A stretch of 64,000 nt of DNA from an uncultured Chloroflexia bacterium (GCA_963825905.1 CAWGUL010000009.1:33687-97686); one strand, 5' to 3'; positions 1-64,000 are shown, numbered from the stretch's first letter. Translations and numbers: made by a program. Notes: a model not told the origin generated them from the letters alone.

Positions 1-461
1 CGCCGCCCGGCTACTTCCTCGCCGCCCAGGTCGCCTCGCGGCTCGTGCTCGGCATGATCCAGGTCCTCATCCTGCTGGGGATCGGGCTCCTGTTCGGGCT
101 CCATCTGATCGGGAGCGTCGCGCTGCTGCTGCTGGTGGCGCTGCTCGGGGCGGTCATCTTCCTGGCGATGGGCTTCGGCATCGCCGGCTGGGCGAAGAAC
201 GAGGACCAGGCGGCACCGGTCGCGAACCTCGTCAGCCTGCCGATGCTGTTCCTGTCCGGCACGTTCTTCTCACGCGATGCGATGCCCGACGTCCTCGCGT
301 CGATCACCTCGTACCTGCCGCTCACGTACCTGAACGACGCGCTGCGCCGGATCGCGAACGACGGCGCCGGGCTCGGCGACCTGGGCACCGACCTGCTCGG
401 CATGGCGGTCTGGGCGATCCTCGCCTTCCTCGTCGCCGTGCGTCTGTTCCGCTGGGAGTGA
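1..461 (+). CDS. ABC-2 type transporter permease (5' truncated by window edge)
   Basis: Open frame from base 3. Hydrophobic helices with the 'LPMLFLSGTFF...YLPLTY...RLFRWE' ABC-2 permease C-terminus. Confidence 0.85.
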   Translation, partial: PPGYFLAAQVASRLVLGMIQVLILLGIGLLFGLHLIGSVALLLLVALLGAVIFLAMGFGIAGWAKNEDQAAPVANLVSLPMLFLSGTFFSRDAMPDVLASITSYLPLTYLNDALRRIANDGAGLGDLGTDLLGMAVWAILAFLVAVRLFRWE

Positions 462-832
462 GCGGGGCGATGCGCGGCATCCCGCTCCTCCTGCGCGCGG
501 AGTGGCTCGCGCTCGCGATCATCGGCATCGCCGGCTACCTGTGGATGGGCGGCGCCGCACTCTGGCTGCTGCCGCTGCTCCTCGCCCCCGACCTGTCCGT
601 GGCGGGCTACCTGGGTGGTCCGCGGATGGGCGCGCTGACGTACAACGCGGTCCATAACCTGGTCCTCGCCCTCGGCCTCTTCGGGATCGGCTGGGCGCTC
701 GGTTCCGCGCCGCTGGCGCTTGGTGGCGCGATCCTGGTGGCGCACGTCGGGATGGACCGCGCGCTCGGCTACGGCCTCAAGCTGGCGACCGGCTTCGCCG
801 ACACCCATCTCGGGCGCATCGGCCGGAGCTGA
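458..832 (+). CDS. DUF4260-like small membrane protein
   Basis: 'LLAPDLS..GYLGGPR.GALTYNAVH', 'AHVGMDRALGYGLK...FADTHLG'. GTGA overlap with the upstream gene. Confidence 0.8.
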   Translation: MSGAMRGIPLLLRAEWLALAIIGIAGYLWMGGAALWLLPLLLAPDLSVAGYLGGPRMGALTYNAVHNLVLALGLFGIGWALGSAPLALGGAILVAHVGMDRALGYGLKLATGFADTHLGRIGRS

Positions 833-849
833 GGCTCACGCCCCGGGAA

Positions 850-1092
850 TCAGTCTCGGCCGTCGACCACGCACCAGCCGATGGACGATCGCTCGGCCGA
901 CAGGGTGACGAGCAGGTGACAGTCCAGGCAGGTGGCCAGCGCGACCGGCGCCCCGGGCTGCCGGGGGCACGTGACCCCGTCCGGCCCGACCGCACGGAGC
1001 TCGCCGAGGCACATGATCCACGCTTCGCTGGCGGCGCCGGATCCCACGATCGCAGCCTCAGGCGAGGTCGAGCACGCAAGCCGGGTGGTCAT
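850..1092 (-). CDS. Small Cys-rich hypothetical protein (80 aa)
   Basis: ATG at 1092 overlaps the stop of the upstream gene (ATGA). MTTRLAC...CLG...CPRQ...CLDCH...WC, 6 Cys. Confidence 0.55.
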   Translation of the reverse strand: MTTRLACSTSPEAAIVGSGAASEAWIMCLGELRAVGPDGVTCPRQPGAPVALATCLDCHLLVTLSAERSSIGWCVVDGRD

Positions 1093-1493
1093 GCGCCGAT
1101 CACCGCCGGCCGCCAGCCGGCGACCAGGACCGCCCACGCGATGGCCAAGTCGATCACGAGCCCCAGGACGATCCAAGGGTGGAAGAAGACGAGCAGGACG
1201 CCCGCCGACGCGAGCGCACCCGCCAGCGCCGCGATCGGCCACCATGCCGTCGGGACGCCCCAGCCGACGGTGGCCAGGGCCGCGAGGACGAGCAGGGCCA
1301 CGGTGACGAAGATCAGCGCGGTGCCGGCCGCACGCGCGACGGCGGGATCGAGACCGGCCGACGTCACGAGCCAGGATCGCTGCATCTCGAATGGCCACTC
1401 GGGACCGCCCGCGGTGCGCGGCGGGGGCGGGGTGAAGTAGAAGGCGTGGACCAGGCCGTGCGCAAGGAGAAAGACGCCCAGCAGGAGTTTCAC
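1089..1493 (-). CDS. Hypothetical 4-TM membrane protein
   Basis: MKLLLGVFLLAHGLVHAFYF..., with an HGxxH motif and four hydrophobic segments. Confidence 0.7.
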   Translation of the reverse strand: MKLLLGVFLLAHGLVHAFYFTPPPPRTAGGPEWPFEMQRSWLVTSAGLDPAVARAAGTALIFVTVALLVLAALATVGWGVPTAWWPIAALAGALASAGVLLVFFHPWIVLGLVIDLAIAWAVLVAGWRPAVIGA

Positions 1494-1551
1494 AGCAGCA
1501 GCCTCGCGATCCGGTGGGCACGAGCATGGACCGCGGGGGCGGGTGTCCCTA

Positions 1552-1565
1552 GGGCCGGACGTCCT
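1552..1565. promoter_or_regulatory. Putative DosR/DevR-like box
   Basis: GGGCCGGACGTCCT about 60 bp upstream of the gene starting at 1493. Confidence 0.55.
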
Positions 1566-1583
1566 GATCGGCAGGGCGCTTCG

Positions 1584-2726
1584 TCATCGCGTCGGCTCCG
1601 AAGTGGCGTCGGGCGTCGGCACGGCCCGCATCGTCGCGAGGGCCTCCGACGCGATGACGAGATCCTCGCGCGCGCGCACCGCGAGCACCGCGGGCGGCCC
1701 ATCGGCCAGCACCCGGTCGTCCGCCACGGCCGAAGCGAGGCGCGCGGGCACGCGGAGCGTCGCCAGCCGCTCGACGATCGCCTGCCGCATCGCGGCGCTG
1801 TGCTCGCCGATGCCCCCGGTGAAGACGATCGCATCGAGGCGTTCGAGCGAGGTGGCCACCGCGGCGATGCCGGCCGCCGCACGGTGGGCGAACATCGCCA
1901 GGGCCAGGCGAGCGGCCTCATCGCCCCCCGACGCTCGCTCCTCGAGCTCGCGCACATCGCTCGTGCCGCCGATGGCGAGCAGCCCGGACCGATGGGCGAG
2001 CCCGTCGCCGAGCTCGTCGGGCGAGAGGCCGGCCGTCGCCAGGTGGACGATGATCCCGGGATCGACCGAGCCCGCGCGCGTGCCCATCATCAGCCCCTCG
2101 GCGGGCGTGAAGCCCATCGAGGTGTCGACCGACCGCCCTCCGGCGACCGCCGTGACCGAGGCGCCGGAGCCGAGGTGCGCGACGACCATCTCCAGCTCCC
2201 CGACCGGCCGGCCGAGGAGATGGGCAGCCCGGAGCACCGCCCACGTCACCGACAGGCCGTGGAACCCGTAGCGGCGCAGCTCCCAGCGCGCCACCCAGTC
2301 GGCGGGCAGCGGGTAGCGCCATGCGGCCTCGGGAAGGGTGGCGTGGAAGGCGGTATCGAAGCAGGCGACGTGGGGAATGTCCGGGAACGCGACGCGCCCG
2401 GCGCGGATCACCGCCGCGGCCCGGCGATTGTGCAGCGGGGCCAGCGGATCGAGCGCCTCGATGCGCGCGACGAGGGCATCGTCGACGCGGAGCGGACGGA
2501 TGCCGCCCGCCCCGCCGTGGACGACGCGGTAGCCGACCGCGACCGGCGTGCCGCCGAGCTGCGCCCGGGCCGCCTCCACGATGCCGGGGGCGGTGCCCGC
2601 ATCGTCGCCGCCGCCGGGCCACGCGATCTCGGTGGTGGCGAGCGCCGCTCCGCCCGCAACCAGGCTCGCCTTCAGCGTGCTCGAGCCGGCGTTGAGGACG
2701 AGGATCGGATCGGTCAGGTCGGCCAT
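1584..2726 (-). CDS. ackA: Acetate/propionate kinase
   Basis: [59 protein letters not shown] motifs. Confidence 0.95.
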
Positions 2727-5092
2727 GCCCAGTCGCGGATCGCGGGATCGTCGTCACCGTGGGCGCGCGTGTAGGCGCGCGCCGCGGCCCTCCGGTCCTC
2801 CATCAGCTGCCGGAGCTGGCCCGCGCGATCGGCGAGGCCGGGGACGCGGTCGATGACGTCCATCACGAGGTGGAATCGATCGAGGTCGTTGAGCATGACC
2901 ATGTCGAACGGCGTCGTCGTCGTGCCCTCCTCCCTGTAGCCGCGAACGTGGAGGTTGTCGTGGTTCGTGCGGCGGTAGGTGAGCCGATGGATGAGCCACG
3001 GATAGCCGTGGTAGGCGAACACGATCGGCCGATCGGTGGTGAAGATCGCGTCGAACTCGGCGGTGCTCATCCCGTGCGGATGCTCGCGCTCGTCGACGAG
3101 TCGCATGAGGTCCACGACGTTCACGAGCCGCAGCCGCAGGTCGGGAACGTGTTCCCGCAGAAGAGCGGCGGCGGCGAGGGCCTCGAGCGTCGGGACATCG
3201 CCGGCGCAGGCGAGGACGACGTCGGGCTTGCCGCCGGCATCGGTGCTCGCCCACGGCCAGATCCCGATCCCGCGCGCGCAGTGCGCGATGGCGTCATCCA
3301 TCGTCAGCCAGGTGGGCGCCGGCTGCTTGCCGGCAACGATGACGTTGACGTAGCCCCGGCTGCGGAGGCAATGGTCCGCGACCGAGAGCAGCGTGTTGGC
3401 GTCGGGCGGCAGGTAAACCCGGATCACCTCCGCCTTCTTGTTCACGACATGGTCGATGAAGCCGGGGTCCTGGTGGCTGAATCCGTTGTGGTCCTGGCGC
3501 CAGACGTGGCTGGAGAGGAGGTAGTTCAGCGACGCGATCGGCCGCCGCCACGCGATGCCACGCGTCGTGTTCAGCCACTTCGCGTGCTGGTTGAACATCG
3601 AGTCGACGATGTGGATGAACGCCTCGTAGCAGTTGAACAGGCCGTGGCGGCCGGTCAGCAGGTAGCCCTCCAGCCAGCCCTGGCAGAGGTGCTCGGAGAG
3701 GACCTCCAGCACCCGCCCGTCGGGCGCGAGGTGCTCGTCGACCGGCAGCGTCTCCGCCATCCACGCCTTGTCGGTCGTCTCGAAGACGGCGGCGAGGCGG
3801 TTGGACGCCGTCTCGTCCGGCCCGAAGAGGCGGAAGGTGGACCGATTGCGGTCGATGACGTCACGCAGGAACGTGCCCAGCACACGGGTCGCCTCGGCGG
3901 TCGTGGCGCCGGGCGACGGCACGTCCACGGCGTACTCGCGGAAGTCCGGGAGGGCGAGGTCGCGCAGGAGACTGCCGCCGTTGGCGACCGGGTTCGCGCT
4001 CATCCGCCGGTCGCCACGCGGCGGAAGGCCGGCGAGCTCCGGCTGCAGTCGGCCGGCCGCGTCGAACAGCTCGTCGGGCCGGTAGGAGCGCAGCCAGGCC
4101 TCGAGCTGACGGAGGTGCGACGGGTCGTTGCGGACGTCGGCGAGCGGGACCTGGTGCGAGCGCCACGTGCCCTCGACCGGCAGCCCGTCGACCTCGGCGG
4201 GGCCTGTCCAGCCCTTCGGCGTGCGCAGGATGATCATCGGCCACCGAGGCCGCGTGCCGGACGTGCCGCTGGCTCGCGCGTCGCGCTGAATGGTCGCGAT
4301 CGCGTCGAGCGACCGGTCGAGGGCCCCCGCGAAGGCCTGGTGGACCGTCTCGGGGTCATCGCCGGCGACGATCTGCGGCGCGTACCCGTAACCGACGAAG
4401 AGGGCGATGAGCTCCTCCTCGGGGATGCGCGCGAGGACGGTGGGATTGGCGATCTTGTAGCCGTTCAGATGCAGGATCGGGAGCACCGCGCCATCGCGCG
4501 CGGGGTCGAGGAACTTGTTCGAGTGCCAGCTCGCAGCCAGCGGACCGGTCTCCGCTTCCCCGTCGCCCACGACGCAGGCGACAAGAAGGTCCGGGTCGTC
4601 GAAGGCGGCGCCGTAGGCGTGGACGAGGGCGTAGCCGAGCTCGCCGCCCTCGTGGATCGAGCCGGGAGTCTCCGGCGCGACGTGGCTCGGGATGCCGCCG
4701 GGAAAGCTGAACTGGCGGAACAGGGCGCGCATCCCCGCCGCGTCGGGGTTGATCCGCGGATAGACCTCCGAGTACGTGCCCTCGAGGTAGGCGTTGGCCA
4801 CCATGGCCGGTCCGCCGTGTCCGGGGCCGGCGACATAGATCGCGTTGAGGTCGCGCTGGCGAATGGCGCGGTTCAGGTGGGCGTAGACGAGGTTGAGGCC
4901 CGGCACGGTGCCGAAGTGGCCGAGCAGTCGCGGCTTCACGTGCTCGGCGCGCAGGGGTTCCCGAAGGAGCGGGTTGTCGAGGAGATAGATCTGGCCGACC
5001 GAGAGGTAGTTGGCCGCCCGCCAGTAGGCGTCGATCTGCGCCAGCTCGCGCGCATCGAGCGGGCGTTCGGTCGCGGATGCCGGGCTCGCCAT
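2714..5092 (-). CDS. xfp: Phosphoketolase (X5P/F6P)
   Basis: [51 protein letters not shown] motifs. Confidence 0.95.
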
Positions 5093-5202
5093 GTCAGGTG
5101 GATCTCGGGCGGTGGGGTGCGCCAGCGTAGCGCACGCCCGACCAGGCGCGGCGTCGGGCACTCACGGGACTCGGCGCCGCTCGGTGCGCGACTCCGACGG
5201 GC

Positions 5203-6132
5203 TCAGTGCGCGGACGACCCCTCCATCGCCAGGCTCGGGCCCGTCCGGCGCGCCGCAGTCGTTCCGGCCGCCGCCGGAACGATGCTGCGGTCGATGCGCC
5301 GCGCGAGGACGAGGCCGAAGCCCGCCGCGACGACGAAGGTGACGATCGGTGGCAGTGCCAGCTCACCGGTGACGATCCACGCCGAGACGAGCATGGCCGC
5401 GATGGCGAGCGACATCGTCACGAACGTCACCAGGAACGCGGCGCCCGCGACCATCCCCGCCGGCGAGCCGCGCCAGACGGCCGTCGCGAGCAGGAGCGAC
5501 AGCGGCACCACGAGGCCCAGGTCGAGGACCTGGACGGTCATCGTCGTCTCGCCCTCGAGGACGGGGACCGCGGCGCCCAGCCCGGTCGCGATGCGGCCGG
5601 CCCACAGCACCGTGAGGAGCAGCCCCATCGTGGCGCCCAGCACCGGCCACGCGCGGCGCGGGTAGCTCGCGTCGAAGCGGTCGGCGACGCCGGCCGTGGC
5701 GAGGAGCCTGCCGGCGAGGATGACCCCGACCAGCGAGGCGGCCGTGATGGCGATGAAGACCGGGAGTAGTGGCCCGAAGGCCCACGTGACCGCGTACTCC
5801 AGGTACGCGTACAGGAAGTAGCCGAACATGCCGGCCGCCAGCAGCGCGCCGCGGAACGAGCCGTGCGCCACCAGCACGGCGGCGACGAGGAGCAGTGGAA
5901 CGGCGATGACGAGCGTGAAGACGTCCCAGCCGACTCCCTCGGCCACCACCTCGCGGGCGTTGTTGGCGTAGACCCCGGTCGCCGCCATCTGGTACGCCTC
6001 ACCCCGCGCGCTCAGGGCGGCGACGAACGTCCCGTCGCCGCGCGCGAAGACGCCGAGCGTGGAGGCGATGGCGGCGAGCAGCGCGACGGCCGCGCCGAGG
6101 GCGGCCGTCGCGGTGCGCATCGATCGGTCCAT
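5203..6132 (-). CDS. Hypothetical multi-pass membrane protein
   Basis: About 8 TM segments, packed tightly in the minus-strand operon. Confidence 0.7.
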   Translation of the reverse strand: MDRSMRTATAALGAAVALLAAIASTLGVFARGDGTFVAALSARGEAYQMAATGVYANNAREVVAEGVGWDVFTLVIAVPLLLVAAVLVAHGSFRGALLAAGMFGYFLYAYLEYAVTWAFGPLLPVFIAITAASLVGVILAGRLLATAGVADRFDASYPRRAWPVLGATMGLLLTVLWAGRIATGLGAAVPVLEGETTMTVQVLDLGLVVPLSLLLATAVWRGSPAGMVAGAAFLVTFVTMSLAIAAMLVSAWIVTGELALPPIVTFVVAAGFGLVLARRIDRSIVPAAAGTTAARRTGPSLAMEGSSAH

Positions 6133-6135
6133 CGG

Positions 6136-6585
6136 TCAGGCCGCGACCGCCATCCGGGAGCCGAGCGTGACGCCCCAGGCGCGTGCCCGGACGAGCTCCT
6201 CGGGAAGCAGCTCGGTGTTCATGGACACGATGAACGTCTCGCTCCGGACCGGCGCCGCGCCGAGCGCCTCGAGCCGGTCCTGGATCCGATCCGCCGCCGA
6301 GCCGGACAGCCAGCGGGGCCAGTGGAGCCGCGTGTCGAAGGTCGCGACCGCGCGCCCGTCGAGGCGCGGCAGCTGATCGAGGAAGGCGGACATCTCCCCG
6401 GTCATGCCGTGGGCCTCGGTCGGGCCGCCGACGACGAGCAGGTCGATGTCCGGGGTGACGGCTCCTGCCGCCGCCTCGACGGCCACCAGCAGCGTGCTGG
6501 CGGTCGTGCGGAGCCCCTCGGCGATCGCCTCCGCCACGCGTTTCGTGTTGCCCTTGTGGCTGGCGTAGCAGACGAGCGCGTTCAT
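6136..6585 (-). CDS. Flavodoxin-like protein
   Basis: YASHKGNTKRVAEAIAEG, GGPT, ATFDTR. ATGA overlap with the upstream gene. Confidence 0.85.
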   Translation of the reverse strand: MNALVCYASHKGNTKRVAEAIAEGLRTTASTLLVAVEAAAGAVTPDIDLLVVGGPTEAHGMTGEMSAFLDQLPRLDGRAVATFDTRLHWPRWLSGSAADRIQDRLEALGAAPVRSETFIVSMNTELLPEELVRARAWGVTLGSRMAVAA

Positions 6586-7088
6586 GCGTGTACCTCCTTC
6601 GCCGCCAGCGCGGCGGCGATCTGATCTGCCCATTCGCGGATCGACTCCCAGTCCCGGAAGTCGCCGCGCGGGGCGTGAACGGTGGCGGTGACGGCTCGTT
6701 CCATGAAGCCGAGGCGGGTGGCGTCGAGCCGGCCGGCGAAGGACCGATGCGCTTGCGCGCTGATGCGCGTGGCGATGGCGACTGCCTCCGGCGGCTGGTC
6801 CGCCGGCGCCGGCGACGACCCGGTCGGTCCGCTGGAGAAGGCCCAGACCGGCATGCGCGCCAGGGTCGCCTCATGGCGGTCGACGAAGTGACGCGCCGGC
6901 TCGAGCCAGCGGCCGACGTAGACGGCGCTGCCGACGACGACCGCGTCATAGGAGTCCAGGGTGGCGACCGTCTCGGGCGCGCGGCTGTCGACGGTGTGGC
7001 CGTGATCGCGGAGCACGCCGGCGATGACCTCGCCGATCTCTCCGCTGGCACCGTGCCGCGAGGCGACGGTGACGAGCACGTGCTGCAT
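6582..7088 (-). CDS. Flavodoxin-domain protein, HemG-like (menaquinone-dependent protoporphyrinogen oxidase family)
   Basis: ASRHGASGEI, YDAVVVGSAVY.GRW, WAFSSGP, FAGRLD, GDFRDW motifs. Confidence 0.8.
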   Translation of the reverse strand: MQHVLVTVASRHGASGEIGEVIAGVLRDHGHTVDSRAPETVATLDSYDAVVVGSAVYVGRWLEPARHFVDRHEATLARMPVWAFSSGPTGSSPAPADQPPEAVAIATRISAQAHRSFAGRLDATRLGFMERAVTATVHAPRGDFRDWESIREWADQIAAALAAKEVHA

Positions 7089-7154
7089 GGGTGTCCTTCC
7101 CTCGACGTGCACGGGTAGCGGTTCCAGCGTCGTCCAGCGAGGGTGGTGCGACCA

Positions 7155-7191
7155 GTGCCGGATGTCCCGCGGGCGAGGCGCCGAACGGCCC
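7155..7191. promoter_or_regulatory. Tandem DosR-like boxes
   Basis: GTGCCGGATGTCCC (7155-7168) and GCGCCGAACGGCCC (7178-7191), spaced 23 bp. Confidence 0.55.
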
Positions 7192-7221
7192 GGAGCCCGG
7201 CGCCAGTGGTGGAAGCGCCGC

Positions 7222-8349
7222 TCAGCCGATGGCCGTGCCCAGCAGTGCGCCGACCCCGAACGTGATCGCCGCTGCCACGAGGCCGAACGCGAGCTGGCGG
7301 ATGCCGGAGATGAGCGGCGGACGGCCGGTCATGAGGGTGATCGCCGCACCGAGCGCGAAGAGGGCCAGCCCCGACAGCGCGGCCGAGACGATGATCGCGC
7401 CGGTGCCGGCGGCGACGAGGAAGGGGAGCACGGGGATGATCGCCCCGATGCTGAACAGGATGAACGAGGTGATGGCGGCGGTCCACGCCGACCCACCCAG
7501 GTCGTGCGGATCGATGCCGAGCTCCTCGCGGGCCATGGTGTCGAGCGCCGTCGCGGCATCGCCCCCGATGATGCGGTCGGCGAGCCGCTTCGCCGCCTCT
7601 GGCTCGATACCCTTGGCCTCGTAGATGAGGCGGAGCTCCTCCGCCTCCTCCTGGGGGAAGGCGGCCAGCTCGGCCGACTCGGTCGCGATCTGGTTGGCGT
7701 ACAGCTCGCGCGCGCTCTGCACGCTGAGCCACTCGCCGAGGGCCATCGACAGCGAGCCGGCGAGGAGGCCGGCGATGCCGGCGATCAGCACCGGCGATCC
7801 GCCCGAGCTGGCCCCGGCGACCCCCATCACGAGCGACAGGTTCGAGACCAGGCCGTCGTTCGCGCCGAGCACCGCGGCCCGCAGCGCGTTGCCGCCGACG
7901 CCCTTGTGGCGACCTTCGAACCGGACGAGCGTGGCGCCGCTGGCGCCGCCGGTGACGGACTGCAGAAGGCGGGCATGTGATCGCTCGTCCTCCGGGAGCG
8001 ACGTGCCGGCGGCTTCGGGCTGGTCGTCGTACATCGCCTGGTTGCGGCGCTCCTGGCCGGCGATCGCCGGGGCCACCATGCCGGCGCCGAACCTGCGCGC
8101 GATGAACGCGAGCGTTCGTGCCCGCCACGACGCGTGGACCGTCGCGGCGAGGCCGGCAGCCGTGAGCCTGTCCCGCCAGAGCGCACCGTGGCGCTCCTCG
8201 GCTTCGGCCATCCGGGTGTAGAGCTCGCCGAGTCGCTCGTCGCCCGGCTTGGCGGCCATGGCACGGTAGAGCAGGGCGCCGTCGACCTCGCCCTGCAGGT
8301 TGGCTCGCCAGCGCGCCACTGTGGCCGGATCGACGTCCATGGCGGTCAC
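7222..8349 (-). CDS. Rubrerythrin-like + VIT1/CCC1 iron transporter fusion (MbfA-like)
   Basis: N-terminal 'EVDGALLY..AEAEERH' and 'DERSH' ExxH motifs, followed by the VIT1 signatures 'LRAAVLGANDGLVS' and 'SMALGEWLSV'. Confidence 0.88.
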   Translation of the reverse strand: MTAMDVDPATVARWRANLQGEVDGALLYRAMAAKPGDERLGELYTRMAEAEERHGALWRDRLTAAGLAATVHASWRARTLAFIARRFGAGMVAPAIAGQERRNQAMYDDQPEAAGTSLPEDERSHARLLQSVTGGASGATLVRFEGRHKGVGGNALRAAVLGANDGLVSNLSLVMGVAGASSGGSPVLIAGIAGLLAGSLSMALGEWLSVQSARELYANQIATESAELAAFPQEEAEELRLIYEAKGIEPEAAKRLADRIIGGDAATALDTMAREELGIDPHDLGGSAWTAAITSFILFSIGAIIPVLPFLVAAGTGAIIVSAALSGLALFALGAAITLMTGRPPLISGIRQLAFGLVAAAITFGVGALLGTAIG

Positions 8350-9113
8350 GATGCCACGTTCGCGGTCGCGAGCGCCGCCGCGGTCGAAGCAGCGAGGAGC
8401 GCGACCTGGCGCGGTGTCAGCGTCTCGCATGCCCATCCCCAGTGCAGGGAGACCCAGTCGCCCGGCATCACCCCATCGAGCGGCCCAGCGGGACCGCGCC
8501 ACGCCGTCGCGGACTCGGTCCGCGGCGTGCCCAGGCGCAGCCGTCCGTCGGCGTTCTCGAGCCGCGCGACATCGACCACCACGCGCTCTGGCTCCACCCC
8601 GCGCACGCGGCCCCAGCCGATGCGGCACGCGTCCATCGTGGCGAGCAGCGGATCGGCCTCGCCGCCGCGCATGAGGCCCACACGCGGGTAGATCTCGAGC
8701 ACGTGGAAGGCGTGCATCGGCCGCGATCCGCCGGCGAGCGCCGCCTCAAGCCAGCGCCATTCGGCGGCCGGCATCCTGGCGCGGAACCGGTCGCCGAGGT
8801 CGCGGTGCAGCGTGCGCGGCGCCACCCGGTCGGCGAGCGGCCCGCCGAGCCAGTACGCCTCGACCACGCGGGAGTCGAGCGGGTCGGCGATGCCGTTCGC
8901 CCTGGCGATGAGGCGCAGGTAGGGGTACGCGCCCTCGAATCCGAGCGCGAGGTGGCGGAGCTCGTCATCGGCTCCGCCACCGGCGCCGCCGAGGAGGGCC
9001 GGCGCATCATCGGGGCCGCACAGGCCGAGACGGTTCGGGGGATACGCGTAGCGGGCGAAGCGCACCGGCCCCGACGGGAGCCTCCCGGTCGCCGGCGCGG
9101 TGCGGATGGCCAT
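8346..9113 (-). CDS. DUF6390-like protein with HypC-like C-terminus
   Basis: FARYAYPPNRLGLCGP, VVEAYWLG, HAFHV, MDACRIGWG, GDWVSLHWGWAC. Confidence 0.75.
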   Translation of the reverse strand: MAIRTAPATGRLPSGPVRFARYAYPPNRLGLCGPDDAPALLGGAGGGADDELRHLALGFEGAYPYLRLIARANGIADPLDSRVVEAYWLGGPLADRVAPRTLHRDLGDRFRARMPAAEWRWLEAALAGGSRPMHAFHVLEIYPRVGLMRGGEADPLLATMDACRIGWGRVRGVEPERVVVDVARLENADGRLRLGTPRTESATAWRGPAGPLDGVMPGDWVSLHWGWACETLTPRQVALLAASTAAALATANVAS

Positions 9114-9115
9114 CG

Positions 9116-10072
9116 CTACGGGGTTGCGAGCGGCGTGACCGGCGCGACCGCGCGCGGCCGCGTCGCCAGCCATGCGATCGCCAGCCCTGCCAGCAGGGTG
9201 CCCGCATAGCCGGCCAGTGGCCCGACGCCCGGCAGCTGGCCGTTGGCAACGAGCTGGAGGGAAGCGGTGATCGGTGCGCCCAGGGTGAGCACCGCCGCCA
9301 CCGCGCTCGCCGGTGCGTGGCGCAGGGCCCCGTACCAGGTCGCGACGTAGGCTGCGAGCAGGACCCCGGTGCCGCCGATCCACGCCAACTGCACGGGGCC
9401 GAGGGACGCAAGGCCGCCGATCTTGCCGGTCGCCATCAGCCACGCGACGAGCAGCGCCAGCCCGATCGTCATCCGCGACGCGGCAGCGATGGGAGCGGGC
9501 ACGCGGGCGAGGAGCCGCTTCGCAACGATGACCTCGATCGCCCACAGCCCGGTGGCGGCGGCGATCATCGTCTCGCCCGAGGTCCAACGCACGCCATCCG
9601 GGGGCTGGAGGAGGAGCTGGCTGATGACGAGCACGCCGAGGGCCGCGATCTGGAGGCCGCCGAGCCGCTCGCGGAGGAGGATGACCGCCAGCAGCGCAAC
9701 CCATGCGAAGAGGGTCTTGTGGATGACCGCCGCGGCTGGCGCGCTGGCGCCGGCGAGCCCGGTGAAGAAGAGGACGAACGGGATGCTGCCACCGATGACG
9801 CCGAGCGCGAGCAGGCCGAGCAGCGAGCGACGATCGAGCCTGCGGACGACGCGCGGGGCGGCTGGGATGGCGGCGCCGGCCAGCGCCAGCAGGATTGCGG
9901 CGGCAACCCCGTTCTTCAGGGTCGTGAACAGCACCGGGTCGCCGACCGAGCGGAGGGCAGTCGCATTGAGGAAGACCGAGACGCCGCTGACGACGGCGGT
10001 GACGACGGCGAGGCCCAGGCCGAACCGGGTGCTGATGGGTCGCGCCTCGAGCGCGCGCAGGATGCGGATCAT
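9116..10072 (-). CDS. EamA/DMT family transporter
   Basis: About 10 TM with a two-repeat DMT pattern ('LLRERLG'). Confidence 0.85.
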   Translation of the reverse strand: MIRILRALEARPISTRFGLGLAVVTAVVSGVSVFLNATALRSVGDPVLFTTLKNGVAAAILLALAGAAIPAAPRVVRRLDRRSLLGLLALGVIGGSIPFVLFFTGLAGASAPAAAVIHKTLFAWVALLAVILLRERLGGLQIAALGVLVISQLLLQPPDGVRWTSGETMIAAATGLWAIEVIVAKRLLARVPAPIAAASRMTIGLALLVAWLMATGKIGGLASLGPVQLAWIGGTGVLLAAYVATWYGALRHAPASAVAAVLTLGAPITASLQLVANGQLPGVGPLAGYAGTLLAGLAIAWLATRPRAVAPVTPLATP

Positions 10073-10302
10073 GGTCGTGCTCCTTGTGGATCGGTTGCGG
10101 TGTCGAATGCGGCGCTCAGCTCCGCGGCGATGTCAGGGTCGAGGAGACGGACGAGCAGGCCGCCGCTCAACAGGGCCCAGTCGTCCGCGGCCGCGGCGGG
10201 CACGGCGAGCGTCGACGCCCGCCGGCGCGCTCCGCCCCGCAGCTCGACGGTGGCGACGGCCCCGTCGACGGCGACGATGCGGACCGGGGCGGTCAGGCAC
10301 AT
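10069..10302 (-). CDS. hypC: Hydrogenase chaperone, HypC/HybG/HupF family
   Basis: N-terminal MCLTAP..IV, 77 aa. Confidence 0.85.
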   Translation of the reverse strand: MCLTAPVRIVAVDGAVATVELRGGARRRASTLAVPAAAADDWALLSGGLLVRLLDPDIAAELSAAFDTATDPQGARP

Positions 10303-10781
10303 GCCGGCACCGCATGCGCGTGCGCGAGGACCCGGATCCAGTGGCCGAGCCGCGCCGTGGCGGCCGGGATGGCCATTCGGACCGATGCGGAGAGCGGCGC
10401 GCCCAGCGCGAAGCGAGCGCCGGCGATGCCGATGAAGCGCCCCTCGGGCAGGGCGCCCCGCATCTCGGTGACGAGGCGGAGCACCGACGGCAGCGGCAGC
10501 GCGTGGGTCGAGGCTGCTGCCGTCGCCTGGTCGGGTTCGAGCAGGGCGGTGAGCGGCAGGTCGACGACCTCACCCGGGGTGGGGCCGCGCACCGCGTCGA
10601 CGATGATCACCGGGCCCGTCGCGTCGAGAAGGTCGTCGGGCATCGGCGCGGTGACGTCGTGAATCGTCACCAGGCGGCGGGTCGTGGCGGGCAGGCGCTC
10701 GACGATGGCGGCGGCGAGCGCGTCGTCGCCCCGCATCGGCTCGCCGCAGACGAGCAGCCTCACCTCGCGCATGGCGGTCAC
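10293..10781 (-). CDS. Hydrogenase maturation protease
   Basis: 'CGEPMRGDDA', 'IIVDAV', 'STHAL'. Appears fused to the large subunit in the ORF track only because of the upstream frameshift. Confidence 0.85.
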   Translation of the reverse strand: MTAMREVRLLVCGEPMRGDDALAAAIVERLPATTRRLVTIHDVTAPMPDDLLDATGPVIIVDAVRGPTPGEVVDLPLTALLEPDQATAAASTHALPLPSVLRLVTEMRGALPEGRFIGIAGARFALGAPLSASVRMAIPAATARLGHWIRVLAHAHAVPACA

Positions 10782-12122
10782 CTGCGCTCCACGTGCAGGT
10801 CGAGGAAGTGGGTCGCGCAGCTGATGCAGGGGTCGTAGCTGCGGATGAGCTGCTCGAGGCGCCGCGTCGCCTCCGCGTGCGGCAGGTCGAGGACCGACGG
10901 GGCGAACGTCGTGAGGTCGTGCTCGATGGCCGCCTGGTTCTGGCTCGTCGGCGGAACGATCTGGGCGTGGCGCACGAGCCCGCGCTCGTCGACCTCGTAG
11001 CGATGGAAGAGCAGCCCGCGCGGCGCCTCGGTCGCCCATGCGGCGACGCCGGGGCGGGCGGTCCATGCGGCGTGCGGCTCTGCCGGTGGGGAGTAGCCGT
11101 CGACCAGGTCGCGGGCCTCGGCCACGGCGTGGACGAGCTCGACCCCGCGGGCCACGATGCTGCGGAAGACGCTCGTCCGGAGCGCGTCGCCCAGGCCGGT
11201 GGCGGCGAGCGCCTCGCGCGCGACCGGATGGAGCTGATCGCCGGCGAGCGAGACCCGAGCGGTCGGGCCGAGGAGGTAGGGGACCGCCGTCTCGGGCGCG
11301 CGCCTGCAGGGCGTTCGACCACGGCACCTGGTGCTCCGCGAAGGCATCGGTCCAGGCGCCGGGCGCGACATCGATCCCGTCGCTCGAGGTGATGCGGCCA
11401 TCGTTCATCGGGTACTCGGTCGGGTGGCGGAGCGCCACGAGCCGCGGCTCGCGCTCGCCGGCCGGTGGATCGAGGGTGGCGGCCCAGCGCACCGTCTCGA
11501 GCGCGTCGGCAAGCGCGGTGTCGAGATCGGTCCGCAGCGGCGCCAGCTCGGCCCGCGACGGCGCGCGGGAGAAGCCACCGACGCGGACGCTGACCGGGTG
11601 GATCGGCCGGCCACCCAGGATGCCGACGATTCGGTTGCCGACCTTCTTGAGCCGCAGGCCGCGCTCGACGATGGCCGGGTGGTCGGCCGCCATCTCGACC
11701 GCGCTCGGGTAGCCGAGGAAGTCGGGCGCGTGGAGGAGATAGACGTGAAGCGCGTGGCTCTCGATCCACTCGCCGCAGTAGAAGAGGCGGCGCAGCGCGC
11801 GAACCGACGGGTCGATCGTGACGCCGAACAGATCCTCGAACGCGTGGACCGCCGACATCTGGTACGCGACCGGGCAGATGCCGCAGATGCGCGCCACGAT
11901 GTCGATGACCTCGTTCGGGTCGCGTCCCACGACGAGGCGCTCGAAGTAGCGCGGCGCCTCGAAGATCTCGAGCCGCGCGCGAGTCACCACCCCGTCACGG
12001 ACCGACAGGTCGAGCCGACCCTCGCCCTCGACCCGGGTCAGCTGGCGGATGGCGTAGCTCGTCGTCGCCTCGTCGTCGGCGGGGATGCCATCGGTCTCGA
12101 GGTCGAGGTCCGCCTCATGCAT
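10778..12122 (-). CDS. Group 3b [NiFe]-hydrogenase (sulfhydrogenase) large/alpha subunit, apparent +1 frameshift at ~11280
   Basis: LTRVEGEG, L1 motif RICGIC in the 12122 frame, and EAPRG plus L2 motif DPCISCATH in the 11401 frame. The frames join at a G4 run (11279-11282). Confidence 0.9.
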
Positions 12123-12918
12123 CGCTGCGCTCCTCCTCGGCGGTCACCGCCCGGCGTGCGCTCTCGCGGAACGGCGGCGCCCAACCGGTGAAGCCGGCGA
12201 ACAGCCGGTCGACCTCGGGAGGCGTGCGATCGATCTCGAGCTGTCGGCGCAGGCCGGCGACGTTCGCCTCCTCACGCGGGCCGAAGCAGGCGTAGCAGCC
12301 GCGGCCGTAGGCCGGGCACAGCGCGCCGCAGCCGGCCTGGGTGACAGGACCGAGGCAGGGGATGCCGTCGGCGACGAGGACGCACACGTTGCCGGCGCGC
12401 TTGCATGACTGGCACACCGACTCCACCGGCAATTGCGGCCGGCGACCGATCCGCACCGCGGTGAGCAATTCGAGGAGCTGTGCGGGCGCGATCGGGCAGC
12501 CGCGCAGCTCGGCGTCGACCTGGACGTGATCGGCGATCGGGGTGGCGGTGGCGAGTGACGAGATCCACTCGGGGCTGGGGTAGACGCTGGCACGCCACGC
12601 CGGCTCGTCGGCCGCGTTGCGCAATGCCTGGATGCCGCCCGCGGTCGCGCAGGCACCGATGGTGACGAGCGTGCGGGTCCGGGCGCGAAGGGCGACGATC
12701 TCGGCGGCCTGCTCCTCGGTGCTCACCGAGCCTTCGACGAACAGGATGTCGTAGGGGCCGTCCGAGCGGGTCGTCCGCGCCTCGGGGAACTCGACGACGT
12801 CGAAGCGGCCGAGGATCGGGAGGAGCTCGTCCTCGAGGTCGAGGAGGGTCAGCTGGCATCCGTCGCAGGAGGCAAGCTTCACCACCCCGACGCGCGGCCG
12901 TGCGGCGGTGTCCATCAC
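12115..12918 (-). CDS. Group 3b hydrogenase small/delta subunit
   Basis: KLASCDGC, EGSVST, IGACATAGG, GCP, C-terminal 'CQSC...CLGPVTQAGCGALCP..GRGCYAC'. Confidence 0.92.
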   Translation of the reverse strand: MMDTAARPRVGVVKLASCDGCQLTLLDLEDELLPILGRFDVVEFPEARTTRSDGPYDILFVEGSVSTEEQAAEIVALRARTRTLVTIGACATAGGIQALRNAADEPAWRASVYPSPEWISSLATATPIADHVQVDAELRGCPIAPAQLLELLTAVRIGRRPQLPVESVCQSCKRAGNVCVLVADGIPCLGPVTQAGCGALCPAYGRGCYACFGPREEANVAGLRRQLEIDRTPPEVDRLFAGFTGWAPPFRESARRAVTAEEERSDA

Positions 12919-14855
12919 AGGCCCTCACGCCCGAAGAGGTCGCCGAGCTCGGAGACGGCGAAGACCGGGCCGTCGCGGCAGATGAAGAAGGGTCCCATCT
13001 GGCAATGGCCGCACAGGCCGATGCCGCACTCCATGTGGCGCTCGAGTGAGACGAACGTCCGCTCCGGCTGGATGCCGCCGGCACGCAGGGCCGCCACGGT
13101 CGCCTCCATCATCCGCTCCGGACCGACGACGAACGCGGCCGCCGGTCGGTCGCGCCAGTCACGCTGGTCGAGGAGCTGGGTCACGATTCCCACGCGTCCG
13201 AGCCATTCCGGCCCGGCGCGGTCGACGGTCTCGCTGACGACGATCCCCGCGTCCGCCCATGCGGCCATCTCGTCGACGTACAGCCGGTCCGCGGGCGTGC
13301 GTGCCCCGTAGGCGAGGAGGACGTGGCCGAACCGATTGCGGTCGCGGATCACGGCGTCGATGAGCGGCCGCAGCGGCGCGAGGCCGATCCCGCCGGCGAC
13401 GATGACCACATCGCGTCCCACCGCACGCTCGACCGGCCAGCCGCGGCCCAGCGGACCGCGCAGGCCGAGCTGCGTCCCCGGGGTGGCAGCGATCACTGCT
13501 GCGGTCGCCGGACCGGCGGCGCGGATCGTGAGCCACAGCGCGCCGTCGGCGACGCGGGAAACCGAGATCGGGAAGGGCGGGAAGCCAGGCTGCTCGACCA
13601 TGACGAACTGGCCGGGCCGCGCCGCGAGCAGGCCGTCATCGGCCGGCACGAGCTGGAGGGTCGAGGTGTCGGCGGTTTCGTGGCGCACCGAGCGGACGCT
13701 GGCGGTGACATAGGCGCCCGGCGCGCCCGCGATGACAGGCAGCTCGGCGAGCGTGCCGGGGTAGGGCGGCGCGATGGCCGCCAGCTCCTCGCGAACGTCG
13801 ATCCCGACGGGGCACCAGGTGATGCAGCGGCCGCAGCCGACGCAGCCGGAGGTGCCGAACTGGTCGACCCAGGTCGCGAACTTGTGCGTCAGCCACTGCC
13901 GGTAGCGATCCTGGCGGCGCGGACGGAAGTTGCCGCCGGCGACCCGGGCGAAGTCGCCGGTGAAGCACGAGTCCCAGCGTCGCTCGGTCCGCGTCGTGAC
14001 GCCGTCGAGGTCGGAGTCGAGCCCGACGCTGGTGCAGAAGCAGGTGGGGCAGACCATCGTGCAGTTCGAGCAGGCGAGGCATCGGTCGGCCACCTCGGCC
14101 CAGCGCGGGTTGTCGAGCTGGTCCATGAGCCGATCGCGCAGCCCCTCGACCACGACCGGGCGGCCCTGCGCAGCGCGCGCCGCCGCCACCCCCGCGCCGG
14201 CGGTGGCGGTCTGCGCCCCTGTGGCTGCCTCGAGGCCCAGCCGGGCCAGGATGCGGGCGCCCTCGTCGGAGCCGGCGGCGGCCACGTAGCCGTCGTCGAG
14301 CTCGGTGAGGACGATGTCGTGCCCCGCGGTCACCTCCGGCCCGGTGGCCATCGAGGCGCAGAAGCAGGTGCTGCCGGCCCGCGTGCACTGCACGGCCACG
14401 ACGAGCGCGGCCGCGCGCCGCGCGCGGTAGTCGTCGTCGACGAACGGTCCACCGGCAAGGACGCGGTCCTGGACGAGCAGGCCCGCGATCTCACAGGCGC
14501 GCACGCCCAGAAAGGCGAGGCGCGGCGGATCGGGCGCCACCGCGGTGAAGGTGGCGACCCCGTCCGGGGCGCGCTCGGCCACGCTCAGCGGGGCGCGCGA
14601 GGGAAACGTGTAGCGCTTGAGCCCCTGCGGCGGCGGGCCGACGTCGAACGTCCGCTCGCCCTCGCGGCGGAGCCGATACCTGCCGGGCGCCTGCTCGTCG
14701 GTCCAGCCGTTCGGCAGCTCCGCCGCCGCGGCGATCGGCTCGTAGGCGAGCGCGCCGTCGCGGACGACCGGACCGATGACCGCGCGCCCTCCCTCGGCGA
14801 GGACAGCGATGAGGCGGTCGAGGTCGTCGCGCGGGAGGAAGCGCTCGCTCACCAC
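12915..14855 (-). CDS. Fused sulfhydrogenase beta (4Fe-4S) and gamma (FAD/NAD(P)) subunits
   Basis: [16 protein letters not shown] and [12 protein letters not shown], followed in frame by [23 protein letters not shown] and [12 protein letters not shown]. Confidence 0.88.
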
Positions 14856-15334
14856 GGGACCGGCTCTGCCTGCTGCGTATAGAGGTCGAGGAGCTGCTGC
14901 CGGGTGGCGCCGAGGCGGCGGCCGATCGCCTCGAGGAGACGGGGATAGAGCGTCGCGGCCAGCGCCAGATCGGACTCGAGCAGCGCGCGCAGCGGCCGCG
15001 CGTCAAAGGAGAGGAGCCGGGTCGGCTCGACCGTCACCGCGGTGGATGTCGACCGATGCGGCGCCACGACCGCGGACCAGCCGACGACGTCGCCCGGCTC
15101 CACGGTGAGGATCGTGACCGGCCCGCGCTCCGGCACACGCATGCGGAGCGCGACCCGGCCGCGGGTGATGATGGCGAAGATCCCCGTGTCGTCTCCCTCG
15201 CGGAGCAGGACGGTGTCGGCAGCGACGTCCCGCAGCGTGGCGGCGGCGGCGAGCCGCGCTCGCGCGTGGAGGGAGAGGCCGGCGCCGAACCAGGTGGCCC
15301 CCAGCTCCGTGGTCACCGCATCTCGAACGTCCAT
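14849..15334 (-). CDS. Cyclic-nucleotide-binding domain protein (Crp-like, no HTH)
   Basis: LLREGD...GRV...ILTVEPGDVVGWSA..., 161 aa. Leaderless start (TAGCGT-6nt-ATG). Confidence 0.85.
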   Translation of the reverse strand: MDVRDAVTTELGATWFGAGLSLHARARLAAAATLRDVAADTVLLREGDDTGIFAIITRGRVALRMRVPERGPVTILTVEPGDVVGWSAVVAPHRSTSTAVTVEPTRLLSFDARPLRALLESDLALAATLYPRLLEAIGRRLGATRQQLLDLYTQQAEPVPW

Positions 15335-15370
15335 GCCACGACGCTACGCCGGGCGCCGGGTCCGGCATGA

Positions 15371-15406
15371 GGGCCGGATGGTCGTGCGTGGCGGGCCATC
15401 TGGCCC
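15371..15406. promoter_or_regulatory. Tandem DosR-like boxes upstream of the hydrogenase operon
   Basis: GGGCCGGATGGTCG (15371-15384) and GGGCCATCTGGCCC (15393-15406), spaced 22 bp. Confidence 0.65.
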
Positions 15407-15438
15407 GTCGCTCCCGTGGACGGTCGCGGAGGCGGGCG

Positions 15439-17103
15439 TCAGCGGGTGCCGGCCAGCTCCTGGAGCAGCCGCCAATTCGCGAGGCGGTCGGCCTGGGTGG
15501 CGAGCATCTCCGCGCTCGGCGTGCCGGCCGCGTCGAAGTGCGGGGCGAAGCGGCCCTCGGTGCGCGCGAAGGCGCAGAAGTCGATCGCCGCCCCGTCGCG
15601 ATCGGTCGCCCAGTCCTCCTTCGGGGCCGGGTTGCCCTGGAGGCTCAGCCGTTCCGCCATGGCGGCGCCGCGACGCGGGTCGTAGGTGAAGAGCGGGAAG
15701 GCGCGCGCGTCGACGGCGAGCTGCGACTGCCGGTTCGAGGCGTCATCGGCGATGCCATGCTCCGGCTGGCAGGGCGTGTAGGCCACGATGACCGCTGGCC
15801 CCGGATAGGCGTTCGCCTCCATGACGGCCCGGTAGAAGTGGTTCACGTGCGCCGGCGTCGTCTGCGCCACGTAGACCTCCCCGTGGGCCATGAGGATGCG
15901 GGACAGCTCCTTCCGCTGCTCGGGCCGGCCGTGGAGGCGCGAGCCGAAGGCGGAGAGCTTCGTGACCTGGCCGCCGAACGACGCCGTCGACGCCTGGCCG
16001 CCGGTGTTCGAGTAGACCTGCGTGTCGAGCACGAGCACCTTGATGTCGGCACCCGAGGCGACCATTCGGGACAGCGATTGGAAGCCGATGTCGTACATCG
16101 CGCCGTCGCCCCCGACGACCCACAGGCGGCGATCCGGGTGGCCGAGCTGGTCCCATCGGGCGCGGATGCCGAGCGCGTCGGCCGGGCCGTTCTCGAACAG
16201 CGAGTTCGTCCACGGCACGAGGTACGGGTTGAACGGGTAGGTGCTGCCGAAGACCGTGTTGCAGCCGGTCGCGGCGACGATGCCCATCGACTCGGGGCCG
16301 TGGACCTGCCGCGTGGCGGCGACGAGCATGCGCAGCGCCGTCGCCTCGCCGCAGCCCGAGCACGAGCCGGCGCCGCCGACGTAGCCCAGGGCGTGCTCGC
16401 CGAGCATGAGGTCGGCGAGCGCCTTCTCGTTGCGGTAGGCGTCCGGCGTCACCGGCAGGCTGCGGAAGAAGCGGAAGTCGCGCGTGTCGCGCTCGACGAC
16501 GGAGTCGCCGCCGGTGGCTGCCGGCGCCTTGTCGACCATCGCCAGCGCGTCGTAGCCGAGCGCGTGGCAGACCTCGACGCATTCACCACAGCCCTTGCAG
16601 TGCGACGGGTCGACGAAGATCCCGAACTGCGCGGGCTCGTTGCCGCGCCGAGCGGGGACCGTCCCGTACTTCGTGGTCTCCGCGAAATGCGCCCGCAGAT
16701 CGCGCTCGACGTCCGCGGACCCGGCGGCGAATCCGGCGATCGCCGGCTCCAGGACCGATGCCGGCTGCGCGACGCCGAGGATCGCCGTGTCGGGGCAGGT
16801 GGTGACGCAGCTCATGCAGCCGACGCAGCGCTCCGGGTCGAAGGCGGGGATGCGCGGCGCGAGCGTGGAGAAGTCGCGGACCGCGGCGGTGCCGGGCGGG
16901 ATGATGCTGCGCGCCACGCCGGCGTCGGCGGGGAGGCTTGCGTCGGCGGTGCCGGCCCGGTAGGCGCCGACGACGGCGTCGTTGAAGTCGTCGACGTAGG
17001 CATGCACGTCGAAGGCGGTCTCGGCGCTGGCCCCGAGGCGCGCCTCGTGGAGCTCCTTCTCCTCGCTCGTGACCTTGATGAGCGGCAGCTCCTCGACGGT
17101 CAT
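15439..17103 (-). CDS. Pyruvate/2-oxoacid:ferredoxin oxidoreductase, ferredoxin + TPP-binding (delta-beta) subunit
   Basis: CVGCMSCVTTCP, CKGCGECVEVC, GSCSGCGE, ATGC, GGDG..YDIG, DTQVYSNTGGQ. Confidence 0.9.
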   Translation of the reverse strand: MTVEELPLIKVTSEEKELHEARLGASAETAFDVHAYVDDFNDAVVGAYRAGTADASLPADAGVARSIIPPGTAAVRDFSTLAPRIPAFDPERCVGCMSCVTTCPDTAILGVAQPASVLEPAIAGFAAGSADVERDLRAHFAETTKYGTVPARRGNEPAQFGIFVDPSHCKGCGECVEVCHALGYDALAMVDKAPAATGGDSVVERDTRDFRFFRSLPVTPDAYRNEKALADLMLGEHALGYVGGAGSCSGCGEATALRMLVAATRQVHGPESMGIVAATGCNTVFGSTYPFNPYLVPWTNSLFENGPADALGIRARWDQLGHPDRRLWVVGGDGAMYDIGFQSLSRMVASGADIKVLVLDTQVYSNTGGQASTASFGGQVTKLSAFGSRLHGRPEQRKELSRILMAHGEVYVAQTTPAHVNHFYRAVMEANAYPGPAVIVAYTPCQPEHGIADDASNRQSQLAVDARAFPLFTYDPRRGAAMAERLSLQGNPAPKEDWATDRDGAAIDFCAFARTEGRFAPHFDAAGTPSAEMLATQADRLANWRLLQELAGTR

Positions 17104-17507
17104 GCCGGCGCCTCTTCCACGATCGCGCGGACGAGGTCGGTGGTCGACACGATCCCGATCGGCACCGCGCCATCCGGGCCCACGACGACGAGTCGGTGCA
17201 CCCGCTCGCGCTCCATGAGCGACGCGGCCTCGGCCATCGTCGCCTCGATCCCGATCGTGAGCGCCGGGCTGGTCATGAGGTGGCGGACGCGCAGCCCGGG
17301 CCACCGGGTCCAGAGGTCCTCGGTGGCGCGGGCGCGAAGCATGTCGGTCTGGCTGATGACGCCGACGAGCCCGCCGAGGGCGTCGACGACCGGAAGGCCG
17401 TGGACGTGATGCATGTCGAGGAGGCGCGCCGCCTCGGCCAGAGGCGCGTCGACCTCGACGACGATCGGCTCGGTGCGCATGAGTGCGCCGACGGTGGTCT
17501 GGCTCAT
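17100..17507 (-). CDS. CBS domain pair protein
   Basis: Two CBS repeats (HGLPVVD...GVISQTD; HRLVVV...GIVSTTD). Confidence 0.9.
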   Translation of the reverse strand: MSQTTVGALMRTEPIVVEVDAPLAEAARLLDMHHVHGLPVVDALGGLVGVISQTDMLRARATEDLWTRWPGLRVRHLMTSPALTIGIEATMAEAASLMERERVHRLVVVGPDGAVPIGIVSTTDLVRAIVEEAPA

Positions 17508-19468
17508 CTAGACGGCCTCCAGGGTGCGAGTGGCGGGAAGGAGCAGCTGGGCGTGGGCGACGGTGCCGGACACGTCGATCACGCCGTCATATGCCGCCTC
17601 CACGACGGCGAGGTTGGCGTCGACGACCGCGCCGCCTCGTTTGCCGAAGAAACGGGTCAGCTGCCGGCGCAGCGCGTCGCGCAGCGCCGGGCGATCGAGG
17701 CCGGCACGCGCCACGAACGGCGCGATGCGGAGGAAGACCCCGGCGAGGGCGACGCCCTGCATGCGGACGGCGAGGTCCGCGCGCGGCGCGTGCTGCAGGG
17801 CGAGCGCGGCCGTGTCGAGCGCCCAGAGCCTGAGGCCGCGGGCGATCATCTCGGCCCGCGCATCGGGCGGCACCGACTGCCAGATCGCGTCCGCCGTTGG
17901 CAGCGAGCTCTGGACGAAGATGTCGCCGCCGTCGGCGAGCCCGGTGAGGGCGCGCGCGTGGCGGAAGGCGGCGACGTCATGGAGCGCCACGAAGTCGACG
18001 CGGTCGAGCTCGCCGTGCTGGCGGATCGGCCCATCGGCGATCGTGAGGTAGTAGGTGGTGGGCAGGCCCTTCTTCTCCGACCCGTAACGCGGGTAGGCCT
18101 GCACGTGGAGGTCGAACAGCTCCCCGACGAGGGTCGCGAGCAGCTTGTTCGTCGTCACCGACCCGAAGCCGCCGATCGAGTGGCCGCGGACGCTGTAGGC
18201 GCCGGGCGGCCGGATGTCGATCGGGACCGGCTCGAGGGCGAGCGGATGGCGGATGCCGAGCACCACGTGGCGGCGTCGGCGCATGGCGTCGGGGTCGGCG
18301 ATCCAGTCGAAGGCGGCGGCGATGTCGCCCGCGGCCACGTCGCGCGAGCCCAGCCCGGCGGACGCGGAGACGACCCGCGGCACGCGGATGCCGTCCGCCC
18401 CCAGGTCGGCAAGCGCCGCCTTCAGCTCCCGCGTGAGCGGGTTGTCGTGCGCCGCAGGCTCATCGGTGCGTTCGATCACGGCGATCGCTGAGGCGTTCCG
18501 CACCACCTGTCCGACCGCTTCCGCGGGGAAGGGCCGAAACGCGGTCACCGTCACCGAGCCGACCCGACGGCCTGCGGCGCGCAGCTGGTCGACCACCGCC
18601 GTGGCGGTGTCGGCCATGGTTCCCATGGCGACGACGATCTGCTCCGCGTCGTCGGTGCGATACCCGCTCACCGGCGCGTAATGGCGGCCGGTGAGCTCCC
18701 CCACTCGCGCATCGCCGCGGCGAGCTCCGCGGGCAGGCGGTCGTAGAAGACGCGTTGTCCGATGCGTCCCTTCATGTACGAGTCCTGGTTCTGGACGACG
18801 CCGGTCATGAGCGCCTCGTCCGGCGAGAACCAGTCGCGGATCCGCTCGCGCGGATCGCCGACGAAGCGGCGCAACAGCTCATCCTCCGGGCGCAGCACGT
18901 TCTCGAGCGTGTGCGTCGTCAGGAAGCCGTCCTGGGCGACGAAGAAGGGCACCTCGCACGCCTCGGCCACGCGGCGCGCGATCGCCGTCAGGTCGGCCGC
19001 CTCCTGGGCGGTCCGGGCGAACAGCATGCCCCAGCCGGCGTCGGCCACGGCCATCATGTCGTCGTGGCCGGCGTGGATGTTCAGTCCCTGGCTGGTCAGC
19101 GCACGGGCGCCGACATGGAAGACGATCGGCAGCCGCTTGCCGCTGATGACGTGGAGCACCTCCTTCATCAGGACCAGGCCCTGGCCGGCGGTGAAGTTCA
19201 CGGCCCGGCCGCCGGCGAGCGCGAAGCCCTCGGCCGCGGTGGCCGACGAGTGCTCCGACTCGAGCTCGAGGAAGGCGAGCGGCGTCCCCCACAGGTTGGT
19301 CCGGCCGTTGGCGACCGCGGCCTGGAAGGCGGCGGCCATGTTCGTCGACGGAGTGATCGGATAGGCGCACGCGCCGTCCGCGATCCGCACCTCCACGTCG
19401 GCGATCGCCTCCGAGCCGTCCATGACGGCCGGCGTGCCGGGATAGCGAGGCGGTGCGGTCAAGGCCAT
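17508..19468 (-). CDS. 2-oxoacid:ferredoxin oxidoreductase alpha-gamma subunit, apparent frameshift at ~18700
   Basis: YPITPST, ESEH, FTAGQGL, DGFLTTH, then FRPFP, GLGSRD, GGFGSVT, YGSEKKG. The frames join at a C5 run (18698-18702). Confidence 0.9.
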
Positions 19469-19503
19469 GTCACGAGGATCGGCCCGGACCGATCCGACCG
19501 GGA

Positions 19504-19539
19504 GGGGCGAGTGACCCCTCCCGGTGGGCCGTTCGGCCC
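19504..19539. promoter_or_regulatory. Tandem DosR-like boxes upstream of PFOR
   Basis: GGGGCGAGTGACCC (19504-19517) and GGGCCGTTCGGCCC (19526-19539), spaced 22 bp. Confidence 0.65.
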
Positions 19540-19550
19540 GTTGGCAGGCC

Positions 19551-20159
19551 TCAGTGCCGCGGCCCGTCGGGCGATACCGAGTGGCGGATCACCGTGCGCA
19601 GCCGCGCCGGCGGGGTGCGGCGCGGGTCGCTGAGGTAGATCTCGTGGTGCGGGCCGCTCGGCCGCTGTCCGGCGCCGGCGATGGCGTCGAGCAGGCGGTC
19701 GATCGTCGGTCCCTCGGCGTCATAGGGACCGATGTGCAGCAGCTGCGCCGCGGGTCCCTCGGCCCAGTGGCGGACGGTGGGCGTCATGGCATCGGGCGCC
19801 GCGTCGCGCGCGCGACTCTGCTCGGCGGCCGCGAGCGCCTCCGCCTCGCTTGCCTCCGGCGGGATCGCGATCATCAGCCGCCAGCGGGCGGGCTCGTCGA
19901 ACCAGTACAGGCCTTCGAGATGGCCGATCGGCGCCGCCACGCCGCGCGCCTTCAGGGCGAAATGGAGCGCGTACGCCGCCGGGTAGAGCGCCGTGATCGC
20001 CGCCTGGAAGTCGGTGTCACCGGCCCGCGAGCGACCGTCGACGGCGAAGAAGCGGCGCAACGGGATCTTCAGGAAGGTGGGCCGTGCGGCGGAGGCGCGG
20101 GCCTCGGCGAGCGGATCGGCGCGGGCCTCGAAGCGTGGGGCTTGGACGGTGGCGATCAT
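19551..20159 (-). CDS. GyrI-like small-molecule-binding protein
   Basis: LEGLYW, WRLMI, HIGPYDAE, HHEIYLSDPRR. Confidence 0.85.
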   Translation of the reverse strand: MIATVQAPRFEARADPLAEARASAARPTFLKIPLRRFFAVDGRSRAGDTDFQAAITALYPAAYALHFALKARGVAAPIGHLEGLYWFDEPARWRLMIAIPPEASEAEALAAAEQSRARDAAPDAMTPTVRHWAEGPAAQLLHIGPYDAEGPTIDRLLDAIAGAGQRPSGPHHEIYLSDPRRTPPARLRTVIRHSVSPDGPRH

Positions 20160-20258
20160 GACGGGGCCTCCACTGCGATCGGAGCCCCAGCATGGATCCC
20201 GTCACCGGTCCCCGCGCGTGCCACCTGTCGCTGTTCGGTGGTCCGTCCGAACTGAACT

Positions 20259-21530
20259 TCAGACGTGGTAGAGCCGCCGCGCCTCCTCCGCCAGCTCGTC
20301 GCGCGCGTTCGGGTGCGCGATGGCGATGAGCGCCGCGGCCCGCTCGCGGATCGTGCGCCCGAACAGCTCCGCCACCCCGTACTCGGTGACGACCGTGCGC
20401 ACGTGGGCGCGCGTCGTCACCACGCCGGCCCCCGGCGGCAGGACGGCGGCGATCCGCGACACGGTGCCACCGGCCGCCATCGAGGGCAGGGCGATGATCG
20501 CGCGTCCCTCCTCCGCCAGGGCGGCGCCGCGCATGAAGTCCATCTGGCCGCCGACGCCGGAGTAGAAGCGCGTGCCGATCGAGTCGGCGCTCACCTGGCC
20601 GGTCAGGTCGATGCTGATCGCCGAGTTGATGGCCACCATCCGCCGGAAGCGGCGGATGACCGCGGTGTCGTTCGTGTAGTCGACCGGGCGCATCTCGATC
20701 ATCGGGTTGTCGTCGACGAAGTCGTAGAGGCGCTGCGAGCCCATGAGGAAGGCGGTGACGATCTTGCCTCGGTTGATCTCCTTCGCCGCCCCGGTCACCG
20801 CGCCTGCCTCCACCAGGTCGAGGACCGAATCGGTGAAGAGCTCGGTGTGGACGCCGAGATCCCGCTTGTCGCGCAGCGCGAGCGCGACGGCGGCCGGGAT
20901 GGAGCCGATCCCCATCTGCAGCGTCGCGCGATCCGGCACGAGCTCGGCCACGTAGCCACCGATCTGGCGCTCCACCTCGCCCACCTCACCGACGCGGTGC
21001 GGATGCGGGCGCTCGTCGACCTCGACGGCGAGGTCGATGTCGCGCACATGGACGAAGGAGTCGCCGAGCGTGCGCGGCATCGAGCGGTTGAGCTGGGCGA
21101 CGACGAGGTCGGCCGAGGCGATCGCGGCGAGCGCGGCGTCGACGCTCGTGCCGAGCGAGCAGTAGCCGTGGGCATCGGGCGGTGAGACGTTGAGCAGCAC
21201 CGCGTCGAGCGGCAGCGCGCGGCTCGTGAACAGCTCCGGGATGTCGGACAGGAAGATCGGCACGTAGTCGGCCCGGCCCTCGTTGACGGCGAGGCGCGCG
21301 TTGCCGCCGATGAACAGCGCGCGGTGGCGGAAGCTCGCCGCCAGCTCCGGGGCGAGGTGCGGCGCCGGCCCCTCGGTGTGGAGATGGATGATCCCCACGT
21401 CGCGCAGCTCATCGGCGCGCTGCGTGAGGGCATCGAGCAGGACCGATGGCGTGGCGGCGCCGCCGTGGACGAACACCTGGTCGCCGGATCGGATGTCGGC
21501 GACCGCCTCGGCGGGCGGGACGATGCGCAT
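20259..21530 (-). CDS. Acetyl-CoA hydrolase/transferase (4-hydroxybutyrate CoA-transferase family)
   Basis: TLQMGIGSIP, LGVHTE, INSAISIDLTGQV, SGVGGQMDF, VVTEYGVA. Confidence 0.92.
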   Translation of the reverse strand: MRIVPPAEAVADIRSGDQVFVHGGAATPSVLLDALTQRADELRDVGIIHLHTEGPAPHLAPELAASFRHRALFIGGNARLAVNEGRADYVPIFLSDIPELFTSRALPLDAVLLNVSPPDAHGYCSLGTSVDAALAAIASADLVVAQLNRSMPRTLGDSFVHVRDIDLAVEVDERPHPHRVGEVGEVERQIGGYVAELVPDRATLQMGIGSIPAAVALALRDKRDLGVHTELFTDSVLDLVEAGAVTGAAKEINRGKIVTAFLMGSQRLYDFVDDNPMIEMRPVDYTNDTAVIRRFRRMVAINSAISIDLTGQVSADSIGTRFYSGVGGQMDFMRGAALAEEGRAIIALPSMAAGGTVSRIAAVLPPGAGVVTTRAHVRTVVTEYGVAELFGRTIRERAAALIAIAHPNARDELAEEARRLYHV

Positions 21531-21594
21531 CGGTCGTTCGGCTCTCGTGCGAAAGGTTGGGCCCCACGGTACCCCGCGCCGTCCTGCGCGCGGA

Positions 21595-21630
21595 GGGCGG
21601 ACCGGACCCCTGCTTCGGTCCGAACGGCAC
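21595..21630. promoter_or_regulatory. Degenerate tandem DosR-like boxes in divergent promoter
   Basis: GGGCGGACCGGACC (21595-21608) and GGTCCGAACGGCAC (21617-21630), spaced 22 bp. Confidence 0.4.
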
Positions 21631-21683
21631 TGCGGGCACGGGGCGCTGCGCCGGACGATGGCCGCACAGGAGAGGCACCGACC

Positions 21684-22223
21684 ATGAACGCAATCGCCAC
21701 CCACGCGCGACCGAGCGATCCATCACGGGTCGACCTCGATCCCGGGCGCTGGGTCTCGATCCGCCCGATCGAGCGTTCGGACGCAGCGGGCCTCTCCGAC
21801 TTCTACGCGTCCCTGTCCCGCGAGTCGCGCCGGCGCCGCTTCCTCGGCGAGGGGTCGCAGGACCTCGCGCCGCTCATCGCGACGTTCACCGAGGCGACCG
21901 CGACCGGCGTGGTGGGGGTGCTGCGCGAGCCGGGGGCGCGGGACGGGACCATCGTGGCCCACGCCTCGGTGCAGCCAGACGGCACGGGTGGTGGCGAGGT
22001 GGCGTTCGCGGTTGCGGACGCGCTCCAGGGCCACGGCGTGGGCCATGCCCTTGCCGCCGCGGCGCTGGATCTCGCCCGCTCGATCGGTCTCACCCGGGTC
22101 AGCGCCAGCCTCTTCGCCGACAACGGGGCGATGCGCCACCTGCTCCATCCGGCAGGCTGCCCGGTCCTCAGCGACTCGATCGACCTGGGGGTGGAGGAGC
22201 TGACGCTGGGGCTCGTCGCCTGA
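21684..22223 (+). CDS. GNAT acetyltransferase (stand-alone Pat-like domain)
   Basis: VSIRPI...D...FY..LS.ESR.RRF, EVAFAVAD..QGHGVG, ADNGAM. AGGAG ribosome-binding site upstream. Confidence 0.8.
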   Translation: MNAIATHARPSDPSRVDLDPGRWVSIRPIERSDAAGLSDFYASLSRESRRRRFLGEGSQDLAPLIATFTEATATGVVGVLREPGARDGTIVAHASVQPDGTGGGEVAFAVADALQGHGVGHALAAAALDLARSIGLTRVSASLFADNGAMRHLLHPAGCPVLSDSIDLGVEELTLGLVA

Positions 22224-22251
22224 CGGCCCCGGCGTCCCGCTGATCCGGCGC

Positions 22252-22665
22252 TCAGCCTTCCGCAGCCAGCGCCACGAAGTCCATCGCGGAGATCACCCCG
22301 GTCGGCCGGCCGTGGTCGTCGACCGCCACCAGCCGATGCAGACGCTCCTCGTGCATGAGGATCGCTGCGTCCTGGAGGGTCGCGGAGGAGTCGATGATGC
22401 GCGGTGGGGCGCTCATCACCTCGCCGACGCGGATCCCGGAGGCGTGGTGATGGATGAGGGCGCGAACCGTCGGAACGGCGAGGTAGAGGAGATCGGTCTG
22501 GCTGATCACGCCCACGAGCCGACCGGCAAGGTCGACGACCGGCAGGCCGGTGATCCGGTGTCGGCGGAGGAGCTCCTCCGCCTCCTCGAGTGAGGCGTCG
22601 ACGGAGACGACGATCGGGTCGATCGTCATCAGGTCGGCGACGCGGAGGCGCGCATCGATGGTCAT
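22252..22665 (-). CDS. CBS domain pair protein
   Basis: Two CBS repeats. Paralog of 17100-17507. Confidence 0.9.
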   Translation of the reverse strand: MTIDARLRVADLMTIDPIVVSVDASLEEAEELLRRHRITGLPVVDLAGRLVGVISQTDLLYLAVPTVRALIHHHASGIRVGEVMSAPPRIIDSSATLQDAAILMHEERLHRLVAVDDHGRPTGVISAMDFVALAAEG

Positions 22666-23576
22666 GACACCTTCTCCTTCGACGATCGGGCGTCCGCGCC
22701 GCGCACGACGAGGACGGAGCAGTGGGCGTGGACGAGGACGTTGCGGGCGACGCTGCCCAGGAGGAGCCGGTCGAGCGCGCCGAGCCCGCGCGAGCCGGTG
22801 ACGATGAGGTCCGCACCGTGGTCGGTGGCGGCGCTGAGGATGGAGGGCGCCGGGTCCCCGCTGCGGACGTGCGCGGTGGCGTGGATCCCGATCTCGGCGA
22901 GGCCGGCGGCCATCGACTCGGCGTCATGGCCGGCGCGCTGCTGCTCCTCGCGCCGCTGCCGTTCCAGGCGTGCATCGCCGAGCGTGTAGAGGCTCGTCAT
23001 CAGCTCGAAGGCCGGGCTGTCGGGCACGGCCACGGCCAGCGCCACGGCGTAGAGGTCGGTGAACGCGCCCCACTCGCCGAGGCGTGCCGGGATGGATGAT
23101 GCGGACGTCGAGCCGTCGCTCGCGACGAGCAGGCGGCTCACCGACGGCGCGCGCGCCACGAGCACCGCGCAGGGCGCATGCATCGCGACCTCGGCGGCCA
23201 CCGATCCGAGCAGCATCGTCGCCAGTCGGCCTCGGCCGCGTGAGCCGGTCACGATGAGGTCGACCCCTTCTCCGGCGGCCGTGGCGAGGATGACGTCCGC
23301 CGCGCGGCCCTCGACCGGGTGGCGATGAACCGCGAGACCCGCGGCGACAAGAGGCGGCGCGAGGGAGCCGAGGCGCGCGTCGACGTCATCGTGGAGGCTG
23401 TCGGCGACGTCGCCCACCCAGTCCATCCCCGACCCGGGCCCACCGGTCCAGTCGCGCGGCACGCTGTAGGCGCCGACGAGATGCGCCTCGTTCCCCGCCG
23501 GCCAGGGCAGCGACGCGACGAGGTCGCGGGCGACGACCGAGGACGGGGAACCATCGAGCGCGATCAGGATCTTCAT
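22662..23576 (-). CDS. Tandem-domain universal stress protein
   Basis: MKILIALDGS, two 'DLIVTGSRG...LGSVA' motifs. Confidence 0.92.
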   Translation of the reverse strand: MKILIALDGSPSSVVARDLVASLPWPAGNEAHLVGAYSVPRDWTGGPGSGMDWVGDVADSLHDDVDARLGSLAPPLVAAGLAVHRHPVEGRAADVILATAAGEGVDLIVTGSRGRGRLATMLLGSVAAEVAMHAPCAVLVARAPSVSRLLVASDGSTSASSIPARLGEWGAFTDLYAVALAVAVPDSPAFELMTSLYTLGDARLERQRREEQQRAGHDAESMAAGLAEIGIHATAHVRSGDPAPSILSAATDHGADLIVTGSRGLGALDRLLLGSVARNVLVHAHCSVLVVRGADARSSKEKVS

Positions 23577-23632
23577 CGGGACGGACCTCCTTGTCTCTCG
23601 TGCAGGGTGCCGCCCATCGGGGGCGGCCGCGA

Positions 23633-23668
23633 CGGCCGACCGGCCCGCAGGTTCGGGCCGAAGGGCCC
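23633..23668. promoter_or_regulatory. Tandem DosR-like boxes upstream of USP
   Basis: CGGCCGACCGGCCC (23633-23646) and GGGCCGAAGGGCCC (23655-23668), spaced 22 bp. Confidence 0.7.
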
Positions 23669-23703
23669 CACTCCACGGCTCGGCGCGGTTCGGCTGGCAC
23701 GAC

Positions 23704-23733
23704 GACGCCCCGCCGATTGATCGACGGGGCGTC
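23704..23733. terminator. GC-rich stem-loop downstream of the 23778-24104 gene
   Basis: GACGCCCCG...CGGGGCGTC inverted repeat. Confidence 0.45.
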
Positions 23734-23777
23734 GGGGCGTGCTGGCGACCGGCTCGGCGGTCGCCGCCGGGCGAAGC

Positions 23778-24104
23778 TCAGATGGGCCGCGCCTGGTGCA
23801 CGTACGAACCGGCAGTCGTCATGCGAACGACGACGTCCACGACGCCACCGACGATGACCGCACCGATGAGGGCCGGAAGGACGAAGAACCCGTCGATCTC
23901 GGGACCCCACGTGCTCACGCTGCCGAATGCCTCGCTGCCGAGGTACCCGCCGACGAGCGCGGCGATTCCGATGACTGCCCACTCCCAGCTGACGTTCACG
24001 TCCCCGATGAACTGGGCGATCACGCCGATGAGGAGCGCAGCAACGACGAGCAGCAGCGCCGCGAAGGTGCTCATGCCGACGTCCCAGCCGAACAGATCCA
24101 GCAT
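23778..24104 (-). CDS. GlsB/YeaQ/YmgE-like stress membrane protein
   Basis: Three Gly-rich TM segments ('LIGVIAQ','GGYLG','ALIGAV'). AAGGAGG ribosome-binding site. Confidence 0.6.
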   Translation of the reverse strand: MLDLFGWDVGMSTFAALLLVVAALLIGVIAQFIGDVNVSWEWAVIGIAALVGGYLGSEAFGSVSTWGPEIDGFFVLPALIGAVIVGGVVDVVVRMTTAGSYVHQARPI

Positions 24105-24209
24105 CTCGGCCTCCTTTGCCTGAGAAGAACTGATTCAGCGTCGCAATGGGCCGCACCGCGGCACAGTGCCAAGCGTCGCCTTCGGCTCCTGCCATCCGTC
24201 ACATCGAGG

Positions 24210-26732
24210 TCAGGCGACCCATGGGACGTCGGACGTGCGGCTCCGCACGACCTCGGCAACTGCCGCCGGTGCGATTGCCACGGCCGCGACGAGCGCCCAC
24301 TCGCCCGCGCTGAGCGGAACCGCGTGGAACGCCGCGGCGAGGAACGGAACGTACGGGATCGCGGCCTGGATGGCGATGACCGTCACGGTCGTGATGGTGA
24401 GGAACCAGTTCGGCGCCAGGCGCCGCAGGGGAGCGAGGAGGCTCCGGTTGGCGAAGGCCCGAATCGCCTGCGCCACGACGAGGGTCGTGAAGGCGACCCA
24501 TCGGGCGTGCTCGAACTCGTGGGGCAGGGTCACCAGCAGGCCGAACGCGGCCAGCGCGCTGAACCCGCCGGCGCCGGCGATGCGCAGCAGGATGCCTCGA
24601 TCAAGCAGGGGTTGGCTGCGCGGCCGCGGCGGGCGCTCCATCGCGCGCGGCTCCTCCGGTTCGCGCTCGAACGCCACTGACGACGAGAGGTCGATGAACA
24701 GCTCGAGCCACAGGATCTGGAGGGGGAGCAGCGGCCGCCCGAAGCCGGCGACGGTCGCGATCAGGATGAAGCCGAGCAGCGCGACATGGGTCGATACCAG
24801 GAAGACGAGGCCCTTCTGGACGTTGGCCACGATGCGGCGCCCCTCGCGCAGGCCCTGCATCATCGTCACGAACGAGTCGTCACCCAGCACGAGGTCGGAC
24901 GCCTCGCGTGCCACCGCTGTGCCCGAGCCCATCGCGACCGCCACGTCCGCGGCGTTCAGCGCCGGCGCGTCATTCACGCCATCGCCGGTCACCGCCACCG
25001 AGCGCCCGGCGTCCTGCCCGATGCGCACGAGCCGCAGCTTCTGCTCCGGGATCGCGCGTGCCACGAGGCGCAGCTGGCGCATGCGGGCCGGCAGCTCGGC
25101 ATCGGTCAGACCGTCCAGCTGGGTGCCGGTGATCGCCTCGCCGGGAGGCAGGCCCACCGCGTCGGCGATGGCCGAGGCGGTGTCGAGATGGTCGCCGGTG
25201 ACCATGAGCGTCTGGATCCCGGCGCGAGTGGCGGTGGCGACGGCGGCGGGGACGTCATCGCGGATGGGGTCGCCGAAGCGGATGAGCGCCCGCGTCTGCC
25301 ACGGGGCGTCGGCGCTGCGCGCGGCAAGGAGGAGTAGGCGGCCGCCGCGTCCCGCTTCGCCGGCGATGAGGCGCGCCCAGCCATCGTCATCGCCGGAGCC
25401 AGCCAGGGCGGCAACCACCTCCGGCGCCCCCAGCACAAGCTCGCGCCAGCCGTCGTCGTGGCGGTGGCGCACGGTGCTGTACGGGCGGCCGTCGGCCGCA
25501 GCGGCAGCGGACTCCACCTCCCGCGGGTCGAGGTCGAACGCGACCCCGCGCTCCGTGAGGGCGGCCTCGATGGCGGCCGTGAACGAGCCGCGCCGCCCGG
25601 CCGAGGTGGCGGTCCACGCATCCTCTTCCGCCGCCAGCGCCTCGAGGAGGAGGCCGTGAGACTCCGGTGCGGGCACGGTTCCGTCCGGCCGGAGCACCGC
25701 CTCGACCGCGAGGCGATTCCGCGTCAGGGTGCCCGTCTTGTCGGTGATGATGAGGTCCACCGCCCCGAGCGCCTCCTGGGCCGCCAGGCGTCGGACGAGG
25801 ACCCCGCGCCGCATGAGCCGATACGCGCCAAGGCCCAGCACGACCGCGAGCAGCACCGGCGGCTCCTCGGGGATGGCCGCGATGGCGGCCGAGATGCCAG
25901 CGAGGATGTTCGCCCCGGCCGGCTGTCCGCGGAGGAAGCCGAGCCCGACGGTGACGACGATGAGGATGATCGCGGCCACGAGGAGGATCCGGACCAGGCG
26001 GTCGAGCTCGCGCTGCAGCGGCGAACGGCGGCGCTTCGTGCCACCGAGCGTGCCGGCGATCGAGCCGAGCTCCGTCGCGGAACCGGTGGCGACGGTGACC
26101 GCCAGCCCGCGCCCACCGACGACGCTCGTGCCGGCGTAAACCATCGAGTGGCGTTCCGCCAGCGGTGCCTCGTCCGCGTCGGGTGTCGCGGTCGTCTGCT
26201 CCGGCACCGACTCGCCGGTGAGGACGCTGCGGTCGACGAGGAGGCTGCCACCCGCCAGCACGCGGCCATCGGCCGGAACGACGTCACCGGCGGCGAGGAC
26301 GAGCAGGTCGCCCGGCACGATCTCCCGCGCTGCGATCTCGGAGCGCGACCCGTCGCGCAGGACGTGCGCCCGCGGCGCGACCGCCTCGCGCAGCTCGGCG
26401 AGCGCCCGTTCCGATCGATAGGCGGTCGCGACGTCGGCACCCACGATCGGGATGAGGCCGCCGAGGACGAGGAGCCCGTCGCGCACCTCGTTGAGCAGGA
26501 CGGCGCCGATGCCGGCGGCGGCGAGCAGGAGCACGAACGGCTCCGTCGCGGCGTCGAGCAGCGCACGCCATACCGATGGCGGGGCGTGCTCCTCGAGCTC
26601 GTTCGGGCCTGATTCCGCGAGGCGCGCGCGCGCGTCCACGGCGCTGAGGCCGGCCTCGGGCGAGACGTGAAGCGCGCGCACTACCTCGTCGGCGGCGCGC
26701 GCGAACGGACGATCGACCCCCGGATCGGTCAT
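24210..26732 (-). CDS. Cation-transporting P-type ATPase (type II, CtpF-like)
   Basis: GPNEL, LTGES, DKTGTLT, MVTGD, TGDGVNDAPAL, LQILW. Confidence 0.92.
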   Translation of the reverse strand: MTDPGVDRPFARAADEVVRALHVSPEAGLSAVDARARLAESGPNELEEHAPPSVWRALLDAATEPFVLLLAAAGIGAVLLNEVRDGLLVLGGLIPIVGADVATAYRSERALAELREAVAPRAHVLRDGSRSEIAAREIVPGDLLVLAAGDVVPADGRVLAGGSLLVDRSVLTGESVPEQTTATPDADEAPLAERHSMVYAGTSVVGGRGLAVTVATGSATELGSIAGTLGGTKRRRSPLQRELDRLVRILLVAAIILIVVTVGLGFLRGQPAGANILAGISAAIAAIPEEPPVLLAVVLGLGAYRLMRRGVLVRRLAAQEALGAVDLIITDKTGTLTRNRLAVEAVLRPDGTVPAPESHGLLLEALAAEEDAWTATSAGRRGSFTAAIEAALTERGVAFDLDPREVESAAAAADGRPYSTVRHRHDDGWRELVLGAPEVVAALAGSGDDDGWARLIAGEAGRGGRLLLLAARSADAPWQTRALIRFGDPIRDDVPAAVATATRAGIQTLMVTGDHLDTASAIADAVGLPPGEAITGTQLDGLTDAELPARMRQLRLVARAIPEQKLRLVRIGQDAGRSVAVTGDGVNDAPALNAADVAVAMGSGTAVAREASDLVLGDDSFVTMMQGLREGRRIVANVQKGLVFLVSTHVALLGFILIATVAGFGRPLLPLQILWLELFIDLSSSVAFEREPEEPRAMERPPRPRSQPLLDRGILLRIAGAGGFSALAAFGLLVTLPHEFEHARWVAFTTLVVAQAIRAFANRSLLAPLRRLAPNWFLTITTVTVIAIQAAIPYVPFLAAAFHAVPLSAGEWALVAAVAIAPAAVAEVVRSRTSDVPWVA

Positions 26733-26739
26733 CGATGCA

Positions 26740-27894
26740 TCAGACGCGGCCCTTCGGAACGGTATGCCAGTACGTCTTGTTGAACACGATCTTCCCGAGG
26801 TGCCAGAGGCGATTCGGCCGCGGTGGGCGGGGTGGATGATCGTAGTCGAACCGCAGCAGCGTGCCCTTCCCGTCGCCGACCTCGAAGAAGCACATGACCT
26901 TCCCGGTGTAGCTGCCAGCGACGGCGTCGGGCTCGCGGCCCTCGACCGCGGCCACGATCCGTTCGACGACGATCGGCGCCTCGAAGTGCGCGGTCGAGCC
27001 CGCCTTCGACAGCGGGAGGTCGGTCGCGTCGCCGATCGCGAACATCCGTTCCTGTCCCTTGACCTCGAGCGTGTGCGGGTCGGTCGGGAGCCATCCGGCC
27101 GGAGGCGCGAGGCCGGAGTCGATGACGACCTGTGCGCCGCGGTGCGGCGGGACGAGGATGAGCAGATCGTAGGGCATCTCCTCGCCCTCGAGGCTCTCGA
27201 CGACCCTGCGCGCCGGGTCGATCGACTCGACGTTGAAGAACGTGTGGAGCTCGATCCCCTTGTCGGCCAGGATCGGCGTCGCCATGTCGGAGACGGACTG
27301 GATCGTAAACGCGCGACCGATCGGCGAGCAGAAGTGGACCTCCGACCGATCGCGGAGGCCGCGCTGCCGCAGCTCGGCCTCGATGAGGAAGGCGACCTCG
27401 AGCGGTGCGGGCGGGCACTTGTATGGCATCCCGGCGATGCCGATCACGATCCTGCCGCCGGTGAACGCGTCGAGGGCCGCGCGAAGGCGGAGCGCCGCAT
27501 CGGCGCCGTAGAAGTGGTGCGCCTCCTCGTCGAAGTGGGCGATCTCCTCGGGACGGATCGTGGCGCCAGTGGCAATGAGGAGGTAGTCGTACTCGACGGC
27601 GTCGCCGGTCTCGAGAAGCACGGTGCGCGCCGCCGGGTCGATGCGCGTCGAGCGAGCGATGACGAGCCGGATCTTCCTGTCGAGGAGCGATCGCTCCGGG
27701 CGGTGCAGGTTCTCCGGCTTCTCCCCGCCCATCGCCAGGTACATGAAGCCGGGCTGGTAGACGTGGTCGCCACCCTCGTCGATCAGGGTCAGCTCCACCT
27801 CTCCATCACCGATCCGACGTCGCAGGCGACGGGCGAGAAGGTTCGCGGCCAGGGTCCCCCCGACCCCGCCGCCGAGAATCACGATCCTCTGCAT
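26740..27894 (-). CDS. sqr: Sulfide:quinone oxidoreductase-like FAD protein
   Basis: ILGGGVGG, HVYQPG, YKCPPAP.E, AIGDAT..P.SKAG, CFFE.G. Confidence 0.8.
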   Translation of the reverse strand: MQRIVILGGGVGGTLAANLLARRLRRRIGDGEVELTLIDEGGDHVYQPGFMYLAMGGEKPENLHRPERSLLDRKIRLVIARSTRIDPAARTVLLETGDAVEYDYLLIATGATIRPEEIAHFDEEAHHFYGADAALRLRAALDAFTGGRIVIGIAGMPYKCPPAPLEVAFLIEAELRQRGLRDRSEVHFCSPIGRAFTIQSVSDMATPILADKGIELHTFFNVESIDPARRVVESLEGEEMPYDLLILVPPHRGAQVVIDSGLAPPAGWLPTDPHTLEVKGQERMFAIGDATDLPLSKAGSTAHFEAPIVVERIVAAVEGREPDAVAGSYTGKVMCFFEVGDGKGTLLRFDYDHPPRPPRPNRLWHLGKIVFNKTYWHTVPKGRV

Positions 27895-27901
27895 CACGCG
27901 C

Positions 27902-28147
27902 CTACCGCTGCTTCTCGACGACGATCTCGTCGTAGCCGTCGCGGGTCTCGACGCCGACGAGTCGGTGGCCCGCCTTCTCGATCCACGCCGGGATGTCGAT
28001 GCGCGAGCCTGCATCGGTCGACCAGACCGCGATGACGTCGCCCACGGTGCCCTCGCGGATGGCCCGGATGAGCTCCATGAGCGGCCCCGGGCAGTAGCTG
28101 CCGCGCGCGTCGACGGTGCGCGTGACCGGAACCTCGATGACCATCAT
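27902..28147 (-). CDS. TusA-family sulfur carrier
   Basis: [10 protein letters not shown] motif. Confidence 0.88.
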
Positions 28148-28169
28148 CGGTCTGCTCCTTTCTTGTCGT

Positions 28170-28739
28170 TCAGATGAAGAGGGTGGCATCGGCAGATGCC
28201 ATGAGCTCGAGGGCTGCGGCTGCGCCGGCCGGCTCCTCGACGCCCTCGATGAGCTGGTCACGCCGGATGCCCATCATGTCGAGCGACATCTGGCACGGGA
28301 TGAGGCGCACGCCCATCGCCTGGGCGATCTCGAGCAGCTCGGCCGGCAGGGCGACGCCCCGCGAGCGCGCGAGCCGCTTCATCATCCACGGGCCCATGCC
28401 GAGGAAGTTCATGCGGCCCAGCTTGAGATGACCGATGCCCGGGCGATTGAGCGCCGACAGGCCACGCTGCATCAAGTTGGTGCCGGTGATCCGGACGTCG
28501 GATCGGACGAGGGGGAACAGCCCCCAGAACGTGAAGAAGAGCGTCACCTTCATGCCGCTGGCGGCGGCGCTGGTGGCGAGGATGAGCGTCGCCCAGGTGC
28601 GCTCGAGGTCGCCGCTCTCGGCGACGATCACGACCTCCTTGGTCTTCGCTTCGCCTGGCGCCGGCGCTTCGTCGTCGAGCGGCGTCGCAAGGACGCGTTC
28701 GAGCTCTTCGTCGAGACGAGAGCGGGTGTGGATCGTCAT
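28170..28739 (-). CDS. DsrE2/DrsE-like sulfurtransferase
   Basis: [34 protein letters not shown]. Confidence 0.88.
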
Positions 28740-28749
28740 GGCTGCTGCC

Positions 28750-28983
28750 TCACTTCCGGCGGAGGACGAAGCGATAGACGCCTTCCTCCACGGACTGCTC
28801 GACGAGCTCGTTTCCAGTCGTGCGCGCCCAGGCGACGACGTCCGGCGGCGAGCCCGGGTCGGTGGCGAGCATCTCGAGGAGCTCGCCGGATGCGATGGTC
28901 TTCATGGCCATCGCGGTCTTCACGATCGGCATCGGGCACGCGAGGCCGCGTGCGTCGACGCGCTGGGTGATCTGGAGCGTCAT
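28750..28983 (-). CDS. tusA: TusA-family sulfur carrier
   Basis: DARGLACPMP, ATDPGS..D..AWA..TGNEL. Confidence 0.9.
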   Translation of the reverse strand: MTLQITQRVDARGLACPMPIVKTAMAMKTIASGELLEMLATDPGSPPDVVAWARTTGNELVEQSVEEGVYRFVLRRK

Positions 28984-28995
28984 GGGGGCTGCCTT

Positions 28996-29409
28996 TCAGA
29001 TGAAGAGGACCTGGCCGGTCTCGGCGCATGACCAGAAGCTGGCCACGCCCTCGATCCCGTCGACGAGCGGATCCAAGTCTGTCGGTGCGAGCTCAAGCAG
29101 GTCCATCGACAGCGAGCACGCCCGGATGTCCACGTCGCCGATCTCCTTGGCCTGGCGGAGCGTGTCCGCCCAGCCGGCCTGGCCGCGCCGACGGAGCCGG
29201 CGAACCGCCTCGGCACCGGTGCGCCCCGCCTCCGGCGCGAGACCGTGGTCGCCGTCGATGCGGTCGGCGCGGAATGCGTCGAGCGCCCAGTACTGCAGGA
29301 AGAGATGAACGGGACGCCCGAGCGCCGCGGCGCCGGCGACGAGCACGGCGGCCGCTCCGAGGCGGTCGTCGGTCCCGGAGAAGAGGCTGATAGCGAGCGG
29401 TTCGCTCAT
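28996..29409 (-). CDS. DsrE-like peroxiredoxin/sulfurtransferase
   Basis: LFSGTDDRL, LFLQYWAL, ACSLSMDL, QVLFI. Confidence 0.82.
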   Translation of the reverse strand: MSEPLAISLFSGTDDRLGAAAVLVAGAAALGRPVHLFLQYWALDAFRADRIDGDHGLAPEAGRTGAEAVRRLRRRGQAGWADTLRQAKEIGDVDIRACSLSMDLLELAPTDLDPLVDGIEGVASFWSCAETGQVLFI

Positions 29410-29452
29410 GGTTGGTTGCACCTCGGTCGCGTGACTGTCCACGGCCAGCCTC

Positions 29453-29547
29453 GGGCCGGTCGTCGAACGTGCGAAGGGCCGCGCGGCCCCTTTCGTGATG
29501 CCATCCATCCCGACCTGCGACCGAGAGCGGGACGGGCCGGACGGCAC
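29453..29547. promoter_or_regulatory. DosR-like boxes in divergent promoter
   Basis: GGGCCGGTCGTCGA (29453-66), GGGCCGCGCGGCCC (29476-89), GGGCCGGACGGCAC (29534-47). Confidence 0.6.
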
Positions 29548-29641
29548 GTCGGAGCAGTCCGTCCGGAACTTGGCGCTCTGCCTCCGGCAGAGCCACTGTC
29601 CGAGTGGGCCGGTGTGGTCCGACGAGTCGAAGGAGCTTCTC

Positions 29642-30547
29642 ATGCGCATCCTCATCGGAGTCGATGGCTCGAGCGCCGCAGAAGTGGCGTGCGAATTCGT
29701 CGCCAATCGGACGTGGCCGTCCGGCAGTCATGTCCGGCTGCTCGGGGCGGTCGAGGCGATGGTCGACTGGACCGGCCTGGCGCCCGTCGCCGACGGCAGC
29801 GTCGAGGGGCAGCGCGCCGCGCTGGCCGAGATCCTCGAGGAGCGTGCGGAGATCCTGCGTCGTCACGGCATGGCGGTCGAGATGACGGTCGAGCTGGGAC
29901 GCGCGGCCGAGCTCATCCTCCAGGTCGCGAACGAGGAGATGGTCGACCTCATCGTCGTCGGCTCGCGTGGCCTCGGGCCGATCGGGAGCGTCGTGCTCGG
30001 CTCGGTCTCGGCGCATCTCGTCGACCACGCCACCTGCCCGGTGCTCGTCGTCCGCTCGCCGGAGGCGACCCGGATGCTGCTCGCGACCGACGGCACGCCG
30101 AGCTCGCGCGAGATCCCGCACGTCCTTGCCGGCTGGGGGACGGCATTCCGCGGCCTGCCCGTCGAGGTGCTGAGCGTCGCGCACGGGGAGGGATTCGTGA
30201 CCCCGTGGGCGGCCGAGGAGGGGGAGCACGGGCCGAACAACGACCTCGTCGTGCACCACGAGATCGCCGAGCGGGTCGCCGGCGAGCTGGGCGAGCTCGG
30301 ATGGCACGCCGAGGCGATCGCGCGCGCCGGCGAGCCGAGCAAGCAGATCGTCGACGAGAGCCGCGAATGGGGCGCCGACCTCATCGTCACCGGTTCGCGC
30401 GGCATCGGGACGCTCCGCCGGATCATGGCCGGCAGCGTCGCCCATGACGTGCTGACCCATGCCCGTTCCTCGGTGCTCGTGATGCGCGGGCACGTGCCGG
30501 CGAGGCTCCAGGAGCCCGCGGTCGCTGCGCGGCCGGCCTTCGGCTGA
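29642..30547 (+). CDS. Tandem-domain universal stress protein
   Basis: MRILIGVDGS, two 'DLIV.GSRG...GSV' motifs. AAGGAG ribosome-binding site. Confidence 0.92.
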   Translation: MRILIGVDGSSAAEVACEFVANRTWPSGSHVRLLGAVEAMVDWTGLAPVADGSVEGQRAALAEILEERAEILRRHGMAVEMTVELGRAAELILQVANEEMVDLIVVGSRGLGPIGSVVLGSVSAHLVDHATCPVLVVRSPEATRMLLATDGTPSSREIPHVLAGWGTAFRGLPVEVLSVAHGEGFVTPWAAEEGEHGPNNDLVVHHEIAERVAGELGELGWHAEAIARAGEPSKQIVDESREWGADLIVTGSRGIGTLRRIMAGSVAHDVLTHARSSVLVMRGHVPARLQEPAVAARPAFG

Positions 30548-30563
30548 CCCCCGGCGGCCGGCG

Positions 30564-30592
30564 ATGGGCCCCGGCATCGCGCCGGGGCCCAT
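30564..30592. terminator. Stem-loop after USP gene
   Basis: ATGGGCCCCGGC-ATCGC-GCCGGGGCCCAT, perfect 12-bp stem. Confidence 0.6.
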
Positions 30593-30607
30593 GCGGCACA
30601 CCTCGAT

Positions 30608-30621
30608 GGGCCGATCGGCCC
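30608..30621. promoter_or_regulatory. Perfect palindromic DosR-like box
   Basis: GGGCCGATCGGCCC about 90 bp upstream of the multicopper oxidase. Confidence 0.6.
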
Positions 30622-30709
30622 TGTCGGCGCGGTTGCCGCGTCGGCTGGAATGGGCGCCGCGCCGGCGCACTCGGGGTCCGGCAGTCAATCAACATTCACG
30701 GGAGCAACG

Positions 30710-32044
30710 ATGCGCCGCAGCCTCGCCTATTTCGCCGCCTTTACCGGCATGGGCACCCTCTTCCTCGTCACGATCCTCGTCACTGCCCTTGCCATGAACG
30801 CGATGGCGCCACGCTCCGCGGTGGCCGGCGGCGGGTCGCCTTCCGCGAGCGCCTCAGCCGGACCGGTCGGGGAGATCGCCATCCGCGCCTTCGACCTCGG
30901 CTTCGAGCCGGCGATGGTCGACGTGCCGGCGCCCGGCCGTTACACGGTGACGTTCAAGAACGACGGCGGCATCACGCACAACGTGACCTTCGCGGATGGC
31001 ACGGCGATCAGCGCCGACGCGCACCAGTCGGCGACCGGCGAGGTCGTCATCCCCGCGGCGGGCCTCACGTTCCTGTGCTCGGTCCCCGGCCACGCGGACG
31101 CGGGCATGAAGGGCGAGGTGATGGTCACGGCCGCCGGCGGCTCCGGCGCACCGAGCCCCTCGGCGAGCGCCTCCATGACGGCGGAGCAGATGCGCGAGGT
31201 CGACGCGGCGGTGACGGCGAAGTTCCCCGCCGAGACGAAGGGGAAGGGCAACCAGGTCCTCGACCCGACGATCCTGCCGGACGGGACGAAGCAGTGGGAC
31301 CTCACCGCATCGGTCATCCAGTGGGAGACGGAGCCGGGCAAGGTCCAGACCGCCTACGCCTACAACGGCACCGTCCCCGGCCCGCAGCTCCATGCGCAGG
31401 TCGGTGACAAGGTCCGGATCATCCTCCACAACAACCTGCCGGAGCCGACGACGATCCACTTCCACGGCCTGATCGTGCCGAACAACATGGACGGCGTGCC
31501 GGTGATCAGCCAGCCGGCGGTCATGCCGGGCGAGTCGTTCACGTATGAGTTCACGCTGCGCAACGCCGGCTCGAACATGTACCACAGCCATTTCATGGCC
31601 GAGACCCAGGTGCCGATGGGCCTGCTCGGCGCGTTCATCGTGACCGATCCGGCCGTCAGCGAGCCGAAGGTCGACATCGACTACCCGATGATCCTCAACG
31701 ACGGCCCGCTCGGCTTCACGCTGAACGGCAAGGGCTTTCCGGCCACCGAGCCGATCGTCGCCCAGCTCGGGCAGCGGATCCGCATCCGCTACATGAACGA
31801 GGGGCTCCAGATCCACCCGATGCACCTCCACGGCCTGCGACAGCTGGTGGTGGCGAAGGACGGCTACCCGCTGCCCGACCCGCATTACGAGGACACCGTG
31901 CTCGTGGCGCCGGGCGAGCGGGTCGACGTCATCGTCGACGCCAGTGAGCTCGGGACGTGGGCGTTCCACTGCCACATCCTCACCCACGCGGAGGGGCCGA
32001 ACGGGATGTTCGGCATGGTCACCGCCCTCGTGGTGCAGAAGTGA
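30710..32044 (+). CDS. Membrane-anchored cupredoxin + two-domain multicopper oxidase
   Basis: N-terminal TM, then HNV...CSVPGH...M cupredoxin, then HFHG, YHSH, HPMHLHG and HCHILTH...M. Confidence 0.88.
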   Translation: MRRSLAYFAAFTGMGTLFLVTILVTALAMNAMAPRSAVAGGGSPSASASAGPVGEIAIRAFDLGFEPAMVDVPAPGRYTVTFKNDGGITHNVTFADGTAISADAHQSATGEVVIPAAGLTFLCSVPGHADAGMKGEVMVTAAGGSGAPSPSASASMTAEQMREVDAAVTAKFPAETKGKGNQVLDPTILPDGTKQWDLTASVIQWETEPGKVQTAYAYNGTVPGPQLHAQVGDKVRIILHNNLPEPTTIHFHGLIVPNNMDGVPVISQPAVMPGESFTYEFTLRNAGSNMYHSHFMAETQVPMGLLGAFIVTDPAVSEPKVDIDYPMILNDGPLGFTLNGKGFPATEPIVAQLGQRIRIRYMNEGLQIHPMHLHGLRQLVVAKDGYPLPDPHYEDTVLVAPGERVDVIVDASELGTWAFHCHILTHAEGPNGMFGMVTALVVQK

Positions 32045-32544
32045 TGTGGCGGGCCGGGTGGCAGGCCCTCGACGAGGGGTTCGTGCGCCTCGCGGCGCGC
32101 GTTCCCTTCGCCGGGGACCCGAGCCGGGTGGTGGCGCTCCTCAACGAGTCCGAGCGGCCCTGGAGCGGCACCCCCAGCCCCGACGCGCCGTCCGGCCTGC
32201 GGCGCTTCCTCGTCGACCTGCAGCTGCCGGTGGGCGAGGCGCGCCGTCCGCGGGCGATCTTCCGGAAGGCCGCGCTGCTGGACCTCGGCCCGGCGGAGCG
32301 GCTCGCCGATGGCTGGGTGGCGGAGATCGGCTGGCGTGCCGCGCGCGGCCAGCCGCTCTTCCCGGTCTTCTCCGGTCGCCTCTTCATCGACCGTGAGGCG
32401 CTCCGCATCGAGGGCCTCTACGCGCCGCCCGGCGGCATCGCCGGCCGCGTCGCCGATCGGATGCTGCTGCACCTTGCCGCCAACGGCACTGCCCGCTGGC
32501 TGCTCGCCGAGCTGGCGCGCGACGCGACCGAGCTCGAGCCCTAG
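32044..32544 (+). CDS. Hypothetical protein (possible SRPBCC-like fold)
   Basis: ATG overlaps the stop of the oxidase. 'LFPVFSGRL...IEGLYAPPGG..GRVADR.LLH'. Confidence 0.6.
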   Translation: MWRAGWQALDEGFVRLAARVPFAGDPSRVVALLNESERPWSGTPSPDAPSGLRRFLVDLQLPVGEARRPRAIFRKAALLDLGPAERLADGWVAEIGWRAARGQPLFPVFSGRLFIDREALRIEGLYAPPGGIAGRVADRMLLHLAANGTARWLLAELARDATELEP

Positions 32545-33215
32545 CTCCCGGAGGTGTCGCCCAGGTGGTGGCGCGCCACCAGCGCCGCGGCCTGCGTCCG
32601 GCGCTGGAGGTTCAGCTTCGAGAGGATGCTGCTGACGTAGTTCTTCACCGTCTTGTCTGACAGGAAGACCTCGCCGGCGATCTCCTTGTTCGTCTTCCCG
32701 TCGGCGACGAGCAGGAGGATCTTCCGCTCCTGCGCGGTGAGGTCGGCCAGCTCGTCGTTTGCCCCGCCCGCCGCCGCGCTGCGGACGCGGGCGAGCACCT
32801 TCTCGGTCACGGCCGGGTCGAGGAGCGAGTCGCCGCGGCCGACGGCCTCGAGCGCCGCCACGAGGTCCCGCCCGCGCACCTGCTTGAGGAGGTAGCCGGA
32901 TGCGCCGGCGATGATCGCCGACAGGACCGCCTCCTCGTCGGGGTAGCTGGTGAGCATGACGACCCGGGTCTCCGCCCGCTCGGCCCGGATCTCCCGGCAC
33001 GCCTCGATCCCGGATCCATCCGGCAGCCGCACGTCCATCACCACGAGGTCGGGCTGGAAGCGCTTCGCCTCGCTGATCGCCTCCGCCACGGTACCGGCCT
33101 GGGCGACGACCTCGAACCCCTCGCGCCGATCGAGGAGCGCGACGAGGCCCTGGCGCACGATCTCGTGGTCGTCGACCACGAGGAGTCGCAGGGGGCGGGT
33201 CCCGGGTTCGCTCAT
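32541..33215 (-). CDS. NarL/LuxR response regulator, DosR/DevR-like
   Basis: VVDDHEIVRQGL, MDVRLPDG.GIEACREI, AIIAGASGYLLKQVRG, LTAQE..IL....GKTNKEI....LSDKTVKNYVS. Confidence 0.9.
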   Translation of the reverse strand: MSEPGTRPLRLLVVDDHEIVRQGLVALLDRREGFEVVAQAGTVAEAISEAKRFQPDLVVMDVRLPDGSGIEACREIRAERAETRVVMLTSYPDEEAVLSAIIAGASGYLLKQVRGRDLVAALEAVGRGDSLLDPAVTEKVLARVRSAAAGGANDELADLTAQERKILLLVADGKTNKEIAGEVFLSDKTVKNYVSSILSKLNLQRRTQAAALVARHHLGDTSGS

Positions 33216-34743
33216 CGGTGGCCTCCGTCGCCTCCCGATCCGAGCGGGAGCGCGACGATGATACGGCTCCCACCGGCCGGATCGCTCGTCACGGTGAACG
33301 AGGCGCCCAGCGCGGTGCTGCGGGCGCGCATGTTCGCGAGACCGTGGTGGCCGCGGGCGACCGCCTCGCCGGCGTCGAAGCCGCGCCCGTCGTCGGCGAT
33401 CGTGAGGCGCAGTCGATCGCCGGCCAGCTCGAGGTCGACGTCGGCGCGGGTCGCGGCCGCGTGGCGCGCGATGTTGCTGAGCGCCTCGCGTGTGATCGCG
33501 AGCAGCTCCGCCACCGTCTCGATCGGCAGGCCGGCCACGAGGTCCGCCGGATCCCGGACGACGACCGCCACCGTCACCGCCCCGTTGCGGTGGAGCTCGG
33601 TGGCCAGCTGCTCGACGCCGGTGGCGAGCGTTCCCGCCTCGAGCAGGACCGGCCGCAGCCCGAAGATGAAGTTGCGGATGTCGCGGATGACCGCTTGGAG
33701 CGCGTCGATCGCGTCGTCGACGCGCCGCCGTGCCTCCGCCGGCTCGTCGGCCAGCAGCTCCGGCACGTCCTCGAGGGCGAGCGTCTGGGCGTAGATCGAC
33801 TGGATGACGCTGTCGTGGAGGTCGCGGCTGATCCGGTCGCGCTCGTCGACGACCGCGAAGCGGCGCACCTGCTCGTGCAGCCGCGCGTTGTCGATCGCGA
33901 TCCCGGCATGGAGCGCGAACATCTCCACCAGCGCCTGGTCATCGGTGCTGAACTCGGCCGCGCCGAGCTTGTTCGTCAGGTAAAGGCGGCCCACGACCTC
34001 GCCGCGTGCCGTGATCGGCATGCCGAGGAAGCTGTGCATCTCCGGGTGGTGCGGCGGGAAGCCGAAGCTCTCCGGATGCGTACCGATGTCCGGGATGCGG
34101 TACGTCCGGTTCTCGCGAATGATCAGCCCCAGCAGGCCACGGCCGTGCGGGAGGTCGCCGATGCGGGCACGGTCTGCATCGCTGATGCCGCTCGTGATGA
34201 ATCGCTCGATCGCGCCGTCGCGATCCACGATGCCAATTGCCGCGTACTGCGCGTCGGCCAGCTCGCGGACCCGATCGACGATGACCTGCAGCACCCGGTC
34301 GACGTCGAGCACCCCGCCGATGCCGCGCACCGCCTGGTCGAGTGCGGTGAGCTGCCTGCCGGCGCGATCGGCGCGCGCCTGCGCCCGTGCCGCAATGAAG
34401 GCGAGCTCGACGGCTTCTGCGAGCGCCGTCGCCTGCTGGGGGTCGCCGGCGACGAGCAGGGAGCCAAAGGGGTATGCGTCGCCCGGCGCCGCCAGCGGCA
34501 GGCTGAGAATGCCGGCGGCGGCATCGAACGAGAGCTCGAGATCGGGCAGCGGCGCCGCCCGCGCCTCGAGCCGGCCGAGCTGGAGCCTGAGAAGATCCGC
34601 GAGCTCGACGATCCGCTGCCGGAGCGCACGCACGGTGGCGTCGCTGGGGCTCGGTGCGCCAGGACTCGATCGCCGCGAGCAGCGGCGGGAGGAGCAGCGC
34701 GGGAGGGGAGCCCTGGTTGCCTGCGGTTGGAGGTGGACGCCAT
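33212..34743 (-). CDS. GAF sensor histidine kinase (DosS/DosT-like, HisKA_3), N-terminus probably frameshifted
   Basis: GAF 'LP.GRGLLG...H..S.GFPPHHP.M.SFLG', ERDRISRDLHD, EALSN.ARH, DDGRGF, GHHGL.NM. Leaderless signal TACCCT-6nt-ATG at 34743. Confidence 0.88.
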
Positions 34744-34948
34744 GTGCGCAGGGTACGTCGCCGGTCGCGGGCCGGCGTGCCGGGCGCGCGCGGCAGCCCG
34801 CGCGGGTCATGGGTCGAACGGCTTACGCGGCGGTGCCCGGAGGCAACAGCGTCGAATTCCGCCTCGCGCGGCCGACTCGACGGATGATGCCGTAACGCGC
34901 AAACTGGATATTCGTTTTGTTTGCGGAATCTTCTGAGGGGAAGTACTC

Positions 34949-37900
34949 GTGTCCTATCGTGCCCTTGCGTCCCTGGTCGGGGCGCTCATCGTCGCCGCCA
35001 TGCCGATGACGGCGGTCGCCGCTCCCGACGCGCTCCGCCGCTCCGCAGGGCTACGCGGCGCTCGCCAACTTCATCGATGCAGCCGATCTCGGCCTCTCCC
35101 GGCCGACCGGCATCAGCTACTCCGCCGCGACGCACGAGCTGATCGTCCTCGACGGCGGTGGCTCGAGCGCGATGCGCTTCGTCTCGACGAGCGACGCCCT
35201 CGACGGCACCGCCACCCTCGCCGCCGTCCCCGGCGATGCGATCAACATCGCCTACGACGCCACTCGCGGCCGCCTGGCCGCGGTCACGAGCACCAGCGAC
35301 CTCGTCTCGATCGCCGGCGCGGGGCGCCTGGAGTCCGGCGGCGCGGGCCTGAGCCATCGCGACATCCGCGGCCTCGGCCTGCACGGCGCCGCCGGGCTTG
35401 CGACCGATGCATCGGGCGCGCTGTACATCCTCGACGCGGCGGGCCAGCGCGTCGTGCGCCTCGCCGCCGACGCCACCGGTCAGCCGAGCCCAACGAAGGC
35501 ATCGGTCATCAGCCTTGCCGCGCTCGCCGGCGCCCGCGCTCGCGGACTCGCGATCCAGCAGGCAACCGGCCACCTGTTCGTCCTCGCCTCCGCCTCGAAG
35601 ACGCTCTATGAGCTCGACGCGAACGGCGCCCTCGTGACGACGCGCGACCTCCGGCCGACGGGGATCACGAGCCCGCAGGGCATCGTCCTTGCGCCGAGCA
35701 GCGACAACACCGATGCGCCATCGGTCACCAGCCTGTACGTCGCCGATGCCGGTGCAGCTACTGCGTCCGGCGCCTCCGGCGCGGGAATCGCCGAGATCGC
35801 GCTGAGCGCCCCGGTGACCCAGGCGGCGCTGCAGGCAGCTCCCGCCACGGCCGGCACGGTCGCGCACATCATCACCACGAAAAACCCGCCGAATGCGGGC
35901 TGGACGCCCGATAGTCCGGATCCTTCGGATCTGGCTTACAACTCTGACCCCGGCGGCGGCTTGATCCTCACAGATGGCGAGGTCGAGGAGACCACGGGCG
36001 CGGGCTTTCATGGCGTCAATGGCTGGCAGTTCAGTCCGGCCGGTGCGGTCAATTCATTCTTCAGCTTCAACACGACCCCGTCGCCGTTCAACAACAAGGA
36101 GCCGGCCGGAGCGGCCTACATGCCGGGCAGCACCTCGCAGCGCCGGCTGTTCACCTCGAACGACGGCAAGGCGTACGTCCAGGAAATCTCAGCCGACACT
36201 TCGGGCCGCTTCTATCGCACCGGCAGCCTCGTGCGCCAGTGGTCGACGCTGTCATCCGGTTCTGCACTGCAGTCGCAGGACTCCGAGGGGCTGGGCTTCG
36301 GCGTCGTGAACGGGACGCCCACCCTCTTCATCGCCGACGGTAAGGACAAGGAGATCTGGACGGTCAAGCCCGGCACGAACGGCATCTTCGAGGGCCGCGG
36401 TGACGACGTCATCACGCACTTCGACACGCTGTCGCTCGGCCAGGACAACCCCGAGGACGTCGCCTTCGATTCGCGCGACAGCACCCTCTGGATCGTCAGC
36501 AACAAGACCGCGGCCACGATTCTTCACACCACGCTCACCGGCACCGTGATCGAGACCATCAACGTCACCAACAATCCGTTCGTGGCACCCGGCGGGATCA
36601 CCGTCGCCCCGGCCAGCGCCGGTGGCGGTAGCAGCATCTACGTCGCCGACCGCGGGATCGACAACAACAAGGTCTCGAGCGAGAACGACGGCAAGATCTA
36701 CGAGATCACCGTCGCAGGTGGCGGCAACACGCCACCCACCGCGAGCTCGGTCAGCGTGACGACGCCGCAGGACACCCAGAAGACGATCACGCTCTCGGGG
36801 AGCGACCCGGAGACGTGCCAGCTCACATTCAGTGTCGTGAACGCCCCGACGAATGGGACGCTCGGCTCGATCACCACGAACCCCTGCGTGCCCGGCTCGC
36901 CGAATACCGACAGCGCCACCGTCGTCTACACGCCGAACAGTGCCTACACCGGCCCCGATTCGTTCACGTACAAGGTGAATGACGGGAGCACCGACTCCGC
37001 ACCGGCCACGGTGACCATCACCGTCGCCGGCAACGCGGCGCCGACCGCCAACGGGGTCAGCCTCAGCACGCACCAGGACACCCCCGCCACGGTCACCCTG
37101 AGCGGGAGCGACCCGGAGACCTGTGAGCTCGGCTTCACGATCGTCACCGGCCCGAGCAACGGATCGCTCGGCTCGCTCACCGATCTCGCCTGCGCGTCCG
37201 GCTCGCCGAACGCCGATAGCGCCACCGTGGACTACACGCCGAACGCGAGCTACCAGGGGCCGGACTCGTTCACCTACAAGGTCAACGACGGGACCACGGA
37301 TTCGCCGGTCGCCACCGTGACGATCGCCGTCACCCCGCCCGGCGGTCCCGGCATCGCGTTCCGCTCCGCCGCGAACGGCGCGAACACGGGTGGCTCGAGC
37401 GTCGTGCTGCCGCAGCCGACTGGCACAACCCTCGGGGACGTGCTCGTCGCGGCGGTGGCGGTGCGTGGCGTTCCGGCAATGACGCCACCCTCAGGTTGGA
37501 GCGCCGTCCAGACCGATGCGCGCGGCACCACCTACGAACAGGTTGTCTTCGTCCATGTCGTGGGCGGGAGCGAACCGTCGAGCTACACGTTCACCTTCTC
37601 CGTCGCGGGAACGGCTGTCGGGACAATCGCCGCCTACAGCGGGGTCGACAACGCCAATCCCGTCGACGCCCATGGCGGCCAGGTGACGAGCAGCAGTGCG
37701 ACGATCACCGCCCCGTCGCTGACGACCAGCGTGGCGAATGACGAGCTGGTCGCATGCTTCGCGATCACCGGCAAGACGACGATCGGGACCGCAGGCGGGA
37801 TGCTCGAGCGCACGGAGGTCGTGTCGCCCCAGGCGGCCACGAGCAAGCTGACCGCGTCGCTCGACGACCAGGCCGATCCCACGGCCGGCCCCACCGGCTC

Positions 37901-37967
37901 GCGGACGGCGACGGCCGCCGCGAGCGGCCACGGGATCGGTCAGATGGTGGCGCTCAAACCGGCCTGA
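34949..37967 (+). CDS. Large secreted protein: beta-propeller (NHL/SdiA-regulated-like) regions, two Ig-like repeats and a C-terminal beta domain; frameshift near 35030
   Basis: Signal peptide MSYRALASLVGALIVAAMPMTAVA in one frame continues as '...PQGYAALANFIDAADLGLSRPTGI' into the 931-aa ORF. PEDVAFD, PGGIT and YVAD propeller motifs. Confidence 0.75.
36726..37337 (+). repeat. Two tandem ~306-bp Ig-like (Big_9/cadherin-like) domain repeats
   Basis: N.PTA..VS..T.QDT..T.TLSGSDPETC.L.F..V..P.NG.LGS...YTPN..Y.GPDSFTYKVNDG.TDS..ATVTI occurs twice. Confidence 0.85.
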
Positions 37968-37975
37968 CAGCGGAG

Positions 37976-38002
37976 GGCGGGCTCCCCGTCGGGGAACCCG
38001 CC
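37976..38002. terminator. Stem-loop between convergent genes
   Basis: GGCGGGCTCCCC-GTC-GGGGAACCCGCC. Confidence 0.5.
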
Positions 38003-38013
38003 GCGCCGCGCGC

Positions 38014-38358
38014 TCAGGAGGCCGCCGGGCCGGTGACGGCGACGGCGCCCCTCATGTTCTGCGAGTGAAACGAGCAGTCGTAGTGGTGGACGCCGACCCC
38101 GGTGAACGTGAACGTCACGCTCTCGCCAGGGTTCATCACCATCACCGCGCCGCCGTCGTCGAGCAGCCGCACCGAGTGGGTGAACTGGTCGTTGTTCGTC
38201 CACGTCACCGTCGTGCCGTCGGGCACGGTGATCGCCGGCGGGTCGAACCGATAGGAGCGTGGCAGGTTGACGTGATCGGTCGCCACCGGCTGGGCCGGTG
38301 CGGGAGTCGAGCAGGCGGCGAGGGCCGCCACCAGCCCGAGCGCCAGGAGGCGCCTCAC
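38014..38358 (-). CDS. Cupredoxin (plastocyanin/azurin-like) lipoprotein
   Basis: Lipobox LAAC. FDPPAITV..GTTVTWTN.D...HSV, YDCSFHSQNM.G type-1 Cu ligands. Confidence 0.88.
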   Translation of the reverse strand: MRRLLALGLVAALAACSTPAPAQPVATDHVNLPRSYRFDPPAITVPDGTTVTWTNNDQFTHSVRLLDDGGAVMVMNPGESVTFTFTGVGVHHYDCSFHSQNMRGAVAVTGPAAS

Positions 38359-38663
38359 GATCGCTCGGTGGCGGTGCGCAGTGCGGCCACCACGCCACGG
38401 GACACGGTCGCGAAGATCAGGATGAACGCGCCCAGGTCGAGCACCTCGCTGATCGTGTGGGCGAAGAGGAACGTCGTCCAGTCGAGGTGGTAGGTCATGT
38501 AGCTGATCTCCGCCAGCGCGAAGAGGCTGAAGCCCCAGCCCAGGCCGTTCGACCCAGCACCGAAGCTCCGCGACGCGAAGTACGCGCCGATGAGGAACGC
38601 GACGAGATGGATGGCCAGGAAGACCGGGGCCGGGATCTGGTTGACGAAGTCACCGAGGGGCAT
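38355..38663 (-). CDS. Small 3-TM membrane protein with His/Glu motif
   Basis: MPLGDFVNQIPAPVFLAIH...AEISYMTYHLDWTTFLFAHTISEVLD. GGAGG upstream, overlaps the cupredoxin start. Confidence 0.75.
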   Translation of the reverse strand: MPLGDFVNQIPAPVFLAIHLVAFLIGAYFASRSFGAGSNGLGWGFSLFALAEISYMTYHLDWTTFLFAHTISEVLDLGAFILIFATVSRGVVAALRTATERS

Positions 38664-38943
38664 CGAGGGAACCTCCGACTGCGACGCGTGCGCGTCGTGG
38701 ATGTCGTCCCGTGCGGACGCCGTCGCGAACGACGGCACCGAGGACGATGAGCATGCCGATCAGCATCGACAGGTGCGCGAGATGCGCATCGTTCGGCTGG
38801 GCGGCGTGGTGGCTCGGCAATCCGCCGAGGCTGATGAGGAGATCGGCGAAGAAGGCGACGCCGATGACAAGCACCCCGTACTGGGCAGCCACCGGAAGGC
38901 GCTCGAACCAGCCGAGCAGCCGTCGTGCCTCTATCACCAACAT
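38650..38943 (-). CDS. Small 2-TM His-rich membrane protein
   Basis: TM-'SHHAAQPNDAHLAH'-TM. TTGACA on the minus strand at 38974-38979. Confidence 0.6.
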   Translation of the reverse strand: MLVIEARRLLGWFERLPVAAQYGVLVIGVAFFADLLISLGGLPSHHAAQPNDAHLAHLSMLIGMLIVLGAVVRDGVRTGRHPRRARVAVGGSLDAPR

Positions 38944-39050
38944 AGGCTAGTGATACAGCGACAGGGAGAGAACTGTCAAGTCTTGTGCCAACCGGCGCTG
39001 ATGCAAGACGACCCGTCGGCGGGTCCCGACCGATAGACTGGTTGCACCGC

Positions 39051-40295
39051 ATGCCGAACCGCCCGACCTCCATCACCGAGCGCCACGTGCTCACCGTCGG
39101 ATTGGCGGCGGCCGCGGCGTTCGTCGTGGCCGCGCTCGTGGCGGCCGCCACGGCACTCAGCAGCGGCGGTCCAACATGGGCCGCGCTGCACCTGGCGCTC
39201 GCCGGTGGGGCGGTGGTCGCCATCGGTACGTTTATGCCGCACTTCGCGGTCACGCTCGCCGGGACGCGACCTGCGCCGCCGCCGCAGCGTCTCGCCGCCC
39301 TGGGACTCCTCAGTGCCGGCGCGATCTCGGCGGTCTGGGGGGTCAGCGGTCCGGCACCGTGGCTGGCCGGGATGGGCGCGGCTGCCGTCATCGGCGGCCT
39401 GGCGATGGTCGTCTCGCAGGTCGTGGCGCCGCTCCGCGAGCCACTCGCACGGCGCCATCCGATCGTGTCGGCCGCCTACGGCATCGCGCTCGCCGAGCTG
39501 GCGTGCGGCGTGGTGCTCGGCGGCCTCGTCGCCATCGGCTGGCCGCCGGTCGTCGGGGCGTGGGCATCGCTCCGCCCGGCGCACGCGTGGCTGAACCTCT
39601 TCGGCGCGGTGTCGCTGACGATCTTCGCGACGCTCGTCTATCTCGCACCGACGGTGCTGGGCGCCCGGATTCGGGCATCGCGGGCGATGGTCGTGGCCAC
39701 CGTCGGGCTCGTCGCCGGACCGCTGGTGGCGGCGCTCGGATTCGCTGTCGACGCGAGGGCGGTCGCGATCGCCGGGGCGGCGGTCACCACGGCCGGAGCC
39801 ACGGGGCAGCTTGCCTACCTGGCCGACACCTGGCTGCGACGAGGGCCGTACACGAGCGAGCACGACTGGCGACGGGTGGCGGTGTGGCACCTTGGTCTCG
39901 GGGCGGCATGGTTCTGGCTGGCGCTGGTCGCCGTGCTGGTGGCGCTCGGCACTGGCGGCGAGCTGGCAGGGTGGGAGCTCGGCACGCTGGCGGTGCCGAT
40001 GGTCAGCGGCTGGATGCTCCAGGAGCTCGTCGGCTCGTGGACCCACCTCGTGCCGTCGGTCACGCCGGGGGACGCCGCGCGGCATGCCGCCCAGCGACGC
40101 GTCCTGGCCGCGGGCGGCCGTCTGCGGCTGGTGGCATGGAACGCCGGTGTCGCCGCACTCTGGCTCGGGGTGCTGGTCGCGTGGCCGGCGGCCTCGCTGC
40201 TCGGCGCCGTCCTGCTGGCGGGCGCCGCACTCCTGTCGGTTGCGCTCCTCGCTTGGAGCCTCGTCATGACGGCGCGCGGGCGGGCCGATTCCTGA
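39051..40295 (+). CDS. 12-TM membrane protein with three repeated His-bearing units (resembles copper-oxidase/NirK-associated or NnrS-like membrane domains)
   Basis: 'LHLALAGG..AIG.FMPHF', 'AHAWLNLFG.VSLTI..TL', 'GWMLQ.LVGSWTHLVP'. Confidence 0.65.
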   Translation: MPNRPTSITERHVLTVGLAAAAAFVVAALVAAATALSSGGPTWAALHLALAGGAVVAIGTFMPHFAVTLAGTRPAPPPQRLAALGLLSAGAISAVWGVSGPAPWLAGMGAAAVIGGLAMVVSQVVAPLREPLARRHPIVSAAYGIALAELACGVVLGGLVAIGWPPVVGAWASLRPAHAWLNLFGAVSLTIFATLVYLAPTVLGARIRASRAMVVATVGLVAGPLVAALGFAVDARAVAIAGAAVTTAGATGQLAYLADTWLRRGPYTSEHDWRRVAVWHLGLGAAWFWLALVAVLVALGTGGELAGWELGTLAVPMVSGWMLQELVGSWTHLVPSVTPGDAARHAAQRRVLAAGGRLRLVAWNAGVAALWLGVLVAWPAASLLGAVLLAGAALLSVALLAWSLVMTARGRADS

Positions 40296-40352
40296 CAGAG
40301 ATTGGCATGGATCGGTGCGACCATGCCTGCCCCGATAGACTGAGCCCCCACC

Positions 40353-43300
40353 GTGTCCCGATCTGCGACGCCACCGCCGCTGGCGCCCTTCTCCGCCCCG
40401 ACCCGCGAGTGGTTCGCCGAGACCTTCGCGGCGGCGACCGATGCCCAGGCGCGCGGGTGGGTCGCCATCGCCGCGGGCCGCGATACGCTGATCCACGCGC
40501 CGACCGGCAGCGGCAAGACACTCGCCGCGTTCCTGTGGTGCGTGGACCAGCTGTTAACTCACCCCCGTCAGGGAAGCGGCACCCGGGTCCTCTACATCAG
40601 CCCGCTGAAGGCGCTCACCTACGACGTGGAGCGCAACCTCCGCGCCCCGCTGGCGGGGATCCGCCGCGTGGCGGAGCGCGAAGGTGTCGACCTCCCGGAG
40701 GTGCGGATCGCATCACGAACCGGCGACACGCCGGCCGACGCGCGACGCCAGCTGGCCAAGGATCCGCCGGACATCCTCGTCACCACCCCGGAGAGCCTCT
40801 ACCTGCTCCTGACCTCGCAGGCGCGCGACATTCTCCGCGGCGTCGAGCACGTCATCGTCGACGAGGTCCACGCCATGGCCGGCACCAAGCGCGGCGCGCA
40901 CCTCGCCCTGTCGCTCGAGCGCCTCGATGCGTTGGTCACCGGCGAGCCGGCACCCGGCGGCTTCGCGCCGCCGACCGGGCGTCGTGCGCCGCAACGGATC
41001 GGGCTGTCCGCCACCCAGCGGCCGCTCGAGCGGATCGCCGCCTTCCTCGGCGGGGCCGGGCACGTGGTCGAGGTCATCGACGCCGGGACGCGGAAGGCGC
41101 TCGAGATCGAGGTCATCGTCCCGGTCGACGACATGGCCCGCATGGGCGAGGCGCTCGACGTGGATGAGGCACCGGGCGGGCCGGCCGCCGGACCCGAAGC
41201 GCGGCGCAGCATCTGGCCCTCGATCCATCCGCGGCTGCTCGAGCTGATCCGGGCGCATCGGTCCACCCTGATCTTCGTCAACTCGCGGCGCCTGGCCGAG
41301 CGCCTGGCCGCGCGGCTGAACGAGCTGGCCGGCGAGGAGCTCGTGCGAGCCCACCACGGCAGCATCGCCCGCGAGCAGCGGCTCGAGATCGAGGAGGCGC
41401 TGAAAGCCGGGAGGTTGCCGGCCCTCGTCGCCACCAGCAGCCTCGAGCTCGGGATCGACATGGGCGCGATCGACCTCGTCGTGCAGGTCGAGGCGCCGCC
41501 ATCGGTCGCGTCGGGCCTCCAGCGCATCGGTCGCGCCGGGCACCAGGTGGGGGAGGCGAGCCGCGGCAAGATCTTCCCGAAGTACCGCGGCGACCTCCTC
41601 GAGGCGGCCGTGATCGTGCCGCGCATGGAGGCGGGGCAGATCGAGGAGACGCGGATCCCGCGCACGCCGCTCGACGTGCTGGCGCAGCAGGTCGTCGCCA
41701 TCTGCTCGCAGGAGGCGTGGACGGTGGAGTCGCTCCATGCCCTCGTGACGCGGGCCGAGAGCTACCGCGAGCTGTCACGCGAGCAGCTCGAGGGCGTGCT
41801 CGACATGCTCTCCGGCCGCTACCCGTCGGACGAGTTCGCGGAGCTGAAGCCGCGGATCGTCTGGGACCGCACCGCCGGAACGCTCCAGAGCCGGAACGAC
41901 GCGCGGGTCGTGGCCGTCACCTCAGGTGGCACGATCCCGGACCGTGGCCTCTACGGCGTCTTCCTCCCGGACGGTGACGGGAAGGGCGGCCGGCGCGTCG
42001 GCGAGCTCGACGAGGAGATGGTCTACGAGTCGCGGGTCGGCGAGGTGTTCCTCCTCGGCGCCAGCTCGTGGCGCATCGAGGAGATCCGGCACGACCGCGT
42101 CATCGTGACGCCCGCGCCCGGCGAGCCCGGGAAGATGCCGTTCTGGCATGGCGACCTCGTGGGACGTCCGATCGAGCTCGGCCGCGCGATCGGCGCGACG
42201 GTGCGCGAGCTCGAGACCATGCCGTCGGCCGCTGCCGAAAGGAGGCTGAGAGACGACCATCGGCTCGACGAGCTGGCGGCGCGCAACCTCGTCCAGTACC
42301 TGGCCGACCAGCGCGAGGCGACCGGGGTCCTGCCGACCGACCGCACCCTCGTGCTCGAACGCTTCCGCGACGAGCTCGGCGACTGGCGGGTGTGCCTGCT
42401 CACGCCGTTCGGCGGTCGCGTCCACGCGCCCTGGGCGATGGCGATTGAAGCGCGCCTTGCGGAACGCGGCCTGGACGCGCAGACGATCTGGACCGATGAC
42501 GGCATCGCCGTGCGGCTGCCCGAGGCCGACGCGACGCCGGCCGAGGAAACGCTGCTGCTGGACCCGGACGAGATCGAGGACGTCCTGACCGGCGCGCTCG
42601 GCTCGTCAGCCCTGTTCGCGGCCCGCTTCCGGGAGAACGCCGCCCGCGCCCTCCTGCTCCCGCGGCGCCGGCCCGGGCAGCGGACGCCGCTCTGGATGCA
42701 GCGTCAGCGCTCGGCCGACCTCCTCGGCGTGGCAAGCCGCTATGGATCGTTCCCGATCCTGCTCGAGACGTACCGCGAGATCCTGCGCGACGTCTTCGAT
42801 TTGCCCGCCCTGCGGGAGGTGCTGGGCGGCATCCGCTCGCGGCAGCTGCGCGTGGTGAGCGTCGAGACGCGGTCGGCGTCGCCATTCGCCCAGGGGCTCG
42901 TCTTCGACTACGTGGCCTCGTATCTGTACGAGGGGGACGCTCCCCTCGCCGAGCGACGCGCGCAGGCGCTCACCCTCGATCGCGAGCTCCTTGCCGAGCT
43001 GCTCGGGACCGATGAGCTGCGCGAGCTCCTCGACCCGGAGGCGATCAGCTCGCTCGAGCTCGAGCTGCAGTGGCTCGCGGAGGGCCGGCAGGCGAGGACG
43101 ACCGACGCGATCCACGACCTCCTTCGCCGCGTCGGCGACCTCGATCCGGGCGAGGTCGCGGCGCGCGCCGTGCCGGAACTCGACGTTCCCGTCGCGCTCC
43201 ACGCGCTCGAGGGCTCGCGCCGCGCGGTCCCGCTCCGCGTCGCGGGCGAGGAGCGATGGGTCGCGATCGAGGACGTCGCCCGGTACCGCGACGCGCTCGG

Positions 43301-44852
43301 CGCCAGCCCGCCACGCGGCGTGCCGGAGACCCTGCTCGCGCCGAGCGTCGCGCCGCTGGCGGGCCTGCTCCAGCGGTGGGCGCGGACCCACGCGCCGTTC
43401 ACGGCCGCAGCGCCCGCTGCGCGCTGGGGCCTGTCGCCCACGGCGGTGGCCGAGGCGCTGGCGCCGCTCGTCGCCGATGGGCGCCTCCTCGAGGGTGCCT
43501 TCCGGCCCGGTGCCTCCGACCACGAGTACGCCGACCCCGACGTGGTGCGCGCGCTTCGACGCCGGTCGCTGGCGCGGCTGCGGCGCGAGATCGAGCCGGT
43601 GCCGGCGGAGGCGCTCGCGCGCTTCCTGCCGACCTGGCAGGGAATCGGCTCGCTCGCCGGCGGCCTCGACCGGCTGCTCGAGGTGGTGACCCAGCTCGAG
43701 GGCGCACCGATGCCGGCCAGCATCCTCGAGCGCGACGTGCTGCGGGCGCGCGTCCGAGACTACGCACCCCGCCTGCTCGACGAGCTCGGTGCCGCCGGCG
43801 AGGTGGTGTGGGTCGGGCGCGGCTCGCTGAACCGCGATGACGGCCGCATCGCGCTCTATCGTCGGGATCGGGCGGAGCTCCTCGCCTCGGCGGGCGCGTT
43901 CGAGGGCCAGGAGCGGCCGGACAGCGACATCCACGAGGCCCTGCGTGCGCACCTCGCGCGACGCGGCGCCAGCTTCTACGCCCAGCTCCGCGCCGCCGCG
44001 CCGAGCGCCCGCAACGACGACGACCTGCTCGACGCGCTCTGGGATCTCGTCTGGGCCGGCGAGGTGACGAACGACACCTTCTCGCCGCTCCGCGCGCTCA
44101 CCCTGCCGCGCTCACGGTCGCGCGCTCGACCGCGGCCCGGCCGCCTGACCTCGCTGGGGCCGCCGCGTGCCGCGGGGCGGTGGTCGCTCGTCGCGGACCT
44201 CGTGGGCGAGTCGCGGACGCCCACCGAGCGCGGGCACGCGACGGCGGTTGCGCTGCTCGAGCGCCACGGCGTCCTGACCCGCGAGGCGGTGCTGGCCGAG
44301 AACGTCGTCGGCGGGTTCGCATCGGTCTACCCGGTGCTGCGCGCGATGGAGGAATCGGGACGCGCGCGGCGCGGCTATTTCGTGGACGGCCTCGGGGCGG
44401 CGCAGTTCGCGCTGCCGGGCGCGGTCGACCGGCTGCGCGCGTCCCGCGACGGCGGAAACGATGAGGGCCCCGCGGTCCACCTCCTGGCGGCGGCAGACCC
44501 GGCACAGCCATATGGTGCAGCGCTCGCCTGGCCGCGGCGCAACGAGGTCGAGCGACTGCCGCTTCAGCGGGCGGCAGGCGCCTACGTGGTGTCGGTCGAC
44601 GGCGTCGCCGTCCTCTATCTCGAGCGCGGTGGGAAGTCGCTCCTCACCCTGCCGGCGGGTGACGATCCCGAGCTGGCCACCCTGGCGGTGGCGGCGCTGC
44701 CGGACCTCGTGCAGCCGCGTGGGCCACTTCGCGAGCTGGCGTTCGAGCGCGTCGACCGCGTCCCACCGGCCGAGTCGGGGCTTGCCGACGCGCTGCGCGG
44801 CGTGGGCTTCCGCCCGTCGTACCGGGCGTGGGTGCTGAGGCTGCGGCCCTGA
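40353..44852 (+). CDS. lhr: Lhr ATP-dependent helicase (full length)
   Basis: APTGSGKT, DEVH, GLSAT, HHGS, SSLELGID, QRIGRAGH, GGTIPD. 1499 aa with C-terminal 'RRGYFVDGLGAAQFA'. Confidence 0.95.
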   Translation: MSRSATPPPLAPFSAPTREWFAETFAAATDAQARGWVAIAAGRDTLIHAPTGSGKTLAAFLWCVDQLLTHPRQGSGTRVLYISPLKALTYDVERNLRAPLAGIRRVAEREGVDLPEVRIASRTGDTPADARRQLAKDPPDILVTTPESLYLLLTSQARDILRGVEHVIVDEVHAMAGTKRGAHLALSLERLDALVTGEPAPGGFAPPTGRRAPQRIGLSATQRPLERIAAFLGGAGHVVEVIDAGTRKALEIEVIVPVDDMARMGEALDVDEAPGGPAAGPEARRSIWPSIHPRLLELIRAHRSTLIFVNSRRLAERLAARLNELAGEELVRAHHGSIAREQRLEIEEALKAGRLPALVATSSLELGIDMGAIDLVVQVEAPPSVASGLQRIGRAGHQVGEASRGKIFPKYRGDLLEAAVIVPRMEAGQIEETRIPRTPLDVLAQQVVAICSQEAWTVESLHALVTRAESYRELSREQLEGVLDMLSGRYPSDEFAELKPRIVWDRTAGTLQSRNDARVVAVTSGGTIPDRGLYGVFLPDGDGKGGRRVGELDEEMVYESRVGEVFLLGASSWRIEEIRHDRVIVTPAPGEPGKMPFWHGDLVGRPIELGRAIGATVRELETMPSAAAERRLRDDHRLDELAARNLVQYLADQREATGVLPTDRTLVLERFRDELGDWRVCLLTPFGGRVHAPWAMAIEARLAERGLDAQTIWTDDGIAVRLPEADATPAEETLLLDPDEIEDVLTGALGSSALFAARFRENAARALLLPRRRPGQRTPLWMQRQRSADLLGVASRYGSFPILLETYREILRDVFDLPALREVLGGIRSRQLRVVSVETRSASPFAQGLVFDYVASYLYEGDAPLAERRAQALTLDRELLAELLGTDELRELLDPEAISSLELELQWLAEGRQARTTDAIHDLLRRVGDLDPGEVAARAVPELDVPVALHALEGSRRAVPLRVAGEERWVAIEDVARYRDALGASPPRGVPETLLAPSVAPLAGLLQRWARTHAPFTAAAPAARWGLSPTAVAEALAPLVADGRLLEGAFRPGASDHEYADPDVVRALRRRSLARLRREIEPVPAEALARFLPTWQGIGSLAGGLDRLLEVVTQLEGAPMPASILERDVLRARVRDYAPRLLDELGAAGEVVWVGRGSLNRDDGRIALYRRDRAELLASAGAFEGQERPDSDIHEALRAHLARRGASFYAQLRAAAPSARNDDDLLDALWDLVWAGEVTNDTFSPLRALTLPRSRSRARPRPGRLTSLGPPRAAGRWSLVADLVGESRTPTERGHATAVALLERHGVLTREAVLAENVVGGFASVYPVLRAMEESGRARRGYFVDGLGAAQFALPGAVDRLRASRDGGNDEGPAVHLLAAADPAQPYGAALAWPRRNEVERLPLQRAAGAYVVSVDGVAVLYLERGGKSLLTLPAGDDPELATLAVAALPDLVQPRGPLRELAFERVDRVPPAESGLADALRGVGFRPSYRAWVLRLRP

Positions 44853-44988
44853 GGCTGCCGCGTCGGCGTTCGCCGGACATAGAAACGTCCCGAAGGAACC
44901 ACGGGAACCGTTGATGCAATCTCCGGTTCCACGGACTCCTCCGGGACAAGAACCATCCTATGGGGCCGGTGCGCGGACGCACAACCCC
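44851..44988 (-). ncRNA. Candidate ~135-nt rod-shaped structured RNA
   Basis: Nested inverted repeats. Several A/C mismatches on the + strand become G-U pairs on the - strand. Confidence 0.4.
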
Positions 44989-45070
44989 ATTTCTCCACGA
45001 CTTGCCGGGCGGCCACCGAAGTTATCCACCGCCCGTCCACAGCGCCTCCCGGGGGCAAGGTGGGCGGCCC

Positions 45071-46579
45071 TCAGGCCAGCGTCACGCTCTCCTTGTACTC
45101 CGGCAGGTGCGGCTGCATCCCCATCGCGGTGATGCGGGTCGCGAATGCCTGCGCCGCGTCGGGGTCCCCGTGGACGACGAACACGGTCTTCGGCTCGGCG
45201 GCGGTGCCGGCCTCGGCAAAGTGCTTCAGCCATGCCTCAAGCTCGTGCTCGTCGGCGTGCGCGGAGAAGCCCGAGATCGACCGCACCCGGCAGCGCACGT
45301 CGACCTGCTCGCCGTCGATGCGCGCCGTCTTCGCCCCGCCCTGGATCGCGCGACCCAGGGTCCCCTCGCCCTGGTAGCCGATGAAGAGGAGCGTGCACGC
45401 GGGATCGGGGAGGAAGTCCTTGAGGTGATGCATGATCCGGCCGCCGGTGAGCATCCCCGAGGCGGCCACGACCATGATCGGTCGATTCTCGTATCGGATC
45501 GCCTTCGACTCCTCGACCGAGTCGGTGAACTGCTGGCCCGGGTACTTCAGCGGCGAGTCGCCGGCCTGCACCAGGGCGGTCGTCTCCTCGTCGTAGTCCT
45601 CGGGATGGCTTTCATAGACATGGGTCGCCTTCGAGGCCATCGGTGAGTCGAGGTACAGCGGCACGCGTGGGATGCGGCCGTCGCGGACGAGCTCGTCGAG
45701 GACCCAGATCAGCTCCTGGGTGCGGCCGATGGCGAAGGCCGGCACGAGGAGCACGCCGCGGTCGCTCGACACCTCCGACACGGCCGCCACGAGGTCGTTG
45801 ATCGCCTCGTCATGCGGGGCGTGCTCGCGGTTGCCGTATGTCGACTCGACGAGGACGTAATCGGCGTGGGTGAGCGGCGACGGGTCGCGGAGGATCGGCG
45901 ATCCGTTGCGCCCGAGGTCGCCGGAGAAGACAACGCTGCGCGCGTTCGGGCCGTCGGTCAGCCGCAGCTCGATGATCGCCGAGCCGAGGATGTGGCCCGC
46001 GTCGTGGAAGACGGCGGTCACGCCATCGGTCACGGCCAGCTCGGCGCCGTAGTCGACGCCGCGCATCTGCTGCACCGTCTGGTCGACGTCCGCCTCGTCG
46101 TAAATCGCCTCCCGCGTCATCGTGCGGCCCTCGGGTTGCGCTGCGCGCAGCCGGGCGGGCATCGCCTGGTCGTCCTCGACCGCGGCCTCCTCGCTCACGC
46201 CGGCGCCCGCGGCGGCGACCGCCTCCTCGGGGTGCTTGCGCTTCCAGCGGTTCGCAGCCTCGACCTGGAGCTTGGCCGAGTCGCGGAGCACGATCTCGGT
46301 GAGGTCGACAGTGCCGTGCGTGGCATGGATCGGTCCGCGGTAGCCCTGCTTCACGAGCTGGGGGATGCGGCCGCAGTGGTCGAGATGGGCGTGGGTGAGG
46401 AGGAGCGCGTGAACGGACCCCGGCTCGTAGGCGAACGGCAGCCGGTTGCGGGCGATCTCCTCCGGGCTGCCCTGGAACATCCCGCAGTCGACGAGGACCC
46501 GTCGCTCACCGACGGTCACGAGGAACTGCGAGCCGGTGACGGTACCAACCGCCCCGAGGAACTGGATCTGGATGCTCAT
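45071..46579 (-). CDS. MBL-fold beta-CASP ribonuclease
   Basis: FLGAVGTVTGS, THAHLDHCG, AGHILGS, FSGDLG, ESTYG, PAFAIGRTQE, GFSAHAD, VVHG. Confidence 0.93.
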   Translation of the reverse strand: MSIQIQFLGAVGTVTGSQFLVTVGERRVLVDCGMFQGSPEEIARNRLPFAYEPGSVHALLLTHAHLDHCGRIPQLVKQGYRGPIHATHGTVDLTEIVLRDSAKLQVEAANRWKRKHPEEAVAAAGAGVSEEAAVEDDQAMPARLRAAQPEGRTMTREAIYDEADVDQTVQQMRGVDYGAELAVTDGVTAVFHDAGHILGSAIIELRLTDGPNARSVVFSGDLGRNGSPILRDPSPLTHADYVLVESTYGNREHAPHDEAINDLVAAVSEVSSDRGVLLVPAFAIGRTQELIWVLDELVRDGRIPRVPLYLDSPMASKATHVYESHPEDYDEETTALVQAGDSPLKYPGQQFTDSVEESKAIRYENRPIMVVAASGMLTGGRIMHHLKDFLPDPACTLLFIGYQGEGTLGRAIQGGAKTARIDGEQVDVRCRVRSISGFSAHADEHELEAWLKHFAEAGTAAEPKTVFVVHGDPDAAQAFATRITAMGMQPHLPEYKESVTLA

Positions 46580-46629
46580 GGACCGATGATGAGGCAAGGC
46601 GTGTGCCGCCGCCGACCTATCATCCGTGC

Positions 46630-47724
46630 ATGCCCTTTCCGATCGAGCCGCCCATCGAGCCGATGCTCGCCAAGCCGACCCCGGCGATCCCCGACGCGCC
46701 GGGCTGGGTCTTCGAGCCGAAGTGGGACGGCTTCCGCGCCATCGTCTTCCGCGACGGTGACGAGCTGCTCATCCAATCCCGCGACCTCAAGCCGCTGAAC
46801 CGCTACTTCCCGGAGCTCGAGGCGCCGCTGCTGGCCGTCGGCGGTCATGCGGCGCGCTTCGTGCTCGACGGCGAGATCGTGATCGCGACGCCGGACGGAC
46901 GTCTGGACTTCGACGCGCTGCTGCTGCGCATCCACCCGGCCGAGTCGCGGGTCCGCATGCTCGCCGAGGCGAGCCCCGCGTCGTACGTGGCCTTCGACTG
47001 CCTCGCGGATGGCGCCGATGACCTCCGCGGCACTCCGTTCGCCGAGCGCCGCGCGCACCTGCGTTCCCTCATGACCGATCCGCCGGCATCGGTTCAGCTC
47101 ACGCCGTCGACGGAGGACCCGTCCGTCGCGCAGCGCTGGTTCGACGTGTTCGAGGGAGCCGGCCTCGACGGGGTGGTCGCAAAGCGTGCCGACGGACGCT
47201 ACCTGCCTGGCAAGCGCGAGATGGCGAAGATCAAGCACGCGCGCACCGCCGACTGCGTTGTCGCCGGGTTCCGCTGGCACAAGAACGGGCCGGGCACCCT
47301 CGTCGGCTCGCTCCTGCTGGGGCTGTGGAACGACGAGGGCAAGCTGCAGCACGTCGGGGTCACGTCGTCGTTCACGGCCTCAAGGCGTGCGGAGCTGGTC
47401 GAGCTGCTGGCGCCGTACCGCGACAACGCGGTCGACGGCCACCCGTGGGCCGAGTGGGCGGAGTGGCAGGCCTCCGCCGCCGCGGACGGCAGGCGCCTCC
47501 CCGGCGCCACCTCGCGCTGGAACCGTGGCAAGGACCTGTCCTGGGTCCCGGTGCGGCCGGAGCTCGTGTGCGAAGTGGCATTCGATCATCTCCAGGGCGA
47601 CCGATTCCGACACGCCGCCACGTTCGTCCGCTGGCGGCCGGACAAGGCGGTCGCCGACTGCCGCTACGACCAGCTCGACGAGACGCCGGCGGCGCTGCTG
47701 GCGGACCTCTTCGGCGGCCGCTGA
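46630..47724 (+). CDS. ligC: ATP-dependent DNA ligase LigC
   Basis: EPKWDGFR, LDGEIV, GLDGVVAK, KIKH.RTADCVVAG, RFRH...RWRPD. Leaderless start TATCAT-6nt-ATG. Confidence 0.9.
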   Translation: MPFPIEPPIEPMLAKPTPAIPDAPGWVFEPKWDGFRAIVFRDGDELLIQSRDLKPLNRYFPELEAPLLAVGGHAARFVLDGEIVIATPDGRLDFDALLLRIHPAESRVRMLAEASPASYVAFDCLADGADDLRGTPFAERRAHLRSLMTDPPASVQLTPSTEDPSVAQRWFDVFEGAGLDGVVAKRADGRYLPGKREMAKIKHARTADCVVAGFRWHKNGPGTLVGSLLLGLWNDEGKLQHVGVTSSFTASRRAELVELLAPYRDNAVDGHPWAEWAEWQASAAADGRRLPGATSRWNRGKDLSWVPVRPELVCEVAFDHLQGDRFRHAATFVRWRPDKAVADCRYDQLDETPAALLADLFGGR

Positions 47725-47834
47725 GGCGGGCGACTGGACCGCGCTGCCGCACGGCAACCGGTCTGCCCGGCAAGCGCGCGCGGCGTACACTCGACCTTCC
47801 CCGCGATCAAACCGCTAGAGAGGCCACGTCCGAA

Positions 47835-49529
47835 GTGCCCGTCGCCACCGATCCCAACGCCCTCGTCAACGACCTCGCCGACCGCTTCTGGGACGGCGTC
47901 CTGGAGCGCGACCCGATCACCGCCACCATCCTCGGCGACGACCGGTTCGACGATCGCCTGCCCGACATCGGGGCGGAGGGCCGCGCCGCCGACGAGGCCG
48001 CGTACCGCGCCGTCCTGGCCGAGGCGGAGTCGATCCCGGTCGACGAGCTGGAGACGGAGCAGGTCATCACCCGCGACCTGCTGCTGACGGTCGCCAACAA
48101 CAACCTGGAGGCGCTCGACGCACGCCTCTACCAGCTGGCGGTCGACCACATCGGCGGGGTCGCGACGCTGCCGGTGATGATCGCCCAGTACCAGCCGGCC
48201 GGGGATTCGGAGAAGCTCGGCCGGCTGCTCGCGCGCCTCGAGGCCTTCCCGACCCTTGTCGAGCAGCACATCGACACGCTGCGCGAGGGCCTGCGCGACG
48301 GGCGCACGAGCGCCGCCATCCCGGTGCGCCGGGCGATCGAGCAGATCGAGCGCATGCTCGCCGAGCCGGCCGCCAGCTCGCCGGTCGTCGGCATGGCGCA
48401 GGTCGCCGACGATGGGGCCCGCGACCGGGTGCAAGGCGCCGTGGAGCGGAGCATCACGCCTGCGCTCCAGCAGCTCCACGACTTCCTCGCCGACGAGTAC
48501 GAGGCGCACGCGCGCCAGGAGCCGGGCATCAGCGCCACGCCGAACGGCGACGCCGCCTATCGGCTCAGCATCCGGCTCCAGACGACGGTCGCCGCCACCG
48601 CGGAGGAGGTCCACGAGTTCGGCCTCGCCGACCTCGAGACGATCGAGGCGGAGAAGGACGAGATCGCGCATCGGCTCGGCCACGCCGATCGGTTCGCCCT
48701 CGCCGACGCGCTCCTGGCCGACCCCGCCAACCACACCGATGACCCGGCAAAGCTCATCGAGCTCGCCGTCGGCCAGACCGAGCGTGCCTACGCCGCCGCG
48801 CCGCGGTACTTCGGTCGGCTGCCGCGCGCGAACTGCGACGTGATGGCGGTGGAGGCGTACCGCGAGCAGGAGTCGCCACCGGCCTTCTACATGCCGCCGA
48901 CCCTCGACGGCTCGCGGCCCGGTCAGTACTACCTCAACACGTACCAGCCGTCGGAGCGGCAGCTCCACAAGATCGCCTCGATCACGTTCCACGAGGCGAC
49001 CCCGGGCCACCACTTCCAGATCGCGATCGAGCAGGAGCTCACCGGCCTCCCCGCCTTCCGCCGCCTCGGGGCGCGGATGGCGGGCGTCGCCTACGTCGAG
49101 GGCTGGGGCCTCTACACCGAGCGCCTCGCCGACGAGATGGGCCTCTACCTCTCCGACGAGGAGCGGCTGGGGATGCTCGACGCGCAGTCGTTCCGCGCCG
49201 CGCGCCTCGTCGTCGACTCCGGGCTCCACGCCTTCAACTGGTCGCGCGACCGCGCGATCACGTTCATGCACGAGCGCGGTTCGCTGCCGATGGTCGACGC
49301 CGCGATCGAGGTCGATCGCTACACGATCTGGCCGGGCCAGGCGCTGAGCTACAAGATGGGACAGCGCGAGATCGAGCGCGCACGGGCCGAGGTGTCGGCA
49401 CAGATGGGCGAGCGGTTCGATCTCCGCGCGTTCCACGACGAGGTGCTCGCGCACGGCACGCTGCCGCTGGCGACGCTGCGCCGGGAGATCCCGACCTGGG
49501 TGGAGGCGGCCGTCGCCGAGGGGCGGTGA
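47835..49529 (+). CDS. DUF885 family protein (putative metallopeptidase)
   Basis: HEATPGHHFQ, YVEGWGLYTE, RAARLVVDSGLH, EVDRY..WPGQALSYK.G. Confidence 0.88.
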   Translation: MPVATDPNALVNDLADRFWDGVLERDPITATILGDDRFDDRLPDIGAEGRAADEAAYRAVLAEAESIPVDELETEQVITRDLLLTVANNNLEALDARLYQLAVDHIGGVATLPVMIAQYQPAGDSEKLGRLLARLEAFPTLVEQHIDTLREGLRDGRTSAAIPVRRAIEQIERMLAEPAASSPVVGMAQVADDGARDRVQGAVERSITPALQQLHDFLADEYEAHARQEPGISATPNGDAAYRLSIRLQTTVAATAEEVHEFGLADLETIEAEKDEIAHRLGHADRFALADALLADPANHTDDPAKLIELAVGQTERAYAAAPRYFGRLPRANCDVMAVEAYREQESPPAFYMPPTLDGSRPGQYYLNTYQPSERQLHKIASITFHEATPGHHFQIAIEQELTGLPAFRRLGARMAGVAYVEGWGLYTERLADEMGLYLSDEERLGMLDAQSFRAARLVVDSGLHAFNWSRDRAITFMHERGSLPMVDAAIEVDRYTIWPGQALSYKMGQREIERARAEVSAQMGERFDLRAFHDEVLAHGTLPLATLRREIPTWVEAAVAEGR

Positions 49530-50155
49530 AGCCACCGGCGCCGGTCACGCTGGCCGGTCGCTTCGTCCGCCTCGAACCGCTGGGCGAGCGGCATCGCGCC
49601 GACCTCCAGGCGGCGGTCGCGGAGGATCCCCGGGCGATCAGCCTGGGGGCGATGCTGCTGACGCTCGGCCGCTGGGACGAGTGGCTCGGCGAGGCGCTGG
49701 CCGGCGTTGCTGACGGCCGCTACGTCGCCTGGGCGACGATGGCGCTCGACACCGGTCGCGCGATCGGCTCGACCCGCTTCGGTGACATCGATGTGCCGTC
49801 GGAGCGGGTGGAGATCGGGTGGACGTGGCTCGCACCCTCGCGCTGGCGGACACCGATCAACACCGAGGCGAAGCTGCTCCAGCTGGCCTATGCGTTCGAC
49901 GAGCTCGGTGCCGGACGGGTCGCGCTGAAGACCGATCTCCGCAACGCCCGCTCGCAGGCCGCCATCGAGCGCCTCGGCGCCACGAGGGAGGGTGTCCTGC
50001 GGCGCCACATGCGCCTGGCCGACGGTTTCATCCGCGACACCGTCTACTACTCGATCCTGGGCGACGAGTGGCCGCCGATCCGCGATCGGCTGACCGCGCG
50101 GCTGGAGGAAGCGGCACCTCAGCCGAGCCAGGCGACGGAGACGAGCTCCGCGTAG
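49526..50155 (+). CDS. GNAT (RimJ/RimL-like) acetyltransferase
   Basis: VEIGWTW, NTEAKLL.L.YAF, KTD.RN.RSQ.AIERLGA..EG.LR.H. Confidence 0.88.
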   Translation: MKPPAPVTLAGRFVRLEPLGERHRADLQAAVAEDPRAISLGAMLLTLGRWDEWLGEALAGVADGRYVAWATMALDTGRAIGSTRFGDIDVPSERVEIGWTWLAPSRWRTPINTEAKLLQLAYAFDELGAGRVALKTDLRNARSQAAIERLGATREGVLRRHMRLADGFIRDTVYYSILGDEWPPIRDRLTARLEEAAPQPSQATETSSA

Positions 50156-50889
50156 ATCGCCTCGACATCGGCCTCCACACCGTGACGTGCGAACCAGTCG
50201 CCCACGTTGGCGAGGTCGCGATGGAGGAGGTCGAAGGCATCGGTGTTGGTGGTGAACTCGACGGCCTGCGGCAGGTCGATGATGACGAGCCGCTCCTGCC
50301 ACCAGAGCAGGTTGTAGGCGGACAGGTCGGCATGGACGAGGCCGGCGGCGGTGAGCGTGCGCAGGTTGCCGACGAGCTGCGACCAGGCGACCGCGAGCGC
50401 GGCCGGCGTCAGACGCGCCTCGGCCAGCTTCGGGGCCGCTCGCGACTCGTCGCCGACGAATTCCATCATCAGCCCGAGCTCGGTCTGCTCGACCGGGTAT
50501 GGGACCGATGCGCCAGCCTTCCAGGCGCGGGTCAGCATCGACCATTCCTGCGCCGGCCACAGCTTCGCGGCCAGCTCGTGGCCGAAGCGGCTGCCGCCGA
50601 GGACGGCCTTCTTGTCGCGGGTCGGGAGGAACCAGCCGGCCTTGTAGATCGCGTCACCCCGATACGCGGTCGAGTTGCTGAAGCCCTCCTCGCGCAGCTG
50701 GCCCTTCGTCGGGTAGCGGGGGCGGTATCGCTTGTGGGCGAGCAGGCGCGGGCCGCTCCCGGCGAAGCGACGCTCCACCAGGAAGATCTCCGCCTCCTTG
50801 CCGGACTTGAGGGTGCCGCGCGGGATGTCCTCGTACGGCTCGCCATGGGGCCAGGAGAACGGTGCGCGCGGCTGGGTCGTGATGGACAC
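50119..50889 (-). CDS. RIO1-family atypical kinase/ATPase
   Basis: LKSGKEAEIF, VPYP, MEFVG, VHADLSAYNLL, IIDLPQ. Confidence 0.9.
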   Translation of the reverse strand: MSITTQPRAPFSWPHGEPYEDIPRGTLKSGKEAEIFLVERRFAGSGPRLLAHKRYRPRYPTKGQLREEGFSNSTAYRGDAIYKAGWFLPTRDKKAVLGGSRFGHELAAKLWPAQEWSMLTRAWKAGASVPYPVEQTELGLMMEFVGDESRAAPKLAEARLTPAALAVAWSQLVGNLRTLTAAGLVHADLSAYNLLWWQERLVIIDLPQAVEFTTNTDAFDLLHRDLANVGDWFARHGVEADVEAIYAELVSVAWLG

Positions 50890-50980
50890 GAAGAAGCGCT
50901 CCGAGTGTGGTGGGACTCATGGGTGGGTCGTCCCGACCGGCGGAGCGCTTCGAGCCTGGCCTCTCAGCGAGGCGAGATCG

Positions 50981-51028
50981 TCAGGCGTGCTCCGTGCGGC
51001 GGGGAGGGTCGGCAAAGGTGATCTGCAC
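50981..51028 (-). CDS. Putative leader peptide (MQITFADPPRRTEHA)
   Basis: GAGGAGG Shine-Dalgarno 7 nt before GTG. 16 codons, upstream of the RIO kinase. Confidence 0.45.
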   Translation of the reverse strand: MQITFADPPRRTEHA

Positions 51029-51131
51029 CGCTGTACCTCCTCGAACGCTGCTGCGATTGGCGTGCATGCCGTCGCGCACTATGCACCGCCGGGGCCGGCC
51101 AGGGCAAGCGTCGGGTCGTCGAGCGCAGGCG

Positions 51132-52533
51132 TCAGGCGTCGCGGTACGGCGCCCAGGGGTCGTAGTCGGGGTCCGGCTTCTCGTCAGGCGGACGGTCGCC
51201 CTCCGCCACGTTGCGCAAGTTGACCCGCACCCGGTACCAGAGCGACGAGCGGCCGCGCATGCCGTCGACGAGGACCTCCTCCTCCCGCACGTGCGCCGAT
51301 GCCTCGGGGTGGCGTGCCCGCCAACGCTCGAGCCCGGCGAGCGCCTCCTCCTTCGTTGCGGCCTGGGCGACGACCCGCAGCGGGGCGCTCGAGCGGCGAC
51401 GGCCGGTGGGGGAGACCGTTCCGTCCGCGCGACGGGCGGGTGGTGATGGGGTGGCCGGCGCAACCGAGCCGGCCCGGCCGCGCGGGGCGGTGGGATCGGT
51501 GGGCGTCAGGTCCGCCGGGTCCTGCATACGCCGCTTCGACGGCTGCACGCGCGGCGGCTCGCCCGGCTGCTTCACATAGTTCGGCGGCCAAGGTGCGTCG
51601 CCCTGGCCGGCCGCCTCGTCGCGCGTCACGAGCTCGAGCAGCGGCTCGAGCGAGAAGGCCCGCTCGTCGATCCCGGCGCCGACGTCGCCGAGGCGTGCGT
51701 ATCGGTCCGGCATGCTGCGGATCGTGAAGTCGCCGAGCTCCGCGTCGGGCACCTCGTCCCAGGTGAGCGGTGCGCTGACCGACGCGGCCGGGACGGGCCG
51801 AACCGAGTAGGCCGATGCCACGGTGCGGTCCTTCGCATTCTGGTTGTAGTCGAGGAAGACGCCGTGCCGCTCCTCCTTCCACCATTTGCTGGTCGCGATG
51901 TCCGGCGCGCGCCGTTCGACCTCGCGCGCCAGCGCCAGCGCGGAGCGCCGCACCTCGGAGAAGCCCCAGCGCGGCTCGATCCGGACGTAGACGTGGATGC
52001 CGCGCGAGCCGGACGTCTTCGGCCATGCGGTGTAGCCCAGCTCCTCCAGCACCTCGCGGACGACCAACGCCACCTTGCGCACGTCGGACCACGGCACCCC
52101 GGGGCCCGGATCGAGGTCGACGCGCAGCTCGTCCGGGTGCTCGAGATCGCCGGACGCGCACCGGGTGCGGGTTGAGGTCGATGCAGCCGAGGTTGATCGC
52201 CCACGCCAGCGCAGCGGGATTGTCGACCACCACCTCGTCCGCGGTGCGGCCCGACGGGAACGACAGCTCCACCGTGCGCACGTACGGCGGGACCGATTTC
52301 GGGGCGCGCTTCTGGAAGAATGCCTGCCCGGCGGCGCCGTCGACGAAGCGCTTCAGGGCCATCGGCCGGTCCATGACGCCCCGCAGCGCGCCGTCGGCCA
52401 CCGCCAGGTAGTACTCGACGAGCTCGCGCTTCGTCACGCCCAGCTCGGCGAAGAAGAGCTTGCCGGGGTTCGTGATCGTGACCTGGTGGCCGGCCAGCTC
52501 GAGCTCGAGCGGGGCCTCGCGTGCCGCTGCCAT
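51132..52533 (-). CDS. LigD-polymerase-like primase-polymerase (Prim-PolC) with C-terminal extension; frameshift at ~52155
   Basis: TNP.K.FF, KRF.DG..G..FFQKR, then HPDELRVDLDP, KTSGSRGIH, WWKEER.GVF.DYNQN..DRT.ASAYS. Confidence 0.88.
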
Positions 52534-52556
52534 GCGCGTACCGTAGCGCGCGGGGC

Positions 52557-53615
52557 ATGGCGATTGCGAGGACGGCGCACGGTATGGATCGCATCAGGGC
52601 CCTCGTCGCCAGGCTCGACGCCTGGAGCATGGCGCACCGCTGGCCGCGCATCGGGCGGCGCGCGCTCTCCGGCTTCCTCGCCCACGAGGCGCTCCAGTAC
52701 GCCGGCAGCATGGCCTACTTCTCGGTGCTTTCGCTGTTCCAGCTCCTGGTGCTCGGCGTCGTCATCTTCAGCCTCTTCCTGGGCCAGGGGGAGGCGCGCA
52801 GGTTCATCGTCGATCAGGTCAGCGCGGGCTCACCGCTCGATCCGACGACGGTTGGCGGGATCATCGACTCGGTCATCGCCGGTCGCGGCGGGATCGGCCT
52901 CATCGGAGCGCTGTTCCTGGGCTGGAGCGCGCTCGGCGTCTTCTCCGCCATGTCGGGCGGGATCAGCCGCGCCTTCGCCGCCTCGAAGCCGCGCGGCTTC
53001 CTCGCCGACAAGCTCATCGGCCTGGCGCTGATGGGGATCACGGGCGTCCTCGCCGTGGCGAGCCTCGTGGTCGGGATCGTGACCGGCATCTTGCAGGAGG
53101 CTGCGAACGGGGTCATGGGCGCGGTGCCGGGCGGGAGCGCGGCCATCGGGCTCATCGGCCTCGTCGTCCCGTTCCTGCTGATCTTTGTCGCCTTCCTGCT
53201 CATCTACCGCATCGTGCCGAACCGGCGCGTGACGCTGGGCGAGGTCTGGCCCGGCGCCCTGGTGGCGACGCTGCTGTGGACCGTCCTGCGATTCGGCTTC
53301 ACCTATTACGCGACGAACGTCGCGCGCTACGACTCCGCCTTCGGACCGATCTCGACCGCGGTGACGCTGCTCGTCTTCCTGTACTTCGCGAGCGTGATCA
53401 TCCTGCTCGGCGCGGAGGTGGCGCGTGCCGCCGCACTCGAGGACGATCCGGTCGTCACCATGGCCGCCGATCCCCGGTTCCTGCCGGTGGTGGTGCCTCC
53501 GCCCCCGCCGGTGAGCGTCCCGCCGCGACGCCGCCTGCCGTCCTGGCTGCTCCTCGCCGGCGGCGCGATCGCGGGTGCGGTGGCGGGCCGGCTCAGCTCG
53601 CGGCGCGACGACTGA
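52557..53615 (+). CDS. YihY/BrkB family membrane protein
   Basis: AG.MAYFSVLSLF, Y.IVPN, GAL.A.LLW, Y...FG.I....LL.FLY....ILLGAE. The start could also be 52584. Confidence 0.88.
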   Translation: MAIARTAHGMDRIRALVARLDAWSMAHRWPRIGRRALSGFLAHEALQYAGSMAYFSVLSLFQLLVLGVVIFSLFLGQGEARRFIVDQVSAGSPLDPTTVGGIIDSVIAGRGGIGLIGALFLGWSALGVFSAMSGGISRAFAASKPRGFLADKLIGLALMGITGVLAVASLVVGIVTGILQEAANGVMGAVPGGSAAIGLIGLVVPFLLIFVAFLLIYRIVPNRRVTLGEVWPGALVATLLWTVLRFGFTYYATNVARYDSAFGPISTAVTLLVFLYFASVIILLGAEVARAAALEDDPVVTMAADPRFLPVVVPPPPPVSVPPRRRLPSWLLLAGGAIAGAVAGRLSSRRDD

Positions 53616-53622
53616 CCGGCCG

Positions 53623-53662
53623 TGTGGAAAACGATCTCCACGAGTCCGATCGCTGTGGATAA
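53623..53662. promoter_or_regulatory. DnaA-box-like cluster
   Basis: TGTGGATAA (53654-62, consensus) and TGTGGAAAA (53623-31). Confidence 0.45.
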
Positions 53663-53790
53663 CTGGCGTCGCGGTACGACGGTGTAGTACATTCGGGCCC
53701 GTCACAGGCTGATACCGGCCGCCTAGCATCGGTGCGGTGAGCTTCTGGACATCGGGCACGAGAAGGGCAAGTGAAGACTCGGATCGCCGC

Positions 53791-55179
53791 ATGACACGAC
53801 GATCGCGCCTCACCGTCACCTTCGTGGCCCTTGTGGCGGTCGGGCTCAACGTCGTGTCAACGACTCCCCGTGACCCTGCCCTGGCCGCGGACCCATCCCT
53901 CGCACAAGCGCAGGCGCAGCAGCAGCAGCTGCGGCACCAGATCGCCGCGCAGCGCGCCCAGCTCGCCGAGCTCAGCGCGCAGTCGGCCACGCTCGGCCGT
54001 CAGCTCGACATCGCCAAGGCCCAGCTCGCCGACGTCACTGCCGAATACGAGCGCGTCAGCGGCCTGTGGGTGCAGGCAAAGGCGCAGGTCGCCGACATCA
54101 GGGCGCGCCTGGCCGACCTGCGGGCCGAGATCACGGCCCTCGACCGCCAGCTCACCCAGCTCGCAGCGGACATCCTCGCCAACCAGCGCGACCTCGACGC
54201 GCGCCAGGCGCTGCTCCAGCAGCACCTCCGCGATGCCTACGAGCAGAGCCAGACGTCACTGCTCGAGGTGCTGTTGCGCTCCGGCTCGCTCGACGAGGCC
54301 TCGACCCAGGTCGGCTACCTCCTCACCGTGTCGACCACCGACCAGCGCCTCGCCGACGAGATCCGCGCACTGCGCGACGAGCTCACCACGAAGCAGCGCT
54401 CGCTGAAGGAGGGTCGCGCGGCGCTGGACGAGGCGCGCGTGACGGCCGAGGCGCAGCAGAAGCTCCTCACCCAGCGCGAGGCCGATCTCAGCGCGGTGGC
54501 GAAGCGCCTCGCCCAGCTCAAGGCCGCAGCCGAGGAGAAGCGGCGCCAGCAGGAGGCCGCGCTCAACGCCGCCGCCGCCAGGGCCGGCAACACGCAGCAG
54601 GCGCTCGCGAACAGCGTCGCTCAGCAGCAGGCGGCGGACCGCCTGGTCCAGCAGCTCAAGGCGCAGGAAGCGGCGCGCCAGGCCGCGCTGGCCGAGGCGC
54701 GCCGTCGTGCCGCCGCCGAGGAGGAGGCGCGCCGCCGGGCGCAGCAGACATCGGCGCGCGGCTTTCGCTGGCCCGAGGCCGGCTTCCACGTCAACCAGGA
54801 GTTCGGGCCGACGAGCTTCGTCCTCGAGCCGCCCTACACGTATCGCGGCACCTACTACGCGCACTTCCACGCCGGCATCGACATCGCGACCGGCTGCGGT
54901 ACGCCGATCCTCGCCGCCGCCACCGGGGTGATCGCCGCGTCCGGCCAGCCGCTCATGCCGTGGGACACGGGCTACGGCGTCGTCATCGACCACGGCAACG
55001 GGATCCAGAGCTGGTACTGGCACCTCCAGCCACGCGTGATCGTCTATCCCGGCCAGCCGGTGACGATCGGCCAGGTCATCGGCTACGAGGGGACGACCGG
55101 CAACAGCACTGGCTGCCATCTCCACTTCGCGATCAACGAGAACGGCGGCTGGGAGAACCCGAGGTTCTTCCTGCCCTGA
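53791..55179 (+). CDS. Coiled-coil + M23 metallopeptidase (EnvC/CwlO-like murein hydrolase)
   Basis: Signal peptide, long Ala/Gln coiled coil, HAGID, G.TGNSTGCHLHF. Confidence 0.9.
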   Translation: MTRRSRLTVTFVALVAVGLNVVSTTPRDPALAADPSLAQAQAQQQQLRHQIAAQRAQLAELSAQSATLGRQLDIAKAQLADVTAEYERVSGLWVQAKAQVADIRARLADLRAEITALDRQLTQLAADILANQRDLDARQALLQQHLRDAYEQSQTSLLEVLLRSGSLDEASTQVGYLLTVSTTDQRLADEIRALRDELTTKQRSLKEGRAALDEARVTAEAQQKLLTQREADLSAVAKRLAQLKAAAEEKRRQQEAALNAAAARAGNTQQALANSVAQQQAADRLVQQLKAQEAARQAALAEARRRAAAEEEARRRAQQTSARGFRWPEAGFHVNQEFGPTSFVLEPPYTYRGTYYAHFHAGIDIATGCGTPILAAATGVIAASGQPLMPWDTGYGVVIDHGNGIQSWYWHLQPRVIVYPGQPVTIGQVIGYEGTTGNSTGCHLHFAINENGGWENPRFFLP

Positions 55180-57342
55180 TCAGGCGGTGACCGCCTCCGC
55201 ACCGCGCGCCACCGGCAGGTAGAGCCGGTCGACGTACTCGGTCAACATCCGGGCCGTGCTGAACTGCCACAGCGACGACCCGATGGCAGCGCGCATCGTG
55301 CCGACCCACTCGCGCGGCACCCCCTCGTCGTCGCGGGCGAAGTAGCGCGGCACGATCTCGTCCTCGAGGAGGCGGTAGATCTCCGCCGCGTCCGCGGCGT
55401 CCTGCTCCTCGTCGTCGCCATCGGGCGTGCGGTCGCCGATCGCCCAGCCGTTGTCGCCGTCCCAGCCCTCGTCCCACCAGCCGTCGAGGATGCTGACCGA
55501 TGGCACGCCGTTGATGGCCGCCTTCATCCCCGACGTCCCGGACGCCTCCATCGGTCGTCGCGGGTTGTTCAGCCACAGGTCCACGCCGCCGACCATGTAG
55601 CGCCCGACCCGCATGTCGTAGTCCTCGAGCATGAACACGCTGCCGCGCAGGTGCTCGTCCCGTGACAGTCCGAAGATGCGCTGGATGACGCGCTGGCCCG
55701 GGCGGTCCGCGGGGTGCGCCTTGCCGGCGATGATGATCTGCACCGGCCGATCGGGGTGGTGGAGGATGCGCGCGAGCCGCGCCTCGTCGCGGAACAGGAG
55801 GTCGGCACGCTTGTAGGTCGCGAAGCGCCGGGCGAAGCCAATGAGCAGCGCGTCAGGATGGATCGAGCGGCGGACCGCCCGCAGCGCGTCCGGTGACTCC
55901 CCGTGACGGGCGAACTGCCGCTCCAGGCGCCCCTCGAGGAACTCCGACAGCTCGCGCTTCTGCTGCTGATGGGCGCCCCACAGCTCGGCGTCGTCGACGC
56001 CGGCGAGGCGCTCGATCGGCTCCGGCCCGTTGAGGTCCGTGCCGAGCGAGGTGCCCATCGCCTGCTTGTAGAGGCGCCGAATCGGCCGGCCGAGCCAGGT
56101 GCTGACATGGACCCCGTTCGTGATCGCGTCGATCGGGTGGCCGGCGACCTCCTGCCACGTCTCGGTCGCGGTGCGGCCGTGCAGCTGGCTGACCGCGTTC
56201 GCGCGGGCGGCGTGGCGGAGCACGAACGCAGTCATGTCGAACGGCGCCTGCGGCTCATCGGTCCGGCCGCGACCGAGCTCGAACAGGCGCTCGGGTGGCA
56301 TGCCGGTGGCGGTGAACCAGGCCGCCAGGTCCCTCGCCAGCAGGCCGCGCTCGAAGACCTCGTTGCCGGCCGGCACGGGAGTATGGATCGTGAATGCGGA
56401 GCTGTGGCCGACCTCGCGCAGCGCGTCCTCCGGGTCGCGTCCGGGCTGCGCGTCGACGAGCTCGCGCGCGCGCTCGAGCAGCAGGAACGCGGAGTGGCCC
56501 TCGTTGAGGTGCCACACGGCGGGGTCGACGCCGATGGCGCGCAGCGCACGGACGCCGCCCATGCCGAGCACGATCTCCTGGCAGAGCCGCATCTCGCGGC
56601 CGCGGACATAGAGGATATGGGTGATCGGCCGGTCCGCCGGATCGTTGTCCGGCACGTCGGTGTCGAGGAGGAGGAGCGGGACGCGGCCCACCTGGGCAAC
56701 CCAGACGGCGGCGTGGACGTCGCGGCCGGGGAGGTCGACCTTGACCTGGAGCGGCAGCCCATCGCGGCCGCGGGCACGCCGCAGCGGTAGCTGGTCCGGG
56801 TCGATGTCCGGCTGGGCGTGCTCCTGGTGCCCGTCCGCGTCGATCTGCTGCCGGAAGTAGCCGCGCCGATAGAGGAGCCCCACCCCCACGAACGGGAGGG
56901 CCGCGTCGGACGCGGACTTCAGGTGGTCGCCGGCGAGGACGCCGAGGCCGCCGGAGTAGATCTGCATCGACTCGTGGATGCCGTACTCGGCGCAGAAGTA
57001 GGCGACCGGCCCGGGGAGCTGGCGATCGGGCCGCGTGCGGTACCAGCTGTCGGCACCGTTGTAGAGGTAGCGCTCGAACTCGTCGAGCAGACGGCTGACG
57101 TCGACCGTGAAGTCCTCGTCGGCGGCGAGCTGCGCCCAGCGCTCCGGTCCCACGCCGCGCAGCACCGGGATCGGGTTGCGGTAGCGGGTCCAGGCCGCGG
57201 CGTCGATCCGGGCGAAGAGCTGCGTCGCGCGCGGCGCCCAGGTCCACCACAGGTTGTAGGCGAGCTCGCCGAGGCGCTCGAAGGCAGGCGGGATCGCGAG
57301 GTCGTGCGCGGGCAGCGTCGGCACCCGAATGGAGGTCGACAT
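55180..57342 (-). CDS. glgP: Alpha-glucan (glycogen) phosphorylase
   Basis: YFCAEYG, YSGGLGVLAGD, HLNEGH, ITNGVH, ARRFATYKR, EASGTSGMK. Confidence 0.95.
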   Translation of the reverse strand: MSTSIRVPTLPAHDLAIPPAFERLGELAYNLWWTWAPRATQLFARIDAAAWTRYRNPIPVLRGVGPERWAQLAADEDFTVDVSRLLDEFERYLYNGADSWYRTRPDRQLPGPVAYFCAEYGIHESMQIYSGGLGVLAGDHLKSASDAALPFVGVGLLYRRGYFRQQIDADGHQEHAQPDIDPDQLPLRRARGRDGLPLQVKVDLPGRDVHAAVWVAQVGRVPLLLLDTDVPDNDPADRPITHILYVRGREMRLCQEIVLGMGGVRALRAIGVDPAVWHLNEGHSAFLLLERARELVDAQPGRDPEDALREVGHSSAFTIHTPVPAGNEVFERGLLARDLAAWFTATGMPPERLFELGRGRTDEPQAPFDMTAFVLRHAARANAVSQLHGRTATETWQEVAGHPIDAITNGVHVSTWLGRPIRRLYKQAMGTSLGTDLNGPEPIERLAGVDDAELWGAHQQQKRELSEFLEGRLERQFARHGESPDALRAVRRSIHPDALLIGFARRFATYKRADLLFRDEARLARILHHPDRPVQIIIAGKAHPADRPGQRVIQRIFGLSRDEHLRGSVFMLEDYDMRVGRYMVGGVDLWLNNPRRPMEASGTSGMKAAINGVPSVSILDGWWDEGWDGDNGWAIGDRTPDGDDEEQDAADAAEIYRLLEDEIVPRYFARDDEGVPREWVGTMRAAIGSSLWQFSTARMLTEYVDRLYLPVARGAEAVTA

Positions 57343-57402
57343 GGGCCACCGATGATACGGGACGCGGCGCGGCGTGATCGCGGCGCGCGTACCATCGGTC
57401 GC

Positions 57403-58674
57403 ATGACATCCCCGGTCGCACAGCGCGGGCTCGACGTCGCCGCCGCGCGCGACCATTTCCCGGCGCTGGCACGGAAGCACGCGGGTCGAGCAGCGGTCTA
57501 CCTCGACGGGCCGGGCGGGACCCAGGTGCCGCGCGAGTGCATCGACGCCATCGCGGCGCACCTCGCTGCCGGGAGCGCGAACACGCACGGCGCCTTCGAC
57601 GCCTCGCACGAGACCGATGCGGTCCTCGCCGAGGCGCACGCCGCGATGGCCGACTTCATCGGTGCGCACGATCCCGACGAGATCGTCTTCGGGCCGAACA
57701 TGACGACCCTCACCTTCTCGGTGAGCCGGGCGCTCGGTCGCGATCTGCTGCCGGGCGACGAGATCGTGCTGACCCGGCTCGACCACGACGGCAACGTGGC
57801 CCCGTGGCTCGCCGTCGCCGAGGACCACGGGGCGACGGTGCGGTGGGTCGACATCGACCCGGAGGACTGCACGCTCGATCTCGCGACGCTCGAGGCCGCG
57901 ATCAGCCCTTCCACCCGGATCGTCGCGATCGGTCTCGCCTCGAACGCGGTCGGGACCGTCAACGACGTCGGGCGGGCCATCGAGATCGCGCATGCCGCCG
58001 GTGCGATCGCCTACGTCGACGCGGTCCACGCCGCGCCCCACCTCCCGATCGACGTCGCCAACCTCCAGGCCGACCTCCTCGTCTGCTCCCCGTACAAGTT
58101 CTTCGCCCCGCACCTCGGGGCGCTGTACGGGCGGCGTGAGCTGCTCGAGCGCCTGACCGCCTATCGCGTGCGACCCGCCGGCGAGGCGATCCCCGGGAAG
58201 TGGGAGACCGGGACGCAGACCCACGAGCTACTCGCCGGACTCCTTGGGACGTTCGACTATCTCGCCGCCCTCGGCCGCGCCTACGGGGGCTCCGGTCAGG
58301 CCGACGATCGGCGGTCTGCCCTGCGCGCCGCCATGGCGGCGATCCACGGCTACGAGCGCGGCCTCATCGGTCCGGTCCTCGACGGCCTGGCCAACGTGCC
58401 CGGCCTCCGCCTCTACGGCATCACCGATCCCGCCCGCAGCGGCGAGCGAGTGCCGACCTTCGCCTTCAGCCTGGAGGGGCAGCATCCGCGCGCCGTCGCC
58501 GAGCAGCTCGGGGCGCGCGGCATCAGCGCGTGGGACGGCGACTACTACGCGTTCGAGCTCATGCGCCGGCTGGGGCTCGACGACTCGGGCGGGCTGGTTC
58601 GCATCGGTCTGGTCCACTACAACACCCTCGATGAGGTCGATCGGCTCATCGAGGCCCTGCGGGACATCGCCTGA
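57403..58674 (+). CDS. Cysteine desulfurase-like PLP protein (class V aminotransferase)
   Basis: YLDGPGGTQVP, LDHDGNV.PW, YVDAVH, CSPYKFF.PH.G, WETGT, RIGLVHYN. Confidence 0.9.
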   Translation: MTSPVAQRGLDVAAARDHFPALARKHAGRAAVYLDGPGGTQVPRECIDAIAAHLAAGSANTHGAFDASHETDAVLAEAHAAMADFIGAHDPDEIVFGPNMTTLTFSVSRALGRDLLPGDEIVLTRLDHDGNVAPWLAVAEDHGATVRWVDIDPEDCTLDLATLEAAISPSTRIVAIGLASNAVGTVNDVGRAIEIAHAAGAIAYVDAVHAAPHLPIDVANLQADLLVCSPYKFFAPHLGALYGRRELLERLTAYRVRPAGEAIPGKWETGTQTHELLAGLLGTFDYLAALGRAYGGSGQADDRRSALRAAMAAIHGYERGLIGPVLDGLANVPGLRLYGITDPARSGERVPTFAFSLEGQHPRAVAEQLGARGISAWDGDYYAFELMRRLGLDDSGGLVRIGLVHYNTLDEVDRLIEALRDIA

Positions 58675-58707
58675 GGTCAGGCAACGACGGGGTACGCTAT
58701 CGCTCCC

Positions 58708-61623
58708 GTGATGGACGGTTACACGGTCAAGGAGGCGGCCGCCGCCCTCGGCATCCCGAAGAAGCGCGTCTGGGAGCTCGTTGCTCGCGGCGTGTTGAAC
58801 GGCCGCCGCGAGGGCGACCGCGGCATGCGCGTCTACCTCCAGCCTCCGGATGCCGCCGACGAGGACATGGCGCATGACGCTCCGGCCGCCGCGCGGCGGA
58901 CCGATGGGCGCCGATCTCGAGCGCCCGCCCCGGAACCCGCGCCGATCCCCGAGCCGATCGTGGAGGCCAGTCCCTTCCGGGAGCTGCTCACCGAGTTCCG
59001 GAACCTCACCGAGCGCTACGGCCAGGCGCTGCTCGCCCTCGGCGAGGCGCGAGGCGAGGTGGCGGCCCTCCGGAGCCGGGTCGAGCTGCTCGAGGCGCGG
59101 ATGGACCTGCGATTGCCGGGCGGCGCGCCAATCCCGCCGGTCTCGTGGCGGACGCCGGAGCCGATCCTCAATGAGCCGATCGCCCCGCCTGCCGAGCCCG
59201 AGGCAGACGGTGGGGAAGCCGAGCCCGAGGAGCCGGATGCGCATCCCGTCGACGAGGAGCCGGCACGCGGCCGCCGCGGCCGTCGACGGCTGGGAGGACC
59301 GGGCATCCTCGAGGCACTGGCCCGCGCCGAAGATCCTGCCCTGGCGGAGCTGCCGGGTGCTCGCGAGGTTGGCGAAGCGATGGCCGCGTTCGAGGCATCC
59401 GCGGCGACCGCCGCGACCGAAGGCGGCGCCCAAGGAGAAGCCCTCGAGGGCGGCGAGCCCGCATTCGAGCCGATGCCGGAGGCCGCGCCCATGCCCGAGG
59501 CTGCCGTCGCGACGGACCTCACCGAGCCCGAGGCAGCTGCGCCAGAGGCACCCGCTGCACCACCCGAGCCAACGCCGTGGGGGGCGCCGGAGATTCCCGT
59601 CGAGGAGGAGCCGAGCCTCGCGGCAGCGATGGCGGAACCGGTGCCGGTTGCCGACGAGACGGAGGTGACGGATGTGGGAGCCGCCCCGCCCGAGGCCGCC
59701 CTGAGCGATGCGGCGGCTGAGTTGGCCGCATCGCAGGGCGCGTTGCCGGAGCCGGCGGGCAAGCCCATCCCGGTCGAGCCGATGTCGCACCTCGACCTTC
59801 CCCCCGAGGAGAGGGCTGGGCATCCGAGCGCCGATGAGCCGCCGTCCGCAGAGGCGAGCGTGGCATCGCAACTCGAGCCCAGCCCGGTGGAAGGCCCCAT
59901 GACCGCCGACGTCCCGCCCGTTGTCATCCCCGACGGCTACAGCGCCGAGACCGAGGAGCCCGACTGGTACGCCGATGACGAGGTGACCTGGCTGGACGCC
60001 GCCGACTATGCCGCGCCGGAATCGAACCCGAGCCCGAGCGCGAGCCGGAGCCGGAACCGCAAGCCGAGGCGGAGCCAGAACGGCCACCCGAGTCGGAGCC
60101 ACAGCCCGAGCCGGAGCCGGAGCCGGAACCCGAGCCGGAGCCCGAACCGGAACCCGAGCCAGAGCCCGAACCGGAACCCGAGCCCGAGCCCGAGCCGGAG
60201 CCCGAGCCAGAGCCCGAGCCAGAGCCCGAACCGGAACCCGAGCCAGAGCCCGAACCGGAACCCGAGCCCGAGCCGGAGCCCGAGCCGGAACCCGAGCCGG
60301 AACCCGAGCCGGAACTGCAACCCGAGCTGGAGCCGGAGTCAGCGTCAGAGCCCGAGCTGGAGCCGGGACGGCAACCCGATCTGGAGCCCGAACCCGAGAC
60401 CGAGCCGGAGCCCGAGCCCATGCCGGAACCCCAGCCCGAGCCCGAGCCGGAGCCCAGCCCGAGCCGGAGCCCGAGCCCGGAGCCGGACGGAACCCGAGGA
60501 GCCCGAGCCCGAGCCGGAGCCGGAACCCGAGCCCGTACCCGAGCCACAGACGGAACCGTCGGCGACTGAATCCGAGGCCCAGTACCCAGAGGCCGACACG
60601 GGAACGAACCAGGTTCCCGCCACGGGGTCAGACGAAGCCGGCGTGGAAGCGGACTCCGCCCCGGCCGCCATTGACCCGAACGCCGAGGCAGAGTTGGACG
60701 CCACCTTCGAGCGCGAATGGGCCGCAGCGGAACCCGCAGGTATTTCGGCTACCCCACCCACGGAGCCGGAAGCCGGATGGATCGCCGGGCCCGATGCCGT
60801 GCCGGAGTCGACGATCGAGACTGCGCCCGAACTGCCCGAACCGCCGGAGCCTGAAGCGCCTCCCTCGACCGACGCCGCGGCGCCGATGCACGAGTCGGAG
60901 GAGCCGCTCCTGATCCTCGGCGATGACGGGGCCGACGAGCTGGAGCAGGGCGCGGCCGGCTGGCAGCGCCCCATGGCCGAGCCGGCCGTCGCGGCGGCCC
61001 CGCCGGATGCCGGGCCCGCTCCGAATGCACGCTGGAACGCCAGGCTTGCCGCGGTGGCAGCCGAAGAGGGCTGGGATGAGGCCGACGTGGCCGCGGTGCG
61101 GGCCTACCTCGCCGAGGTGCCGTACCCCGCTGCGGCTGGCGCACCGCAGCCCGAGGTTTTCCCCGATGACATCGCTCCGCAGCCGATGACGACGGGCGAG
61201 CTGCCGGGCTCGGACTTCACGCTGCCCGGGGCAGAGGCACTCGACCAGGCCCTCTCCGCCCTGGCCGTCCCCGCGCCGGAGCCGACCGACCTGCCCCCGA
61301 CCCCCGCGATGGAGGAGGCCGCGTTGTCCACGCCCGCCACGCCGTCGACCGACCGGGCGTGGTCGAAGGCGGAGCCAGGTGCCGAACCGATCGAGGCCGA
61401 GCCCGCAGCGCCAACCCAGGCCAGCTCCGACGCGCAGGCTCCCTCCTGGCCGGCGCGCGACACGACGATCGTGAGCCGGCCGGGGTCCGTCACGGGCTTC
61501 GGCGAGCGCACGCTCGGGCCGGACGACCCGATGGCGGAGCCCGAGTGGCTGCGGGGCCGCCGTGACGCCGCGGCGCGGGCCTACCGTCGTCTGCGGCGCA
61601 TCTTCCCGACCAACGAGCGGTGA
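58708..61623 (+). CDS. HTH + coiled-coil + long acidic Pro/Glu disordered protein
   Basis: N-terminal '[22 protein letters not shown]', coiled coil '[26 protein letters not shown]', basic C-terminal helix. Confidence 0.7.
60020..60545 (+). repeat. Degenerate hexamer tandem repeat (GAGCCC/GAGCCG/GAACCG) encoding (Glu-Pro)n
   Basis: About 80 hexamer units, reading (GS)n on the antisense strand. Confidence 0.9.
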
Positions 61624-62090
61624 GGCCGGCCCGCGAACGAGGGGTTGTCCGTCGCCCGCCACTGCCCGCGGCTGACGCGGGCGGGCCGGCCATCGCGGGC
61701 ATCGCGACCGCGCTCGGCGCCGGGGTCGGGGCGATCGTCGTCAGCCGCATCGGCTACCTCTACGCGGACGCGACGCTCCCCGGGCGCGAGCTCGAGGCCG
61801 CCGCGCTCATCGTCTTCGGCGGCTTCGGCGGCGCCATCGTGGGTGGCGCGGCCGCCTGTTGGGGAGCGCTGCGGATCGGTCACCGCAGGATGGCCGGCGA
61901 GACGGGGTGGCGTGCCCTCGCCTTCCTCTTCATGCTCAGCCCGATCGTCCTGTTCGGCACGCCGGCGCTCAACCTCACCCCCCTCGCAGGCCTCGGCTTG
62001 GGGGCTGTCGCGGCAGGCCTGGCAGGCGTCGCGGCACGCCTCCTGACCCCGGCCCGGGGCGCGGATGCGGGCCAGGGCAAGATGCCGTAG
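61620..62090 (+). CDS. Hypothetical 4-TM membrane protein
   Basis: GTGA overlap with the upstream gene. Four hydrophobic segments. Confidence 0.55.
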   Translation: MRPARERGVVRRPPLPAADAGGPAIAGIATALGAGVGAIVVSRIGYLYADATLPGRELEAAALIVFGGFGGAIVGGAAACWGALRIGHRRMAGETGWRALAFLFMLSPIVLFGTPALNLTPLAGLGLGAVAAGLAGVAARLLTPARGADAGQGKMP

Positions 62091-62103
62091 GCTCCGACGT
62101 TCC

Positions 62104-63111
62104 ATGACCGAACGCACCGCCACACCGATGATCCACGCCCGCGGGCTGGAGAAGCACTTCGGCGACACCCATGCCCTGCGGGGCGTCGACTTCGACGTCG
62201 CGGAGGGCCGGATCCTCGCGGTCCTTGGGCCGAATGGCGCCGGCAAGACGACCGCGGTCCGCATCCTGTGCACGCTCACCCGCGCCGACGCGGGCGAGGC
62301 GAGCGTGGCCGGCTTCGACGTCCGCCGCCATCCCGACGAGGTGCGGGCCCGCATCGGCCTGACGGGCCAGTTCGCTGCCCTGGACGAGCTGCTGACTGGG
62401 CGCGAGAACGTCGAGATGATCGCGCGGCTCTACCACCTGCCGGCGGCGAAGGCGCGCCGGCGGGCCGATGAGCTCCTCGAGCGCTTCGACCTGCAGGACG
62501 CCGCGAACCGCCCGGTGAAGACCTACTCGGGCGGCATGCGACGTCGCCTCGACCTTGCCGGCAGCCTCGTCGCCGAGCCGCCGATCCTCTTCCTCGACGA
62601 GCCGACCACGGGCCTCGATCCACGCAGCCGGCTGGGGATGTGGCAGCTCATCAGCGAGCTGGTGGCGGGTGGCACGACCCTCCTGCTCACCACGCAGTAC
62701 CTGGAGGAGGCCGATCGCCTCGCGGACGAGATCGCGGTGATGGACCATGGCCTTGTCATCGCCCGCGGCACCGCCGACGAGCTGAAGGCGCGGATCGGTG
62801 GAGAGCGGCTCGTCGTGACCGTGGACCGGCCGGACCAGCTCGAGCTCGCCTCGCGTACGCTCGGCACCCTGGCCGGCGACCCGCAGGTGGACGCCGGGGA
62901 GCGCCAGGTGAGCGTGGCCGTCACCAGCGGTGATGGGATCCTGACCCGCGCCATCCGCGAGCTCGACGCCGCGGGCGTGACGGTGGATGACGTCGGCGTG
63001 CGACGCCCGACCCTCGACGATGTGTTCCTCGTCCTGACCGGCCAGCATCCGGATGCGGAGATGCAGGCCGAGGGCGACGCCGCCCGCGCACGAGAAGGGG
63101 TCACGGCATGA
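62104..63111 (+). CDS. ABC exporter ATP-binding subunit (DrrA-like)
   Basis: GPNGAGKTT, YSGGMRRRLDLA, LFLDEPTTGLDP, TTQYLEEAD, PTLDDVF. Confidence 0.93.
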   Translation: MTERTATPMIHARGLEKHFGDTHALRGVDFDVAEGRILAVLGPNGAGKTTAVRILCTLTRADAGEASVAGFDVRRHPDEVRARIGLTGQFAALDELLTGRENVEMIARLYHLPAAKARRRADELLERFDLQDAANRPVKTYSGGMRRRLDLAGSLVAEPPILFLDEPTTGLDPRSRLGMWQLISELVAGGTTLLLTTQYLEEADRLADEIAVMDHGLVIARGTADELKARIGGERLVVTVDRPDQLELASRTLGTLAGDPQVDAGERQVSVAVTSGDGILTRAIRELDAAGVTVDDVGVRRPTLDDVFLVLTGQHPDAEMQAEGDAARAREGVTA

Positions 63112-63917
63112 CCGCCACGACCGCGCCGGTGCATGCCGCGCCGGTGCGCACCGGCTTCCTGACCTGGGTCGCCGACTCGCTGCAGATGGTGAAGCGCAAC
63201 CTCATCCATATCCGCCGCACGCCGGAGCTGCTGCTCGACGTGACGGTCAGCCCGATCATGTTCGTGCTGCTCTTCAGCCAGGTCTTCGGCGGCGCCATCC
63301 AGGTCGGCGGCACGTACATCAACTACCTGATGGCCGGCATCTTCGTGCAGACGATCGCGTTCGCCGGCGTCTACACCGGCGTCCTGCTGGCGAACGACCT
63401 GAAGAACGGCATGATCGACCGCTTCCGCTCGCTGCCGATGGCCCAGTCATCGGTCCTCACCGGTCGCACGCTGACCGATCTGCTGCGCGCCACCCTGGCC
63501 GTCGCGATCATGTGGATCGTCGGCATGCTCGTTGGTTTCCGGCCCGGCGGCGGCATCCTCGGCGGGCTCGGCGCGGTCGGGCTCATGCTGCTGTTCGGCT
63601 TCGCCCTGTCGTGGATCGGCGTGACGATGGGCGCCCTGGTGCGGACGCCCGAGGCGCTCCAGGGGATCATCTTCGCCGCCGTGTTCCCGCTCACGTTCGT
63701 GAGCAGCGCGTTCGTGCCGACCGCGAGCATGCCGAGCTGGCTCGCCTGGTTCGCCGATCGCCAGCCGATGACGCTGGTGACGAACGCGGTCCGCAGCCTG
63801 ACCCTTGACGGCAGCGGCGGCCCCACCGCCGTTGCGGCCGTGGCGTGGGCGGTGGGGATCCTCGTCATCTGCTTCCCGCTCGGCCTGTGGGCCTACAAGC
63901 GCCGCACCACGCAATAG
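63108..63917 (+). CDS. ABC-2 permease (DrrB-like)
   Basis: PIMFVLLF..VFGGAI, DRFRSLP, F.SSAFVP..SMP.WL, QP.T. Confidence 0.92.
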   Translation: MTATTAPVHAAPVRTGFLTWVADSLQMVKRNLIHIRRTPELLLDVTVSPIMFVLLFSQVFGGAIQVGGTYINYLMAGIFVQTIAFAGVYTGVLLANDLKNGMIDRFRSLPMAQSSVLTGRTLTDLLRATLAVAIMWIVGMLVGFRPGGGILGGLGAVGLMLLFGFALSWIGVTMGALVRTPEALQGIIFAAVFPLTFVSSAFVPTASMPSWLAWFADRQPMTLVTNAVRSLTLDGSGGPTAVAAVAWAVGILVICFPLGLWAYKRRTTQ

Positions 63918-63957
63918 GCCGCGGGCAGCAATCATTGCTGCGGGGTCAGCCGTTCCC

Positions 63958-63996
63958 TTGCACTGAATGGTTCATCTGTGCATAATCATCGGCGTG
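63958..63996 (+). promoter_or_regulatory. Sigma70-type promoter with overlapping palindromic operator, for a leaderless gene starting at ~63994
   Basis: TTGCAC-17nt-CATAAT-7nt-GTG. TGCAC...GTGCA inverted repeat spans the spacer. Confidence 0.55.
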
Positions 63997-64000
63997 ACAC

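Follow-up and report, generated by a model that had tools for sequence, protein, structure and literature searches.

The region at positions 850–34824 of the window, which is the whole 64,000-nt stretch of DNA analyzed, probably forms the core of a two-component regulon of the DosRS/OsdKR type, carried by an aerobic Limnocylindria bacterium from soil. Judging from sequence, its mycobacterium-like switch, which would sense oxygen, most likely turns on the neighboring genes for fermentation, hydrogen, sulfide, and copper. Regulons of this kind are known; this one would extend them to a new phylum and to new cargo. The host is an uncultured soil bacterium, a Chloroflexota MAG of the class Limnocylindria with 72% G+C, and the island makes up 1.5% of the genome. 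The relatives were Candidatus Limnocylindria, Limnocylindrales, or uncultured Chloroflexia, so the preliminary description had guessed a Chloroflexota-like host correctly. Haem-copper oxidases were present in the genome, and no cytochrome bd matched above the family cut-off in it; therefore, the organism was considered an aerobe.

The closest solved relative of the regulator is M. tuberculosis DosR (DevR), which was its top PDB match (3c3w, E = 2.6e-57, residues 10–213 vs 3–204), followed by the VraR family (1e-41). The DNA-reading, acceptor, and cooperativity residues of DevR are kept ('KTVKNYVS' for DNA reading, 'DVRLPDG' around the acceptor Asp, and the Thr of 'LTSY'). For the GAF domain of the kinase, the closest solved relatives are the haem domains of DosS/DosT: the top matches were the haem-binding GAF-A of DosT (2vzw, E = 6.9e-39, whole chain aligned) and DevS (2w3d, 2y8h), with E values of ~1e-39 to 1e-37 over the entire domain. 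The proximal haem His ('HHPEM') and distal Tyr ('RLYLT') are retained, which we take to be His149 and Tyr171 in DosT/DevS numbering. The earlier recognition of a DevR-like regulator and a DosS/DosT-like GAF kinase was borne out by these matches. The regulator had matches at E ≤ 1e-30 in 29 of 31 relatives, and orthologues adjoining island genes shared 76–93% identity. One point against the regulon reading is that the kinase-regulator pair had no upstream box in this genome (best 1.1 bits, weight matrix), although OsdR and DevR autoregulate; such a box was present in two relatives.

Table 1. Genes and operators of the island, by position in the window.
Feature	Position	Strand	Basis or detail
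134-aa membrane protein	1089-1493	-	flavodoxin-Xfp-AckA region, 1089-7088
Acetate kinase AckA	1584-2726	-	Pfam
Phosphoketolase Xfp	2714-5092	-	Pfam; NCBIfam phosphoketolase, 1485 bits, above cut-off
305-aa membrane protein	5203-6120	-	flavodoxin-Xfp-AckA region
Flavodoxin 2	6136-6585	-	Pfam
Flavodoxin 1	6582-7088	-	Pfam
Tandem operator upstream of flavodoxin-Xfp-AckA operon	7155-7191		primary 7178-7191 (11.1 bits, one mismatch), second 7155-7168 (5.8 bits), 23 bp apart
Hydrogenase operon, whole	7222-15316	-	Pfam, NCBIfam
Rubrerythrin-VIT1 iron transporter	7222-8349	-	Pfam/NCBIfam
DUF6390	8346-9113	-	Pfam/NCBIfam
EamA transporter	9116-10072	-	Pfam/NCBIfam
HypC	10069-10302	-	Pfam/NCBIfam
HycI protease	10293-10781	-	Pfam/NCBIfam
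Hydrogenase large subunit	10778-12122	-	Pfam/NCBIfam; frame break near 11284
Hydrogenase small subunit	12115-12918	-	Pfam/NCBIfam
Fused HyhB/G-like FeS + FAD/NAD subunit	12915-14855	-	Pfam/NCBIfam
cNMP-binding protein, operon head	14849-15316	-	Pfam/NCBIfam
Tandem operator upstream of hydrogenase operon	15371-15406		primary 15393-15406 (19.6 bits), second 15371-15384 (6.2 bits)
Split pyruvate:ferredoxin/flavodoxin oxidoreductase (PFOR), whole	15439-19423	-	Pfam; NCBIfam pyruv_ox_red in three pieces
PFOR ferredoxin + TPP-binding part	15439-17103	-	Pfam
CBS-pair protein embedded in PFOR	17100-17507	-	Pfam
PFOR alpha-gamma part	17508-19423	-	Pfam; two frames in window
Tandem operator upstream of PFOR	19504-19539		primary 19526-19539 (18.8 bits), second 19504-19517 (4.0 bits)
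GyrI-like domain protein, without own box	19551-20159	-	Pfam
CoA-transferase, acetyl-CoA hydrolase/transferase family	20259-21530	-	Pfam; NCBIfam butyryl-CoA:acetate CoA-transferase, 2.8e-88, below cut-off
Weak tandem operator between CoA-transferase and GNAT	21595-21630		21617-21630 (6.1 bits), 21595-21608 (3.9 bits), 22 bp apart
GNAT acetyltransferase	21684-22223	+	Pfam
CBS-pair protein, with USP1	22252-22665	-	Pfam
USP1	22662-23576	-	Pfam
Tandem operator upstream of USP1	23633-23668		primary 23655-23668 (14.3 bits), second 23633-23646 (10.5 bits), 22 bp apart
Sulfide and ion block, whole	23778-29409	-	Pfam, NCBIfam
108-aa membrane protein	23778-24104	-	sulfide and ion block
P2-type (Ca-type, CtpF-like) ATPase	24210-26681	-	Pfam; NCBIfam PMR1-type ATPase, 1.2e-124, below curated cut-off
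Type-III-like SQR	26740-27798	-	Pfam; NCBIfam SQR_III, 6.6e-95, below curated cut-off
TusA	27902-28147	-	Pfam
DsrE	28170-28739	-	Pfam
TusA	28750-28995	-	Pfam
DsrE-like	28996-29409	-	Pfam
Operator between divergent dsrE and USP genes	29476-29489		GGGCCGCGCGGCCC, 10.7 bits; weight matrix
USP2, tandem-domain universal stress protein	29495-30547	+	Pfam Usp, two stretches
Oxidase operator, weak second box	30586-30599		4.5 bits; weight matrix
Operator upstream of oxidase gene	30608-30621		GGGCCGATCGGCCC, 16.8 bits; 14-bp core = OsdR consensus core AGGGCCGATCGGCCCT
Two-domain multicopper oxidase, N-terminal cupredoxin domain	30710-32044	+	Pfam; PDB 2zwn, 3g5w
167-aa protein, no family, after oxidase	32041-32544	+	Pfam
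DevR/DosR/OsdR-type response regulator, receiver domain + GerE helix-turn-helix	32541-33215	-	Pfam, PDB search
Sensor histidine kinase, DosS/DosT type, one GAF, then HisKA_3, HATPase_c	33212-34810	-	Pfam GAF_2, HisKA_3, HATPase_c; start codon 34810 or 34633

The operator palindrome reads GGGCC-RWWY-GGCCC and is identical to the published Streptomyces OsdR consensus; the available text of PMC5069765 gives AGGGCCGATCGGCCCT, with OsdR sites at -81 to -102. The reading of the shared palindrome as a DosR/OsdR-type box was supported by this match. Its R-W-W-Y spacer has an A/T-rich centre despite the 72% G+C of the genome. In an unbiased count of all 5-N(2–6)-5 palindromes across 62 related loci, GGGCC-N4-GGCCC ranked first among intergenic palindromes (40 intergenic vs 10 coding copies, 13.8-fold per bp), and runner-up palindromes of whatever spacing reached at most 22 intergenic copies and at most 6-fold. 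The related loci for this count and for that of box-following genes were all picked around one island gene, the CoA-transferase, a choice that skews the set of genes a box could precede. The window held five exact copies, all intergenic and within the island. The whole genome held 24, of which 17 were intergenic, an approximate split because the gene calls followed a rough GC3 heuristic.

With a weight matrix, six island promoter regions scored at least 10 bits, and a seventh, between CoA-transferase and GNAT, was the weak tandem pair. At least eight transcription units had been placed behind the same palindrome; the palindrome was real, but it formed seven operator regions serving seven to nine units, not eight clear ones. 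In the weight-matrix scan, neither the ATPase nor the 108-aa or GyrI-like gene had a box in front of it, and the sole site upstream of the 134-aa gene scored 4.8 bits, which chance gives in ~4% of 150-bp regions. Single boxes also lay at ~10 other genome places before unrelated genes (e.g., mraW, clpC, gpsA, a glycerol operon, a CAAX protease); these are either a wider regulon or false positives of the matrix.

A weaker second box at 22–23 bp, about two helical turns, was found in six of the seven island promoter regions, on the gene side in five of six cases. The exception was the dsrE/USP operator, with a G+C-rich spacer and no clear second box. Among the six island boxes of at least 10 bits, five had a partner of at least 3.9 bits at this distance (chance per site ~8e-4). 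None of the 11 strong sites outside the island had such a partner (best 3.0 bits at +21). In relatives, the mean score rose at +22/+23 on one side only, with a partner of at least 3 bits there in 7 of 44 sites and in 0–1 at each other offset examined. According to the available part of PMC4973870, activation by M. tuberculosis DevR depends on the protein binding tandem sites cooperatively. The tandem spacing here fits such binding by analogy.

Every cargo family named in the preliminary description was located at 850–34824 by Pfam, NCBIfam, and PDB sequence searches. The island encodes AckA, Xfp, two flavodoxins, a group-3b [NiFe]-hydrogenase with HycI and HypC, PFOR, CoA-transferase, GNAT, two USPs, two CBS-pair proteins, a P2-type ATPase, a type-III-like SQR, two TusA, two DsrE, a multicopper oxidase of the two-domain type that carries an extra cupredoxin domain, a NarL/LuxR-type regulator, and the GAF histidine kinase. 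The top PDB matches of the oxidase were two-domain laccases (2zwn, E = 3.5e-43; 3g5w). The sulfide and ion block has only short gaps and is presumably co-transcribed. Its dsrE-tusA-dsrE-tusA-SQR-ATPase order was identical in relative G016 and, without the ATPase, in G017. Xfp adjoined AckA in G006, G008, G012, G016, and G017, and the CBS gene embedded in PFOR was kept in G012, G016, G028, and G030. The frame breaks in PFOR and the hydrogenase large subunit are single-base assembly errors: four of four runs inserted one C behind 18697 and omitted one base at 11284, and relatives carried POR_N, PFOR_II, and POR in a single frame.

For the hydrogenase, 'RICGIC' and 'DPCISCATH' were read directly. 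Intact orthologues (G020, G006) were nearest to the group 3b sulfhydrogenase alpha subunits of P. furiosus and T. kodakarensis (E = 2e-62 and 3.5e-60), and Mvh, Hox, and Frh ranked behind. The gene order of the operon was identical in G006 and G012. HypD, HypE, HypF, and HypA were not found in this genome nor in three operon-bearing family relatives; therefore, H2 production is not assured. DUF6390 carries a HypC-like domain and occurs only in hydrogenase genomes where HypD was not found.

In the proposed mechanism, the cytoplasmic kinase would sense loss of O2 (or NO/CO) through its one haem-type GAF and phosphorylate the DevR-like regulator. A regulator dimer would bind the palindrome centred 73–109 nt upstream of starts, a motif and position that were observed, and the weaker second box would permit cooperative tandem binding as in DevR. 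The seven promoter regions would then be switched on, making hypoxic induction of the island units the expected outcome. Flavodoxins, phosphoketolase, and acetate kinase would yield ATP from acetyl-phosphate; the split PFOR and CoA-transferase would be expressed; and the NAD(P)-linked group-3b hydrogenase may release reductant in the form of H2, the role proposed for Hyd3 of M. smegmatis. The iron-storage transporter, the USP and CBS proteins, the DsrE/TusA/SQR sulfide block with the Ca-type ATPase, and the two-domain copper oxidase would follow. Two RNA-library runs gave contigs ~95–96% alike that covered the flank outside the island too; DNA may be present in these runs, and induction cannot be read from them.

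The block is made up of modules: throughout the class, the same cargo keeps the box beside the regulator or away from it. The box was kept at orthologous promoters in G001, G008, G012, G016, G017, G028, and G030. Orthologous operators preceded the oxidase in G008 (18.8 bits), the flavodoxin gene in G008 (18.3 bits, 79 nt upstream), PFOR in G008, G012, G017, G028, and G030, and the hydrogenase in G016 (15.9 bits); in G012, the hydrogenase operon followed PFOR behind an 18.4-bit box. The hydrogenase box was degenerate in same-genus G006 (6.2 bits) and absent in G020 (best -0.5). Strong boxes stood before CoA-transferase in four loci and before GNAT in two. Of 54 genes behind a strong box in relatives, 29 belonged to the island's own families; PFOR alpha was the commonest gene (10 of 54), and two of the 54 were the GAF kinase itself. 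In 8 of the 10 loci mapped in relatives, CoA-transferase and the kinase-regulator pair were no more than ~5 kb apart. Of the refuting pattern named in the preliminary description, genes scattered and without the motif in close relatives, one half was seen, as modules were scattered or lost, but the motif was retained: the cargo block lay 540 kb from the regulator in G012 and on a different contig in G016, in both with the box kept, and same-genus G001 lacked hydrogenase, PFOR, Xfp/AckA, SQR, and oxidase at the locus. The description of the island as self-contained did not hold, given this detachment, the missing hypD/E/F/A, and a genome scan at ≥16 bits in which 7 of 10 intergenic sites lay outside the island and 3 inside, besides one coding site.

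The same system may instead answer a non-oxygen signal, with the single-GAF kinase reporting NO, CO, sulfide, or redox in a gas or reductive-stress response; we consider this rather unlikely. DosS/DosT-type haem responds to NO and CO besides O2 (available part of PMC7607383), and the kinase lacks a second GAF domain. Moreover, SQR, DsrE, TusA, and the O2-dependent copper oxidase match micro-oxic, sulfidic, or nitrosative settings more closely than full anoxia, and an O2-needing copper oxidase with an SQR needing an oxidized quinone pool suits a strict anoxia program poorly. However, the haem pocket has the His and Tyr found in O2/NO/CO sensors (sequence alone cannot tell these ligands apart), and Xfp/AckA, PFOR, and group-3b hydrogenase are the cargo type that M. 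smegmatis induces at low oxygen, as far as the available report goes.

Two further readings were weighed. It is highly improbable that common control is absent, with the palindromes being chance G+C-rich inverted repeats, terminator hairpins, or repeats beside an unrelated two-component system. Loose pattern counts over the whole window did not exceed chance (10 vs 6.1 and 19 vs 16.4 expected), GGGCC-N4-GGCCC can fold as a 5-bp hairpin, at least one genomic copy, at C6 327044 (GGGGCCGAAAGGCCCC), resembles a tetraloop hairpin and is not followed by a gene start, and cargo was detached from the regulator in G012 and G016. Yet the palindrome signal resides in position and context, not raw count: the five exact copies all sat 73–109 nt before start codons and none after stop codons. 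The A/T-rich spacer centre, partner boxes without hairpin symmetry, and an empty terminator scan at the island box positions also speak against hairpins, and conservation at orthologous promoters across genera and the published binding of OsdR to this box (available text of PMC5069765) argue for a regulator site. The strict pattern gave 29 sites in six regulator-bearing genomes (reversed-pattern control 3), but only one in four genomes without a detected regulator orthologue (control 1). Horizontal acquisition of the 34 kb as a mobile island with its own regulator, e.g., from Actinomycetota, is very unlikely. The best-known relatives of the regulator, box, and DUF6390 are in Actinomycetota, and locus content differs sharply among species of one genus. 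However, G+C was flat (0.70–0.75) over island and flanks alike, the window had no tRNA gene, Pfam detected no integrase or transposase among the 41 proteins scanned, and the left flank (ABC-2, DUF4260) was common to G001 and G018. Regulator orthologues occurred in families f1 and f3 (76–93% identity) and f2 (~57–60%), which points to a long-resident system that has gained and lost modules.

The region had been proposed as a candidate undescribed system, but clustered DosR-type regulons are already in print for S. coelicolor and M. smegmatis. In the available text of PMC5069765, S. coelicolor OsdR (with OsdK, SCO0203/SCO0204; regulon ~SCO0167–SCO0219) regulates 20 of the 22 genes from SCO0198 to SCO0219. 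The operator core is alike (AGGGCCGATCGGCCCT vs GGGCCGATCGGCCC at 30608), as are site distances (-81 to -102 vs 73–109 nt), and both regulons cluster around the regulator gene with USPs and a Crp/cNMP-type protein; the same text lists USPs, also present here, as M. tuberculosis regulon members. In contrast, S. coelicolor belongs to Actinomycetota and our host to Chloroflexota, the regulator operon here lacks an upstream box, and there is no link to development here. The cargo is Xfp/AckA, PFOR, group-3b hydrogenase, SQR/DsrE/TusA, and copper oxidase rather than the nitrate reductase Nar2, nitroreductase, and pyruvate phosphate dikinase of Streptomyces. M. smegmatis, also an aerobe, has a clustered DosR-type set (msmeg_3932–3955, msmeg_5241–5246); according to the available part of PMC2799521, msmeg_3932–3955 adjoins the Hyd3 genes msmeg_3931–3927, a four-subunit cytosolic [NiFe]-hydrogenase with protease, and both are induced at low oxygen. 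Both hydrogenases are sulfhydrogenase-like group 3b, whereas here B and G are joined in one subunit, the first gene of the operon encodes a cNMP-binding protein, and the standard maturation genes hypD/E/F/A were not found in this genome. PFOR, Xfp/AckA, and the sulfide block are additions relative to M. smegmatis.

The host here is free-living, in contrast to M. tuberculosis, and its single kinase carries a single GAF, where M. tuberculosis has two kinases, each with GAF-A and GAF-B. The M. tuberculosis DosR box has the geometry GGGNC-N4-GNCCC with an A/T centre; the box here shares it, with the half-site GGGCC in place of the GGGAC of the commonly known consensus. A CBS protein and CtpF are DosR regulon members in M. 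tuberculosis. The island lacks the alpha-crystallin, nitroreductase, triacylglycerol synthase, and nitrate-transport genes of that regulon, and an HSP20 gene stood behind a strong box in one relative.

The DevR-type regulator and the sensor kinase at the right end of the island were compared with solved structures and family models. The best solved relative of the regulator was M. tuberculosis DevR (3c3w), matched over its full length (residues 10-213) at an E value of 2.6e-57, and the next matches lay far behind (VraR, 1e-41; NarL, 5e-32). No DevR model was found in NCBIfam, where the best matches of the regulator (NarL and MadR) stayed under their cut-offs. Three segments, KTVKNYVS, DVRLPDG and LTSY, were identical between the regulator and DevR in the alignment. 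They cover the base-contacting, acceptor Asp and Thr positions, which we take to be Lys179/Lys182/Asn183, Asp54 and the cooperativity residue Thr82 in DevR numbering.

The stop codon of the kinase gene overlaps the start codon of the regulator gene. The GAF domain of the kinase aligned over the full length of the haem-binding GAF-A domains of DosT (2vzw; E 6.9e-39) and DevS (about 1e-37), and the proximal His and distal Tyr of the haem domain were kept in the alignment, which makes the kinase a candidate haem sensor. DosS and DosT share HisKA_3 and HATPase_c with the Limnocylindria kinase, whose gene adjoins that of the regulator. However, they carry GAF-A and GAF-B in tandem, whereas Pfam detected no second GAF in the kinase. 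Therefore, the kinase represents a minimal form. The kinases of the relatives (387-497 aa) likewise contain one GAF. The N-terminal 110-165 residues matched no family. In NCBIfam, all matches of the kinase were under the cut-offs and gave no name. In two relatives, G006 and G030, a paralogue of the DevR-like regulator (64-68% identical) is encoded in addition, at 6-11 kb from the hydrogenase genes; in G030 the orthologous regulator is located elsewhere.

Coordinates of the features discussed (window positions unless a genome and contig are named; G000 is the source genome, G006 and G030 are relatives)
Feature	Position	Description
Island	850-34824	candidate DosR/OsdR-type regulon
Hydrogenase operon	7222-15316	minus strand
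DUF6390 gene	8346-9113	inside the hydrogenase operon
Frame break, hydrogenase large subunit	near 11284	two frames meet; probably one extra base
Cyclic-nucleotide-binding gene	14849-15316	155 aa, stand-alone, no DNA-binding domain; first gene of the hydrogenase operon
CBS-pair gene	17100-17507	between the two PFOR genes
Frame break, PFOR alpha part	18668-18704	two frames overlap; one C missing behind 18697
DevR-type regulator	32541-33215	Pfam Response_reg and GerE
Kinase stop/regulator start overlap	33212-33215	
Sensor kinase	33212-34810	Pfam: one GAF directly before HisKA_3 and HATPase_c
Repeat protein	35172-37967	931 aa, bacterial Ig and cadherin-like repeats; right border of the island
Cupredoxin gene	38014-38358	directly right of the island (region 38014-38738); no box
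Box before glycerol operon	G000:C7:160785	16.6 bits, single
Box before cupredoxin gene	G000:C9:19172	16.8 bits; 14.5 kb upstream of the window
Haem-copper oxidase subunit I	G000:C6:2665-4004	split into two adjacent pieces
Paralogous regulator	G006:C9, about 20953-21606	
Paralogous regulator	G030:C3, about 165440-166075	

The island targets are preceded by palindromes of the type GGGNC-N4-GNCCC, often in tandem, which are putative regulator sites. Counts of loose patterns in the window were not above those of shuffled sequences or chance, and therefore position-aware tests were used instead. The exact form, GGGCC-N4-GGCCC, occurs 24 times in the genome and five times in the window, and all five of these sites are intergenic and inside the island. 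A census of every 5-N(2-6)-5 palindrome in 62 related loci of high G+C ranked this form first, with 40 intergenic against 10 coding sites (13.8-fold per base). The spacer reads R-W-W-Y, and the core of the box equals that of AGGGCCGATCGGCCCT, the OsdR consensus published for Streptomyces. In the island, the box centres lie 73-109 nt ahead of the start codons. The parts of the OsdR study available to us (PMC5069765) place OsdR sites at -81 to -102 and demonstrate OsdR binding by EMSA.

The sites of the relatives were turned into a weight matrix, with which the whole source genome was scanned. At 16 bits or more, the scan gave 10 intergenic sites, three of them in the island, and one coding site; at 10 bits or more, there were 32 intergenic and 35 coding sites, with seven intergenic sites (six promoter regions) in the island. 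The strict pattern GGGCCRWWYGGCCC yielded 29 sites in six regulator-bearing genomes, compared to three for the reversed-pattern control. In four genomes where the regulator orthologue was not found, it yielded one site, and the control also yielded one.

The spacing of the boxes was also distinctive. Five of the six island boxes of at least 10 bits have a weaker partner at 22-23 bp, for which the chance is about 8e-4 per site. At four of these five promoters the partner lies on the gene side; the exception is the oxidase promoter, where it is on the far side. A weak pair with the same 22-23-bp spacing (6.1 and 3.9 bits) was found in the CoA-transferase/GNAT region, and with this pair there are seven operator regions, serving 7-9 units. 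No such partner was present at any of the 11 strong sites outside the island. Among the relatives, the mean score rose at +22/+23 alone and on one side, and seven of 44 sites had a partner of at least 3 bits at this distance. As far as the available sections report, DevR requires cooperative binding to tandem sites (PMC4973870), and a cryo-EM study describes recruitment of RNA polymerase by the DosR dimer (PMC13486717). Before the kinase-regulator operon itself, the best site in the window reached just 1.1 bits; the kinase is preceded by a box in two relatives' loci and, at 13.1 bits, in the same-genus genome G001.

Taken as a whole, the preliminary description of a self-contained DosR-like hypoxia island of about 34 kb was confirmed in part as an observation and supported in part as an interpretation. 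That a DosR/OsdR-type system controls the island operons in common, by way of the palindrome, is well supported. Hypoxia as the signal and a fermentative role of the H2 are inferred. The term self-contained did not hold, as strong single boxes occur elsewhere in the genome and the standard hydrogenase maturation genes were not found in it. Outside the island, a strong single box precedes each of gpsA, clpC and mraW, a CAAX protease gene followed by two receiver-only genes, and a glycerol/dihydroxyacetone operon. Another box separates an operon of the methyltransferase-polyketide type from a cupredoxin gene. Some of these single boxes may be real targets and some may be due to chance. The box of the glycerol operon is located 48 nt ahead of a 90-aa reading frame, behind which come the genes for a glycerol facilitator, DhaK, DhaL and glycerol kinase; this operon could be a further fermentative target.

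The conservation of the island was analyzed by mapping its proteins onto ten relatives' loci and by whole-genome searches among 31 genomes, a tally that includes the unpublished G011 as one member of the set; none of the conclusions depends on G011 by itself. Regulator matches at E <= 1e-30 were found in 29 of the 31 genomes, and the orthologues that map beside island genes were 76-93% identical. The kinase, regulator and CoA-transferase make up a core, in most cases joined by USP, CBS and GNAT genes. The remaining modules are gained or lost between relatives or are detached, yet the box is kept at several of them. Of the 31 genomes, 10 carry the hydrogenase, 21 Xfp and 12 the PFOR TPP subunit. 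The locus of G001 is without hydrogenase, PFOR, Xfp/AckA, SQR and oxidase, and two window boxes are kept there, one letter for letter and the other nearly so. In another relative, G008, boxes are retained ahead of the flavodoxin-Xfp operon, PFOR, USP/CBS and the oxidase.

In G012, a block of PFOR, hydrogenase, EamA, DUF6390, VIT1, Xfp and AckA lies 540 kb from the regulator and has an 18.4-bit box at its head. The block of G016 is on another contig, extends into dsrE-tusA-dsrE-tusA-SQR-ATPase and carries boxes before PFOR and hydrogenase; that of G017 is similar. At the hydrogenase, the box is degenerate in G006 and missing from G020. Among 54 genes behind a strong box in the relatives, 29 belong to island families (10 PFOR, four CoA-transferase, four CBS, three oxidase, two USP, two GNAT, two kinase, one Xfp and one ATPase), a share that is biased because the loci were all picked around the CoA-transferase. 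The remaining genes comprised one HSP20, 10 without a family and an assortment of others.

The source genome measures 2.26 Mb in nine contigs, is 85.8% complete, and carries the window on contig C9. Genes were called by third-position G+C, and 41 products were searched against Pfam and 22 against NCBIfam. All families listed in the preliminary description were found within the island. Its guess of a Chloroflexota host proved right, because the relatives retrieved by the CoA-transferase were MAGs of Candidatus Limnocylindria, Limnocylindrales, and uncultured Chloroflexia or Chloroflexota. Haem-copper oxidases are encoded in the source genome, and cytochrome bd gave nothing above the family cut-off, which fits an aerobic host. 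Four island proteins (134, 305, 108 and 167 aa) belong to no family in Pfam or NCBIfam, and three of them appeared membrane-like by eye. Over positions 800-35500, a scan for consensus sigma-70 promoters returned none, and a scan for intrinsic terminators found none at operon ends, so that transcription units were not definable in this way. The G+C content is 72% over the whole length of the window. A reading of the 34 kb as a mobile island was weighed and set aside. The repeat protein at the right border is unrelated to the regulon, and the G+C content of its region, at 36-38 kb, is somewhat lower (0.68).

The hydrogenase large subunit and the PFOR alpha part are each broken into two frames in the window. 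Window positions 1-20000 were compared with contigs from four sequencing runs, two of DNA and two of RNA libraries. All four runs omitted one base at 11284 and inserted one C behind 18697, and one DNA contig showed just two other differing letters in 1013 nt. The orthologues in G020, G006, G008 and G028 form a single frame. The break in the large subunit is most likely an assembly error, and that in PFOR is an assembly error. For the protein searches, intact natural orthologues served as queries in place of corrected window sequences. The split haem-copper oxidase gene on contig C6 may have the same indel cause.

Both CxxC pairs of the nickel-binding site, RICGIC and DPCISCATH, were read directly in the window large subunit. 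The intact orthologues of G020 and G006 matched the alpha subunit of P. furiosus SHI at 2.2e-62 and 3.5e-60 and Mvh at about 1e-45. This best-match comparison with solved enzymes would place the hydrogenase in group 3b, of the sulfhydrogenase type. The small subunit is present, and beta and gamma are fused in a single 646-aa protein, which matches the beta models (ShyB/HydB) as well as the gamma models (HydG/ShyC, AsrB); all NCBIfam matches of the hydrogenase subunits were under the equivalog cut-offs. The cyclic-nucleotide-binding gene at the head of the operon is kept in G006, G012, G016 and G020. PFOR is complete in its POR_N, PFOR_II, POR-gamma, 2x[4Fe-4S] and TPP-binding parts, which are distributed over two genes flanking the CBS-pair gene, and its specificity for pyruvate is predicted. 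This placement of the CBS-pair gene is conserved in G012, G016, G028 and G030, whereas G008 and G017 do not share it; the gene may link PFOR to the adenylate or energy status.

Genes for a HypC-like protein and HycI were identified by NCBIfam in the hydrogenase operon. HypD, HypF_C and HypA had no match in the source genome (85.8% complete), G006, G012 (95%, two contigs) or G016 (94%), and HypE had none over the cut-off in these four genomes. All four proteins were found in G020, which served as a positive control. Among the 10 hydrogenase genomes, DUF6390 was present and HypD not found in six (G000, G006, G009, G012, G016 and G024), the reverse was the case in four (G020, G022, G028 and G030), and none had both or neither; the related genomes are not independent, and this exclusion rests on family f1 plus G024.

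In the AlphaFold model of DUF6390, built with 33 sequences (pLDDT 83), a helical domain precedes a beta domain. For the latter, the best structural match, and the sole one at Z >= 5, was HypC (Z 5.6, rmsd 2.1 A, 71/71 residues, 25% identity). Foldseek against the PDB placed HypC entries at ranks 1-4, 6, 7 and 49 with weak E values (0.014-0.13), and nothing reached E <= 0.001. The invariant Cys163 of DUF6390 aligns with residue 2 of HypC, which is the Cys position of HypC. BLASTP found no similarity to the operon's own HypC, and the likeness therefore concerns the fold only. A literature search found no mention of DUF6390.

A part of DUF6390 in maturation would fit its mutual exclusion with HypD. 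We regard the complete scheme as improbable: in Limnocylindria, a minimal single-GAF haem sensor of the DosS type would switch the cell from respiration to phosphoketolase/PFOR fermentation and H2 release, and in one family the group 3b hydrogenase would be matured without HypD, HypE, HypF and HypA, with the uncharacterised DUF6390 taking part instead. The presence of a [NiFe]-hydrogenase operon in genomes where the canonical Hyp machinery was not found, together with the alternative occurrence of DUF6390 and HypD, is relevant to the assembly of the NiFe centre.

Clustered DosR-type regulons are already in print. In the available text on S. coelicolor, OsdR controls 20 of the 22 genes between SCO0198 and SCO0219 (PMC5069765). 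For M. smegmatis, the corresponding portion of PMC2799521 reports that msmeg_3932-3955 adjoins the hydrogenase genes msmeg_3931-3927 and that oxygen saturations of 2.5% and 0.6% induce both. What is new here is the host phylum, the sensor with its one GAF and the cargo genes, namely Xfp/AckA, a PFOR whose two genes enclose a CBS gene, SQR/DsrE/TusA and a copper oxidase of two domains. Among the papers listed by searches of main texts, none linked DosR/DevR to Chloroflexota or Limnocylindria. The main text of a 2026 Limnocylindria paper (PMC13212565) contained none of the terms hydrogenase, hypoxi-, phosphoketolase, two-component, ferment- or anoxi-. The accessible part of a preprint on the Chloroflexi supergroup describes few hydrogenases in this lineage, and the terms group 3b and phosphoketolase are absent from that part.

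If common control by this system is true, the DosR/OsdR low-oxygen switch of mycobacteria and streptomycetes reaches Chloroflexota with the same operator. It would also offer a model of how aerobic Limnocylindria survive waterlogging, with substrate-level ATP from acetyl phosphate, PFOR, H2 venting and sulfide handling. Furthermore, the conserved box offers a practical marker by which members of the regulon can be recognised in MAGs.

Limnocylindria (Ellin6529) are abundant in soil and common in rhizospheres and paddy fields as well, and to our knowledge no member of the lineage has been cultured. Part of the hydrogenase-PFOR stretch was contained in 20 public runs from seven studies, on metagenomes of soil, rhizosphere, plants or unspecified origin. 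The runs include two RNA libraries of one rice-paddy study, which gave contigs about 95-96% alike across all 30 bins of island and flank; with the flank covered as well, they are no measure of transcription proper or induction, and their depth cannot rank genes. These contigs are compatible with expression by relatives in periodically flooded soil.
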